Position numbers and translations under genes: made by a program. A stretch of DNA of 64,000 nucleotides from Dendrobates tinctorius (lineage: Eukaryota). The notes beneath the pieces were generated by a model, which worked only from the letters and a program-made list of their open reading frames with translations, did no database searches and was not told the DNA's origin. Below are positions 1-64,000 of this stretch, one piece after another. Numbering within the stretch: position 1 is the first letter of the stretch; each line of letters begins with the position of its first letter. Location of the stretch: NCBI RefSeq assembly GCF_039654945.1, contig NW_027361813.1, positions 1,488,001-1,552,000 on the forward strand, written 5' to 3'.

Positions 1-1286
1 GGGCCCGGCGCACAGAAGGGCCCGGCTCACGGCGCACAGAAGGGCCCGGCTCACGGCACACAGAAGGGCCCGGCTCACGGCGCACAGAAGGGCCCGGCTC
101 ACGGCGCACAGAAGGGCCCAGCTCACGGCGCACAGAAGGGCCCGGCTCACGGCGCACAGAAGGGCCCGGCTCACGGCGCACAGAAGGGCCCGGCTCACGG
201 CGCACAGAAGGGCCCGGCTCACGGCGCACAGAAGGGCCCGGCTCACGGCGCACAGAAGGGCCCGGCTCACGGCGCACAGAAGGGCCCGGCTCACGGCGCA
301 CAGAAGGGCCCGGCTCACGGCGCACAGAAGGGCCCGGCTGACGGCGCACAGAAGGGCCCGGCTGACGGCGCACAGAAGGGCCCGGCTGACGGCGCACAGA
401 AGGGCCCGGCTGACGGCGCACAGAAGGGCCCGGCTGACGGCGCACAGAAGGGCCCGGCTGACGGCGCACAGAAGGGCCCGGCTGACGGCGCACAGAAGGG
501 CCCGGCTGACGGCGCACAGAAGGGCCCGGCTGACGGCGCACAGAAGGGCCCGGCTGACGGCGCACAGAAGGGCCCGGCTGACGGCGCACAGAAGGGCCCG
601 GCTGACGGCTCACAGAAGGGCCCGGCTGACGGCTCACAGAAGGGCCCGGCTGACGGCTCACAGAAGGGCCCGGCTGACGGCTCACAGAGGGGCCCGGCTG
701 ACGGCTCACAGAGGGGCCCGGCTGACGGCTCACAGAGGGGCCCGGCTGACGGCTCACAGTGCACAGAAGGGCCCGGCTCACGGCGCACAGAAGGGCCCGG
801 CTCACGGCGCACAGAAGGGCCCGGCTCACGGCGCACAGAAGGGCCCGGCTCACGGCGCACAGAAGGGCCCGGCTCACGGCGCACAGAAGGGCCCGGCTCA
901 CGGCGCACAGAAGGGCCCGGCTCACGGCGCACAGAAGGGCCCGGCTCACGGCGCACAGAAGGGCCCGGCGCACAGAAGGGCCCGGCTCACAGAAGGGCCC
1001 GGCTCACGGCGCACAGAAGGGCCCGGCTCACGGCACACAGAAGGGCCCGGCTCACGGCACACAGAAGGGCCCGGCTCACGGCACACAGAAGGGCCCGGCT
1101 CACGGCACACAGAAGGGCCCGGCTCACGGCACACAGAAGGGCCCGGCTCACGGCACACAGAAGGGCCCGGCTCACGGCACACAGAAGGGCCCGGCTCACG
1201 GCACACAGAAGGGCCCGGCTCACGGCACACAGAAGGGCCCGGCTCACGGCACACAGAAGGGCCCGGCTCACGGCACACAGAAGGGC
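1..1286. repeat. 24-bp minisatellite (GGGCCCGGCTCACGGCGCACAGAA)n, truncated by the window start; degenerate copies resume at ~2975-3070
   Basis: Direct tandem periodicity of 24 nt, with blocks of variant units (CTCAC/CTGAC, GCGCA/GCACA/GCTCA). Confidence 0.97.
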
Positions 1287-2957
1287 TGTCATGCTCGCGC
1301 CTAGGCTGATTGGCGCGAGCCGGGGGGTTGTGGCCCCACTGTGTCACAAACCAGACTACCCTGGAAGGGGCGTGACTACAACAGCTACCTCGGTCTTCAC
1401 TGGAGCCTCTGATAGTGAGGTCAGGCTTGTGTGGCAGGTAGCTGCCGGGTGCCACTCCAGGGTGGTGTCTGACTGTGACTGCTGATCCCACTCGGGGACA
1501 AGGCACTTGGACAGGTGCTACAGGCAGGCGGGCACGGTTGGTACCCAGGCAGGCACGGCTGAGACACAGGGCAGGCAGGTGAGGTGTACGAAGAGACAGG
1601 TAGGGACCTGTTCACACAGCAGGAGCGGGTACTGGCTGGAAGGAATGGAATATGGAGGAACAGGTAGGGTCCTGTTCACACAGGAGGTGCAGGGTATGGG
1701 TACTGATAGGAGGGAGTGGAATATGATGGGACAGGTTTGGACCTGTTTACACAGGAGGAGCAGGTACGGATACAGCCAGGAGTGCGGAGTAGGCGGAGCC
1801 GCAGGAGTGCGGAGTAGGCGGAGCCGCAGGAGTGCGGAGTAGGCGGAGCCGCAGGAGTGCGGAGTAGGCGGAGCCGCAGGAGTGCGGAGTAGGCGGAGCC
1901 GCAGGAGTGCGGAGTAGGCGGAGCCGCAGGAGTGCGGAGTAGGCGGAGCCGCAGGAGTGCGGAGTAGGCAGAGCCGCAGGAGTGCGGAGTAGGCAGAGCC
2001 GCAGGAGTGCGGAGTAGGCAGAGCCGCAGGAGTGCGGAGTAGGCAGAGCCGCAGGAGTGCGGAGTAGGCAGAGCCACAGGAGTGCGGAGTAGGCAGAGCC
2101 ACAGGAGTGCGGAGTAGGCAGAGCCGCAGGAGTGCGGAGCTGCAACAAGAGGTTCTGCAGCAGGAGCGGAGCAAAGCTGAACCACAAGGTCTGTGAAGAG
2201 AAGCTGCAGCAAGAGGTTCTGCAGCAGCAGGAGCGGAGCAAAGCTGAACAACAAGGTCAGTGAAGAGAAGCTGCAGCAAGAGGTTCTGCAGCAGTAGAAG
2301 CGGAGCACAGGCAGAAGAGAGCGGAACCACTAGAGTACGGAGCACAAGCAGATAGGGAGGACACCTGGAAAGACACAGCAGGGAAAGGAACCACAGACAA
2401 GGAGGCAGGGGTAGGACAGAGTTCAGACAAGGCAAAGGAGTGAGACAAGGTAGAGGACTAAGGAGACAGATACAAAGCAAGGCTGGACCAGACAAGACAA
2501 GGAGTAATGGCACTGGGACCAGGATATTCTGACTCCTGGAGGGCGGACAGAGAAGTACTAGGCTAAGTACAGAGACAGGGCTAGGACAAAGCACAGAGAC
2601 CAGGATATTCAGCCTCCTGGAGGGAATACAGAGTACCAAGCAAGGCAAGGGGAAAAACCTCCAGAGAAGGAGATACACAGGAGAGGACCTGGCAGGCTCA
2701 GTAGCAAGATACTGAGTTTAGACATTGCTCAGGCTCCAAGGTTCAGCAGGTGGGGCAGCCTTAAATAGTAGAGGGCTCTAGGTAATTGGTCAGGGACACA
2801 TTAGCCAGGTGCACCCTGACTCAGGAAAAATGAACATAGCAGACAGAGGAGACAAGGAGCTGGCAGTAAACAGAAATCACAGCATGGCCTGGAGCAGTGA
2901 GCAAGATGGTGAGTGGGGAATGGGAGGCCATGCAGTGATGCCAGCAGAGTTGTTACA
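1287..2957 (-). mobile_element. Solo LTR (Gypsy-like) inserted into the 24-bp minisatellite
   Basis: Termini TGTCATG...TGTTACA (TG..CA). Flanks AGGGC and GGGGC form a 5-bp near-TSD. The host repeat resumes after 2957. No coding content. Strand is inferred only from a TATA-like CTATTTAAGG on the minus strand at ~2759-2768. Confidence 0.7.
1775..2140. repeat. 25-bp minisatellite (GCAGGAGTGCGGAGTAGGCGGAGCC)n inside the solo LTR
   Basis: About 14 tandem copies visible. Confidence 0.95.
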
Positions 2958-3522
2958 GGGGCTTGGCCTACTACGCACAGAGGGGCCCGGCTCACGGCGC
3001 ACAGAGGGGCCCGGCTCACGATGCACAGAGGGGCCTGGCGCACAGAGGGGCCCAACTCACGGCACACAGAGTGCAGAGAAAAGCAGTCACAGAAAAATAC
3101 AAGGGGCACAAGTACTGGGCATCAGAGTGGGCACCAAGAGTCATTATGAAAAAGATAACAAGTGCAGCTCTGACTTCACCCTGCAGACACAGATGCCTCA
3201 CGTCACAAGCAGCTGACTGCCCCGCACGGTGCGCCCATTGTGAGTGTGGAGGAGCCGGCGTGAGCAGCGGAGGAGAGTACAATGAAGGATAAAGGGAACG
3301 TTCCAGCTCCTTAAAAATCTTTAAACTTTATTGATCCATGTTAGTAAACAGTAGAGCGGTGCAGGCTCCAACACCAGGGTGAATCCGAGGGGTGATCTGA
3401 AGCCAGAACTTGATGACAGCTTGATCCCTGCTGGCACTGCGGGTGATGTATGGTGCCGGAGCCGATCACAGCGATTGCTGAGAGTCAGCGGACGTCGTTC
3501 CAGGTCCTCAATAATGAAATCC

Positions 3523-3689
3523 CTGCGGTCACACCAGCACTCCGGTCTGTGATGACGGGCCCGGCGGATTCCCAGTGTGGTTCTGAGCCGCGTCTTACAG
3601 AACATGTAGGGGACGTACTGACCCTAAGAACCACACTGGGAATCTGCCGGGCCCGTCATCACAGACCGGGGTGCTGGTGTGACCGCGGG
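3523..3689. repeat. Near-perfect inverted repeat (~62-bp arms, ~43-nt loop)
   Basis: GCGGTCACACCAGCACTCCGGTCTGTGATGACGGGCCCGGCGGATTCCCAGTGTGGTTCT matches its reverse complement at ~3627-3687 with few mismatches. Confidence 0.9.
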
Positions 3690-3929
3690 GCAGACGGCCG
3701 CTCCTCACCGCCAAGCTTCTGGATTTACCACCGGAACACCAGGGCACCTAATGGACTCAACAAGCAGAACGTAATCTCCTGTCACTACTGAAGCCACAGC
3801 AATGTTTGGGAGTTATTGATTTTATTCTGTTTTTTTTTCCCATGAATTTTCTGCGGATTTTTCCGGAGCATCCTCCACAGCGTCTCTAGACCCTGTCACA
3901 TGTGCTGTGTGTGAACCTGCCGCCTGCAG

Positions 3930-6900
3930 CATCCTTCAGCATGACCGGTTTGGCAGTGGGTGAGTAATAGTGTGGGGTGGCATTTCTTTGGAGGGCCGCA
4001 CAGCCCTCCATGTGCTCGCCAGAGGTAGCCTGACTGCCATTAGGTACGGGGATGAGATCCTCAGACCCCTTGTGAGACCATATGCTGGTGCAGTTGGCCC
4101 TGGGTTCCACCTAATGCAGGACAACACCAGACCTTATGTGGCTGCAGTGTGTCAGCAGTTCCTGCAAGATGAAGGCATTGAAGCTATGGACTGGCCCGTC
4201 CGTTCCCCAGACCTGAAGCCGATTGAGCACATCTGGGACATCATGTCTCGCTCCATCCACCAACATCACATTGCACCACAGACTGTCCAGGAGTTGGCGG
4301 ATGCTTTAGTCCACGTCTGGGAGGCCACACACACTACCGAGAGGCACGTGGGGGCCACACACACACACACACTACTGAGAGGCACGTGGGGGCCACACAC
4401 ACTACCGAGGGGCACGTGGAGGCCACACACACACTACCGAGAGGCACGTGGGGGCCACACACACACACACTACCGAGGGGCACGTGGAGGCCACACACAC
4501 ACTACCGAGAGGCACGTGGAGGCCACACACACACTACCGAGAGGCACGTGGGGGCCACACACACACTACCGAGAGGCACGTGGGGGCCACACACACACTA
4601 CCGAGAGGCACGTGGGGGCCACACACACACTACCGAGAGGCACGTGGGGGCCACACACACACTACCGAGAGGCACGTGGGGGCCACACACACAACACCGA
4701 GAGGCACGTGGGGGCCACACACACAACACCGAGAGGCACGTGGGGGCCACACACACAACACCGAGAGGCACGTGGGGGCCACACACACAACACCGAGAGG
4801 CACGTGGGGGCCACACACACAACACCGAGAGGCACGTGGGGGCCACACACACAACACCGAGAGGCACGTGGGGGCCACACACACAACACCGAGAGGCACG
4901 TGGGGGCCACACACACAACACCGAGAGGCACGTGGGGGCCACACACACACACAATACTGAGAGGCACGTGGGGGCCACACACACACACAATACTGAGAGG
5001 CACGTGGGGGCCACACACACACACACAATACTGAAAGGCACGTGGGGGCCACACACACACACACAATACTGAGAGGCACGTGGGGGCCACACACACACAC
5101 AATACTGAGAGGCACGTGGGGGCCACACACACAATACTGAGAGGCACGTGGGGGCCACACACACAATACTGAGAGGCACGTGGGGGCCACACACACAATA
5201 CTGAGAGGCACGTGGGGGCCACACACACAATACTGAGAGGCACGTGGGGGCCACACACACAATACTGAGAGGCACGTGGGGGCCACACACACAATACTGA
5301 GAGGCACGTGGGGGCCACACACACAATACTGAGAGGCACGTGGGGGCCACACACACAATACTGAGAGGCACGTGGGGGCCACACACACACACAATACTGA
5401 GAGGCACGTGGGGGCCACACACACAACACCGAGAGGCACGTGGGGGCCACACACACAACACCGAGAGGCACGTGGGGGCCACACACACAACACCGAGAGG
5501 CACGTGGGGGCCACACACACAACACCGAGAGGCACGTGGGGGCCACACACACAACACCGAGAGGCACGTGGGGGCCACACACACAACACCGAGAGGCACG
5601 TGGGGGCCACACACACAACACCGAGAGGCACGTGGGGGCCACACACACAACACCGAGAGGCACGTGGGGGCCACACACACACACAATACTGAGAGGCACG
5701 TGGGGGCCACACACACACACAATACTGAGAGGCACGTGGGGGCCACACACACACACACAATACTGAAAGGCACGTGGGGGCCACACACACACACACAATA
5801 CTGAGAGGCACGTGGGGGCCACACACACACACAATACTGAGAGGCACGTGGGGGCCACACACACAATACTGAGAGGCACGTGGGGGCCACACACACAATA
5901 CTGAGAGGCACGTGGGGGCCACACACACAATACTGAGAGGCACGTGGGGGCCACACACACAATACTGAGAGGCACGTGGGGGCCACACACACAATACTGA
6001 GAGGCACGTGGGGGCCACACACACAATACTGAGAGGCACGTGGGGGCCACACACACAATACTGAGAGGCACGTGGGGGCCACACACACACACAATACTGA
6101 GAGGCACGTGGGGGCCACACACACACACACAATACTGAAAGGCACGTGGGGGCCACACACACACACACAATACTGAGAGGCACGTGGGGGCCACACACAC
6201 ACACAATACTGAGAGGCACGTGGGGGCCACACACACAATACTGAGAGGCACGTGGGGGCCACACACACAATACTGAGAGGCACGTGGGGGCCACACACAC
6301 AATACTGAGAGGCACGTGGGGGCCACACACACAATACTGAGAGGCACGTGGGGGCCACACACACAATACTGAGAGGCACGTGGGGGCCACACACACAATA
6401 CTGAGAGGCACGTGGGGGCCACACACACAATACTGAGAGGCACGTGGGGGCCACACACACAATACTGAGAGGCACGTGGGGGCCACACACACAATACTGA
6501 GAGGCACGTGGGGGCCACACACACAATACTGAGAGGCACGTGGGGGCCACACACACAATACTGAGAGGCACGTGGGGGCCACACACACAATACTGAGAGG
6601 CACGTGGGGGCCACACACACAATACTGAGAGGCACGTGGGGGCCACACACACAATACTGAGAGGCACGTGGGGGCCACACACACACAATACTGAGAGGCA
6701 CGTGGGGGCCACACACACAATACTGAGAGGCACGTGGGGGCCACACACACAATACTGAGAGGCACGTGGGGGCCACACACACAATACTGAGAGGCACGTG
6801 GGGGCCACACACACAATACTGAGAGGCACGTGGGGGCCACACACACAATACTGAGAGGCACGTGGGGGCCACACACACAATACTGAGAGGCACGTGGGGG

Positions 6901-7670
6901 CCACACACACAATACTGAGAGGCACGTGGAGGCCACACACAATACTGAGAGGCACGTGGAGGCCACACACAATACTGAGAGGCACGTGGAGGCCACACAC
7001 AATACTGAGAGGCACGTGGAGGCCACACACAATACTGAGAGGCACGTGGAGGCCACACACAATACTGAGAGGCACGTGGAGGCCACACACAATACTGAGA
7101 GGCACGTGGAGGCCACACACAATACTGAGAGGCACGTGGAGGCCACACACAATACTGAGAGGCACGTGGAGGCCACACACAATACTGAGAGGCACGTGGA
7201 GGCCACACACAATACTGAGAGGCACGTGGAGGCCACACACAATACTGAGAGGCACGTGGAGGCCACACACAATACTGAGAGGCACGTGGAGGCCACACAC
7301 AATACTGAGAGGCACGTGGAGGCCACACACAATACTGAGAGGCACGTGGAGGCCACACACACTACTGAGAGGCACGTGGCGGCCACACACACTACTGAGA
7401 GGCACGTGGCGGCCACACACACTACTGAGAGGCACGTGGCGGCCACACACAATACTGAGCATCATTTTGACTTGTTTCCACTTTCATTTTGGGGGTCTCT
7501 CCAAAACCGGGCTTCCATTGGTTCAAAAATTTGTTTTCCATTGATTATTTTTGTGTGATTTTGTTGTCAGCACATTCAACTTTGTACTGAACAAAGTAAT
7601 CAATGAGAATATTTCATTCATTCAGATCTAGGATGTGTTATTGGAGTGTTCCCTTTATTTTTTTGAGCTG
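3930..7670 (+). mobile_element. Tc1-like transposon relic: 3' half of the DDE transposase plus the right end, split by a minisatellite
   Basis: The ORF at 3970 reads WGGIS...MQDNTRP...WPVRSPDLKPIEHIWD (Tc1 DD34E catalytic region). The element's 3' end resumes at ~7460 and finishes ...TTTTTTGAGCTG|TA. Confidence 0.9.
4322..7459. repeat. 30-38-bp minisatellite GAGAGGCACGTGG(G/A)GGC(CA)nATACT, derived from the Tc1 transposase C-terminus
   Basis: Unit length varies with an internal (CA)n tract. The unit translates as ARGGHTHY/stop, the end of this transposase type. Confidence 0.95.
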
Positions 7671-7744
7671 TATATATACAGTATACATATATATATATAT
7701 ATAAATACACACATATCTATGTGTCATCCAGATACCCTCACTAA

Positions 7745-9398
7745 TAAAATGGTACATAAAGAGTTAAATAAAAGGTGCTCGCACACACAAAATCTGCATC
7801 AAACACAATATCTGTTTATGTTACGAAAAAAAACGTAAAAAAAATTGTGTGGGCTCCCACATAATTCTCATAACCAGCAGAGGGAAAGTCGACGGCTGAG
7901 GTTTATATTCTGGGAAGGAGCCAATAGCCATAATATCAGCGCACAGATATTTGCTTAGCCTTTACTGGCTAGTTTACAGGGGTCCCCGTATAAAATCAAA
8001 CCAGCAAAGGCTAGGCAGACAGCTGCGGGCTGATATTAATAGCCTGGGAAGGGGCCATGGATATTCACACCCCCAAGGCTAAAAACATCAGCTCTCAGTC
8101 ACCCCAGAAACGGCGCATTATAGATACACCTATTCTGGCACTTAGCCTCACTCTTGCCCTGCAGTGATGGCAAGTGGGGTAATATTTGTGGGGTTGATGT
8201 CACCTTTGTATTGTCTGGTGATATCAAGCCCACGGCTTAGTAATGGTATGGTGTCTATAAGCAGCTATCCATTACTAATCCTATAGTTATATGGTAAATA
8301 AAGACACAGAATAAGGTCCTTTATTAATCTTAAATAAACCATACTTACTGAACACCTAGTCCCCGCCGCCCTCATCTCCTGCAAAAAAAAAACAAACAAA
8401 AAAAACCAACATATAATACTCCCTGGTCCGCCGTAGTCCTAGATAACGAGTGTCCCACGACGATCTCACTTGTGTAACAGTCACATCGGGAGATGTGACC
8501 ACTCTACCTGGCCTCCGGTGATACACTGACAGGAGGTGAGGTTCATCACTCCGGTGCTCTCACTTTACAGCACCGCTGCGGAGCCGCAAGTGACAGCACG
8601 AACTCCAGTGACCTCTGACGGCAGCACAGTGATACACTGCGGGAGGATCACCTACTGTCACTGTATCACCGGAGGCAGGGTAGAGCGGTCTCATCTCCCG
8701 ATGTGACTGTTTTACACGTGAGATCGTCGTGGGACACTCGTTATTAAATGGACTATGGTGGAAAGGTGAGTATATGTTGGTTTATTACTTTATTTTTGTT
8801 ACAGTAGATCGAGGGTGTCGGGGACTAGGTGTTTGGTGAGTATAAATGTGTTTTTTTTGTTTTACAGTTGAACACTGTCGCCGGATGATGGGACTACTAC
8901 TGTCCCATCATCAGCTCACGCTGTCACTGTTATATGTGACAGCAGACATAGCCGGATGGGAGTAGTAGTCCCATCAGACAATGCCTGGCTACACACAGAC
9001 ACCTGTAGACAGACATCTGCGCACACACCAGTAGACAGACACAGACACCCGCAGACAGACATCCGCACATTCTCCGCTCACACACTCTTCCTCCTCCCGA
9101 TCTGCAGTGTTCCTGGCAGCACATCTGCAGACCTTTTTACATTTGTGGTTTTGCTGCGGATGTGCCTGACTCAATGGAAGTCAATGGGAGGAGAAACGCT
9201 GCGGATCCGCACAAAGAATTGACATGCTGCGGGAAAGAAACGCTGCAAAGAAAGGCGAAAATTTCCGCAGCGTGTGCACACCAATTCAGGAATGTCATTG
9301 ATTAACATTACTTGAGCTCCCCTTTGTGGGTTTGGTCCAAATCCGCGCAGGAAAAACGCTGCAGATCCGCAACAAATCCGCAACGTGTGCACAAAGCC
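7745..9398. mobile_element. Non-autonomous DNA transposon sequence with long internal palindromes
   Basis: Inverted arms at ~8340-8540 versus ~8648-8842 and ~8880-8930 versus ~8935-8980. TGCGGA/TCCGCA subterminal repeats at 9150-9390. Boundaries are approximate. Confidence 0.55.
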
Positions 9399-9519
9399 CA
9401 AGGGGGCTGGGACGTTCACCTCATCCTTCACTGCACCTCGTCCCATCACGACGGCGATCCGTGCACCTGCGGATTCAGCTGGCGAGAGGCCAGAGGTTTC
9501 TAACCACGCTACTCTTATA

Positions 9520-10662
9520 TCCTCCTCACTCACACTGGGCTCTTCCTCCTCCGCACTCACACCGGGCTCTTCCTCCTCCTCCGCACTCTCACCGGGCTCC
9601 TCCTCCTCCGCACTCACACCGGGCTCTTCCTCCTCCTCCGCACTCACACCGGGCTCCTCCTCCGCACTCACACCGGGCTCTTCCTCCTCCTTCTCAGCAC
9701 TCACACCGGGCTCTTCCTCCTCCTCCGCACTCTCACCGGGCTCCTCCTCCTCCTCCGCACTCTCACCGGGCTCTTCCTCCTCCTCCGCACTCTCACCGGA
9801 CTCCTCCGCACTCACACCGGGCTCCTCCTCCGCACTCTCACCGGGCTCTTCCTCCTCCTCCGCACTCTCACCGGGCTTTTCCTCCTCCTCCGCACTCTCT
9901 CCGGACTCCTCCTCCTCCACACTCTCACCGGGCTCTTCCTCCTCCTCCGCACTCTCACCGGGCTCTTCCTCCTCCTCCGCACTCTCACCGGGCTCTTCCT
10001 CCTCCTCCGCACTCTCTCCTCCTCCGCACTCTCACCGGGCTCTTCCTCCTCCTCCGCACTCTCACCGGGCTCTTCCTCCTCCTCCGCACTCTCACCGGGC
10101 TCTTCCTCCTCCTCCGCACTCTCTCCTCCTCCGCATTCTCTCCTCCTCCGCACTCTCTCCGGACTCCTCCTCCTCCACACTCTCACCGGGCTCTTCCTCC
10201 TCCTCCGCACTCTCACCGGGCTCTTCCTCCTCCTCCGCACTCTCTCCTCCTCCGCACTCTCACCGGGCTCTTCCTCCTCCTCCGCACTCTCACCGGGCTC
10301 TTCCTCCTCCTCCGCACTCTCACCGGGCTCTTCCTCCTCCTCCGCACTCTCTCCTCCTCCGCATTCTCTCCTCCTCCGCACTCTCTCCGGACTCCTCCTC
10401 CTCCACACTCTCACCGGGCTCTTCCTCCTCCTCCGCACTCTCACCGGGCTCTTCCTCCTCCTCCGCACTCTGCTCCGCACTCTCCTCCTCCTCCACACTC
10501 TCCTCCTCCTCCGCACTCTCCTCCTCCTCCTCCGCACTCTCCTCCTCCTCCGCACTCTCCTCCACCGCACTCTCCTCCTCCTCCTCCGCACTCTCCTCCT
10601 CCTCCACCGCACTCTCCTCCTCCTCCTCCGCACTCTCCTCCTCCTCCTCCTCCTCCGCACTC
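9520..10662. repeat. C/T-rich ~30-bp minisatellite (CCGCACTCTCACCGGGCTCTTCCTCCTCCT)n with variable (CCT)n
   Basis: Tandem periodicity. Length variants are mostly multiples of 3, which explains the spurious Glu-, Ser- and Pro-rich ORFs. Confidence 0.95.
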
Positions 10663-10699
10663 GATTTTGTTACAAACTTGGATAAAAAACCTCAACGTC

Positions 10700-11080
10700 C
10701 TTCTCGTCGCAGTGAGAACCCGTGGTTCACCGGAGCTCCACACCCCGCTGGCACTGACCGGTACACGAGGAGCCGCCTTCTCCGGTAACGACGGGAACTC
10801 TCGTCTCGTGACGTCATTGTACAGCCCGGCCGTTCGGTGCCGCGATCGCGGAGGTCTCAGCATCCCACTCAGGCACTTCCGGTACTAACTCCGCCCATCC
10901 GGCTAACACCACGTGACACGTTGCGCGATTTCCCTAGAAACACCCACTTGCCTAGAAGACGTCACATCCGGGTCTCAGTACACGCTCCACCAATCATCGC
11001 ACAGGTGATATCAGAAAACAACAGAAAACAATCGCCGATTCACAGACAGAGAGCGAGAGGTAAGAGAGCGTCACGTGACC
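10700..11080. promoter_or_regulatory. CpG-rich promoter of RUSF1, probably bidirectional; probable non-coding exon 1 ends at 11059 (GAG|GTAAGA)
   Basis: High CpG density. CRE TGACGTCA at 10809-10816, ETS ACTTCCGGT at 10875-10883, E-boxes CACGTGAC at 10910-10917 and GTCACGTGAC at 11070-11079, CCAAT at ~10990. Plus-strand donor at 11060; minus-strand donor CCG|GTCAGT at 10758. Confidence 0.75.
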
Positions 11081-11109
11081 GCGAGTCTCACAGCACCGAC
11101 CCCCCCGTG

Positions 11110-14100
11110 TGCTAATACCGGGGGCTCCGTTACTGCAGTGTGTGCGGCGTGGGCCCCGGGGTCTCCGTTACTGCAGTGTGTGCGGCGTGGGCCCCGGGGT
11201 CTCCGTTACTGCAGTGTGTGCGGCGTGGACTCCGGGGGCTCCGTTACTGCAGTGTGTGCGGCGTGGGCCCCGGGGTCTCCGTTACTGCAGTGTGTGCGGC
11301 GTGTGCTAATACCGGGGGCTCCGTTACTGCAGTGTGTGCGGCGTGGGCCCCGGGGTCTCCGTTACTGCAGTGTGTGGGGCGTGGGCTCCGGGGGCTCCGT
11401 TACTGCAGTGTGTGCGGCGGGGGCTCCGGGGTCTCCGTTACTGCAGTGTGTGCGGCGGGGGCTCCGGGGTCTCCGTTACTGCAGTGTGTGCGGCGTGGGC
11501 CCCGGGTTCTCCGTTACTGCAGTGTGTGCGGCGGGGGCTCCGGGGGCTCCGTTACTGCAGTGTGAGCTGCGTGGGCCCCGGGGGCTCCGTTACTGCAGTG
11601 TGTGCGGCGTGGGCTCCGGGGTCTCCGTTACTGCAGTGTGTGCGGCGTGGGCCCCGGGTTCTCCGTTACTGCAGTGTGTGCGGCGGGGGCTCCGGGGGCT
11701 CCGTTACTGCAGTGTGTGCGGCGTGGGCCCCGGGGGCTCCGTTACTGCAGTGTGAGCTGCGTGGGCTCCGGGGTCTCCGTTACTGCAGTGTGTGCGGCGT
11801 GGGCCCCGGGTTCTCCGTTACTGCAGTGTGTGCGGCGGGGGCTCCGGGGGCTCCGTTACTGCAGTGTGTGCGGCGTGGGCCCCGGGGGCTCCGTTACTGC
11901 AGTGTGTGCGGCGGGGGCTCCGGGGTCTCCGTTACTGCAGTGTGTGCGGCGGGGGCTCCGGGGTCTCCGTTACTGCAGTGTGTGCGGCGGGGGCTCCGGG
12001 GTCTCCGTTACTGCAGTGTGTGCGGCGTGGGCCCCGGGTTCTCCGTTACTGCAGTGTGTGGGGCGTGGGCCCCGGGGTCTCCGTTACTGCAGTGTGTGCG
12101 GCGTGGACTCCGGGGGCTCCGTTACTGCAGTGTGTGCGGCGTGGGCCCCGGGGTCTCCGTTACTGCAGTGTGTGCGGCGTGTGCTAATACCGGGGGCTCC
12201 GTTACTGCAGTGTGTGCGGCGTGGGCCCCGGGGTCTCCGTTACTGCAGTGTGTGGGGCGTGGGCTCCGGGGTCTCCGTTACTGCAGTGTGTGCGGCGGGG
12301 GCTCCGGGGTCTCCGTTACTGCAGTGTGTGCGGCGGGGGCTCCGGGGTCTCCGTTACTGCAGTGTGTGCGGCGTGGGCCCCGGGTTCTCCGTTACTGCAG
12401 TGTGTGCGGCGGGGGCTCCGGGGTCTCCGTTACTGCAGTGTGTGCGGCGTGGGCCCCGGGGGCTCCGTTACTGCAGTGTGTGCGGCGGGGGCTCCGGGGG
12501 CTCCGTTACTGCAGTGTGTGCGGCGGGGGCTCCGGGGTCTCCGTTACTGCAGTGTGTGCGGCGGGGGCTCCGGGGTCTCCGTTACTGCAGTGTGTGCGGC
12601 GTGGGCCCCGGGTTCTCCGTTACTGCAGTGTGTGCGGCGGGGGCTCCGGGGTCTCCGTTACTGCAGTGTGTGCGGCGTGGGCCCCGGGGTCTCCGTTACT
12701 GCAGTGTGTGCGGCGGGGGCTCCGGGGGCTCCGTTACTGCAGTGTGTGCGGCGTGGGCCCCGGGGTCTCCGTTACTGCAGTGTGTGCGGCGTGGGCCCCG
12801 GGGTCTCCGTTACTGCAGTGTGTGCGGCGTGGGCCCCGGGGTCTCCGTTACTGCAGTGTGTGCGGCGTGGGCCCCGGGGTCTCCGTTACTGCAGTGTGTG
12901 CGGCGGGGGCCCCGGGTTCTCCGTTACTGCAGTGTGTGCGGCGTGGGCTCCGTTACTGCAGTGTGTGGGGCGTGGGCCCCGGGGTCTCCGTTACTGCAGT
13001 GTGTGCGGCGTGGGCCCCGGGGGCTCCGTTACTGCAGTGTGTGCGGCGTGGGCCCCGGGGGCTCCGTTACTGCAGTGTGTGGGGCGTGGGCTCCGGGGTC
13101 TCCATTACTGCAGTGTGTGCGGCGGGGGCCCCGGGTTCTCCGTTACTGCAGTGTGTGCGGCGTGGGCTCCGGGGTCTCCGTTACTGCAGTGTGTGCGGCG
13201 TGGGCCCCGGGGGCTCCGTTACTGCAGTGTGTGCGGCGTGGGCTCCGGGGTCTCCGTTACTGCAGTGTGTGCGGCGTGGGCTCCGGGGGCTCCGTTACTG
13301 CAGTGTGTGCGGCGTGGGCTCCGGGGGCTCCGTTACTGCAGTGTGTGCGGCGTGGGCTCCGGGGGCTCCGTTACTGTAGTGTGTGCGGCGGGGGCCCCGG
13401 GTTCTCCGTTACTGCAGTGTGTGCGGCGTGGGCCCCGGGTTCTCCGTTACTGCAGTGTGTGCGGCGTGGGCTCCGGGGTCTCCGTTACTGCAGTGTGTGC
13501 GGCGTGGGCTCCGGGGGCTCCGTTACTGCAGTGTGTGCGGCGTGGGCCCCGGGGGCTCCGTTACTGCAGTGTGTGCGGCGTGGGCCCCGGGGTCTCCGTT
13601 ACTGCAGTGTGTGCGGCGTGGGCCCCGGGGTCTCCGTTACTGCAGTGTGTGCGGCGTGGGCCCCGGGGTCTCCGTTACTGTAGTGTGTGCGGCGTGGGCT
13701 CCGGGGGCTCCGTTACTGCAGTGTGTGCGGCGTGGGCTCCGGGGGCTCCGTTACTGCAGTGTGTGCGGCGTGGGCTCCGGGGGCTCCGTTACTGCAGTGT
13801 GTGCGGCGTGGGCCCCGGGGTCTCCGTTACTGCAGTGTGTGCGGCGTGTGCTCCGGGGGCTCCGTTACTGTAGTGTGTGCGGCGTGGGCTCCGGGGGCTC
13901 CGTTACTGCAGTGTGTGCGGCGTGGGCTCCGGGGGCTCCGTTACTGCAGTGTGTGCGGCGGGGGCCCCGGGTTCTCCGTTACTGCAGTGTGTGCGGCGTG
14001 GGCCCCGGGGTCTCCGTTACTGTAGTGTGTGCGGCGTGGGCCCCGGGGGCTCCGTTACTGCAGTGTGTGCGGCGTGGGCTCCGGGGGCTCCGTTACTGCA

Positions 14101-17100
14101 GTGTGTGCGGCGTGGGCTCCGGGGGCTCCGTTACTGCAGTGTGTGCGGCGTGTGCTCCGGGGGCTCCGTTACTGCAGTGTGTGCGGCGTGGGCTCCGGGG
14201 GCTCCGTTACTGCAGTGTGTGCGGCGTGGGCTCCGGGGGCTCCGTTACTGCAGTGTGTGCGGCGTGGGCTCCGGGGGCTCCGTTACTGCAGTGTGTGCGG
14301 CGGGGGCCCCGGGTTCTCCGTTACTGCAGTGTGTGCGGCGTGGGCCCCGGGGTCTCCGTTACTGTAGTGTGTGCGGCGTGGGCCCCGGGGGCTCCGTTAC
14401 TGCAGTGTGTGCGGCGTGGGCTCCGGGGGCTCCGTTACTGCAGTGTGTGCGGCGTGGGCCCCGGGGGCTCCGTTACTGCAGTGTGTGCGGCGTGTGCTCC
14501 GGGGGCTCCGTTACTGCAGTGTGTGCGGCGTGGGCCCCGGGGGCTCCGTTACTGCAGTGTGTGCGGCGTGTGCTCCGGGGGCTCCGTTACTGCAGTGTGT
14601 GCGGCGTGGGCTCCGGGGGCTCCGTTACTGCAGTGTGTGCGGCGTGGGCCCCGGGGTCTCCGTTACTGCAGTGTGAGCGGCGTGGGCTCCGGGGGCTCCG
14701 TTACTGCAGTGTGTGCGGCGGGGGCCCCGGGGTCTCCGTTACTGCAGTGTGTGCGGCGTGGGCTCCGGGGTCTCCGTTACTGCAGTGTGTGGGGCGTGGG
14801 CTCCGGGGGCTCCGTTACTGCAGTGTGTGGGGCGTGGGCCCCGGGGTCCCCGTTACTGCAGTGTGTGGGGCGTGGGCCCCGGGGTCCCCGTTACTGCAGT
14901 GTGTGGGGCGTGGGCCCCGGGGTCTCCGTTACTGCAGTGTGTGGGGCGTGGGCTCCGGGGTCTCCGTTACTGCAGTGTGTACGGCGTGGGCTCCGGGGTC
15001 TCCGTTACTGCAGTGTGTGCGGCGTGGGCTCCGGGGTCTCCGTTACTGCAGTGTGTGCGGCGTGGGCTCCGGGGTCTCCGTTACTGCAGTGTGTGCGGCG
15101 TGGGCCCCGGGGTCTCCGTTACTGCAGTGTGTGCGGCGTGGGCCCCGGGGGCTCCGTTACTGTAGTGTGCGCGGCGTGGGCTCCGGGGTCTCCGTTACTG
15201 CAGTGTGTGGGGCGTGGGCCCCGGGGGGCTCCGTTACTGCAGTGTGTGCGGCGGGGTCTCCGTTACTGCAGTGTGTGCGGCGTGGGCTCCGGGGGCTCCG
15301 TTACTGCAGTGTGTGCGGCGTGGGCCCCGGGGTCTCCGTTACTGCAGTGTGTGCGGCGTGGGCCCCGTGGGCTCCGTTACTGCAGTGTGTGCGGCGTGGG
15401 CCCCGGGGGCTCCGTTACTGCAGTGTGTGCGGCGTGGGCCCCGGGGGCTCCGTTACTGCAGTGTGTGCGGCGTGGGCCCCGGGGGCTCCGTTACTGCAGT
15501 GTGTGCGGCGGGGGCTCCGGGGGCTCCGTTACTGCAGTGTGTGCGGCGGGGGCTCCGGGGGCTCCGTTACTGCAGTGTGTGCGGCGTGGGCCCCGGGGGC
15601 TCCGTTACTGCAGTGTGTGCGGCGTGGGCCCCGGGGGCTCCGTTACTGCAGTGTGTGCGGCGTGGGCCCCGGGGTCTCCGTTACTGCAGTGTGTGCGGCG
15701 GGGGCTCCGGGGTCTCCGTTACTGCAGTGTGTGCGGCGTGGGCCCCGGGGTCTCCGTTACTGCAGTGTGTGCGGCGTGGGCCCCGGGGTCTCCGTTACTG
15801 CAGTGTGTGCGGCGTGGGCCCCGGGGTCTCCGTTACTGCAGTGTGTGCGGCGGGGGCTCCGGGGTCTCCGTTACTGCAGTGTGTGCGGCGGGGGCTCCGG
15901 GGTCTCCGTTACTGCAGTGTGTGCGGCGTGGGCCCCGGGGGCTCCGTTACTGCAGTGTGTGCGGCGTGGGCCCCGGGGGCTCCGTTACTGCAGTGTGTGC
16001 GGCGTGGGCCCCGGGGGCTCCGTTACTGCAGTGTGTGCGGCGGGGGCTCCGGGGGCTCCGTTACTGCAGTGTGTGCGGCGGGGGCTCCGGGGGCTCCGTT
16101 ACTGCAGTGTGTGCGGCGTGGGCCCCGGGGGCTCCGTTACTGCAGTGTGTGCGGCGTGGGCCCCGGGGGCTCCGTTATTGCAGTGTGTGCGGCGTGGGCC
16201 CCGGGGGCTCCGTTACTGCAGTGTGTGCGGCGTGGGCTCCGGGGTCTCCGTTACTGCAGTGTGTGCGGCGGGGGCTCCGGGGTCTCCGTTACTGCAGTGT
16301 GTGCGGCGTGGGCTCCGGGGTCTCCGTTACTGCAGTGTGTGCGGCGGGGGCCCCGGGGTCTCCGTTACTGCTGTGTGTGGGGCGGGGTCTCCGTTACTGC
16401 AGTGTGTGGGGCGGGGTCTCCGTTACTGCAGTGTGTGCTGCGGGGGCCCCGGGGTCTCCGTTACTGCAGTGTGTGCGGCGTGGGCCCCGGGGGCTCCGTT
16501 ACTGCAGTGTGTGCGGCGGGGGATCCGGGGTCTCCGTTACTGTAGTGTGTACGGCGTGGGCTCCGGGGGCTCCGTTACTGCAGTGTGTGCGGTGGGGGAT
16601 CCGGGGTCTCCGTTACTGCAGTGTGTGCGGCGGGGTCTCCGTTACTGCTGTGTGTGCGGCGGGGGCCCTCGGGGCTCCGTTACTGCAGTGTGTGCGGCGG
16701 GGGCCCCGGGGGCTCCGTTACTGCAGTGTGTGCGGCGGGGTCTCCGTTACTGCAGTGTGTGCGGCGTGGGCTCCGGGGTCTCTGTTACTGCAGTGTGTGC
16801 GGCGTGGGCCCCGGGGTCTCCGTTACTGCAGTGTGTACGGCGTGGGCCCCGGGGTCTCCGTTACTGCAGTGTGTGCGGCGTGGGCCCCGGGGTCTCCGTT
16901 ACTGCAGTGTGTGCGGCGTGGGCCCCGGGGTCTCCGTTACTGCAGTGTGTGCGGAGTGGGCCCAGGGGTCTCCGTTACTGCAGTGTGTGCGGAGTGGGCT
17001 CCGGGGTCTCCGTTACTGCAGTGTGTGCGGCGGGGGCCCTCGGGGCTCCGTTACTGCAGTGTGTGCGGCGTGGGCCCCGGGGTCTCCGTTACTGCGGCGG

Positions 17101-20022
17101 GGGCCCTCGGGGCTCCGTTACTGCAGTGTGTACGGCGTGGGCTCCGGGGGCTCCGTTACTGCAGTGTGTGTACGGCGTGGGCCCCGGGGTCTCCGTTACT
17201 GCAGTGTGTGCGGCGGGGGCTCCGGGGTCTCCGTTACTGCAGTGTGTGCGGCGGGGGCTCCGGGGTCTCCGTTACTGCAGTGTGTGCGGCGGGGTCTCCG
17301 TTACTGCAGTGTGTGCGGCGGGGTCTCCGTTACTGCAGTGTGTGCGGTGGGGGATCCGGGGGCTCCGTTACTGCAGTGTGTGCGGCGGGGTCTCCGTTAC
17401 TGCAGTGTGCGCGGCGGGGGCCCCGGGGTCTCCGTTACTGCAGTGTGTGCGGCGTGGGCCCCGGGGTCTCCGTTACTGCAGTGTGTGCGGCGTGGGCCCC
17501 GGGGTCTCCGTTACTGCAGTGTGTACGGCGTGGGCCCCGGGGTCTCCGTTACTGCAGTGTGTGCGGCGTGGGCCCCGGGGTCTCCGTTACTGCAGTGTGT
17601 ACGGCGTGGGCCCCGGGGTCTCCGTTACTGCAGTGTGTACGGCGTGGGCCCCGGGGGCTCCGTTACTGCAGTGTGTGCGGCGTGGGCTTCGGGGGCTCCG
17701 TTACTGCAGTGTGTGCGGCGGGGGCCCCGGGGTCTCCGTTACTGCAGTGTGGGCGGCGGGGGCTCCGTTACTGCAGTGTGTGTGGCGGGGTCTCCGTTAC
17801 TGCAGTGTGTGCGGCGTGGGCCCCGGGGTCTCCGTTACTGCAGTGTGTGCGGCGTGGGCTCCGGGGTCTCCGTTACTGCAGTGTGTGCGGCGTGGGCCCC
17901 GGGGTCTCCGTTACTGCAGTGTGTGTGGCGTGGGCCCCGGGGTCTCCGTTACTGCAGTGTGTGCGGCGTGGGCCCCGGGGTCTCCGTTACTGCAGTGTGT
18001 GCGGCGTGGTCTCCGTTACTGCAGTGTGTGCGGCGGGGGCTCCGGGGTCTCCGTTACTGCAGTGTGTGCGGCGGGGGCTCCGTTACTGCAGTGTGTGCGG
18101 CGGGGCCCCGGGGTCTCCGTTACTGCAGTGTGTGCGGCGTGGGCCCCGGGGGCTCCGTTGCTGCAGTGTGTGGCGTGGGCCCCGGGGGCTCCGTTACTGC
18201 AGTGTGTGCGGCGTGGGCTCCGGGGTCTCCGTTACTGCAGTGTGTGCGGCGGGGGCTCCGTTACTGCAGTGTGTGCGGCGGGGGCTCCGTTACTGCAGTG
18301 TGTGCGGCGGGGGCTCCGTTACTGCAGTGTGTGCGGCGTGGTCCCCGGGGTCTCCGTTACTGCAGTGTGTGCGGCGGGGTCTCCGTTACTGCAGTGTGTG
18401 CGGCGTGGGCCCCGGGGGCTCCGTTACTGCAGTGTGTGCGGCGTGGGCCCCGGGGGCTCCGTTACTGCAGTGTGTGCGGCGTGGGCCCCGGGGGCTCCGT
18501 TACTGCAGTGTGTGCGGCGTGGGCCCCGGGGGCTCCGTTACTGCAGTGTGTGCGGCGTGGGCCCCGGGGTCTCCGTTACTGCAGTGTGTGCGGCGTGGGC
18601 TCCGTGGTCTCCGTTACTGCAGTTTGTGCGGCGTGGGCTCCGGGGGCTCTGTTACTGCAGTGTGTACGGCGTGGGCTCCGGGGTCTCCGTTACTGCAGTG
18701 TGTGCGGCGTGGGCTCCGGGGGCTCCGTTACTGCAGTGTGTGCGGCGTGGGCTCCGGGGGCTCCGTTACTGCAGTGTGTGTGCGGCGGGGGCCCTCGGGG
18801 CTCCGTTACTGCAGTGTGTGCGGCGTGGGCTCCGGGGTCTCCGTTACTGCAGTGTGTGCGGCGTGGGCTCCGGGGTCTCCGTTACTGCAGTGTGTGCGGC
18901 GGGGGCTCCGTTACTGCAGTGTGTGCGGCGGGGGCTCCGGGGGCTCCGTTACTGCAGTGTGTGCGGCGGGGGCTCCGGGGGCTCCGTTACTGCAGTGTGT
19001 GCGGCGGGGGCTCCGTTACTGCAGTGTGTGCGGCGTGAGCCCTGGGGGCTCCGTTACTGCAGTGTGGGCTACAGGGGCTCCGTTACTGCAGTGTGTGCGG
19101 CGTGGGCTCCGGGGTCTCCGTTACTGCAGTGTGTGCGGCGGGGGCTCCGGGGGCTCCGTTACTGCAGTGTGTGCGGCGTGGGCTCCGGGGTCTCCGTTAC
19201 TGCAGTGTGTGCGGCGGGGGCTCCGGGGTCTCCGTTACTGCAGTGTGTGCGGCGGGGGCTCCGGGGTCTCCGTTACTGCAGTGTGTGCGGCGGGGGCCCC
19301 GGCGTCTCCGATACTGCAGTGTGTGCGGCGGGGGCTCCGTTACTGCAGTGTGTGCGGCGTGAGCCCTGGGGGCTCCGTTACTGCAGTGTGGGCTCCAGGG
19401 GCTCCGTTACTGCAGTGTGTGCGGCGTGGGCTCCGGGGTCTCCGTTACTGCAGTGTGTGCGGCGTGGGCCCCGGGGTCTCCGTTACTGCAGTGCGTGCGG
19501 CGTGGGCTCCGGGGTCTCCGTTACTGCAGTGTGTGCGGCGGGGGCCCCGGGGTCTCCGTTACTGCAGTGTGTGCGGCGGGGTCTCCGTTACTGCAGTGTG
19601 TGCGGCGGGGTCTCCGTTACTGCAGTGTGTGCGGCGGGGTCTCCGTTACTGCAGTGTGTGCGGCGGGGTCTCCGTTACTGCAGTGTGTGCGGCGGGGTCT
19701 CCGTTACTGCAGTGTGTGCGGCGGGGGCCCTCGGGGCTCCGTTACTGTAGTGTGTGCGGCGTGGGCTCCGGGGTCTCAGTTACTGCATTGTGTGCGGCGG
19801 GGGCTCCGGGGTCTCCGTTACTGCAGTGTGTGCGGCGGGGGCCCCTGGGTCTCCGTTACTGCAGTGTGTGCGGCGGGGGCCCCGGGGTCTCCGTTACTGC
19901 AGTGTGTGCGGCGGGGGCCCCGGGGTCTCCGTTACTGCAGTGTGTGCGGCGGGGTCTCCGTTACTGCAGTGTGTGCGGCGGGGGCCCCGGGGGCTCCGTT
20001 ACTGCCGTGTGTGCGGCGTGGG
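11110..20022. repeat. 8.9-kb 38-bp minisatellite (CTCCGTTACTGCAGTGTGTGCGGCGTGGGCCCCGGGGT)n filling RUSF1 intron 1
   Basis: About 240 units with interspersed variants. 28-bp deletion variants increase towards the 3' end. Confidence 0.98.
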
Positions 20023-20094
20023 CAACGGTGACGCCTGCAGCCCTGGCCGCAATGTGGTACCAGCTGCTCTTCCTCTTCTTTATGGCAGGCTGTG

Positions 20095-23000
20095 ATGTTA
20101 TCCAATGGGGCGACCATTGTGTGCACGGAGCGCTATGGATCAGGTGAAGTTGTCAAGTACAGGGGATATGATGGCGGAATCATGAAGAGCGAACGACCAC
20201 CTCCGAGCAGCCGCTGTGGCCTCCTGAGGGACTGCTTCACTGTAAGTCTCCATACTGGGCTGTGTCTCCTGTTACTGAGCTCTGGTGCCACCACGTGCTC
20301 TCTAGGTTCTGCCTTCATCATGTGGGATGGATCTGTGGGGGGATTACAGAGGGACAGGGCTGGTTGGGGATTACAGAGGAAGGGGGATTAAAGAATGATA
20401 GATGGGACTAAGAGTTTCAGAGAGAAATAATGTATTCATTGGTAGAGTCGACATGGTCCAGTCACAAACCAGCAATTAGAATATTAACGTGTGAGGCCGG
20501 TCTAGAAATCTGATCTCCAGGTTAAGTCTATAAATTAGGCCTATATACAAAGAAAGATTTTCACATGTGAGGGCAGCCTGGACTGCTGGTGTGAGCCCTT
20601 CCATAGTCCTCCCTCTCAGTGAGCAAAACACCAGACTGCAAAGTTCGATGTTTCTGTAAGTCTCGCCCTTTTATTTTATAACTGTTTTGCATATTTGTGT
20701 GTCACTTTATATTTCCATATTTTATATCCTTTTATTGTAAGCACTGTACCTTCTCTAGTAAAGCTTAAAACTTTAATGAGTTTGAACCTTGTAGGCTCTA
20801 AAGGATCCATAGCCTTAGATCGTGTGCTCCTGGCGATTGGCATATATAGTAGTAGTACTTCCCGGACTCATCGCCCGTGTGTTCGGTGAGTGGTGGCAGC
20901 GTGTGTGAGTGGGGTGTGTGGTCTGTGTCGGGGTGTGATTTATGCCCCCACTGCAGCATAGAACAGAGGTCGTATGCTGGACTGAGTGAGAGGAGATAGA
21001 TTAACCCTTGAAGGCGCAACGCCAAATCACGTGCTGAGAAGCGGGTACATGACAAATTGGTGGCAGCGGTGGGATAACTAAGATGAGCCCCCTGCGATTG
21101 TGATATCCGTGTGCTGCTTTTCCTGACACATACCTATACATAGTTCGCTACAGTGACCATAGGCGAGGGTGGAGGATGATAGCGGTAAAGGGTTGTGGGT
21201 GAGTCTTTTAGAGGATGGGTCCATAGGGGGATATAATAGAGGGATTGGGCCCATAGGGGAGAGCTGTCCATATCATCCCCAAGCTCCTCCGTGTGTCAGA
21301 TGCAGCAGAGCCGCCCATAGCATCCCCGAGATCCACCGTGTGAGACTTAGGCGGAGCTGCATGGAAGAGGTGCTGCAGTGGGCAAGGCTTAACGGTGCAA
21401 GTACGCAGCCCTCCACAGCTCTGCCCAACGTGTGAAACCAGCGTAAGTTGGCATACCAGTCCCTGCTGCACTCTGATGCAGGTCATGCCTGCTGCACTCT
21501 GATGCAGGTCATGCCTGCCGCTCCCTCCAGTCTGTCCTCTGGGTCCAGCTGCTGAGCGTCCGTTGGTCTGTCCTGGAGTGGCACCTGGCGTGCATCAGGA
21601 GCCAAGTCTATCCTCACCATGAACAGTCCGGTGCTCGCTTAGTCACGCCGCTCCAGGCTCTCCGCGGGCCGTGGCACAGTGGTTCCACAAACCACGTCCG
21701 TGACAATCATACAGTGGGGAAAATGAGTCCTTGCTTCGCTGCCGATCCCACCTACACTTCTGGCTCTCGCTGACCTCCTCTGCACTCATTACTAATTGCA
21801 CCTGTTTGTGTTACACTGTATATGAGGGGTCACGTGACTGCCGCCTCTTCTCTTCCAGAGTCTGTTCCTCCCTCATGGCTTTCCAGACAGTGTCAGTGAA
21901 GACTACTTGGAGTATCAGCTCTGGGACACATTGCAGGTGATTGACAACATCCAGGGGTGGCCGGTGTGAGTCCCAGGCGTCTTGGGGTCGAGATGCAGGC
22001 TGAGGGCTCCAGCGTGTCCGTACGACGCTTCCACTTCCTGACTTCCCACACTTTGACTTCCAGGCCTTCTCCAGCAGTGTCACCGGCTCTTTGGCCACTC
22101 ATGCTCTTCTCCGTGGATCGGGCGTTGGTGACAGCACTGCCACAGTGACAGCCGCCACCATTACCTGGATTCTCCGAGGTGCAGCTCGTCTTCCTTCCTC
22201 TGGCGTGTTCTTGTAATCCTGACTTCTGATTGGTTGTCTTCTCGTTGTGTAGATGGCACCGGGATGATCGGCCGCATCCTGTTCGCCTGGATGAAGGGGT
22301 AGGAGACATAAGCAGAGCGCGAGTTGTAGCACCGAAGGGAGATCTGTAAGTGCTTGTCTATTACAGGAGCCGCCTGGACTGTGACGCCAAGCGATGGCGG
22401 TAAGAGCGCCTGTGTCTGGTCCGTCTCCGTGCGGAGCCTCCTGACATCCCTCTACACCTAATGACGTGGTGGCTGCTCCGTGCGGAGCCTCGTGGGCCCC
22501 GGGCCCTGCTCAATTCTCTTTGCTGAATTTTTCAGACTTTTTGCCGACCTGTTAAATGACCTGGCGATCTTTATGGAGATCTTGGCTCCGGTCTTCCCAG
22601 CATTATTCACTCTTACTGTGTGCACGGCCGGAGTATGTAAGGTACGCCCCCTATAGGTGCTGTCTTTTCCTGTCTTCCCAGCATTATTCACTCTTACTGT
22701 GTGCACGGCCGGAGTATGTAAGGTACGCCCCCTATAGGTGCTGTCCTGTCCTCCCAGCATGCTTCACTCTCCTGTATGCATGGCTGGAGTAGGTAAGGTA
22801 AGCCCCCTATAGGTGCTGTCCTGTCCTCCCAGCATGCTTCACTCTCCTGTATGCACGGCCGGAGTAGGTAAGGTACGCCCCCTATAGGTGCTGTCTTTTC
22901 CTGTCCTCCCAGCATGCTTCACTCTCCTATGTGCACGGCCAGAGTAGGTAAGGTATGCCCCCTATAGGTGCTGTCCTATCCTGTCCTCCCAGCATGCTTC

Positions 23001-26000
23001 ACTCTCCTGTATGCATGGCCGGAGTAGGTAAGGTATGCTCCCTATAGGTGCTGTCCTATCCTGTCCTCCAAGAATGCTTCACTCTCCTGTATGCACGGCC
23101 CGAGTAGGTAAGGTATGCCCCCTATAGGTGCTGTTCTATCCTGTCTGGGTAAATTACTTTTGCTCCCTGCAGTGCATTGTGGGAGTGGCCGGAGGGGCGA
23201 CACGTGCTGCACTCACCGTGCACCAGGCTAGGAGAGACAATATGGCAGATGTATGTGCAAAGGACGGGAGCCAGGTGAGCAAAGGACCTCCATGCTCCCC
23301 ACATCCTGCCGTCTTGCTGACTGTTAATCTACCTGTCTCTTGGCTGTGGTCTCTCACAGGAGACACTTGTGAACTTGGCCGGACTTCTCATCAGTCTTTT
23401 GATCGTTCCATTGGTGTCTGACAGTTTCTGGTGAGTTAATACTGGGTGGAAAAGCTGGAAGATGAAAGCGACTGATGGGAGACACGTTACTTCATGTCAC
23501 CAGCCTGTCGAGTGTGAGGGGGCTCTCCCGGCGCCAGCCCGTCGAGTGTGAGGGCCCTCCTAGGCATATCTATCGTCACCCTGTCTGCCCTAAGAGACCC
23601 TAAATAGGTTCCTCACCTATCGCTGAGCAGGATACCTAGTCTCTGTCAGACCCTAGCAGTAAGCCCTGCTTAGGGAAGGAAGGGGTGAACACAGGTCGAA
23701 CCCCATTAGCACTAAAGACAGCTAGGATTCACAAAACAAGGGGAAATTTATGTCGAGTAGATGCAGAGAAACACCAACGTCCTTCAAACTCCAAAGAAGA
23801 CTCTAACTGACTGCTACAGCTCCAATCCTCAACAGGTAAGTGTAAGTAGAGAATAACACTCTCAACTCCCAACTGGAAGTTGGGAGTTATAAACACCCAG
23901 ATCCAGGTGTGACCGTTGGAGCCGGGGGAGGTGGCCTCTGGGTCCAAGCATCAGAAGAACCAGACAGAAGTCTGCAATGCAAACTGCTGAGACCTTCTGT
24001 ATACAGATGCAGTGCAACGGTCTACAACCTCTGACACATCCATGACTGGACCCCTCCTTCTACGAGTGGCCTCCGGATACTCAGGACCAGGTTTCTCAGG
24101 ATAAGAAGTGTGGAACGAACGAAACCAGCCTGGGAGCATTCACGTCTAATGCAGAAACCCATATCCTTTCCTCTGGACCATAACCCCTCCAAAGCGCCAA
24201 GTATTGTAAGAAACTACGCTGAAGACGAGAATCGACAATCCTCGAAATATGAAACACGAGGTTACCATCAACCACTATTGGGGGAGGCGGTAAGGGTGAG
24301 GGCTCAAAGGGTTCCACATATTTCTTCAGCAAAGACCTGTGAAAAATGTTGTAGATCTTAAGTGCCTGAGGACGAAACACTGCTGGACCAATGACGGTGG
24401 TTATCTGATGGGCATCAATGAATCTAGGTCCCAACTTCTACCTGAAATTCCTGGTAGACAACCAAACAGTCCTTCACACCTTGTTCCGGAGCTGGCACGT
24501 GTTTACTGACAGTCATACGTTTATACCTGTCTCCCCTGACCCTGTTAGGAACAGGTAGTGGCAAAACAGGACCAGATGGGACGGGTATGCGGTACCCTAG
24601 AATGCACTGCAGGAAGCCACTTGTTCAACCACATCCCGATGCAACCCCTGCTACCAAAAACGGCCGGGAAGGAGGTCCGTGGCTTCCTTACCACCCTGGT
24701 GGTCAGCAAGTACAGAGTTATGAAATTCTCTACTTACTTTGCGGCACAAATTAGATGGCACAAGCAGTCTCCCCACAGGGCAGGAGGCAGGGGCGTTCGC
24801 CTGAGCCTCCAACTCCTTACCCTCCAGGTCATTGAACAAAGCCGAGATGCCTACTCCCTTCTGCAAAATTGGGGCAGGGTCCTCAAAGCCAGACAAAAAT
24901 GCCAGTAAGGTCCCTGTAGATACAGCAGAAGGGGAAACGTTTAGGCAGCTACCATGTCAGTAATCCCCCACTCCACAATCTCTCAGGATTGCCAATCCAC
25001 AGATGGATTATGCTTCATCATCCAGGGCAAACCCAGAACCATTGGAGTGTGGAGACCCTCCAGGACATAAGGGATTACTTCATAATGAGGAGACCCCACC
25101 GTCAGTCTTATGTTATGTACAAGCTGCGTCAGTGATCTCTGTGCAAGTGGTGCTGATCAATGGCGTAGATAGGAATAGGCTAAGCTACGGTAGACAAAGC
25201 CATGTGTTCTAGCAAAATCAGCATCCACCATACTGACTCAGCTCCACTGTCCACAAATACAGACTTTCTCTCAGACCTGCTCTCTAGCACCACCCCTGCT
25301 GTCAGGACAAAACAAGAATTGCAGGTTGAAGACGAACACACCCCTTGATTATCAAGCTCCAGGCTCCCAAGGGTTAATCGAGGCTCTTTTTGCTTTGGGA
25401 TTGCAGGATAGACCCCATTAAAATGTCCCTTCCTCCCATAAAAAAAACCCTTTTCTTGCAAATGTCGGGGGAAATGTGAGAGTAAATGCACCCCCCAACT
25501 GCATGGGTTCCTCTAACACCGCAAGTATAGCTTCACCCCCGAAACTTTCCTCCAACACCGGGATCTTGTCCCGGAAAGAGGGCTCAGAAGCAGGTGGTCT
25601 TACCCATCTGTCGTGCAGGCGTCTATCCACCCGAATAGCCAAGGACATGGCAGCCTCCAGTGATACCGGAGTCTCATACACTGATGCCTCCTCTAACCTG
25701 AGGCCCTGGAGGAATTGTCTTCTGAGAGCCGGCTCATTCCACTTGGTATCGGTCGCCCACCTGCAGAATTCAGAGCTATAAGTCTCCCCTGACCGATTCC
25801 CCTGCTGAGGGCGACGCAGCCTGGATTCAGCCCAGGAAATACGGTCAGGACCATCATAGGTAAGGGCTAAAGCCCTGAAAAACTCCTACAGACACGTAGA
25901 ATCCTGTGGAAAAGAAAAAGCCCAGGACCGAGGTTCCCCTGCAACAGTAGCATAACCATCCCTACTCGCTGCTCCTCATCTCCAGTGTATAGTAATTTGT

Positions 26001-29000
26001 AGGCCTCTTTAAACACACAAAACTTGTCCTGACCCCCCAGAAAACTGTCCAGGAGGGCAATGTTGTGTTCCAGCCGGACCGGCCTACCTGCACGTCCCCC
26101 CACACTAGGAGCCTCCAGCCGCTGGCTCAGAACGAAGGTCCGTCACCTCCAGTGACAACCTCTACAGCTGCTCGGCTAACACAGCAGGGGGATCCATGAA
26201 CCGAGCAAAAGGAAAAAACACATCACAGGAAAAAACACTAAAAACAAAAAAACACGTGTCAGGTTTTTTTTTCTTTTGCAAACATGTATGGCAAGTGATA
26301 ACGTCACACAACGTGTAGGAAAGGCTAAGTGCAACACGATGGGATAACAGCAAGGGAACCAAGCACTAGGGAAGGGGGAGTGGAGACCCCTAGGGCAGAC
26401 AGGGTAACGTTAGATCTGCCTATCGCAGAGCAGGATACCTAATCCCTGTCTGACCCTGGTGATAAGCCATGTACCGAGAAGGACAGGATTTGCGATAGTC
26501 AATACCCACTACCACTAAAGACTTGGCTCAAGTAAACTCAGAGCGAAACACCGTCGTCGTTCACACTCCAAAGAGGACACTAGCCAACTGCTGCATGTCC
26601 AAGCCTCAACAGGGAGCTGGAAATAGAAATTATCACCCTCAACTCCCAACAGGAAGTTGAGTTATAAACGCCCAGATCCAGGTGTGACTATTACTGCCGG
26701 GGATGGTGGCCACTGGGTCCAACTGGCAGAAGGACCAGGCAGAAGTCTGCAAAGAAAACTGAGACCTTCTGCAGACAGATGCAGTCCAGCTGTCTGCAGC
26801 TTCTGACACATCAGTGACGCTGGGCTCTGCTGTTGACCTCTGCTGGTGACCTCTGCTCTGTTCCTGGGCTGGGCTCTGCTGGTGACCTCTGCTCTGTGCC
26901 TGGGCTGGGCTCTGCTGTTGACCTCCGCTCTGTGCCTGGGCTGGGCTCTGCTGTTGACCTCCGCTCTGTGCCTGGGCTGGGCTCTGCTGTTGACCTCCGC
27001 TCTGTGCCTGGGCTGGGCTCTGCTGTTGACCTCCGCTCTGTGTCTGGGCTGGGCTCTGCTGTTGACCTCCGCTCTGTGCCTGGGCTGGGCTCTGCTGTTG
27101 ACCTCCGCTCTGTGCCTGGGCTGGGCTCTGCTGTTGACCTCCGCTCTGTGCCTGGGCTGGGCTCTGCTGTTGACCTCCGCTCTGTGCCTGGGCTGGGCTC
27201 TGCTGTTGACCTCCGCTCTGTGCCTGGGCTGGGCTCTGCTGTTGACCTCCGCTCTGTGCCTGGGCTGGGCTCTGCTGTTGACCTCCGCTCTGTGCCTGGG
27301 CTGGGCTCTGCTGTTGACCTCCGCTCTGTGCCTGGGCTGGGCTCTGCTGTTGACCTCCGCTCTGTGCCTGGGCTGGGCTCTGCTGTTGACCTCCGCTCTG
27401 TGCCTGGGCTGGGCTCTGCTGTTGACCTCTGCTCTGTGCCTGGGCTGGGCTCTGCTGTTGACCTCTGCTCTGTGCCTGGGCTGGGCTCTGCTGTTGACCT
27501 CTGCTATGTGCCTGGGCTGGGCTCTGCTGTTGACCTCTGCTCTGTTCCTGGGCTGGGCTCTGCTGTTGACCTCTGCTGTGTGCCTGGGCTGGGCTCTGCT
27601 GTTGACCTCTGCTATGTGCCTGGGCTGGGCTCTGCTGTTGACCTCTGCTATGTGCCTGGGCTGGGCTCTGCTGTTGACCTCTGCTCTGTTCCTGGGCTGG
27701 GCTCTGCTGTTGACCTCTGCTATGTGCCTGGGCTGGGCTCTGCTGTTGACCTCTGCTATGTGCCTGGGCTGGTCCAGGCTCTGCTCGCCTCCTGGGCCGG
27801 ACTCTGCTTGGCTCTGACCAACCATTCTGTACTTGGAGTCTGTTCTTTTCTGCTCTCTTATGGGCGTGCGTATCTCTTCCCAGGACAACATACCTCCTGT
27901 TCCTCCTCCTGACCTGTCTGCACCTTTATGCCAATTATCGTGCTGTTCGCTCTGTTATCATGGAGACTCTCAACCAGTCACGGCTTGCGATAGTACTAGA
28001 GCATTTTCTTAGAGAGGGCCGTATCCTGAGTCCAGCTGAAGCCAACCCCAAGGAGCCGCTGTTACCAGGTGGGTAACCCCCCAGTGGGATGGACCACCCA
28101 CGGTGAGCCATGGGCTGCAGCCGCTCATGGTGATGCCAATGTTGTTTTTTGCTGCAGGTCTCGGTACACAAGTATCAGTCGATGTCGGCGTCTCCTTGAG
28201 TGTGGTCATCTCCAGGTAGAGGCATGGCGGTCTCTGCAGGTCAGTGGCAGGATATCTCTGCAGCGGCTGAAGGTTCTCTCTTATTTTCCAGTGTCTCACA
28301 GCTGGAACTCCTAAAGAAAGGGAATGAATCTCTGTACCTGCTGGGGTGGCGGAGAGACACAGGTGAGCTCGGGATGGCGCCATGTTCCTCATTGTGCTCC
28401 ATCACACTGTCTCAGTCTGGGTGTGATGGAGGAAACGCTGTGATGTCTTGCAGGTCGCATGGCGGTTGTTTTACATGAGAGGTCAAGCAGCGCTGACATC
28501 ATCAGATCTGTGGTCCATGCCGAGATTCTTCACAGGAAAAGCTCATGTTCAGGTGTGTGCCCGAGGTCCGGCTCTGCCAGTATGGAGTCAGCCATGCTGA
28601 GTGCAGAAAATGTGGTATTAATGGTGTCCATTCCTCATGTCCTTCAGATCCTGCCCGCTACACTATCTTGGCCGAGACACACGAATACGTCAGCCGCATT
28701 TTCCCGGACTTCTGTCACGGTACCTATTCTAAGTGCTTGTCAATCACTGTAATGCCAGGATCACACGTGCGAGAAGCTTGGACGAGTCTCGCATGTTAAT
28801 ACCTGGCACCGGCACGCAGAGCAATACATGCAGCCGCACGCTCCGCTCCTGAGTGCCGGCGGCAGTGCCAGATATTAACATGCGAGACTCGTCCAAGTTT
28901 CTCACATGTGTGATCCCAGCCTAATACCCAGGACAGGGTTCAGCTCTGCAGCACCCAGCGGCTTCGGGCCCTGGTCTGTGCTGACCACACATGGTGGCTC

Positions 29001-29149
29001 TCTGTACTAGGGCCCCTAGCATGTTTATCTCTCATGCAGTCATGACTGTCTCTTTTGCAGGTCTCTGTGCATCAGGCTGGCTGACCGATCGCAATCTTCT
29101 AGACTCCGATGACTGGAGGGCAAATTGGGATACAAATAAAGGACTGTGA
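20095..29149 (+). CDS. RUSF1: RUS family member 1 (C16orf58, DUF647), 14 coding exons, 423 aa
   Basis: Manually spliced join(20095-20241,21859-21936,22064-22178,22253-22298,22367-22399,22536-22641,23173-23274,23360-23430,27884-28068,28158-28215,28292-28362,28454-28552,28648-28719,29061-29149). Total 1272 nt, all introns GT-AG, phases consistent. The peptide contains CTERYGSGE, FLPHGFPDSVSEDYLEYQLWDTLQAFSSS, LDCDAKRWRLFADLLND, VAGGATRAALTVHQARRDNMADVCAKDGSQETLVNLAGLL and HLYANYRAVRSVIMETLN, matching the RUS1 family as recalled. Confidence 0.95.
20425..21075 (+). mobile_element. Gypsy-type LTR fragment ending TGACA (21054), followed by a tRNA-Leu primer-binding site (21058-21075), in a RUSF1 intron
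   Basis: TGGTGGCAGCGGTGGGAT is the 18-nt complement of a tRNA-Leu 3' end. The sequence is homologous, in reverse complement, to the LTR at 29434-29977. The left boundary is uncertain. Confidence 0.8.
22592..23146 (+). repeat. Seven tandem 75-81-bp copies of a RUSF1 exon 3' end plus its 5' splice site
   Basis: The unit CCCAGCAT..CACTCT..TGCACGGCCGGAGTA(T/G)GTAAG|GTA.GCCCCCTATAGGTGCTGTC recurs, with donor-equivalent GT at 22642, 22723, 22798, 22873, 22953, 23033 and 23113. Confidence 0.95.
23495..26819 (-). mobile_element. Degenerate chromodomain-bearing Gypsy (Sushi-like chromovirus) with two diverged LTRs, in a RUSF1 intron
   Basis: LTR-like direct repeats at ~23495-24047 and ~26302-26819, with a polypurine tract at ~24049-24060. 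Integrase C-terminus/chromodomain (IVDSR..LQYLALWRGYGPEERIWV) at 24096-24434, protease VDSGA at ~25240, gag remnants (SLAIRVDRRL..EEPMQLG) at 25418-26200. RT appears deleted. Confidence 0.85.
26820..27775. repeat. 36-bp minisatellite (GGGCTGGGCTCTGCTGTTGACCTCCGCTCTGTGCCT)n
   Basis: About 26 tandem copies, ending ~110 nt before the RUSF1 acceptor at 27883. Confidence 0.97.
28753..28921. mobile_element. Short palindromic PIF/Harbinger-type MITE in the last RUSF1 intron
   Basis: TAA flanks on both sides. Inverted ends GGATCACAC.TG.GAGAA...TTCTCACATGTGTGATCC. Confidence 0.75.
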
Positions 29150-29433
29150 CCACACATATGAGATCATCGGTCGTGAAAGCATTATGGTGGCGCTGTAAAA
29201 AAAAATCAATGGCGCAGGACATTTACATAAGGAAAAGGAGACAACTATTGCGTGGATCACGGGCAGCAGATGGTGTGGGGGCTCAAGGCTAGCGGATGGT
29301 GTGCCACCAGGGCTGTTTGGGGGATGGTGGTGGACTTAGGAATTTAGATAATGGTGGTGGGCAGCAGAGCGTGTGTGGCGGGGGAGGACTCAGGACCGTA
29401 GGTGACGGCTGTGCCACCAGGTGTATAAGAGGA

Positions 29434-30235
29434 TGCCACGTACCCGCTTCTCAGCCTGTGACTTGGGGTTGCGCCTGCAAGGGTTAATCTATCTCCTCTC
29501 AGGCCAGCATTCAGCCTCTGTCCTATGCTGCAGTGGGGGCATAAATCACACCCCGACACAGACCACACACCCCACTTCATACACACGGCCGATGAGTCCC
29601 AGAAATACTACTACTGTCCGCCAATCACCAGGATCACACACTTTAAGGCTATGGATTCGTTTTAAGCTTTAATAGAAAAGGTTCAGTGCTTACAATAAAA
29701 GGATATAAAAATGCAAATCTTTTATAAAAATAAAAGGGAGAAACTTACTGAGATATCTAAACCTTGCAGTCTGGTATTCTGCCTCCGGAGGTGGGGGGGA
29801 ATACGAAATGGATCACATCAGCTTGGCTGCCCTCAAGCTGTGAACAACTTTCTTTGTGTGTGGCTTAGTTTATAGGTTTAGCCTGGAGATCAGATTTCTA
29901 GACCAGCCTCTCAAGTTTATCTTAATTCCTGGTTTGTGACTTGACCATGGCTACTTTACCAGTGAATACATTATTTTCTAAAGGCGCTGGTCTTTGCTTT
30001 TCTTTCCCATAGTAAATAGAAATTGTCAGACTGCAAATAGGTCACATTTGGCTTCTGCCTTCGAGGCATCAGGGATCTGAAATGTTTCCAATTCTGTGTG
30101 TTCTCAGGAAATCACCCTGGGGTCTGAGACCAGGAAACTGCCTTTTCTCAGGGTCACATAGGTTATCACCTTTGTGCTTCCTTGATCAGATGCTGATTTA
30201 CTGCCGGTTATACATCCATACATATTTTCACTACA
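29434..30235 (-). mobile_element. 3' LTR of a Gmr1-type Gypsy element
   Basis: On the minus strand, the PPT AAGGAGGGAGG (30246-30236) is followed by TGTAGTG...GTGGCA, directly after the RNase H ORF. Confidence 0.85.
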
Positions 30236-30268
30236 CCTCCCTCCTTATGAACGTGCATGGGGGTTGAC

Positions 30269-31590
30269 TCACAGATCAGCTCCTGAGTGTGTATCTGGTT
30301 CCGCCCCGCGCTGGTGAGATAAACCATCGGCATTGCCGTGATCTACTCCTTTCTTATGTTGAATTGTGAAATCATATTGCTGCAATATCAGGCTCCATCT
30401 AAGCAATTTCCCGTTGTCCCCAACTACTCTGAGCCGACTCAGTGGGTTACGATCTGTTATGGTGAAGTTACGCCCATAGAGGTATGGTTGCAGTTTCTGC
30501 AGGGCCCACACAATTGACAAACATTCCTTTTCATTGGTGGCATAAGCCAATTCTCTGGGCAGAAGTTTCCTGCTTAGGTAGAGAATTGGAAGCTCCTCAC
30601 CTTGCTGGTTCACCTGGCTGAGACCCGCACCTAGCCCATAGGTGCTGGCGTCTGTCTGCACTACAAACCAGCTAGTGCAATCTGGGGCCTGACGGACGGG
30701 TGAGCTAACCAATGCCGACTTTAGGGCAGAAAATGATTCCTCACACTGAGGAGTCCAGGAAACAATCTGGGGAAGCTTCCTCCTGGTCAGATCAGTTAAT
30801 GGCTTGGCCAGAGCACTGGATAGCACTCCTATAGTAGCCAGCCATGGCCAGGAAGGACAGTACTTGCTTCTTGGTTCGTGGGGTGGGCCAGGCTGTAATG
30901 GCTTCTACCTTCTCTGGCTCAGGTTTTAGCCGGCCTCCCCCCACCCGGTGTCCGAGGTAATGTACTTCCTGCATGGTTACCTGACACTCCCCTGGCTTAG
31001 GGTCCCATTTCACTTAGCGACGCACCAGCGATCCCGACAACGATGCGACCTGGTAAGGATCGCTGGTGCGTCGCTGGTGAGCTGCCAAACAGGCAGATCT
31101 CTTCAGCGACGCAGCAGCGATCCAGTGATCAAATACAGCGATGCATGCTGGCCAGCAGGACGCCGATGAGGAAAAAATGGCCCAGGACCTTCCTGCACGA
31201 TCAGCGCTATCCAGCGGGGGGCCGGTCGCTGCTGCGTGTCACATGTATTCGGTGATGCATTAGCGATCTCGCTATGTGAGACGGGGCCTTAGTATTAAGC
31301 CTTTGTAACACCTGGGAAAGATGTACAAGGTGTTCCAAGAATTACTGAAAATGGCTATATCATCGAGACAAGCCACGGCAAAACCATCAGACCCTTCCAA
31401 TAAGTGATTACCCAACCTCTGGAAGGCGGCAGGGGCATTTTTCATATCAAATGGCCTCACTAGAAACAGCCTGAGTGGCGTTATAAAGGCAGACCTCTCC
31501 TGGGCGTCTGTGGTCAGGGGTGTCTGCCAGTATCCTCTACTGAATCCATGATAGTGAGGTGCGAGGCATTAACAGCTCGTCTATCCTCGG
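30269..31590 (-). pseudogene. Degenerate Gypsy pol: RT and RNase H
   Basis: PFDMKNAPAAFQRL..ACLDDIAIFS (RT), YLGHRVGGG, VQTDASTYGLGAGLSQ..ECLSIVWAL..NADGLS (RNase H). Frameshifted and interrupted by a MITE. Confidence 0.92.
31000..31288. mobile_element. PIF/Harbinger-type MITE inside the Gypsy RT
   Basis: TTA on both flanks, imperfect TIRs GGGTCCCATTTCAC / GTGAGACGGGGCC, and CAGCGAT repeats. Confidence 0.7.
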
Positions 31591-31957
31591 CATGGGGTAG
31601 ACCCCACTCGGAGTCAGTAGATGTAATTTCACTGGTCAACACAAAAAAATCATCAGCAAAGGTAAGATGTCTGTGTTATGGAGTCTGATGTGCTAATGAG
31701 TTTTATGGGAAGGAGTACTGACAGTGCAGGCAACCAATGACGGCTTCTCGGGAAGTCACATGTTATGGGAGGAGCTATCTGTTATTAGGCGGTAAGATGT
31801 GAGTCAGAAAAGGACGGTGATGGCAGCGAGGACTGGTATGTGAGACTTACAGGAGACTGGCCTCTACAGGGATCTGAGCCCTGCCACAGGGAGATAGAAG
31901 GGGAGGCAGCGGACAGCCGCCATTGTGAGAGGCGTTTAACTGCATTTCTGTGAGGGT

Positions 31958-32425
31958 CGCCACTGAGTGAGGGTCGCCACTGAGGTGTCACTGAGTGAGG
32001 GTCTCCACTGAGGTGTCACTGAGTGAGGGTCTCCACTGAGGTGTCACTGAGTGAGGGTCTCCACTGAGGAGTCACTGAGTGAGGGTCTCCACTGAGGAGT
32101 CACTGAGTGAGGGTCTCCACTGAGGAGTCACTGAGTGAGGGTCTCCACTGAGGAGTCACTGAGTGAGGGTCTCCACTGAGGAGGCACTGAGTGAGGGTCT
32201 CCACTGAGGAGTCACTGAGTGAGGGTCTCCACTGAGGAGTCACTGAGTGAGGGTCTCCACTGAGGAGTCACTGAGTGAGGGTCGCCACTGAGGTGTCACT
32301 GAGTGAGGGTCGCCACTGAGGTGTCACTGTGTGAGGGTCGCCACTGAGGTGTCACTGAGTGAGGGTCGCCACTGAGGTGTCACTGAGTGAGGGTCTCCAC
32401 TGAGGTGTCACTGAGTGAGGGTCTC
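31958..32425. repeat. 28-bp minisatellite (CACTGAGTGAGGGTCTCCACTGAGGAGT)n
   Basis: About 16 copies in the 5' non-coding part of the Chapaev3-like element. Confidence 0.95.
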
Positions 32426-32687
32426 CAGAGAGAGAGAACCTGAGAGCAGCCGATGTCACCCTGAGAAGCTGCCTGTCTGCAGATGTTCATCTGTAAGGAA
32501 CAGGCCGACCCGTTCACCTCACAACTGTATATAGTGATCGACCAGATCACCTCCAGTAACATCAGCTCTACATACAAGCTGCCTCTGTCATCTCCGGGGA
32601 AACCTCTACATGTAGTGGCTCATCACATTTTTTTTAGTTTGTCACCACCATTGAACTGAGCTTACTCTACTGTTTGATCTGACTTAA

Positions 32688-33226
32688 AGGGAATCTGTCA
32701 CCCTTTTTTTTGGACTATGAGCTGCAGGCACCGCCATCAGGAGCTTATCTGTCTCATTCTGTAATGTATTCTGTTATGCTGTAAATAAGCCCCCGATGTA
32801 ACCTGAAAGATAAGAAAAAAGAGTTATACTCACCCAGGGGCGGTCCGATGGTTGTCGCCGTCCGGCGCCTCCCATCTTCATACAATGCCGTCCTCTTCTT
32901 CCCTTCCTGCCGTGGCGCAGGCGTATGGCTCGGCCCTTTTGAGGGCAGAGCAGAGTCCTGCAGTGTGCAGGCGCCGGGAGCCAACAGCCCTCAACAGGGC
33001 AGAGCAGTGCGCCGTAGCCACGACAGGAAGGGAAGAAGAGGACGGCATTGTATGAAGATGGGAGGTGCTGGACCGCCCCCCCGGTGAGTATAATATAACG
33101 TGTTTTATCTTTCAGGGTACATCGGGGGCTTATCTACAGCATTACAGAATGCATTACAGAATGCTGGAGATAAACCCCTGATGGCGGTGCCGGCAGCTGA
33201 TAGTCCAAAAAGGGGACAGATTCCCT
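32688..33226. mobile_element. Kolobok/T2-type MITE with TTAA target duplication
   Basis: TTAA|AGGGAATCTGTC...GACAGATTCCCT|TTAA; almost entirely palindromic. Confidence 0.88.
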
Positions 33227-35201
33227 TTAAAGAAGAAAAATGCCCAGACAGTGGATCAATCATACCATCAGATTCTGCTATGGGTGTGGTTCTGTTACAC
33301 CAAAATGCCAAGTATGTTCAATCACTCTTGATATTATACAGATGTACCAGATGGACTGTAAGGGTCCACTTGGTGACCAAGACAAAAGCTGGTCCCCTCA
33401 TGTGATAGGCTCAAGTTGTTCATATGGTCTTCATGACTGGCTGAATATGAGGAAGGGGCTATGCCATTTGCTGTTCCCAAGATTTGGAGGGAACCCCAAA
33501 ATCATAGTGGTGACTGTTCCTTTTGTTTTGTGAAACTGAAGGGCTTTTCTACAAAGAACAAACATAAGATGAATTACCCTGAGCGTGAATCTGCGATGAG
33601 GCGTGATGGTACCTTGCCAGTTCCTGTACCACCATTGATTGGATGAAAATGAAGTAGAATATGAAGACTATGGAGCTGGAGCTACTGGCGAAGACATGGA
33701 GACCTCAAGTCAAGATCTGATGGAGCAGCCGGAACGCTTTACTCAACATGAATTAAGTGATCTCATCAGAGACCTTCCATTGTCAGAAGAGAACGCTGAG
33801 CTTCTGGCATCTAGGATGAAACAGAAGAATCTTCATGATGATGTCCAAGTGTGTCTGGCTAACACGGTGCCACAGTATTATTTTGTATTGTACCTCATAC
33901 TGAAGCAGACGTCACAATTGTGCACAGTTGATGGACCAATGGTGTACTGTAACAATGTGAGCGGCCTCTCTGAAGAACTGAATCCAGAGTGTTTTGTTGC
34001 AGATTGGGGATTGTTTACTGACTCATCCCAGAGAAGTTTGAAAGCAGTGCTGCTTCACAATGGAAATCTGAAACCATCAATCCCTATTGCTCACTCGTGT
34101 CATCCAAAGGAAAGCGAGGAAGATCTGTCAGTTGTTTTGGATGCTATACAATATAAGCATCATCAATGGAATATCTGGAGATTTGAAAGTCATTGGTCTG
34201 CTAATGGGAATTCAAGGAGGTTTCACAAAATATCATTGCGTCTTGTGTTTACGGGACGGTAGAAATACAGTCGAGCGTTAGGTTTGTCTCTACCTGGAGC
34301 AGAGATGTTTCTCTGTCCCCAATCACGACAGTGTTCAGCAGAATCCTTTAGGTGCTCCAACAAAAATCTTTCTTCCTCCACGCCATATAAAGTTGGGATT
34401 GATTATAAACATTGTGAAAGCCATGGCAAAGACAAATTCACAAGGGCTCCAACGTACATCTCACACATCAGAGCGCTCATGAGAGAGGAGGTGTCTGAAG
34501 GAACTCTAAATGAGAAGGAACTGAGATCTTGGAAAAGCTTCAAGTGGATCTGTGAAACCTTCTTAGGAGAAATAATCTCCAGAATATGCTGAAGGTGTTG
34601 GGGAGCTGCTATATGTGTCCCGGATGTCGCAGCTCTCTGAAAATGCACTTTCTGCAGTCACATTTAGATTTCTTCCCTCATCTTGGGGATGTGAGCGATG
34701 AACAGGCGAGCGGTGTCACCAGGACAGTAAAGTAGTGGAGCACCGCTACCAGGGGTTGTGGAAAGCCTCAATGACGGCGGATTACTGGTGGATGTTATAT
34801 AAGGACATCCCTGAAAAGTCGTATCAGCGACAGTCTAATGTCAAGCACTTATCATTTCTGCTCATATTTTGGTTTCTATTTTTCATGTGAATAATAAAAG
34901 CTGTTTTGTAAAGTGAAGCCTTTTTTCTGATCTGTAGCTGACTGTTAATGTCACCAGTATATTTCCTATACCTTTATAAGGACGACGCTGCTCCATGGAA
35001 ACGCTACCTGCTACAGAACAACTATATACATTCCTGAAGTCGGGAAATAAAAAGGATTTAGAAAAGTACAAAGTCAACTGCGAAGATTACAAAAAGTATT
35101 TTTTTGGCTGACACCATCACCCACAGGAGGTAAAAACTAATCTGTGCACTATTGATGTTATGTGTATAGGACTATTGGTTACTGACCCATTGATTACTGT
35201 G

Positions 35202-37665
35202 TATAGCACAAAAACCCATAAGGTAAAATGGCACAACTCGTATAGATAATAAACCTCCAAAGAACAAAAAATCCGTATACCATGCCAGTAAATATTTGAC
35301 TTTATTCAAATTAATATAACAAAATAATATGCAAGAAACACAATATCAAGGCTACTACCAAATATTTCATAGGAGAAACTAACGCCAGAAGCCTGACCTA
35401 CTAAATATGCAAAAGAGTGCTCCTAGGAGTTCACAGACACTGCCACCATCTGTATCAGCCATGTAGTAATTAGCAATACAAAGACTGCCATTAAATAAAC
35501 TGATGCTGGTTGCTGTGAGGAGCAAAGAGAAAAATCATTCAAGACACATATAAATGTGGTCTGCTAATGCATCCTCCACAAGCGCCCCGACGCGCGTTTT
35601 GTCCCTTCGTCTTTGTATTGCTAATTACTACATGGCTGATACAGATGGTGGCAGTGTCTGTGAACTCCTAGGTGCACTCTTTTGCATATTTAGTAGGTCA
35701 GGTTTCTGGTGTTAGTTTCTCCTATGAAATATTTGGTAGTAGCCTTCAGGGCTGTGGAGTCGGTAAGCCAAACCTGCGACTCCGACTCCTCAATTTCCCT
35801 TCCACCGACTCCGACTCCCACATATATTGCTTATATTTAAGTGAAAAATTTATTGTAGTACAATGTGAACATCAGACATTTTAATCATTTTTATGATCCA
35901 ATAATCAAGATATTTAGATAGAACAGAATATCTGTTTATTGGAATACAACTTTAGAACACTAAAAACTGTAATAAGTTGTAAATATGTAATACACTATGT
36001 AATATCGATTACATATATATATATATATATATATACAGTACATATTATATAACACTAATAAACTATGTAAGTGGCAAAAAAACAGATTTCAACAAAAACA
36101 TACTAAATAACATTTGTGCAGTCTGTGAATTTGTTCTAAGAAATAGAATTGCCTCCATCAGATCCTCCTTCATAGATGACCTCACATCTGACCTAATAAT
36201 AAGGCCAGAGAACAACCTCCCTACAGTAACTTGGGTTGGAGGCAAAGTCGTAACCACATGGGAACATCTCTAACAGTTTCCGGGTATAAAGGAATTGCCT
36301 CCTGCACAGTCAGTTTTCATGAACGGTTGAATTTTTCTTTGAGAGCAAGTGAAACATTTTGCTGAAATCTGGTTAATCTGCTGCTATAGGAGACGGAGTG
36401 AAATCTTTTTCCTTGCAGCAACGCTTTGCCTGCTCCATATCATCCAAATATTTGTCAAAGTCAAACTCCTCATCTGATGAGGATGAAGATATGGACCCGA
36501 GTCCTCTTGTGCCTGGCAGTCCTCCTGTAGGCCACTCTTCCTAACTGCTACCTCAGTCAGAGCTTCTTTTCTTTAGTAAGCTGTTGATCATCAAGCAATA
36601 TATGATGACTTGTGTCCACATAAACAGCTGCCAGAAAAATTGTATTTTCCAATACCTGTGTCTCTCTCCGTTTCATTGAAGCAGAAATGCCATCTGCGAT
36701 TAAACCTCCTCTTTGGGACAGGCAAAATAGCAAGTTCTTCCACTCCCTTATGAAAATACCAGGAGTTAAATCCTCAGCTTGTAATTTTTTAGTCACGGTA
36801 AATAGGTGATTAAGCAATTCCTTCAATTCAGCCACCTGTGTCCATTGACCTTCATTTAGGGTTACCTGAGGGTTTGCCATATCTATAAGAAACTGTTTTA
36901 GCCAGGATCAAAACTAGGGGGGGCAGAACCTCATACTGTTCCGCAGAATCTCATACTGCACACCTCAGCTGCTGCAGAACCTCATACTGCACACCCCTAC
37001 ACTTGAAAATAAAGCCTGCACCTTAAGATGTGAATGCAGTCTATTTATTCCAACTATCAATTGATGTTGATGTGTTACTGAAGACGAGCAATGCCTGTCC
37101 TGGGCGTCCTTTTGGGCAGCTATGAGGTGTACCTGACTGGTGCTAAAAAAAGGAGTGTTAGTCTGTGTGCTACCCGGCTTTCATTCTTTTTGGTACAGAT
37201 CAGATATGGATAGATTTCTAATCTGCTTTTGCTATTGAAAACATCTATGAGCTCAAAAACCTTTCAGGTGATGCGGTTTTTTAAAAATCTGATCAGCTTT
37301 TGCAGCTGAAAAACGTATCCACAAAAAACCGCAGGAAAAACGCTGTGTGTGAATGTAGCCTTAGATCAGGAATAGAACAGCCATTTATAGGACATTTCAT
37401 AACTTTCCCAAATTCCTATGAAAAAATATTCAGCACATCCTGCATTGAATTACTGTACCCAATTTATTATATATTTTAGGAGTCGGAGTCGGTCCATTTT
37501 ATACCGACTACAACTCCGACTCCACCAAAATGAGCACCGACTCCACAGCCCTGGTAGCCTTGATATTGTGTTTCTTGCATATTATTTTGTTATATTGATT
37601 AATTTGAATAAAGTAAAATATTTTTTTACTGGCATGGTATACTGATTTTTTGTTCTTTGGTGGTA
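35202..37665. mobile_element. Penelope-like inverted pLTR pair without RT, 14-bp TSD, carrying a nested hAT
   Basis: CATTGATTACTGTG at 35188-35201 and 37666-37679. ~35255-35483 is the inverse of 35611-35746 plus 37562-37665. Hammerhead-like remnant GACGAAG...AAACGCGCGTCGGGG on the minus strand at 35585-35611; AATAAA near the outer ends. Confidence 0.7.
35747..37553 (-). mobile_element. Internally deleted hAT transposon, 8-bp TSD GTAGCCTT
   Basis: TIRs CAGGGCTGTGGAGTCGG/CCGACTCCACAGCCCTG, TSD at 35739-35746 and 37554-37561. The decayed transposase C-terminus (36060-36900) is homologous to the ORF at 56503-57942. Confidence 0.93.
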
Positions 37666-37772
37666 CATTGATTACTGTGCCTTGTGGCACGCTCTCATAC
37701 CCTGTGTCCCCGAAAATAGGGCGCCCCCCGAACGTAAGGCATGCTAGGGGGAGCACTGTGCCTGCTAATATA

Positions 37773-39377
37773 CAGTGGGGCAAAAAAGTATTTAGTCAGT
37801 CAGCAATAGTGCAAGTTCCACCACTTAAAAAGATGAGAGGCGTCTGTAATTTACATCATAGGTAGACCTCAACTATGGGAGACAAACTGAGAAAAAAAAA
37901 TCCAGAAAATCACATTGTCTGTTTTTTTTTTTCATTTTATTTGCATATTATGGTGGAAAATAAGTATTTGGTCAGAAACAAGCAATCAAGATTTCTGGCT
38001 CTCACAGACCTGTAACTTCTTCTTTAAGAGTCTCCTCTTTCCTCCACTCATTACCTGTAGTAATGGCACCTGTTTAAACTTGTTATCAGTATAAAAAGAC
38101 ACCTGTGCACACCCTCAAACAGTCTGACTCCAAACTCCACTATGGTGAAGACCAAAGAGCTGTCAAAGGACACCAGAAACAAAATTGTAGCCCTGCACCA
38201 GGCTGGGAAGACTGAATCTGCAATAGCCAACCAGCTTGGAGTGAAGAAATCAACTGTGGGAGCAATAATTAGAAAATGGAAGACATACAAGACCACTGAT
38301 AATCTCCCTCGATCTGGTGCTCCACGCAAAATCCCACCCCGTGGGGTCAGAATGATCACAAGAACGGTGAGCAAAAATCCCAGAACCACGCTGGGGGACC
38401 TAGTGAATGAACTGCAGAGAGCTGGGACCAATGTAACAAGGCCTACCATAAGTAACACACTACGCCACCATGGACTCAGATCCTGCAGTGCCAGACGTGT
38501 CCCACTGCTTAAGCCTGTACATGTCCGGGCCCGTCTGAAGTTTGCTAGAGAGCATTTGGATGATCCAGAGGAGTTTTGGGAGAATGTCCTATGGTCTGAT
38601 GAAACCAAACTGGAACTGTTTGGTAGAAACACAACTTGTCGTGTTTGGAGGAAAAAGAATACTGAGTTGCATCCATCAAACACCATACCTACTGTAAAGC
38701 ATGGTGGTGGAAACATGCTTTGGGGCTGTTTCTCTGCAAAGGGACCAGGACGACTGATCCGGGTACATGAAAGAATGAATGGGGCCATGTATCGTGAGAT
38801 TTTGAGTGCAAACCTCCTTCCATCAGCAAGGGCATTGAAGATGAAATGTGGCTGGGTCTTTCAACATGACAATGATCCAAAGCACACCGCCAGGGCAACG
38901 AAGGAGTGGCTTCGTAAGAAGCATTTCAAGGTCCTGGAGTGGCCTAGCCAGTCTCCAGATCTCAACCCTATAGAAAACCTTTGGAGGGAGTTGAAAGTCC
39001 GTGTTGCCAAGCGAAAAGCCAAAAACATCACTGCTCTAGAGGAGATCTGCATGGAGGAATGGGCCAACATACCAACAACAGTGTGTGGCAACCTTGTGAA
39101 GACTTACAGAAAACGTTTGACCTCTGTCATTGCCAACAAAGGATATATCACAAAGTATTGAGATGAAATTTTGTTTCTGACCAAATACTTATTTTCCACC
39201 ATAATATGCAAATAAAATGAAAGAAAAACAGACAATGTGATTTTCTGGATTTTTTTTTCTCAGTTTGTCTCCCATAGTTGAGGTCTACCTATGATGTAAA
39301 TTACAGACGCCTCTCATCTTTTTAAGTGGTGGAACTTGCACTATTGCTGACTGACTAAATACTTTTTTTCCCCACTT
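37773..39377 (+). mobile_element. Full-length Tc1-like transposon with ~205-bp TIRs
   Basis: TA|CAGTGGGGCAAAAAAGTATTTAGTCAG... inverted at ~39172-39377. The right terminal bases are mutated (CCCCACTT|TT instead of CCCCACTG|TA). Confidence 0.95.
38142..39161 (+). CDS. Tc1 DD34E transposase, 339 aa
   Basis: Paired-like HTH N-terminus, [14 protein letters not shown] and [11 protein letters not shown], with 34 residues between the second D and the E. Confidence 0.95.
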
Positions 39378-39764
39378 TTACGCAATCCCCCCCCCCCCCC
39401 CCCCCGAAAATAAGGCATACCTTGCTCTGTGCACGGGGCATGCAGTTGTGTCTCGCTCCCGCTGGCCGGTGCCCACCACTGCAGCCGCGCTGTTTGCAGG
39501 AGTTAATCACAGCCTCGGAGCTGTGGGCCGATCTCCGCCCATGAGCCCTGTGCCAATCGCAGCGCAGGAACCATGGGCCAGCTGACGTCATCCATAGCCT
39601 CTAATTGTTCCTGGGCTGTGATTGGCCCAGGGCTCCTGCTCTCTGATTGGCCCAGGGCTCCTGCACCACCAAAGCACTGAAAGCAGCACCGCAGAGGAAA
39701 CCAGTAAGAAAATGTCTGTGTGCATATGTGTAAGGGTGTGTGTGTGTGTACGGCACACACATAG

Positions 39765-40152
39765 GAGGCTGCGGTGGGATACCGTGATGATGGAGGCTGC
39801 GGTGGGATACCGTGATGATGGAGGCTGCGGTGGGATACCGTGATGATGGAGGCTGCGGTGGGATACCGTGATGATGGAGGCTGCGGTGGGATACCGTGAT
39901 GATGGAGGCTGCAGTGGGATACTGTGATGATGGAGGCTGCGGTGGGATACTGTGATGATGGAGGCTGCGGTGGGATACCGTGATGATTGGAGGCTGCGGT
40001 GGGATACCGTGATGATTGGAGGCTGCGGTGGGATACCGTGATGATGAAGGCTGCGGTGGGATACCGTGATGATGGAGGCTGCGGTGGGATACCGTGATGG
40101 AGGCTGCGGTGGGATACTGTGATGATGGAGGCTGCAGTGGGATACTGTGATG
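39765..40152. repeat. 28-bp minisatellite (GGAGGCTGCGGTGGGATACCGTGATGAT)n
   Basis: About 14 copies. Confidence 0.95.
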
Positions 40153-40710
40153 ATGGAGGCTGCAGTGGGATACTGCTCTTTTCTTCGGATTAATCTATTG
40201 CTATCTGAGCCCAATGTTGTGTCCAATATTTAGTAGGGGGCTAATTAATACTCTTCATTTGAATAAGTGTTAGAAATGCCTCATTTTTTTGGCTTCAACA
40301 CCTCTGTTAAAAAATATTTTTTGTAGACCTGTGTTTCCTATAATCTACACAGAACCCGATAATCCACTCCTTTTTCGGGACAAGCCCCACCAGCGAGGCG
40401 CTCCTTCAGGTTTAGCATCTCCTCTTCCTGCTCCCTCATGTGTGCCTTCACCTCGGCTGACCCCCGGTATGCAGACCGTCTTACTGGGGGACTGGTACCA
40501 GTGTGTACATGGAGAGTGGCTGAGTGAGGCCTCCCGGGCTGTGAAGACTTCTGTGAAGTTGCTGAGCACCCCCATCAGCTCCGACCTCTGACTGTGGGAT
40601 AGCTCAGGGTTACACGCTGCTGACTCCAGGGACTCCATATCCTGAGTCCCGGCCTCCACATCTAGTAACAGATCGGCCTCCCCCTCTTCAGGCAGGCTAC
40701 AGACAGCTAA

Positions 40711-40855
40711 GGAAGAACCTGGTTTAAGGTTCGAAACGCGTCAGGCGTGGGGGTCTGTTTTCCCCTTTATGGTTTTATCATGAAATTATGTGAATAAAAC
40801 TTTTCGTGGATTTTATCAAGTCTCCAGTGCCGGATCTTCCTTCTCTCTTTATGTT
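40711..40855 (+). mobile_element. Short Penelope-like 3' fragment starting in a hammerhead-like core, 13-15-bp TSD
   Basis: TACAGACAGCTAA(GG) at 40698 and 40856; GGAAGAACC-N8-GGTTCGAAACGCGTCAGG; AATAAA at ~40793. Confidence 0.65.
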
Positions 40856-40868
40856 TACAGACAGCTAA

Positions 40869-41346
40869 GGCCTGTTTCACATTTCAGTTATTTGACGTCA
40901 GTCAAAATCCGCCAGGTTGTGAAAAAACGGATCCGTCAGCTTTGTGACACAAACGGATCCGCTTTAGCAGATAGTGACCAAAATGTAAAGGAAAACGAGT
41001 CGGGGGAAAAAAAGAATTTTTTTTTTTCTTTCCACGGCTGTTCCGGAACGCTAATAATCGGGGGATAAAATCCCTGCCACAGCGAATGGGCCGGGCATGC
41101 GCAATATAAATTAGCGGACCGTCGCTCGGGAAAACGTTGCAGAGTCCGTCTCATCCGCCCGGGAAACGCTAAAATTTTGACGGATACGTCAAAAAACAGG
41201 TGGGACGGACAACAGTCAGTCAAGGTCCGCCGCTAATGTAAGTCTATGGGGGGGGGAACGGATCCGCCCCTTTTTTTGGCGGATCCTTTTTTTCGAAAAT
41301 TGGCGGATTTTGACTGACGTCAAAAAACAGAAGTGTGAAACAGGCC
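40869..41346. mobile_element. PIF/Harbinger-type MITE, TAA TSD
   Basis: TAA|GGCCTGTTTCACA...TGTGAAACAGGCC|TAA, with CGGATCCG subterminal motifs. Confidence 0.9.
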
Positions 41347-41454
41347 TAACACACAGGCCTCCCTGTCATGATGAGCCTTCACCATATTTACATGGAATAG
41401 CTTCTGACGCTTGGCATGCTCAACTGGGGTCACCACATAGTGAACATCATATAG

Positions 41455-42222
41455 CCGCTTGTGTACAGTGTATGGTCCCTCCCATGTGACCTGTATACAG
41501 TGTATGGTCCCTCCCATGTGACCTGTATACAGTGTATGGTCCCTCCCATGCGGCTTGTGTACAGTGTATGGTCCCTCCCATGTGACCTGTGTATGGTCCC
41601 TCCCATGCGGCCTGTGTACAGTGTATGGTCCCTCCCATGGGACCTGTATACAGTGTATGGTCCCTCCCATGCGGCCTGTGTACAGTGTATGGTCCCTCCC
41701 ATGCGGCCTGTGTACAGTGTATGGTCCCTCCCATGCGACCTGTGTACAGTGTATGGTCCCTCCCATGCGACCTGTGTACAGTGTATGGTCCCTCCCATGC
41801 GGCCTGTGTACAGTGTATGGTCCCTCCCATGCGGCCTGTGTACAGTGTATGGTCCCTCCCATGCGACCTGTGTACAGTGTATGGTCCCTCCCATGCGACC
41901 TGTGTACAGTGTATGGTCCCTCCCATGCGACCTGTGTACAGTGTATGGTCCCTCCCATGCGGCCTGTGTACAGTGTATGGTCCCTCCCATGCGGCCTGTG
42001 TACAGTGTATGGTCCCTCCCATGCGGCCTGTGTACAGTGTATGGTCCCTCCCATGCGGCTTGTGTACAGTGTATGGTCCCTCCCATGCGGCTTGTGTACA
42101 GTGTATGGTCCCTCCCATGCGGCTTGTGTACAGTGTATGGTCCCTCCCATGCGGCTTGTATACAGTGTATGGTCCCTCCCATGTGGCTTGTATACAGTGT
42201 ATGGTCCCTCCCACGCGGCCTG
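41455..42222. repeat. 32-bp minisatellite derived from the integrase GPY/F motif
   Basis: Unit GGCCTGTGTACAGTGTATGGTCCCTCCCATGC (minus strand: AAWEGPYTV), about 24 copies. Confidence 0.96.
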
Positions 42223-42471
42223 TAGCTCATTCTGTAACATAGGGACCAACACCCAAACCTTCTGCCCTCCTCGTAGGCCCTCAGTCTGGCATTATGGTCG
42301 TACCAGTCACGCTCTCATGGGCCAGGTTGCTCAGTTTTTGCGTTCTCTGAGCCGCAGTACATATTCAACCACCGAGACTCCCGTAGTTTTGGGGTCACCC
42401 TCCCAGCAGTCCTTAATCAAATCAAGTGGCCCCCTGACCCTCCCCCCATAAACCAGTTCAAAGGGGGAGAA

Positions 42472-45400
42472 TCCTGTAGACGCCTGGGGTACCTCTCTGT
42501 ACACAAACAACAGATGGGGGAGGTACCGCTCCCAGTCTCTCCCCTGTGGACGCCTGGGGTATCTCTGTACACAGACAACAGATGAGGGAGGTACCGCTCC
42601 CAGTCTCTCCCCTGTGGGTGCCTGGGGCACCTCTCTATACACAAACAACAGATGAGGGAGGTACCGCTCCCAGTCTCTCCCCTGTGGACGCCTGGGGCAC
42701 CTCTCTGTACACAGACAACAGATGGGGGAGGCACCGCTCCCAGCCTCTCCCCTGTGGACGCCTGGGGCACCTCTCTGTACACAGACAACAGATGGAGGAG
42801 GCACCGCTCCCAGTCTCTCCCCTGTGGGTGCCTGGGGCACCTCTCTATACACAAACAACAGATGAGGGAGGTACCGCTCCCAGTCTCTCCCCTGTGGACG
42901 CCTGGGGTACCTCTCTGTACACAGACAACAGATGGGGGAGGCACCGCTCCCAGTCTCTCCCCTGTGGACGCCTGGGGTACCTCTCTGTACACAGACAACA
43001 GATGGAGGAGGCACCGCTCCCAGTCTCTCCCCTGTGGACGCCTGGGGTACCTCTCTGTACACAGACAACAGATGGGGGAGGCACCGCTCCCAGTCTCTCC
43101 CCTGTGGACGCCTGGGGCACCTCTCTGTACACAGACAACAGATGGGGGAGGCACCGCTCCCAGTCTCTCCCCTGTGGACGCCTGGGGCACCACTCTGTAC
43201 ACAGACAACAGATGGGGGAGGCACCTCTCCCCTGTGGACGCCTGGGGCACCTCTCTGTACACAGACAACAGATGAGGGAGGTACCGCTCCCAGTCTCCCC
43301 TGTGGACGCTTGGGGCACCTCTCTGTACACAGACAACATGGGGGAGGCACCGCTCCCAGTCTCTCCCCTGTGGACGCCTGGGGTACCTCTCTGTACACAG
43401 ACAACAGATGGGGGAGGCACCGCTCCCAGTCTCTCCCCTGTGGACGCCTGGGGTACCTCTCTGTACACAGACAACAGATGGAGGAGGCACCGCTCCCAGT
43501 CTCTCCCCTGTGGACGCCTGGGGTACCTCTCTGTACACAGACAACAGATGGGGGAGGCACCGCTCCCAGTCTCTCCCCTGTGGACGCCTGGGGCACCTCT
43601 CTGTACACAGACAACAGATGGGGGAGGCACCGCTCCCAGTCTCTCCCCTGTGGACGCCTGGGGCACCACTCTGTACACAGACAACAGATGGGGGAGGCAC
43701 CTCTCCCCTGTGGACGCCTGGGGCACCTCTCTGTACACAGACAACAGATGAGGGAGGTACCGCTCCCAGTCTCTCCCCTGTGGACGCCTGGGGCACCACT
43801 CTGTACACAGACAACAGATGGGGGAGGCACCTCTCCCCTGTGGACGCCTGGGGCACCTCTCTGTACACAGACAACAGATGAGGGAGGTACCGCTCCCAGT
43901 CTCTCCCCTGTGGACGCCTGGGGCACCTCTCTGTACACAGACAACAGATGAGGGAGGTACCGCTCCCAGTCTCTCCCCTGTGGACGCCTGGGGCACCTCT
44001 CTGTACACAAACAGATGAGGGAGGCACCGCTCCCAGTCTCTCCCCTGTGGACGCCTGGGGTACCTCTCTGTACACAAACAGATGGGGGAGGCATCGCTCC
44101 CAGTCTCTCCCCTGTGGACGCCTGGGGCACCTCTCTGTACACAGACAACAGATGGGGGAGGCATCGCTCCCAGTCTCTCCCAGTCTCTCCCCTGTGGACG
44201 CCTGGGGCACCTCTCTGTACACAGACAACAGATGGGGGAGGCACCGCTCCCAGTCTCTCCCCTGTGGACGCCTGGGGCACCTCTCTGTACACAGACAACA
44301 GATGGGGGAGGCACCGCTCCCAGTCTCTCCCCTGTGGACGCCTGGGGCACCTCTATGTACACAGACAACAGATGGGGGAGGCACCGCTCCCAGTCTCTCC
44401 CCTGTGGACGCCTGGGGCACCTCTATGTACACAGACAACAGATGGGGGAGGCACCGCTCCCAGTCTCTCCCCTGTGGATGCCTGGGGTACCTCTCTGTAC
44501 ACAGACAACAGATGGGGGAGGCACCGCTCCCAGTCTCTCCCCTGTGGACGCCTGGGGCACCTCTCTGTATACAGACAACAGATGAGGCACCGCTCCCAGT
44601 CTCTCCCCTGTGGGTGCCTGGGGCACCTCTCTGTACACAGACAACAGATGGGGGAGGCACCGCTCCCAGTCTCTCCCCTGTGGACGCCTGGGGCACCTCT
44701 ATGTACACAGACAACAGATGGGGGAGGCACCGCTCCCAGTCTCTCCCCTGTGGACGCCTGGGGCACCTCTATGTACACAGACAACAGATGAGGGAGGCAC
44801 CGCTCCCAGTCTCTCCCCTGTGGACGCCTGGGGCACCTCTATGTACACAGACAACAGATGAGGGAGGCACCGCTCCCAGTCTCTCCCCTGTGGGTGCCTG
44901 GGGCACCTCTCTGTACACAGACAACAGATGAGGGAGGCACCGCTCCCAGTCTCTCCCCTGTGGACGCCTGGGGTACCTCTCTGTACACAGACAACAGCTG
45001 GGGGAGGCACCGCTCCCAGTCTCTCCCCTGTGGACGCCTGGGGCACCTCTATGTACACAGACAACAGATGGGGGAGGCACCGCTCCCAGTCTCCCCCCTG
45101 TGGGTGCCTGGGGCACCTCTCTGTACACAGACAACAGATGAGGGAGGCACCGCTCCCAGTCTCTCCCCTGTGGACGCCTGGGGTACCTCTCTGTACACAG
45201 ACAACAGCTGGGGGAGGCACCGCTCCCAGTCTCTCCCCTGTGGACGCCTGGGGCACCTCTATGTACACAGACAACAGATGGGGGAGGCACCGCTCCCAGT
45301 CTCCCCCCTGTGGGTGCCTGGGGCACCTCTCTGTACACAGACAACAGATGAGGGAGGCACCGCTCCCAGTCTCTCCCCTGTGGACGCCTGGGGTACCTCT

Positions 45401-45585
45401 CTGTACACAGACAACAGCTGGGGGAGGCACCGCTCCCAGTCTCTCCCCTGTGGACGCCTGGGGTACCTCTCTGTACACAGACAACAGATGGGGGAGGCAC
45501 CGCTCCCAGTCTCTCCCCTGTGGACGCCTGGGGCACCTCTATGTACACAGACAACAGCTGGGGGAGGCACCGCTCCCAGTCTCTT
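42472..45585. repeat. 70-bp minisatellite derived from the integrase core C-terminal segment
   Basis: The unit encodes RDWERCLPHLLSVYREVPQASTG on the minus strand; about 45 copies. Confidence 0.97.
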
Positions 45586-46129
45586 CCTTCAGTCTCCACC
45601 AGCAGTTTGAGCATTTGTTTTAATGTCCCGTTGAAACGCTCGCAGAGTCCGTTGGTTTGGGGATGACAGGCGCTGGCCACAAAATGCTGCCCTTGGATTT
45701 TCTCGCCGAGGCTTTCCATCAGATCGGACATGAATTGGGTTCCCTGATGGGTTAACATTTCCCTGGGGAAACCCACACGAGAGCACAGTCAGTAAAGCAT
45801 CCGCCACTTTGCTCGCATGGAGGACAGCGCCGCAGCTTCCGGATACCGTGTAGCATAGTCCACCACTGTGAGGATGAACTTTCTGCTAGAGTTGCTAGGG
45901 ATTGTAAGTGGCCCTATGGACAGCCTCTCGCTGGAAGGGCTCATCGATCATTGGCAGTGGTATCAGTGGGGCTTTCTGTATATCCCCAGACTTTCCAACT
46001 CTGACCAACTAAGCAGGATCGACAGTAGCTGGCTATATCTGTCCCCATCTTGGGCCAATAAAAGTTAAGTGGAGCCCGTACTGTAAGCCACAGGCGATAG
46101 GGGGGCCCTTGTGACCAGGATGTATGCCA

Positions 46130-48760
46130 GGTCCTAACAGGGGTTAAGCAGAAGTAAACTAAAATGGGAGTTTTGGGGGGAGTTAGGATCTAAAATGGTG
46201 GAATAAGGGAAGGTAGAAGGGGTTTCGGTTCAAATTATGGCGGGAGTTAGTAAAAGGCGGTGGGAATGGGGCCGTTTGGTTAAGGGGACTAGGTATATAA
46301 GGGGGTATTGGAAAGGGCATGGACAGTCTATTACATCCGAGTCAGGGACACAATACCATGATGGAGGCTCTATTCCGGGACTTTACGAAGCTGGCAGCAA
46401 CAAAGAGCACAGCGTGGCTGCAGGAGCATTTGCGGCTGTTGAGTGGCAGCAGCAACGGGTTAGCTGGAGACCCAATGACCCCAAAATGCCCTAGGAGGTT
46501 GCGGCCTCCTGAGAGAGTGAGTCCTGAACTGCCGTCCAGGGCACGGAGGAAGACGGGGAGCCCATCCAGAGACAACCCGAGTCGAGATGCGAGCAGTCGG
46601 GAGACGTAGGAGGCCTTACATCAGTGCCGGAAGTCTGCTACGATCGCGAGCATGCATAAGGGCTGGGAGGTAACGTCACCTTCCGACGTGGAGGCGCCGG
46701 CGTCAGAGAGACTAGGTATAAAGACTTGGCACACACAATCTGTGTTTTCCAGTGAAAGTCTTTAATATACAGTACATACAGTAGACGTTTCGGTCACATT
46801 GACCTTCATCAAAGTCCTATGTGTTGTACTGTTGTTTACACAATATCAAAGAGCCAAGAAGTCTAAGATCCCCCCGGGGATAGGGACATAAAGCACAGTT
46901 GTGCTAGATCAGTCCGGTGAGCGTGCAGCGTGTGGGGCAATGACACGGCATCCACCGCGAGACAGTAGCCTAAGGCTTATGTCCCTACCCCCGGGGATCT
47001 GAGACTTCTTGGCTCTTTGATAGAGTATTGTGTACAACACATAGGAGTTTGACGAAGGTCAATGTGACCGCAACGTCTATACTGTATATTAAAGACTGTC
47101 TTTCAGTGGAAATCACAGATTGTGTGTGCCAAGTCTTTATATGACTACGGATTAGGATCCTGCTTGCTGCACCACCGCTCTGTAGCTGTGCTAATGGCTT
47201 TGATTACATACAGAGAGACTAGGTCAAGGGGCGCCTTGGGGAGGAACAGGGAAGTGGCTGGACTATCCGGGTAGCGAGGACCTGACCGGGCAGTCCAGCG
47301 TTCTGCCTCCTTGGGAGGACGGAGCGCGGGGACTGGCTGTGGGATTGGAGCAAAGACCGATAGGGCGCCTGCTGCACCATGCAGGACCCACAAAAGAAGA
47401 AGAAGCAGACGAGCTGTAGGTCCAAGGGACGGCGGATCGGAAGGGGATGAAGGTGTTTGGAGGATTGCGGGCTGCAGGCGTGCAGCTGAAGTGCCTTCCA
47501 CTACCGCAGACACTATGGACATTTGCAGCACTGATGCAACAAGGGCTGAGGGGTCTTTAGTTGCTGGGACATCGCCGGTGGAGTCTGAGGAGGGTCGGGC
47601 ATCTACAGGAGAAGAATCAGAGGAGGACCAGCGGGACTCGAAATCCAAAGTCACCCCAGTAAGCATTGTGATCACTGTAATGCAGCGAGTGGTTGTGATG
47701 TGGGTGGTGTGCGGCAGGTTGTGTCTGAGGGGTTGGCAGGTAGCGAGGTGTCGCAGTTGGGTATGAATTGATGGGCGTGGCTAGGTCTTCCCCAGCTGCG
47801 GTGTGGCAAGGGGGTGGGGCGCACATGGCGCAAACGGCTGAGGTGGATTCAGCCTCGGTAGGGGTCACAAGTGATACTCAGGGTGGGGCCCCCGAGTCGG
47901 AGAGCAGGCAGTATTGACCGAGTGAGACTGGATGATAAGGCTCGTGGGGAAGTATATGTGTGTTTTGATGGGCCGCTGGGTGCGCGTTTAAAACCAGAGG
48001 TGAAAGAGAACATATGGAGGGATGAATATGTGCCATCGGACAGGGTGAAGTTGATGGAGAGTAGAAAAGGAAGAGGAAAGGCATTAGGAATCGGTTGATT
48101 CCCCGAACTTTTGCCAACTGGCTGCAGGCATTCTCTATATTGGCTAGTGTGGTGGGGGAGAAGGCCCTGGAAAAGTTCTTCTCTTTTTTGCTATCTGGAT
48201 AGCATCAAGGAGGCATGTTGTACGTATGGCGGGACTGGTTAGTTGCGGTATGACGAACAGTTTAGGCAAAGGAAGGTGGTTTGTCCCAGTTTGCAGTGGG
48301 ATAACAAGGACATAAGTTTGAGGATGTGTTTAATGTCTGCACCAAGAGCGTCATCGTCTTACTTTCTTGGGGCCACCAGGGTACCCGCTAGTTCAGGGGC
48401 ACCACCGGCAGGAGCAAAGAAGGGTTTGTGTTGGCGCTTTAATGAGAAGGAATGTATCTTTATGTCCTGTAAACACAAATGTTCCGGTTGCGGGGGACAC
48501 CACAGCTTCACAAAGTGTTAAGAGAGGAAAGGGAAAGCTTGGAGAAGCTGCAGGTAAGAGGGACGACTCTGGTGAGGGTAGAGCGGATGGAGCAGTATTT
48601 AGATCATTTCCCCGATAGAGACGCAGCATGTTTGATGAAGGAGGGTTTTCATTTTGGTTTCAAGATCCCTTCAGGTGTGAAGGAAGGATCCGTTTTGGTT
48701 CAGAATTTGAGGTCTGATATGGATCAACCGGAGTTAGTTGGTCAAAAATTGAGTAAAAGG
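46130..48760 (+). mobile_element. Degenerate DIRS/Ngaro-like retroelement: gag-like ORF and start of the RT ORF
   Basis: RLIPRTFANWLQAFSILA, YDEQFRQRK..LQWD and CWRFNEKEC..CKHKCSGCGGHH..KC, then VRVERME..L..GFHFGFKIP. Family recalled from these motifs; no recombinase seen. Confidence 0.7.
46718..47210. mobile_element. Penelope-like palindromic insert with two hammerhead-like cores, 14-bp TSD
   Basis: CAGAGAGACTAGGT at 46704-46717 and 47211-47224. Inverted arms at ~46717-46890 and ~46979-47141. TTGATGAAGGTCAATGTGACCGAAACGTC on the minus strand at 46812-46784, with a variant on the plus strand at 47049-47077. Confidence 0.7.
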
Positions 48761-49389
48761 ACTAAGAAGATGGCCACCATTGAGATGGGACGCGCGCTGT
48801 GAAGTTCCTGCCTCTTCTACAATATCTGGCACCGTCAAGCCTACATCAGCCTGTGCGAGTGCAGCGGGGGGAACCTGTGGGACACCTTGAGACGGTCATT
48901 GCCTGGCTTGTCTGCTCCTGGAACCCCGCACGAACGAGGTTGGGCCTACTCAGACGCCCTGTGATCTGCCTGGCATGTACCCGAGACTTCCCCCACACCC
49001 AGCGCTGAGGGACTCTCCTGTTGGAGGTTGCGCTCCGGTGCCTGCTCTGAGTGGCTCTGGACTTGTGGGAGGCGGAATGGAGGTGCTGTTCCCGGGGATT
49101 GCCTCCGTGTCTGCAGGCTCCGTCCCCGGCCTGTGTCCCTGCCGCAGCCCCCATCCATACGCCCGGAGGTGCAGGTCCCGCAGCTGCCTGGCTGTTGAAG
49201 AAGGAATTCCCCTGCGCTCACGTCTGTCAGTTGCTGCTGGACTGTAGGCGGCGAAGCCTTAGGATTTCCCTGGGGAAACCCGCCCTGTTTTTCTCTGGAG
49301 CCGAGGTTGGAGCGTAGGAGCTGCCTGAGGAAATGAAGGAGCAGTACTATTACGGCACGGAGAGGCGAGGGTAGAAGCCTGGTGAAGAG

Positions 49390-49602
49390 AGGGAGGGGAA
49401 GAGGAGGGGGCAGCTCGGTAGTAGGGGGGGGGGGCGGCTCGGTGGGAGGGGGGCGCGGCTCAGTAGGAGGGGGCAGCTCGGTAGGAGGAGGAGGAGAGGG
49501 CGCAGCTCGGTAGGAGGAGGAGAGGGCGCAGCTCGGTTGGAGGAGGAGAGGGCGCAGCTCGGTAGGAGGAGGAGGAGAGGGCGCAGCTCGGTAGGAGGAG
49601 GG
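49390..49602. repeat. Short purine-rich minisatellite (GGAGAGGGCGCAGCTCGGTA(GGA)n)
   Basis: About 7 variable copies. Confidence 0.85.
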
Positions 49603-49993
49603 CACGGCTTGGCACACTGCAGAGGATCATTATAATAAACTCCCTCTTTCCAGGGGTTGCGCACAAATCGCTCTCGTCATGTGAAAAGGAAGTATGACAG
49701 CAGCTCCGTAGAGCAACATGGACCCACTGGCCTGGTCTTGGCAAAAGGAGACCCTCTTGGTGAATGTAACTTTGGGATCTACCCTTTTTCTGGTGTTCGA
49801 GGCCCTCGGGATTTTAAGTTTCATGCGACTCCTATGACTCCTTTCAACAGAACTTTGAATGCGGTGCAGGACACCCAAAAATTAAATATTTTCCATTTTT
49901 TTAAGGTTTTTGTGCATTTAGCATGACAATATTGTGATAAAATCTAAAAATAGGTGAATTTATTTTCTCATACAAAAACATACAGTTGTGGAC

Positions 49994-50145
49994 TAGTGAT
50001 GAGCGGGCGTGCTGAGTGTTATCTGAGCATGCTCGGGTGTGATCTGAGTATACTAGGGGCTTGGATTCCCTTACAGCAGCGAATCATGCAGATCACTTGG
50101 GAATGCTCAGATATCGCTGTATCCCAGCACGCGCGCTCATCACTA
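49994..50145. mobile_element. Small hAT-type MITE in the probable HYLS1 3'UTR
   Basis: TIRs TAGTGATGAGCG/CGCTCATCACTA. The flanks TTGTGGAC and TTGCTGAC resemble a decayed 8-bp TSD. Confidence 0.7.
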
Positions 50146-50171
50146 TTGCTGACAGCAGAATACAGCGCTAC

Positions 50172-50317
50172 CCCAGACATCACACGGGTGTAAGGGGCCG
50201 CCCCGGAGGACATCACACGGGTGTAAGGGGCCGCCCCGGAGGACACCACACGGGTGTAAGGGGCCGCCCCGGAGGACACCACACGGGTGTAAGGGGCCGC
50301 CCCGGAGGACACCACAC
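50172..50317. repeat. 33-bp minisatellite just downstream of the HYLS1 stop
   Basis: Four copies of CACACGGGTGTAAGGGGCCGCCCCGGAGGACA(C/T). Confidence 0.93.
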
Positions 50318-50338
50318 ATGCCTGCAGTCTGCGGTCAC

Positions 50339-51199
50339 CTAGGAGGAGTCTCCTCGTGGCATTTTGCCATGCACAAGGGCATGTCGGATGGCCCATCGTA
50401 GCCGGAACCTCTTCTTCTCTGTGGGGATTACATATGAGTTGGGCAATGGCAGAGCTCGGGGGAGAAGCAGAGGTGGTGCTGACAGCATCCTCTCGCGGAC
50501 CCCCCAGCAGAGCTCCTTCTTACTCCTTTCCACAGACCCCTGCAGGGCGTCCCAGCTTTGCTTGTACTCTTGGTAGCGTCCTACGGGATCGGAGCGCTGC
50601 CTGTACTGCTCCAGCAGGGAATACGGCGGGATACGGATGAAGGATTTCTTGGCTTGTGACTCGGTACACGGGACTCTGGAATCGTGTAGCTCGGACTCGG
50701 CAGAAAGCATGGACTCGTCACACACCTGCACCTGGCCGTCACTGCTCCTGCGCAGCACCTTGCGAGTTAGAGCTGGTGGCCTTGGTTTTCCGAGCACTTG
50801 AGCCCCCGCTCTGACTGTGTGCTTGGTGTAGGGGTCCAGGGCTCCCCTGTGCGCCGGGGCGTTAATCACACACTGCTGACTAGAAGCCGAATGCTTGTCC
50901 CAGTCACTCACAGACGTTCCGCCATTCTCCTTCCCAACATCGGTGGGGTCTTCAAAGGGTCCCAAGGAGTCTTCCAGTGCGGCTCGGCTGCGCATCAGGC
51001 ACTCCAGGTCTTCTTTGAATTGTAGAAGCCTTTGCTGGGGAACAGAGGTGAATCCCAATAGAGAGAGCTCAGAGCGCAGCTCCTCCTCCGAGACCGTCAG
51101 TGGAGCGCTACGGAGGGAGCTGTCCGAGGAAAGCTCATGGAAACTGTGGGGGTCTGCGCTTCTGCTGGACAGCGACCCGTCGCTGCTCAACACTGACAT
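50339..51199 (-). CDS. HYLS1: Centriolar/ciliogenesis protein HYLS1 (hydrolethalus syndrome 1), single coding exon, 286 aa
   Basis: RKVLRR..DG..QVCDES, KSFI, SDPVGRYQEYKQSWD, KELCWGVRERML and PNSYVIPTEKKRFRLRWAIR match the HYLS1 C-terminal box as recalled. Acceptor TTCTTCTCTACTCTCTAG| with exon starting at 51219; Kozak-like AAGATG; minus-strand AATAAA at 49964-49959. Confidence 0.92.
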   Translation of the reverse strand: MSVLSSDGSLSSRSADPHSFHELSSDSSLRSAPLTVSEEELRSELSLLGFTSVPQQRLLQFKEDLECLMRSRAALEDSLGPFEDPTDVGKENGGTSVSDWDKHSASSQQCVINAPAHRGALDPYTKHTVRAGAQVLGKPRPPALTRKVLRRSSDGQVQVCDESMLSAESELHDSRVPCTESQAKKSFIRIPPYSLLEQYRQRSDPVGRYQEYKQSWDALQGSVERSKKELCWGVRERMLSAPPLLLPRALPLPNSYVIPTEKKRFRLRWAIRHALVHGKMPRGDSS

Positions 51200-51329
51200 C
51201 TTCTACTGAAGAGATGACCCTAGAGAGTAGAGAAGAACGGCGATCAAAGATGAGCGAGACGGCCGCCTGCCCCATGGAGTGCTCACATGTGCAATCATAT
51301 GGTCAAAGAGGAGGAGCCATAAAAAAGGG

Positions 51330-52484
51330 GACATTCACAGGGAGGAGCTACAGGAGAGGGAGACCGCCACAGGGAGGAGCGACGGGAGAGGGAGACCGCC
51401 ACAGGGAGGAGCGACGGGAGAGGGAGACCGCCACAGGGAGGAGCGACGGGAGAGGGAGACCGCCACAGGGAGGAGTTATCAGAGGAGAGGGAGACCGCCA
51501 TAGGGAGGAGCCACGGGAGAGGGAGACCGACACAGGGAGGAGCCACGGGAGAGGGAGACCGACACAGGGAGGAGCCACGGGAGAGGGAGACCGACACAGG
51601 GAGGAGCCACGGGAGAGGGAGACCGACACAGGGAGGAGCCACGGGAGAGGGAGACCGCCACAGGGAGGAGCCACGGGAGAGGGAGACCGACACAGGGAGG
51701 AGCCACGGGAGAGGGAGACCGCCACAGGGAGGAGCCACGGGAGAGGGAGACCGCCACAGGGAGGAGCCACGGGAGAGGAGACCGCCACAGGGAGGAGCGA
51801 CGGGAGAGGGAGACCGCCACAGGGAGGAGCGACGGGAGAGGGAGACCGCCACAGGGAGGAGCCACGGGAGAGGGAGACCGCCACAGGGAGGAGCCACGGG
51901 AGAGGGAGACCGCCACAGGGAGGAGCCACGGGAGAGGGAGACCGCCACAGGGAGGAGCCACGGGAGAGGGAGACCGACACAGGGAGGAGCCACGGGAGAG
52001 GGAGACCGACACAGGGAGGAGCCACGGGAGAGGGAGACCGCCACAGGGAGGAGCCCGCCACAGGGAGGAGCCACGGGAGAGGGAGACCGCCACAGGGAGG
52101 AGCCACGGGAGAGGGAGACCGCCACAGGGAGGAGCCACGGGAGAGGGAGACCGCCACAGGGAGGAGCCACGGGAGAGGGAGACCGACACAGGGAGGAGCC
52201 ACGGGAGAGGGAGACCGCCACAGGGAGGAGCGACGGGAGAGGGAGACCGCCACAGGGAGGAGCCACGGGAGAGGGAGACCGACACAGGGAGGAGCCACGG
52301 GAGAGGGAGACCGACACAGGGAGGAGCCACGGGAGAGGGAGACCGCCACAGGGAGGAGCCACGGGAGAGGGAGACCGCCACAGGGAGGAGCCACGGGAGA
52401 GGGAGACCGCCACAGGGAGGAGCCACGGGAGAGGGAGACCGCCACAGGGAGGAGCGATGGGAGAGGGACGGGAGAGGGAGACCG
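51330..52484. repeat. 32-bp minisatellite (CACAGGGAGGAGCCACGGGAGAGGGAGACCGC)n filling HYLS1 intron 1
   Basis: About 36 copies between the minus-strand donors (52513/52559) and the acceptor (51220). Confidence 0.97.
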
Positions 52485-52513
52485 CACTCCGGCTCCTCCT
52501 CCTCTGCACTCAC

Positions 52514-52810
52514 TCCGCGCGGTATCTGCATTATCACCTTACTAGCGGGGAGGACTCACGGACGGGCGGCCCCGGTGATCTCCGCTCTTCCTGCTCTCGC
52601 TGCCGCTCCGTCCGGCGCTCCTGGAGTAACGGCCGCTCTCAGCCCGCCTGCTGACGTCACGGGGCAGCGCCCTCAATACTGCCGTCTCTTGGCAACCATC
52701 TGACGTCATTATCAGGGGCCGGAAGATCCTCGAGGAGCACGTGCCGAGCAGTGTGACGTGTACGGCGGCCGGAGCGAGGTACGTCACGTGATCAGTGTGC
52801 GGAGAGGTGA
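52514..52810. promoter_or_regulatory. CpG-rich promoter of HYLS1 with non-coding first exon; probably bidirectional
   Basis: CRE TGACGTCA at 52652-52659 and 52701-52708, X-box-like GTCTCTTGGCAAC at 52684-52696, CCGGAAG at ~52719, TCACGTGA at 52784-52791. Minus-strand donors GTGAGT at 52513 and 52559; plus-strand donors GAG|GTACGT at 52779 and GAG|GTGAGG at 52807. Confidence 0.78.
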
Positions 52811-52812
52811 GG

Positions 52813-55329
52813 ACCCCCGTGTATACAGCGCGGAGAGGGGTCGGGACGCCCCGTGTATACAGCGCGGAGAGGGGTCGGGACGCCCCGTGTAGACAGCGCG
52901 GAGAGGGGTCGGGACGCCCCGTGTAGACAGCGCGGAGAGGGGTCGGGACGCCCCGTGTAGACAGCGCGGAGAGGGGTCGGGACGCCCCGTGTAGACAGCG
53001 CGGAGAGGGGTCGGGACGCCCCGTGTATACAGCGCGGAGAGGGGTCGGGACGCCCCGTGTAGACAGCGCGGAGAGGGGTCGGGACGCCCCGTGTAGACAG
53101 CGCGGAGAGGGGTCGGGACGCCCCGTGTAGACAGCGCGGAGAGGGGTCGGGACGCCCCGTGTAGACAGCGCGGAGAGGGGTCGGGACGCCCCGTGTATAC
53201 AGCGCGGAGAGGGGTCGGGACGCCCCGTGTAGACAGCGCGGAGAGGGGTCGGGACGCCCCGTGTATACAGCGCGGAGAGGGGTCGGGACGCCCCGTGTAT
53301 ACAGCGCGGAGAGGGGTCGGGACGCCCCGTGTAGACAGCGCGGAGAGGGGTCGGGACGCCCCGTGTAGACAGCGCGGAGAGGGGTCGGGACGCCCCGTGT
53401 AGACAGCGCGGAGAGGGGTCGGGACGCCCCGTGTAGACAGCGCGGAGAGGGGTCGGGACGCCCCGTGTAGACAGCGCGGAGAGGGGTCGGGACGCCCCGT
53501 GTAGACAGCGCGGAGAGGGGTCGGGACGCCCCGTGTAGACAGCGCGGAGAGGGGTCGGGACGCCCCGTGTAGACAGCGCGGAGAGGGGTCGGGACGCCCC
53601 GTGTAGACAGCGCGGAGAGGGGTCGGGACGCCCCGTGTAGACAGCGCGGAGAGGGGTCGGGACGCCCCGTGTAGACAGCGCGGAGAGGGGTCGGGACGCC
53701 CCGTGTAGACAGCGCGGAGAGGGGTCGGGACGCCCCGTGTAGACAGCGCGGAGAGGGGTCGGGACGCCCCGTGTAGACAGCGCGGAGAGGGGTCGGGACG
53801 CCCCGTGTAGACAGCGCGGAGAGGGGTCGGGACGCCCCGTGTAGACAGCGCGGAGAGGGGTCGGGACGCCCCGTGTAGACAGCGCGGAGAGGGGTCGGGA
53901 CGCCCCGTGTAGACAGCGCGGAGAGGGGTCGGGACGCCCCGTGTAGACAGCGCGGAGAGGGGTCGGGACGCCCCGTGTAGACAGCGCGGAGAGGGGTCGG
54001 GACGCCCCGTGTAGACAGCGCGGAGAGGGGTCGGGACGCCCCGTGTAGACAGCGCGGAGAGGGGTCGGGACGCCCCGTGTATACAGCGCGGAGAGGGGTC
54101 GGGACGCCCCGTGTATACAGCGCGGAGAGGGGTCGGGACGCCCCGTGTATACAGCGCGGAGAGGGGTCGGGACGCCCCGTGTAGACAGCGCGGAGAGGGG
54201 TCGGGACGCCCCGTGTAGACAGCGCGGAGAGGGGTCGGGACGCCCCGTGTAGACAGCGCGGAGAGGGGTCGGGACGCCCCGTGTAGACAGCGCGGAGAGG
54301 GGTCGGGACGCCCCGTGTAGACAGCGCGGAGAGGGGTCGGGACGCCCCGTGTAGACAGCGCGGAGAGGGGTCGGGACGCCCCGTGTAGACAGCGCGGAGA
54401 GGGGTCGGGACGCCCCGTGTAGACAGCGCGGAGAGGGGTCGGGACGCCCCGTGTATACAGCGCGGAGAGGGGTCGGGACGCCCCGTGTAGACAGCGCGGA
54501 GAGGGGTCGGGACGCCCCGTGTAGACAGCGCGGAGAGGGGTCGGGACGCCCCGTGTAGACAGCGCGGAGAGGGGTCGGGACGCCCCGTGTAGACAGCGCG
54601 GAGAGGGGTCGGGACGCCCCGTGTAGACAGCGCGGAGAGGGGTCGGGACGCCCCGTGTAGACAGCGCGGAGAGGGGTCGGGACGCCCCGTGTAGACAGCG
54701 CGGAGAGGGGTCGGGACGCCCCGTGTAGACAGCGCGGAGAGGGGTCGGGACGCCCCGTGTAGACAGCGCGGAGAGGGGTCGGGACGCCCCGTGTAGACAG
54801 CGCGGAGAGGGGTCGGGACGCCCCGTGTAGACAGCGCGGAGAGGGGTCGGGACGCCCCGTGTAGACAGCGCGGAGAGGGGTCGGGACGCCCCGTGTAGAC
54901 AGCGCGGAGAGGGGTCGGGACGCCCCGAGTAGACAGCGCGGAGAGGGGTCGGGACGCCCCGTGTAGACAGCGCGGAGAGGGGTCGGGACGCCCCGTGTAG
55001 ACAGCGCGGAGAGGGGTCGGGACGCCCCGTGTAGACAGCGCGGAGAGGGGTCGGGACGCCCCGTGTAGACAGCGCGGAGAGGGGTCGGGACGCCCCGTGT
55101 AGACAGCGCGGAGAGGGGTCGGGACGCCCCGTGTAGACAGCGCGGAGAGGGGTCGGGACGCCCCGTGTAGACAGCGCGGAGAGGGGTCGGGACGCCCCGT
55201 GTAGACAGCGCGGAGAGGGGTCGGGACGCCCCGTGTAGACAGCGCGGAGAGGGGTCGGGACGCCCCGTGTAGACAGCGCGGAGAGGGGTCGGGACGCCCC
55301 GTGTAGACAGCGCGGAGAGGGGTCGGGAC
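52813..55329. repeat. Highly homogeneous 34-bp minisatellite (GTGTAGACAGCGCGGAGAGGGGTCGGGACGCCCC)n
   Basis: About 74 copies, with essentially one recurrent variant (TAGAC/TATAC). Cut off by a hAT insertion. Confidence 0.98.
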
Positions 55330-58105
55330 CAGGGCTGTGGAGTCAGAGTCGTGGGGTCGGAGTTAGTTTTGGTTGGAGTCGGTAGAAATGTACCGACTCC
55401 AGCTTTAAAAAAAATGTATTATTTCATAATTGGACTTTCTTATGAATTTTATAAATGTTACTCAAATATATATGTTCTATCAAACTATGAACAACAGTGA
55501 TAAGCAGTTCTGCTGGAGATAGAGACATTTCTTACTTCTTGTGTGTCACTGTTCTCCACTGCCCTTATCTAATCTTATACTTGGTTAACCTCATGCTGCC
55601 CCAACCCCCCTACTTACAATTTATGAAACTGAAAGTGAAAATGTGTTGCAAATTCTTAGTAGTAAAGCTCCTCCTCTAGACTAGATCATACTAGGTGTGC
55701 GTCTTCCAAGCATCTCACAGCTGCCTGCTACTCAGAAGAGGAAGACTGTAAGAAGTATTATCCTTTCAACAAACTTTGCATCAGTTAACTGTGAGTACAT
55801 GAGGAATAATAACAGTATTACTGACCACTATATCAGTTGTACGACCTGGCAATAATTTTGTACAATTGTTTTTAGGAAAAACAATTGTCATTTGGATTGT
55901 GAATGCAGAATTAAAAACCTGAGAATGTCAAAGAAGCATCACATTAAATCAGCTGTATTTGAACATTTCACCATCACTCAAGATAGAAAACATTATGTCT
56001 GTCAGTGTATGACAAATGATCCAGACGAAAACAAATGCTGTGAAGCCAAGAGGAGTGCATATTCAGGCAAAGATAAAAATGCTCCTACCAGAGCTTCTAA
56101 TCTAAAGAGACATTTACAGCGCTTTCATCCAGAAGTACTGAAAGCAGTGGATGAGAAAGACTGCATCCAAACCAATGAACCCAGTGCCCAGCTCTTCCAG
56201 CCAAACAAAGGAGCAGAGAACTTTGCAGCCAACAGTTGCAAGATATTTTGTCAGTGACAAAGTTACTGTGACAATGACAGTAGATACATTTAAAAAACAG
56301 ATCATAGAGCTTGTTGTAAAGGATAGTGTGCCTATTTCATTATTTTCACGACCAGCTTTTATGTGTCTGAATGGGGAAATGGCCCGCAAGCTTGGTGTTT
56401 CTCTGGAGAGAGAGAGTATTAGAAAATTAGTTATCGAAGAAGCTTTTAAACAAAAGGAAGAACTTAAAAAAAACTCTCAAGGGACGCTTTCTGTTTCTTA
56501 AAATGGATGCCTGCACACGTCACAGAGTGAACTATTTTGCCATCAATGTCCGATTTGTTTGTGACAAAAATGAAATAGTTACCAAGACATTGGCAGTAAA
56601 AGATACCAAAGCTCATCACACCAGTGAGATTCTCCAGGTCTTGGTGGAAAAGGTTCTGCAAGACTATGAACTTAAAAAAGAGCAAGTTCTTTCTGTCGTA
56701 ACTGACAATGCTTCAAATATGATAAGTACTATTAAGCTAATGAATGAGAGTAATGATGGTGACCAGCAGCTAGAAGAACATTCTGGGTCCACAGACACAC
56801 AAATGTTTGAAATAGAGGAACACAGTATTGTAACTGAGGAGCAAACTGAAGTTGCTTCAGATGAACAGCAACATGATAGTTTAGATGATCTTGTTGAAAC
56901 TGTGTCAATATGTTCTTTCATTCATCACATGCGCTGTGTTGTGCATACGCTACAGCTGGCTATAAGAGACGGTCTGCAAGAAGGACATGCTGCTGCACTG
57001 ATTGGCAAGGTGAGAAAATTGGCTACTGTTGCCAGAACCCCTAAAGTTGACTCAATTTTGAAGAGACGTGCTGGAAAAGGGGCAATTATTGATCAAGCCA
57101 CACGATGGGGCAGTACTTACTTAATGATTCAGCGCTTGGTTGAACTGAAAACCTTTCTTGTAGACATGGCTAACCCTCAACTGACGCGAAATGAAAGTCA
57201 GTGGAATCAGGTGACTGAGCTGGAAAAATTGCTAGCGCACCCATTTACAGTGACTAAAAAATTACAAGCAGAGGACTTAACTCCAGGTATTTTCTTAAAG
57301 GAGTGGAAGAACCTGATGTTTCGCCTGTCCCAAAGAGGAGGGTTAATTACAAGTGGCATTGCTATATCAATGAAACGGAGAGAGGAGCTACTATTACAAA
57401 ATAACATTCTTTTGGCAGCTGTTTATGTAGACCCAATGCATCGGATTCTTCTAGATGATCAACAGCTAAGTAAAGGAAAAGAAGCTCTGTTTGAAATAGC
57501 AGTAAGGATGAAAGGGTTGCAGAACAGTCAGGAGGAACAAGAAGAATTTGGTCGTCCTGCCACATCTTCACCCTCATCATCAACTGATGAAGAATTTAAT
57601 TTCGAAAAATATTTGGATCACAAGGACCGTGCAAAGCGTTCCCGCATAGAAGAAGAGTCATCCCCATCAAGAAACACAGCCAGTACATTTCAGCAGAATT
57701 CTTCATGTGCACTAAAAGAAATTGAGAAATTTGACCATTCATCAAAAATAACAGTGCAACAAGCGATTCCTCTGTATCCTGACATTGTCAGAGATGTTGC
57801 CCGAGTGGTTACTGCTTTGCCACCAACACAAGTTACTGTAGAGAGGTTGTTCTCTGCCCTCAAAATAATTAGATCAGATTTGAGGGCATCCATGAAGGAG
57901 GATCTGACAGAGGCAATACTTGTTCTGAGGACAAATTTATAGATTTCTTCTTATTAACTGCATAAAAGTGTTTATTGCATATTTACTTACAGTTTAGAAA
58001 AGTTTATAAAAGTTATTTGCTATATTCTAATTGTATTCTAATAAATGTAGTTTTTGCTCTAAGTGGTCTGATTACTTATATGATGGTGAGAAACTGAATA
58101 AGCAC
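55330..58105 (+). mobile_element. hAT transposon (left TIR plus transposase); 3' end interrupted by CR1
   Basis: Starts CAGGGCTGTGGAGTC, the same TIR as the 35747 copy. No right TIR in the window. Confidence 0.92.
55925..57942 (+). pseudogene. hAT transposase with BED-type zinc finger, broken by two frameshifts (~56180 and ~56470)
   Basis: VFEHF..C..C..SNLKRHLQRFHP, VTDNASNM, CVVHTLQL, TRWGSTYLM and the dimerisation motif PTQVTVERLFS are spread over ORFs 55892, 56151 and 56503. Confidence 0.92.
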
Positions 58106-58112
58106 GATCATA

Positions 58113-59456
58113 CCGGGTGAGTCATAAAGGACGGACGTTTTTAAACTAATCATAAAATCGTTAAATATTTATTAAATATAAATGTATTCACAGATTTGGT
58201 TACGTATACTAATAGCATTTGACAAATTCAAGTGTGGAAAACAACATCTGCCATGTGGTGGCCATTATCAGTGATGCATTTCCAAAGGCGTTCTTGGAAG
58301 TTGGCATCAACACGTTCCAACACAACTCTGTCGATTTGGGCAACTTCCACTCGAATAGCTTCCTTCAGTTCTTGTAACGATCGAGGCTTAAGCTTGTATA
58401 CACGTGATTTGAGGTGACCCCATAAGTAATAATCGCACATGGACAGGTCTGGGGACCTAGGAGGCCAATTAATATCGCCAAACCTGGAAATGATGCGACC
58501 AGGGAAGAGAGGGCGAAGAACGTTCATTGTTGCTCCGGCTGTGTGGGCCGTTGCCCCATCTTGTTGAAACCACACACTAGAGATGGGGATATGTTGCCGT
58601 CGTAACTCAGGAACAAAGAAGTTATTTATCATGGCGATATAACGTTGTGAGTTCACGGTAACAGTATTGCCATTATCGCCTTCGAAAAAGTACGGACCAA
58701 TCACGCCATATTTGCCCATAGCGCACCACACCGTTACCTTAGGGCTGTGCAGCGGTCGTTCATGTAATTCTTTCGGATTTTCATAGGCCCAATAACGGCA
58801 GTTCTGCTGATTAACCATGCCATTGACATGGAAATGAGCTTCATCACTCATGAATAAAATAAGGTTGTCGTTTTGCTCAATAATTGCTTCCATCTCATGT
58901 GCGAACTTCAGTCGCGCTGCGTAATCCCCGCGCTCCAACTGTTGCACAATGGCCAATTTATAGGGGTGGAAATGCAGGTCTAAATGCAAAATACGCCTTA
59001 CTGTACGATTACTGAGGGCAAGTTCTAAAGAATGTTTCCGAGCAGATCGACTCGGACTACGCAGCATGGCTTGCCTGACGCGTTCCACATTTTCAGGGGT
59101 ACGTGCCGTTCGTGGAGCCCCCGGTGGTCGTTTGTTCATTAGTGTACCTCGTGTACGGAGTGCTTCAACCCAACGTAGGATAGTGTTACGAGCGGGAACA
59201 GCTTGATTTCTGTGAATATTGAAATGACGCCGAAACTCACGCTGAACGGCTGTGATACACTCATTATTCTTGACAAAACTGTCGTACGCAAAAACGCGAT
59301 GTTCTATCGTCCACGGCACCATAGCTTAAACTGAAACTAAAATAAAAACAATGCTTTCACCTCACAAACATAACCCCGCCTCCCGCACATCTCTACCTCC
59401 ACCTGGTGGTGAGTTATAGCCACTTCAAATACATCCGTCCTTTATGACTCACCCGG
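58113..59456 (-). mobile_element. Full-length DD41D (rosa/Visitor-type) Tc1/mariner transposon, TA TSD
   Basis: TA|CCGGGTGAGTCATAAAGGACGGA...TCCGTCCTTTATGACTCACCCGG|TA. Confidence 0.95.
58228..59322 (-). CDS. DD41D transposase, 364 aa, intact
   Basis: MSDEAHFH, WFQQDGATAH and WPPRSPDLSMCDYYLWG; 41 residues counted between the second and third Asp. Confidence 0.95.
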   Translation of the reverse strand: MVPWTIEHRVFAYDSFVKNNECITAVQREFRRHFNIHRNQAVPARNTILRWVEALRTRGTLMNKRPPGAPRTARTPENVERVRQAMLRSPSRSARKHSLELALSNRTVRRILHLDLHFHPYKLAIVQQLERGDYAARLKFAHEMEAIIEQNDNLILFMSDEAHFHVNGMVNQQNCRYWAYENPKELHERPLHSPKVTVWCAMGKYGVIGPYFFEGDNGNTVTVNSQRYIAMINNFFVPELRRQHIPISSVWFQQDGATAHTAGATMNVLRPLFPGRIISRFGDINWPPRSPDLSMCDYYLWGHLKSRVYKLKPRSLQELKEAIRVEVAQIDRVVLERVDANFQERLWKCITDNGHHMADVVFHT

Positions 59457-59540
59457 TAGAATCATAGAATCATAGAATCGTAGAGTTGGAAGGGACCTCC
59501 TGGGCCATCTGGTCCAACCCCCTGCTCAAAGCAGGATTCG

Positions 59541-62453
59541 CTAAATCATCCCAGACAGATATCTGTCCAGCCTCTGTTTGAAGACCTCCATTGAAGGAGA
59601 ACTCACCACTTCTCGTGGCAGCCTGTTCCACTCATTGATCACTCTAACTGTCAAAAAGTTTTTTCTAATATCTAATCTGTGTCTCCTCCCATTCAGCTTC
59701 ATCCCATTGCTTCTAGTCTTTCCTTGTGCAAATGAGAATAAAGTTGATCCTTCTACAATGTGACAGCCCTTTAGATATTTGTAGACAGCTATTAAGTCTC
59801 CTCTCAGTCTTCTCTTTTGCAAACTAAACATTCCCAAATCCTGCAACCTTTCCTCATAAGACAGGGTTTGCAGACCGGTCACCATTCTGGTCGCTCTTTT
59901 CTGAACTTGCTCCAGTTTGTTGATGTCTTTTTTAAAATGTGGTGCCCAAAATTGGACACAATATTCCAGATGAGGTCTGACCAAAGAGGAGTAGAGGGAA
60001 ATAATGACTTCACGTGATCTAGACTGTATGCTTCTGTTAATACATCCTAGAATTGCATTTGCCTTTTTTGCTGCTGCATCACACTGTTGACTCATATTTA
60101 GTCTGTGATCTATTAGTATACCCAAGTCTTTTTCACATGTGCTGTCACTTAGCCCTATTCCTCCCATTCTATATATGCTTTTTTCATTTTTATTGCCCAG
60201 ATGTAGTACTTTGCATTTCTCCCTGTTAAAAACCATTCTGTTAGTTGCTGCCCACTTCTCCAGTTTATTTAAATCTTTTTGAATCCTCTCTCTCTCTTCT
60301 CTAGTATTAGCTATCCCTCCTAGCTTTGTGTCATCAGCAAATTTAATCAGTTTACCCTCAATTCCTTCATCTAAATCGTTGATAAAGATGTTGAACAATA
60401 CAGGGCCCAGGACAGAGCCCTGTGGTACCCCACTTGAGACATTCTTCCAACTGGATGTGCAGCCATTTACGACCACTCTTTGGGTCCGATCACTAAGCCA
60501 GTTATGAATCCACCTAACAGTTGCCTTGTCCATTCCATACTTAGTCATTTTTTCAATAAGGATTGTATGAGAGACTTTGTCAAATGCTTTGCTGAAGTCA
60601 AGATATACTATATCTACAGCATTTCCTTGATCCACCCAATCAGTAATACCATCATAGAAGGAAATTAAGTTAGTCTGACATGACTTATTAGTTACAAACC
60701 CATGCTGACTCTGTTTAATCACTTCATTCTTATCCAGGTATTGACATACATGTTGTTTAATAATTTGTTCAAAGATCTTTCCTGGTATAGAAGTCAGACT
60801 CACCGGCCTATAGTTGCCTGGGTCCACCTTCTTCCCCTTTTTGAAGATAGGAACAACATTTGCTCTTCTCCAGTCTTCTGGCACTTCTCCTGTTCTCCAA
60901 GAATTTTCAAAGATTATGGAGAGGGGTTCAAAAATTTCTTCTGCTATCTCCTTCAGTACTCTGGGGTGTAATTCATCTGGACCTGGAGACTTGAATACAT
61001 TTAGGTTAGCTAAGTGTTTCCTCACTATCTTTCTGTTTATAGATATCCTGGATTCTTCTATTCCCTTAATAGGACAGTGAATAACAGTTGATGTTACATT
61101 TCCTTTCTGAGAGAAAACAGATGCAAAATAGGAATTTAAAAGTTCAGCCTTCTCAACATCCTGTCTTACCATTTCATCATTTTCATCCTGTAAAAATCCT
61201 ATAGCATCTTTGACTTTTCTTTTACTTTTGACATATCCCCAAAATCCTTTATTATTGCTTTTGACATCTCTTGCAAGCCTCAATTCATTTTCAGCTTTAG
61301 ATAATCTGATTTGTGCCTTGCAGGTTCTGCAGACAGCATTATATTCTTCTTTAGATATGCCTCCTTCTTTCCATTTTATAAACATTTTTTTCTTTTTTAG
61401 CATGTGCTTAAGTTCTGTGTTCATCCATCCTGGTTTCCTTAAATGCTTCCTATTCTTCCCTCTTTTCGGAATTGTTAACAACTGTGCTTTGAGAATTTCA
61501 TTTTTCAAGATTTCCCATCCTTCCTGGACATTTTTGTCTTTAAGGATATCCAGCCATTGGATCCCTCCAATTCTCTTTCTGAATCCCTTAAAATCTGCCT
61601 TTCTGAAATCTAACCTTGACGTCTGAGTCTTCACAGGTCTTCCACCTCTAGTTATCCAAAATTCTAAAATAGCATGGTCGCTACCTCCTAGGGTCCCAGC
61701 CACTTTTACCTCCTCAACCATTTCCTCCCTGTTTATAAGGATTAGATCCAAGGTAGCAGTTCCCCTTGTTTTCTCCTTTACCTTTTGGAAGATAAAGTTG
61801 TCAGCAAGAGAGGATAAGAATTTCCTTGACCTGTTAGTTTTGCCTGAGAGAGATTCCCAACAAATGTCTGGATAGTTGAAATCTCCCATGACAACTATGT
61901 CATATTTTTTGGAGAACTTGGCCATTTGATGCATAAAGAGTTCATCCATATCTTCAGCTTGCACAGGCGGCCTGTAGTAAATGCCTACAATGGTGTCCTT
62001 TCCATTGTTCTGTCCTTGTATTCTTACCCAAACAGTTTCCACAGAACTCCCAGTCTCTGAAGCTTCAATCTCTGTGCAGATATACGCGTTTCTAACATAC
62101 AATGCGACACCTCCTCCTCGTTTATCAAGTCTGTTTCTTGCAAATAAGTTGTATCCTTCTAGCCTTGTATTCCAATCATGTGTATTGTCCCACCAAGTTT
62201 CAGTGATTCCAATGACATCATATTTCTTTTCCTGTGTTAGTAGTTCCAGTTCTCCTTGTTTGTTGCCCATGCTTTGTGCATTAGTATAGAAACATTTTAG
62301 TTTGTGATTGGTTTCTCCTTCTCCAATATTTTTTTTAATTAGATTCTTTTGTCTTTGTTCTTCCTTTCCACTTCTAATAGCAGAGTTCTCAATAGCATTT
62401 GTCAGGTGTATGGCTTTTTCTGGTCTTTTGCTTCCCTTCCCATGTTGTTCTAG
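59541..62453 (-). CDS. CR1 ORF2: APE endonuclease plus reverse transcriptase (first ATG at 62270, frame open upstream to the ORF1 end)
   Basis: LKCFYTNAQS, ITETWW, MGDFNYP and GSDH (APE); YRPVSLTS, LDFSKAFD, GVPQGSVLGP and FADDTK (RT). No internal stops. Confidence 0.95.
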   Translation of the reverse strand, partial: LEQHGKGSKRPEKAIHLTNAIENSAIRSGKEEQRQKNLIKKNIGEGETNHKLKCFYTNAQSMGNKQGELELLTQEKKYDVIGITETWWDNTHDWNTRLEGYNLFARNRLDKRGGGVALYVRNAYICTEIEASETGSSVETVWVRIQGQNNGKDTIVGIYYRPPVQAEDMDELFMHQMAKFSKKYDIVVMGDFNYPDICWESLSGKTNRSRKFLSSLADNFIFQKVKEKTRGTATLDLILINREEMVEEVKVAGTLGGSDHAILEFWITRGGRPVKTQTSRLDFRKADFKGFRKRIGGIQWLDILKDKNVQEGWEILKNEILKAQLLTIPKRGKNRKHLRKPGWMNTELKHMLKKKKMFIKWKEGGISKEEYNAVCRTCKAQIRLSKAENELRLARDVKSNNKGFWGYVKSKRKVKDAIGFLQDENDEMVRQDVEKAELLNSYFASVFSQKGNVTSTVIHCPIKGIEESRISINRKIVRKHLANLNVFKSPGPDELHPRVLKEIAEEIFEPLSIIFENSWRTGEVPEDWRRANVVPIFKKGKKVDPGNYRPVSLTSIPGKIFEQIIKQHVCQYLDKNEVIKQSQHGFVTNKSCQTNLISFYDGITDWVDQGNAVDIVYLDFSKAFDKVSHTILIEKMTKYGMDKATVRWIHNWLSDRTQRVVVNGCTSSWKNVSSGVPQGSVLGPVLFNIFINDLDEGIEGKLIKFADDTKLGGIANTREERERIQKDLNKLEKWAATNRMVFNREKCKVLHLGNKNEKSIYRMGGIGLSDSTCEKDLGILIDHRLNMSQQCDAAAKKANAILGCINRSIQSRSREVIISLYSSLVRPHLEYCVQFWAPHFKKDINKLEQVQKRATRMVTGLQTLSYEERLQDLGMFSLQKRRLRGDLIAVYKYLKGCHIVEGSTLFSFAQGKTRSNGMKLNGRRHRLDIRKNFLTVRVINEWNRLPREVVSSPSMEVFKQRLDRYLSGMI

Positions 62454-63412
62454 TTTAAAGCTCTCCTTACAAGTGTAGCAAGGCGACTTCCAAATACCTG
62501 CTTTCCAGTCTTCGTAAGGTGCACCCCATCTCTAGCAAGTAGTCCATCGTATAAGTAGTTCACTCCGTGATCCAGAAATCCAAATCGTTGCTGACGGCAC
62601 CATCGACGTAGCCAGTTGTTCACCTGCAGAATCTTATTCCACCTCCTTGTTCCATGGCCATCCACTGGGAGGATGGAAGAGAAGACCACCTGCGCTCCCA
62701 GTTCTTTCACTTTCTTGCCTAAGTCTTCAAAGTCTCTGCAGATGGTTTCCAGGTTGTTTCTTGCGGTGTCATTTGTCCCCACATGTAGTAGCAGGAATGG
62801 GTAGTCATCTGTAGGTCTGAAGAGTCCTGATATCCTGTCAGACACATCTTTAATTTTTGCACCTGGAAGACAGCACATTTCTCTTGAAGTTATATCCGGT
62901 CTGCAGATAGCGGCCTCTGTTCCTCTCAACGGGGAATCCCCCATGACCACCACTCTCCGTTTCTTCTTCACAACATTTTTCTTTCTCCATCCAGGAGGAC
63001 TCTGAAGGCGTACAAGGTTGCTGTTTGTTGGCAAAGTCTTATCCTGATGTATTTCTTCATCGTTTTCCTGCGTGAGAGCCTGGTACTGGTTTCTGAGCAG
63101 TATGGGTGCTGACTGCCTCCTGATCCTCCTGCTTCTCTGGGTCACATGTCTCCATTCCTCTGTTTCTTCAGGTGCACTTCGAATTTCTTCTCTTTCTGTA
63201 ACATGAAGAGATAATTCTGCTCTGTCCAAGAACTCTTCACCTTCCTTAATGATCTTCAACGTAGCTAACCTCTCTTCGAGATTTTGCAACTTTTCCTCCA
63301 ACAGGGACACAAGCTTGCATTTGTGGCATGTGAAGTTTGTCTTTTCCACTGGTAAATCTGTGAACATGTAGCAAGAAATGCAGCTCACCAAATGGCTCCT
63401 GGCCTCTTCCAT
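62450..63412 (-). CDS. CR1 ORF1: zinc finger/leucine zipper plus SGNH esterase-like domain
   Basis: CxxC...CxxC followed by Leu heptads; MGDS, CCLPGA, HVGTND and DGVHL; ends RRALN-stop. Confidence 0.92.
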   Translation of the reverse strand: MEEARSHLVSCISCYMFTDLPVEKTNFTCHKCKLVSLLEEKLQNLEERLATLKIIKEGEEFLDRAELSLHVTEREEIRSAPEETEEWRHVTQRSRRIRRQSAPILLRNQYQALTQENDEEIHQDKTLPTNSNLVRLQSPPGWRKKNVVKKKRRVVVMGDSPLRGTEAAICRPDITSREMCCLPGAKIKDVSDRISGLFRPTDDYPFLLLHVGTNDTARNNLETICRDFEDLGKKVKELGAQVVFSSILPVDGHGTRRWNKILQVNNWLRRWCRQQRFGFLDHGVNYLYDGLLARDGVHLTKTGKQVFGSRLATLVRRALN

Positions 63413-63470
63413 CTTGAGATTTCTTAAAAAGATGAAAGATGAGCCAAAATTCGCGCGCCGAAAGGCGCGC

Positions 63471-64000
63471 GGTTTCTCCGATTTCCTCTTTTCAGCTGCA
63501 ACGGCCAAAACCCAGTGATCGTTGCGCTCACGGAGACTCTTCACTTATCCCAGAAGGCACTGGGAATATGCAAATGATCTCCTCAAGACTCTTCCCCTGG
63601 ATTCTCTGATTTCCTCTTTTCAGCTGCAACGGCCAAAACCCAGTGATCGTTGCGCTCACGGAGACTCTTCACTTATCCCAGAAGGCACTGGGAATATGCA
63701 AATGATCTCCTCAAGACTCTTCCCCTGGTTTCTCCGATTTCCTCTTTTCAGCTGCAACGGCCAAAACCCAGTGATCGTTGAGCTCGCGGAGACTCTTCAC
63801 TTATCCCAGAAGGCACTGGGAATATGCAAATGATCTCCTCAAGACTCTTCCCCTGGTTTCTCCGATTTCCTCTTTTCAGCTGCAACGGCCAAAACCCAGT
63901 GATCGTTGCGCTCACGGAGACTCTTCACTTATCCCAGAAGGCACTGGGAATATGCAAATGATCTCCTCAAGACTCTTCCCCTGGTTTCTCCGATTTCCTC
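63471..64000 (-). repeat. 128-bp tandem monomers in the CR1 5'UTR (at least 4 copies)
   Basis: ATTTCCTC recurs at 63481, 63609, 63737, 63865 and 63993. Each monomer contains ATGCAAAT. Confidence 0.96.

What the first reader, a model, noticed from the sequence alone, without database searches (positions are those of the whole stretch)
1..55329. Pervasive in-place birth of unrelated minisatellites from local sequence
Seen: about 16 arrays with unrelated 24-81-bp units occupy roughly 40% of the window. In at least four cases the unit is a slice of its single-copy host: a Tc1 transposase end, two Gypsy integrase segments and a RUSF1 exon/intron junction. In each, the host continues on both sides. 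Several junctions show microhomology, e.g. TCC(G/T)GTCT at the RUSF1 repeat. Inference: a regional, sequence-independent process (microhomology-seeded duplication followed by runaway expansion, plausibly subtelomeric or recombination-linked) is turning random ~30-80-bp segments into kb-scale arrays. This differs from a satellite family spreading through the genome.
Basis: partly seen in the sequence, partly recalled or inferred. Interest (0 to 1): 0.72.

Follow-up and report, generated by a model that had tools for sequence, protein, structure and literature searches.

The report
Locally born minisatellites in a frog locus
About 40% of this poison-frog stretch is some twenty mostly unrelated short tandem repeats that grew in place from local DNA, including pieces of two transposons and a gene's exon end; the pattern is real, but repeat growth of this kind is already described for frog chromosomes.

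Summary
Tandem Repeats Finder gives 19 arrays in 1-55,329, 13 of them at least 300 bp, with units of 24-80 bp. They cover 25.4 kb, which is 46% of that span and 40% of the window.

All four "slice of the host" cases hold.
- A6 repeats the last eight codons plus the stop of a Tc1-like transposase. About 69 nt of the host are missing at its left junction.
- A15 and A14 repeat residues 427/428-451 and about 545-556 of a Ty3/Gypsy integrase. Both junctions are intact, and relatives carry each slice once.
- A10 repeats the end of a RUSF1 exon plus its splice donor.

Units are private, except that A1 and A5 share one.

Birth in place is well supported. Microhomology is clear only at some junctions. 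The process is not fully blind to sequence: units are 11 GC points richer than their flanks.

The idea is not new. Bredeson et al. 2024 describe recombination-linked tandem-repeat growth, including transposon-slice minisatellites, in frog chromosome ends. This scan has also reported the same pattern on another piece of this genome (s1-362311).

Verdict: a clean new example of a known kind, of moderate to low interest.

The parts
6..1286 (.). A1: 24-bp minisatellite, about 54 copies, cut by the window start. Same unit family as A5.
1627..2307 (.). A2 (71 bp x 1.9), A3 (25 bp x 14.5) and A4 (67 bp x 2.6): three abutting small arrays in a purine-rich stretch.
2973..3043 (.). A5: 3-4 copies of the A1-type 24-bp unit, about 82% identical to A1.
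3964..4325 (+). Host of A6: fragment of a Tc1-like transposase (DDE_3), 84% identical to full-length relatives. It ends at '...VWE'.
4326..7459 (+). A6: 32-bp unit x about 97. The unit is the last 8 codons, the stop and a few 3' bases of the Tc1-like transposase. 23 host codons are missing at the left junction. The host 3' untranslated part resumes at 7460.
9520..10662 (.). A7: old, degenerate 30-bp array (74-79% matches) with a 228-bp higher-order period. It is rich in TCC.
11118..20023 (.). A8: 38-bp unit x 241 (8.9 kb), with a 29-bp variant. It ends about 70 bp before the putative RUSF1 start codon. Origin unknown.
21462..21518 (.). A9: perfect 26-bp duplication (2.2 copies, 100% identity) with a 5-nt repeat at its ends. 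A newborn tandem duplication.
22587..23145 (+). A10: 80-bp unit x 7. The unit is the last ~50 nt of a RUSF1 exon plus ~30 nt of intron, including the GT donor. An 8-nt direct repeat (7 of 8 matching) bounds the unit.
20095..28749 (+). RUSF1 coding exons seen in the window. PF04884 positions 11-40, 37-77, 101-138, 138-172 and 180-240, then PF24160. A10 and A11 lie in its introns.
26838..27772 (.). A11: 36-bp unit x 26, in a RUSF1 intron. It starts 20 nt after a copy of a dispersed repeat (26542-26818). Origin of the unit not established.
31961..32427 (.). A12: 28-bp unit x 17, inside the 8.7-kb material nested in the Gypsy element. Origin unknown.
39764..40173 (.). A13: 28-bp unit x 15, in the same nested material. 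Origin unknown.
30311..46078 (-). Host of A14 and A15: one degenerate Ty3/Gypsy element with integrase before reverse transcriptase. It is colinear with relative P0123 residues 260-1086. It is interrupted at 31629-40334 by nested insertions.
41460..42223 (-). A14: 32-bp unit x 24. The unit is a slice of the integrase C-terminal SH3-like part (about residues 545-556 of P0123). The host is colinear on both sides.
42473..45584 (-). A15: 70-bp unit x 45. The unit is integrase residues 427/428-451 of P0123, hit about 40 times by tblastn. The host is colinear on both sides.
49467..49601 (.). A16: 26-bp unit x 5, rich in GGA.
50176..50317 (.). A17: 33-bp unit x 4.3, 99% identical. It lies 22 nt beyond the HYLS1 stop codon.
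50339..51199 (-). HYLS1: intact 286-aa open reading frame, 87% identical to Ranitomeya imitator HYLS1.
51336..52468 (.). A18: 32-bp unit x 35 with a 96-bp higher-order period. It has three G-runs per unit and starts 137 nt upstream of the HYLS1 ATG.
52811..55329 (.). A19: 34-bp unit x 74, 99% identical, with 86% of units the same. The youngest large array.

Best explanation
This is a gene-bearing, GC-rich stretch of a dendrobatid (poison) frog genome carrying RUSF1 and HYLS1. Many independent minisatellites have arisen in it where they now lie.

Proposed sequence of events:
1. A local 24-80-bp segment is duplicated in tandem. In some cases this happens between short direct repeats of 5-10 nt.
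2. The pair then grows, and is partly homogenised, by out-of-register exchange or replication slippage between neighbouring units, up to 9 kb.

Any resident sequence can be the seed: an exon end with its donor, the 3' end of a Tc1-like transposase, or two slices of a Gypsy integrase. GC-rich segments are favoured, or become GC-richer while repeated.

Shown here: the arrays, their privacy within the window, their origin from the host sequence in four cases, a newborn duplication, and local similarity gradients.

Inferred: the driver is the high meiotic recombination of frog chromosome-end regions, as proposed by Bredeson et al. 2024.
For: Arrays and coverage:
-.

Private units:
-.

Host colinearity across A14 and A15:
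- tblastn of P0123 gives residues 316-451 running into the first A15 unit.
- Residues 428-556 run from the last A15 unit into A14.
- Residues 540-593 run out of A14.
- Relatives P0121 (Ranitomeya), P0122 (Dendrobates tinctorius) and P0123 have each slice once.

A6:
- Full-length Tc1-like relatives end in the eight residues that the unit encodes.

A10:
- It sits exactly between Pfam PF04884 positions 138 and 138 of consecutive RUSF1 exons.

Birth stage:
- A9 is a perfect 2.2-copy duplication with a 5-nt terminal repeat.
- Further 2-4-copy duplications exist.

Growth by local exchange:
- Unit identity falls with distance in A1, A3, A6 and A14.
- A6 and A14 have more diverged edge units.

A range of ages:
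- 74-99% matches between units across arrays.

Time dependence:
- Young intact transposons and AT-rich stretches (33-39 kb and 55.3-63.4 kb) carry no minisatellites.

GC trend:
- Units are +0.11 GC over their flanks.
- In A15 the edge unit that matches the relatives' protein differs from the array consensus by four changes, all A/T to G/C.

Literature:
- PMC10794172 reports the same landscape and the same hypothesis for frogs.
Against: - No reads and no second assembly could be examined. Array lengths and single-locus status in the whole genome are therefore unverified.
- The position on the chromosome and the local recombination rate are unknown. The contig is 2.8 Mb.
- For about 15 of the 19 arrays the source sequence could not be identified.
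- Phase remainders at array ends are spread widely, so no single birth model fits all arrays.
- The edge-versus-interior divergence contrast is not significant overall (p = 0.21).
- The GC-direction evidence rests on four substitutions in one array.
Confidence: 0.78

Rival explanations
1. Some or most arrays belong to multi-locus minisatellite or satellite families that spread through the genome, by transposon carriage or ectopic exchange, and were not born at this locus.
For: A1 and A5 share a unit at two places 1.7 kb apart. Large phase remainders at several array ends (A3 13/25, A12 19/28, A13 21/28) do not fit a simple in-place duplication. Notes of this scan describe multi-locus minisatellites in this genome that Tx1-type elements target (unchecked).
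Against: Eighteen of 20 units are private within 64 kb. For A6, A10, A14 and A15 the unit is a slice of the sequence that flanks it. Relatives of the transposons lack the arrays.
Confidence: 0.12
2. The arrays, or their lengths, are artefacts of assembling repetitive long reads.
For: No read evidence could be obtained. Very homogeneous arrays such as A19 (99% identity) are hard to size.
Against: The arrays carry ordered internal variants, higher-order periods and unique junctions with coding sequence on both sides. Twenty different units in one window are not what a collapse or expansion error produces.
Confidence: 0.04
3. The arrays are kept because they do something, for example splice-site arrays, binding-site arrays or G-rich structures at promoters.
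For: A8 ends about 70 nt before the putative RUSF1 start codon. A18 starts 137 nt upstream of HYLS1. A10 multiplies a splice donor. A18 is a near-continuous G-quadruplex-type motif.
Against: The units are unrelated and have no shared core. Only one array meets a strict quadruplex pattern. Three arrays lie in dead transposon fragments. No Rfam family matches. No expression or binding data were available.
Confidence: 0.06

Closest known systems
Tandem-repeat-rich extended subtelomeres of frogs (Bredeson et al. 2024, PMC10794172)
   Same: Dense GC-rich tandem arrays. Some are built from a slice of a transposon, and only particular copies are expanded. TGGG/AGGG/ACAG are enriched. The proposed drive is unequal exchange in recombination-rich DNA, with a rise in GC.
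   Different: That work covers Xenopus tropicalis and four other frogs and treats enriched repeat families. Here the species is a dendrobatid and almost every array is private. Seeds include coding slices of a Tc1-like and a Gypsy element and an exon end. Chromosome position and recombination rate are unknown here.
Transposon-derived minisatellites of the human genome (Ahmed and Liang 2012, PMC3389668)
   Same: Single-locus arrays whose unit is an internal piece of a transposon copy, started after insertion and grown by local duplication. Only a minority show flanking 5-20-nt direct repeats or an incomplete end unit.
   Different: In human they make up about 0.3% of the genome. Here transposon-derived arrays alone make up 11% of the window (7.0 kb).
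[quoted passage not shown] Both cited through PMC3389668.
   Same: A9, A10 and A17 have 5-10-nt repeats bounding the founder unit. A8, A11 and A19 end one base short of a whole unit.
   Different: Many arrays here fit neither pattern. A6 has lost 69 nt of host at one junction.
Exon-end and splice-donor minisatellites
   Same: A10 copies an exon end with its GT donor seven times (notes).
   Different: None in kind. A10 is one more case.

Membership tests
Minisatellite (tandem repeat with a unit of about 10-100 bp) | Head-to-tail copies of a 10-100-bp unit | tested here: met
   Periods 24-80 bp, 2 to 241 copies
Minisatellite (tandem repeat with a unit of about 10-100 bp) | Copy number varies between individuals or haplotypes | not testable with these tools
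Transposon-derived, single-locus minisatellite | The unit is an internal slice of a transposon, and that transposon flanks the array on both sides | tested here: met
   A14 and A15 are colinear with P0123 across both junctions. A6 is met on the right. On the left the transposase is present but 23 codons are missing.
Transposon-derived, single-locus minisatellite | Other members of the transposon family carry the slice once | tested here: met
   P0121, P0122 and P0123 for Gypsy; P0002 and P0018 for Tc1-like. These are protein-level relatives only, not other genomic copies of this species.
Frog extended-subtelomere repeat landscape (Bredeson 2024) | Lies within the terminal 20-30 Mb of a chromosome, with a high recombination rate | not testable with these tools
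   No chromosome coordinates or map. The contig is 2.8 Mb.
Frog extended-subtelomere repeat landscape (Bredeson 2024) | Array density well above the genome mean, with raised GC | tested here: met
   40.6% of the window against 10.67% genome-wide in X. tropicalis. Unit GC is about 0.65 and flank GC about 0.54. The comparison is across species.
Frog extended-subtelomere repeat landscape (Bredeson 2024) | Units enriched in TGGG, AGGG and ACAG | tested here: met
   5.35 against 3.09 per 100 bp, p = 0.002. Against GC-matched background p = 0.04. The enrichment is modest.
Multi-locus satellite family | The same unit forms arrays at several loci | tested here: inconclusive
   Within the window only A1 and A5 share a unit. 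The rest of the genome could not be searched.
Birth between short direct repeats (Haber and Louis model) | A 5-10-nt direct repeat bounds the founder unit, so the array has whole units plus that remainder | tested here: inconclusive
   Met at A9 (5 nt), A10 (7 of 8) and A17 (10 nt). Weak at A14 (5 of 7). Not met at A15 (3 nt or fewer), the right end of A6, A3, A12 and A13.

The most novel reading that the evidence does not exclude
Dendrobatid frogs may have an unusually high rate of de novo minisatellite birth. It would act on almost any resident sequence (exons, promoter-proximal DNA, dead transposons) in GC-rich gene regions. If so, locally born private arrays, and not only transposons, would add materially to gene and genome size. 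The published dyeing-poison-frog genome paper does not mention this component: 'tandem' and 'satellite' occur 0 times in it. Coding-slice arrays such as A15 would then give a genome-wide, polarisable record of GC-biased change inside arrays.
Probability: 0.25. Interest if true: 0.55.

Novelty: new member of a known kind. Interest (0 to 1): 0.3.

Why it matters
The locus shows minisatellite birth at several stages side by side. It runs from a perfect two-copy duplication to a 9-kb array.

In four cases the ancestral single-copy sequence is known, because it is coding sequence of a transposon or a gene. That makes the direction of change readable. An example is the four A/T-to-G/C differences between A15 and its ancestral-like edge unit.

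It also shows arrays pressed against two working genes, RUSF1 and HYLS1.

It does not change the current picture. Recombination-linked growth of tandem repeats in frog chromosome ends, including transposon-slice minisatellites, is published. This scan has already reported the same pattern on other DNA of this genome.

Tried and rejected
Tools that did not run or could not answer:
Orthologous HYLS1 loci and other copies could not be fetched.
- The search of earlier findings by sequence with part of A8 gave nothing.

Annotation searches that found nothing:
- Pfam on the flanks of A7, A8, A12, A13, A16, A18 and A19.
- Rfam across the whole window.

Ideas tested and dropped:
- A11 derives from the dispersed repeat next to it. 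Rejected: alignment score 7 against a null mean of 6.9.
- A universal core motif. Rejected: GGAG occurs in 15 of 18 units, barely above the null maximum.
- G-quadruplex motifs as a general property. Rejected: only A18 qualifies.
- Edge units are generally more diverged than interior units. Not significant, p = 0.21.
- Array-end phase remainders cluster near 0 or near a whole unit. They do not.
- Two separate Gypsy elements. Rejected: the integrase block and the RT/RNase H block are one element with integrase first.


Full report
**What is in the window**

Tandem Repeats Finder at score >=100 reports 20 distinct arrays. I label them A1-A20; coordinates are under 'parts'.
- Nineteen lie inside the finding's span of 1-55,329.
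- Fourteen arrays in the window are at least 300 bp long; thirteen of these lie inside the span.
- Periods are 24-80 bp. A20, at the 5' end of a CR1 element and outside the finding, has a 128-bp period.
- Together the arrays cover 25,969 bp, or 40.6% of the window.
- Without A20 they cover 25,439 bp, or 46% of the 55.3-kb span.

The window has no N runs. Arrays sit in GC-rich sequence (0.55-0.71 per 2 kb). The AT-rich stretches at 33-39 kb and 55.3-63.4 kb carry none.

**Taxon and genes**

An intact 286-aa HYLS1 reading frame lies at 50339-51199 on the minus strand. Its closest named relatives are HYLS1 of Ranitomeya imitator (87%), Phyllobates terribilis (81%) and Anomaloglossus (73%). The genome is therefore a dendrobatid frog close to Ranitomeya. 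This agrees with this scan's earlier notes, which name the dyeing poison frog. The same search places the window's own protein on a 2.8-Mb contig.

RUSF1 lies on the plus strand. Separate exon pieces match Pfam PF04884 at positions 11-40, 37-77, 101-138, 138-172 and 180-240, and then PF24160. I searched the exons one by one and built no joined model.

**Are the units unrelated?**

Mostly.
- All-against-all comparison of modal units, and a self-BLAST of the window, link only A1 and A5 (about 82% identity, 1.7 kb apart).
- A3, A7 and A16 score slightly above a shuffled null. What they share is GGAG/GGA-rich composition, and they do not align by BLAST.
- No unit has a diverged copy elsewhere in the non-array part of the window, apart from partial copies at its own edges.

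**The four 'slice of the host' cases**

A6, Tc1-like transposase:
- tblastn with the window's intact Tc1 transposase finds a second, different Tc1-like fragment at 4054-4338 that runs straight into A6. Pfam DDE_3 confirms it.
- A database search returned full-length relatives of 341 aa. The host is 84% identical to them up to '...VWE'.
- The relatives continue for 23 more residues and then end in ARGGHTHY. One frame of the A6 unit reads exactly these eight residues plus a stop, over and over.
- After the last unit the sequence continues like the 3' untranslated part of such elements. Compare the read-through tail of P0106.
However, about 69 nt of host are missing at the left junction. That junction is not pristine.

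A15 and A14, Ty3/Gypsy integrase:
- Pfam finds an integrase zinc-binding domain (45944-46189, minus strand), a weak integrase-core hit just before A15, and the SH3-like C-terminal domains just after A14.
- A region search with the last A15 unit plus its flank returned frog Ty3/Gypsy polyproteins. The best was from Ranitomeya at 90%.
- tblastn of P0123 (1098 aa) against the window is colinear on the minus strand:
  - residues 260-451 run from 46078 into the first A15 unit;
  - residues 427/428-451 are hit about 40 more times through A15;
  - residues 428-556 run from the last A15 unit across the 249-bp spacer into A14;
  - residues 540-593 run out of A14;
  - residues 592-727 follow at 40713-40334;
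  - residues 727-1086 (reverse transcriptase and RNase H) follow at 31629-30311.
- This is one element with integrase ahead of reverse transcriptase. From my own knowledge, that order is known from Gmr1-type Gypsy elements. It is split by 8.7 kb of nested insertions.
- Both arrays have intact junctions. Relatives from Ranitomeya, Dendrobates tinctorius and Pristimantis carry each slice once.
- Units of 70 and 32 bp are not multiples of three, so both arrays break the reading frame.

A10, RUSF1:
- The unit is the last ~50 nt of an exon plus ~30 nt of intron, including the GT donor. It is repeated seven times.
- The exon before it matches PF04884 up to position 138, and the next exon starts at position 138.
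- The first two copies are identical to each other. The other five differ from them at several sites.

**Microhomology and birth**

The clearer cases:
- At A10 an 8-nt motif starts the unit and recurs just after the last unit, matching at 7 of 8 positions.
- A9 is a perfect 26-bp duplication of 2.2 copies with a 5-nt terminal repeat. It is a newborn event.
- A17 ends with a 10-nt partial unit.

The weaker or negative cases:
- A14 has a weak 5-of-7 match.
- A15 has at most 3 nt, and the right end of A6 has none.
- A8, A11 and A19 end one base short of a whole unit.
- A3, A12 and A13 end in mid-unit.

The two classical birth models are summarised in PMC3389668. One relies on short flanking direct repeats. 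The other relies on slipped mispairing that leaves an incomplete end unit. Each fits some arrays, and several arrays fit neither. That is also what the human survey found.

More 2-4-copy duplications appear at a lower TRF threshold. The window therefore holds a continuum from birth to 241 copies.

**Growth**
- Unit identity falls with distance between units in A1, A3, A6 and A14.
- A6 and A14 have more diverged edge units.
- A7 and A18 have higher-order periods.

These are the marks of local out-of-register exchange or slippage. The edge effect is not general (p = 0.21).

Array ages differ, from 74-79% matches in A7 to 99% in A19, where 86% of units are identical. Intact young transposons carry no minisatellite in their bodies. 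These are a Tc1 with 98%-identical 208-bp terminal repeats, a hAT reading frame, a second Tc1/mariner-like reading frame, and a CR1.

**Is it blind to sequence?**

Not entirely.
- Modal units have about 0.65 GC against about 0.54 in their own 300-bp flanks (mean difference 0.11, p = 1e-4).
- The three tetramers that Bredeson et al. found enriched in frog subtelomeric repeats are also enriched here. The figures are 5.35 against 3.09 per 100 bp (p = 0.002), falling to p = 0.04 against GC-matched background.
- G- or C-runs are enriched only as far as GC explains.
- There is no shared core motif.
- The A15 slice is richer in GC than any other 70-nt window of its host. A14 and A6 lie in the upper fifth. 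A10 does not.
- In A15 the downstream edge unit encodes the same residues as the relatives, so it is probably closest to the founder. The array consensus differs from it at four sites, all A/T to G/C.
- This fits a rise in GC inside arrays, but it is a small sample.

**Comparison with what is known**

Bredeson et al. 2024 (PMC10794172) report the following.
- Tandem arrays cover 10.67% of X. tropicalis chromosomes.
- The arrays are concentrated in the terminal ~30 Mb, where recombination is concentrated (r = 0.68).
- Some arrays derive from portions of transposons. A 52-bp slice of one SINE is expanded only in subtelomeric copies.
- Other frogs have different expansions.
- They propose that recombination drives the expansion and raises GC.

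The genome paper on the dyeing poison frog does not mention tandem or satellite repeats. For dendrobatids the component seems undescribed in the papers I could search.

This scan has already reported the same pattern on another piece of this genome (s1-362311). It also holds many single locally born minisatellites elsewhere. This argues that the process is not peculiar to this region. These are unchecked notes, not evidence.

**What could not be done**
- Three points therefore remain open: single-locus status in the whole genome, array lengths, and the subtelomeric or recombination link.

**Verdict**
- Birth in place is well supported.
- Microhomology seeding and sequence independence are only partly supported.
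- Regionality is untested.
- The mechanism is a known one.
- This is a clear new example of a known kind.

Noticed in passing
window 30311-46078 (minus strand): The integrase block (46078-41347) and the RT/RNase H block (31629-30311) belong to one Ty3/Gypsy element with integrase ahead of reverse transcriptase. It is colinear with frog and turtle relatives that have the same order. It is split at one point by 8.7 kb of nested insertions.
   Followed up: partly
window 11118-20095: The 8.9-kb array A8 ends about 70 nt before the putative first coding exon of RUSF1 (ATG near 20095). The space where a promoter or 5' untranslated region would be expected is almost wholly minisatellite.
   Followed up: no
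window 50176-52468: HYLS1 is hemmed in by arrays. A17 starts 22 nt after its stop codon, and A18 starts 137 nt upstream of its ATG. A18 is a near-continuous G-quadruplex-type motif on the plus strand.
   Followed up: partly
window 63471-64000: A 128-bp tandem repeat (4+ copies, 98% identical, cut by the window end) lies at the 5' end of an apparently intact CR1 element (ORF1 62450-63544, ORF2 59541-62270, minus strand). It could be a monomer-type 5' region of the element family and not a locally born array.
   Followed up: no
window 37774-39376: A young Tc1 element with an intact 339-aa transposase and 208-bp terminal inverted repeats that are 98% identical. A poly-C run of about 20 follows its right end (39388-39406).
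   Followed up: partly
window 42473-45584: The edge unit of A15 that matches the relatives' protein differs from the array consensus by four substitutions, all A/T to G/C. This hints at GC-biased change inside arrays.
   Followed up: partly
window 22591-22752: The first two A10 copies are identical over 81 nt. Copies 3-7 form a separate, diverged group. This suggests a recent re-duplication or a conversion from the exon copy.
   Followed up: no
window 23765-24046 and 26542-26818; 20425-21054 and 29434-29976: Two pairs of unidentified dispersed repeats inside the RUSF1 region (80% direct and 73% inverted). A11 begins 20 nt after one copy.
   Followed up: partly
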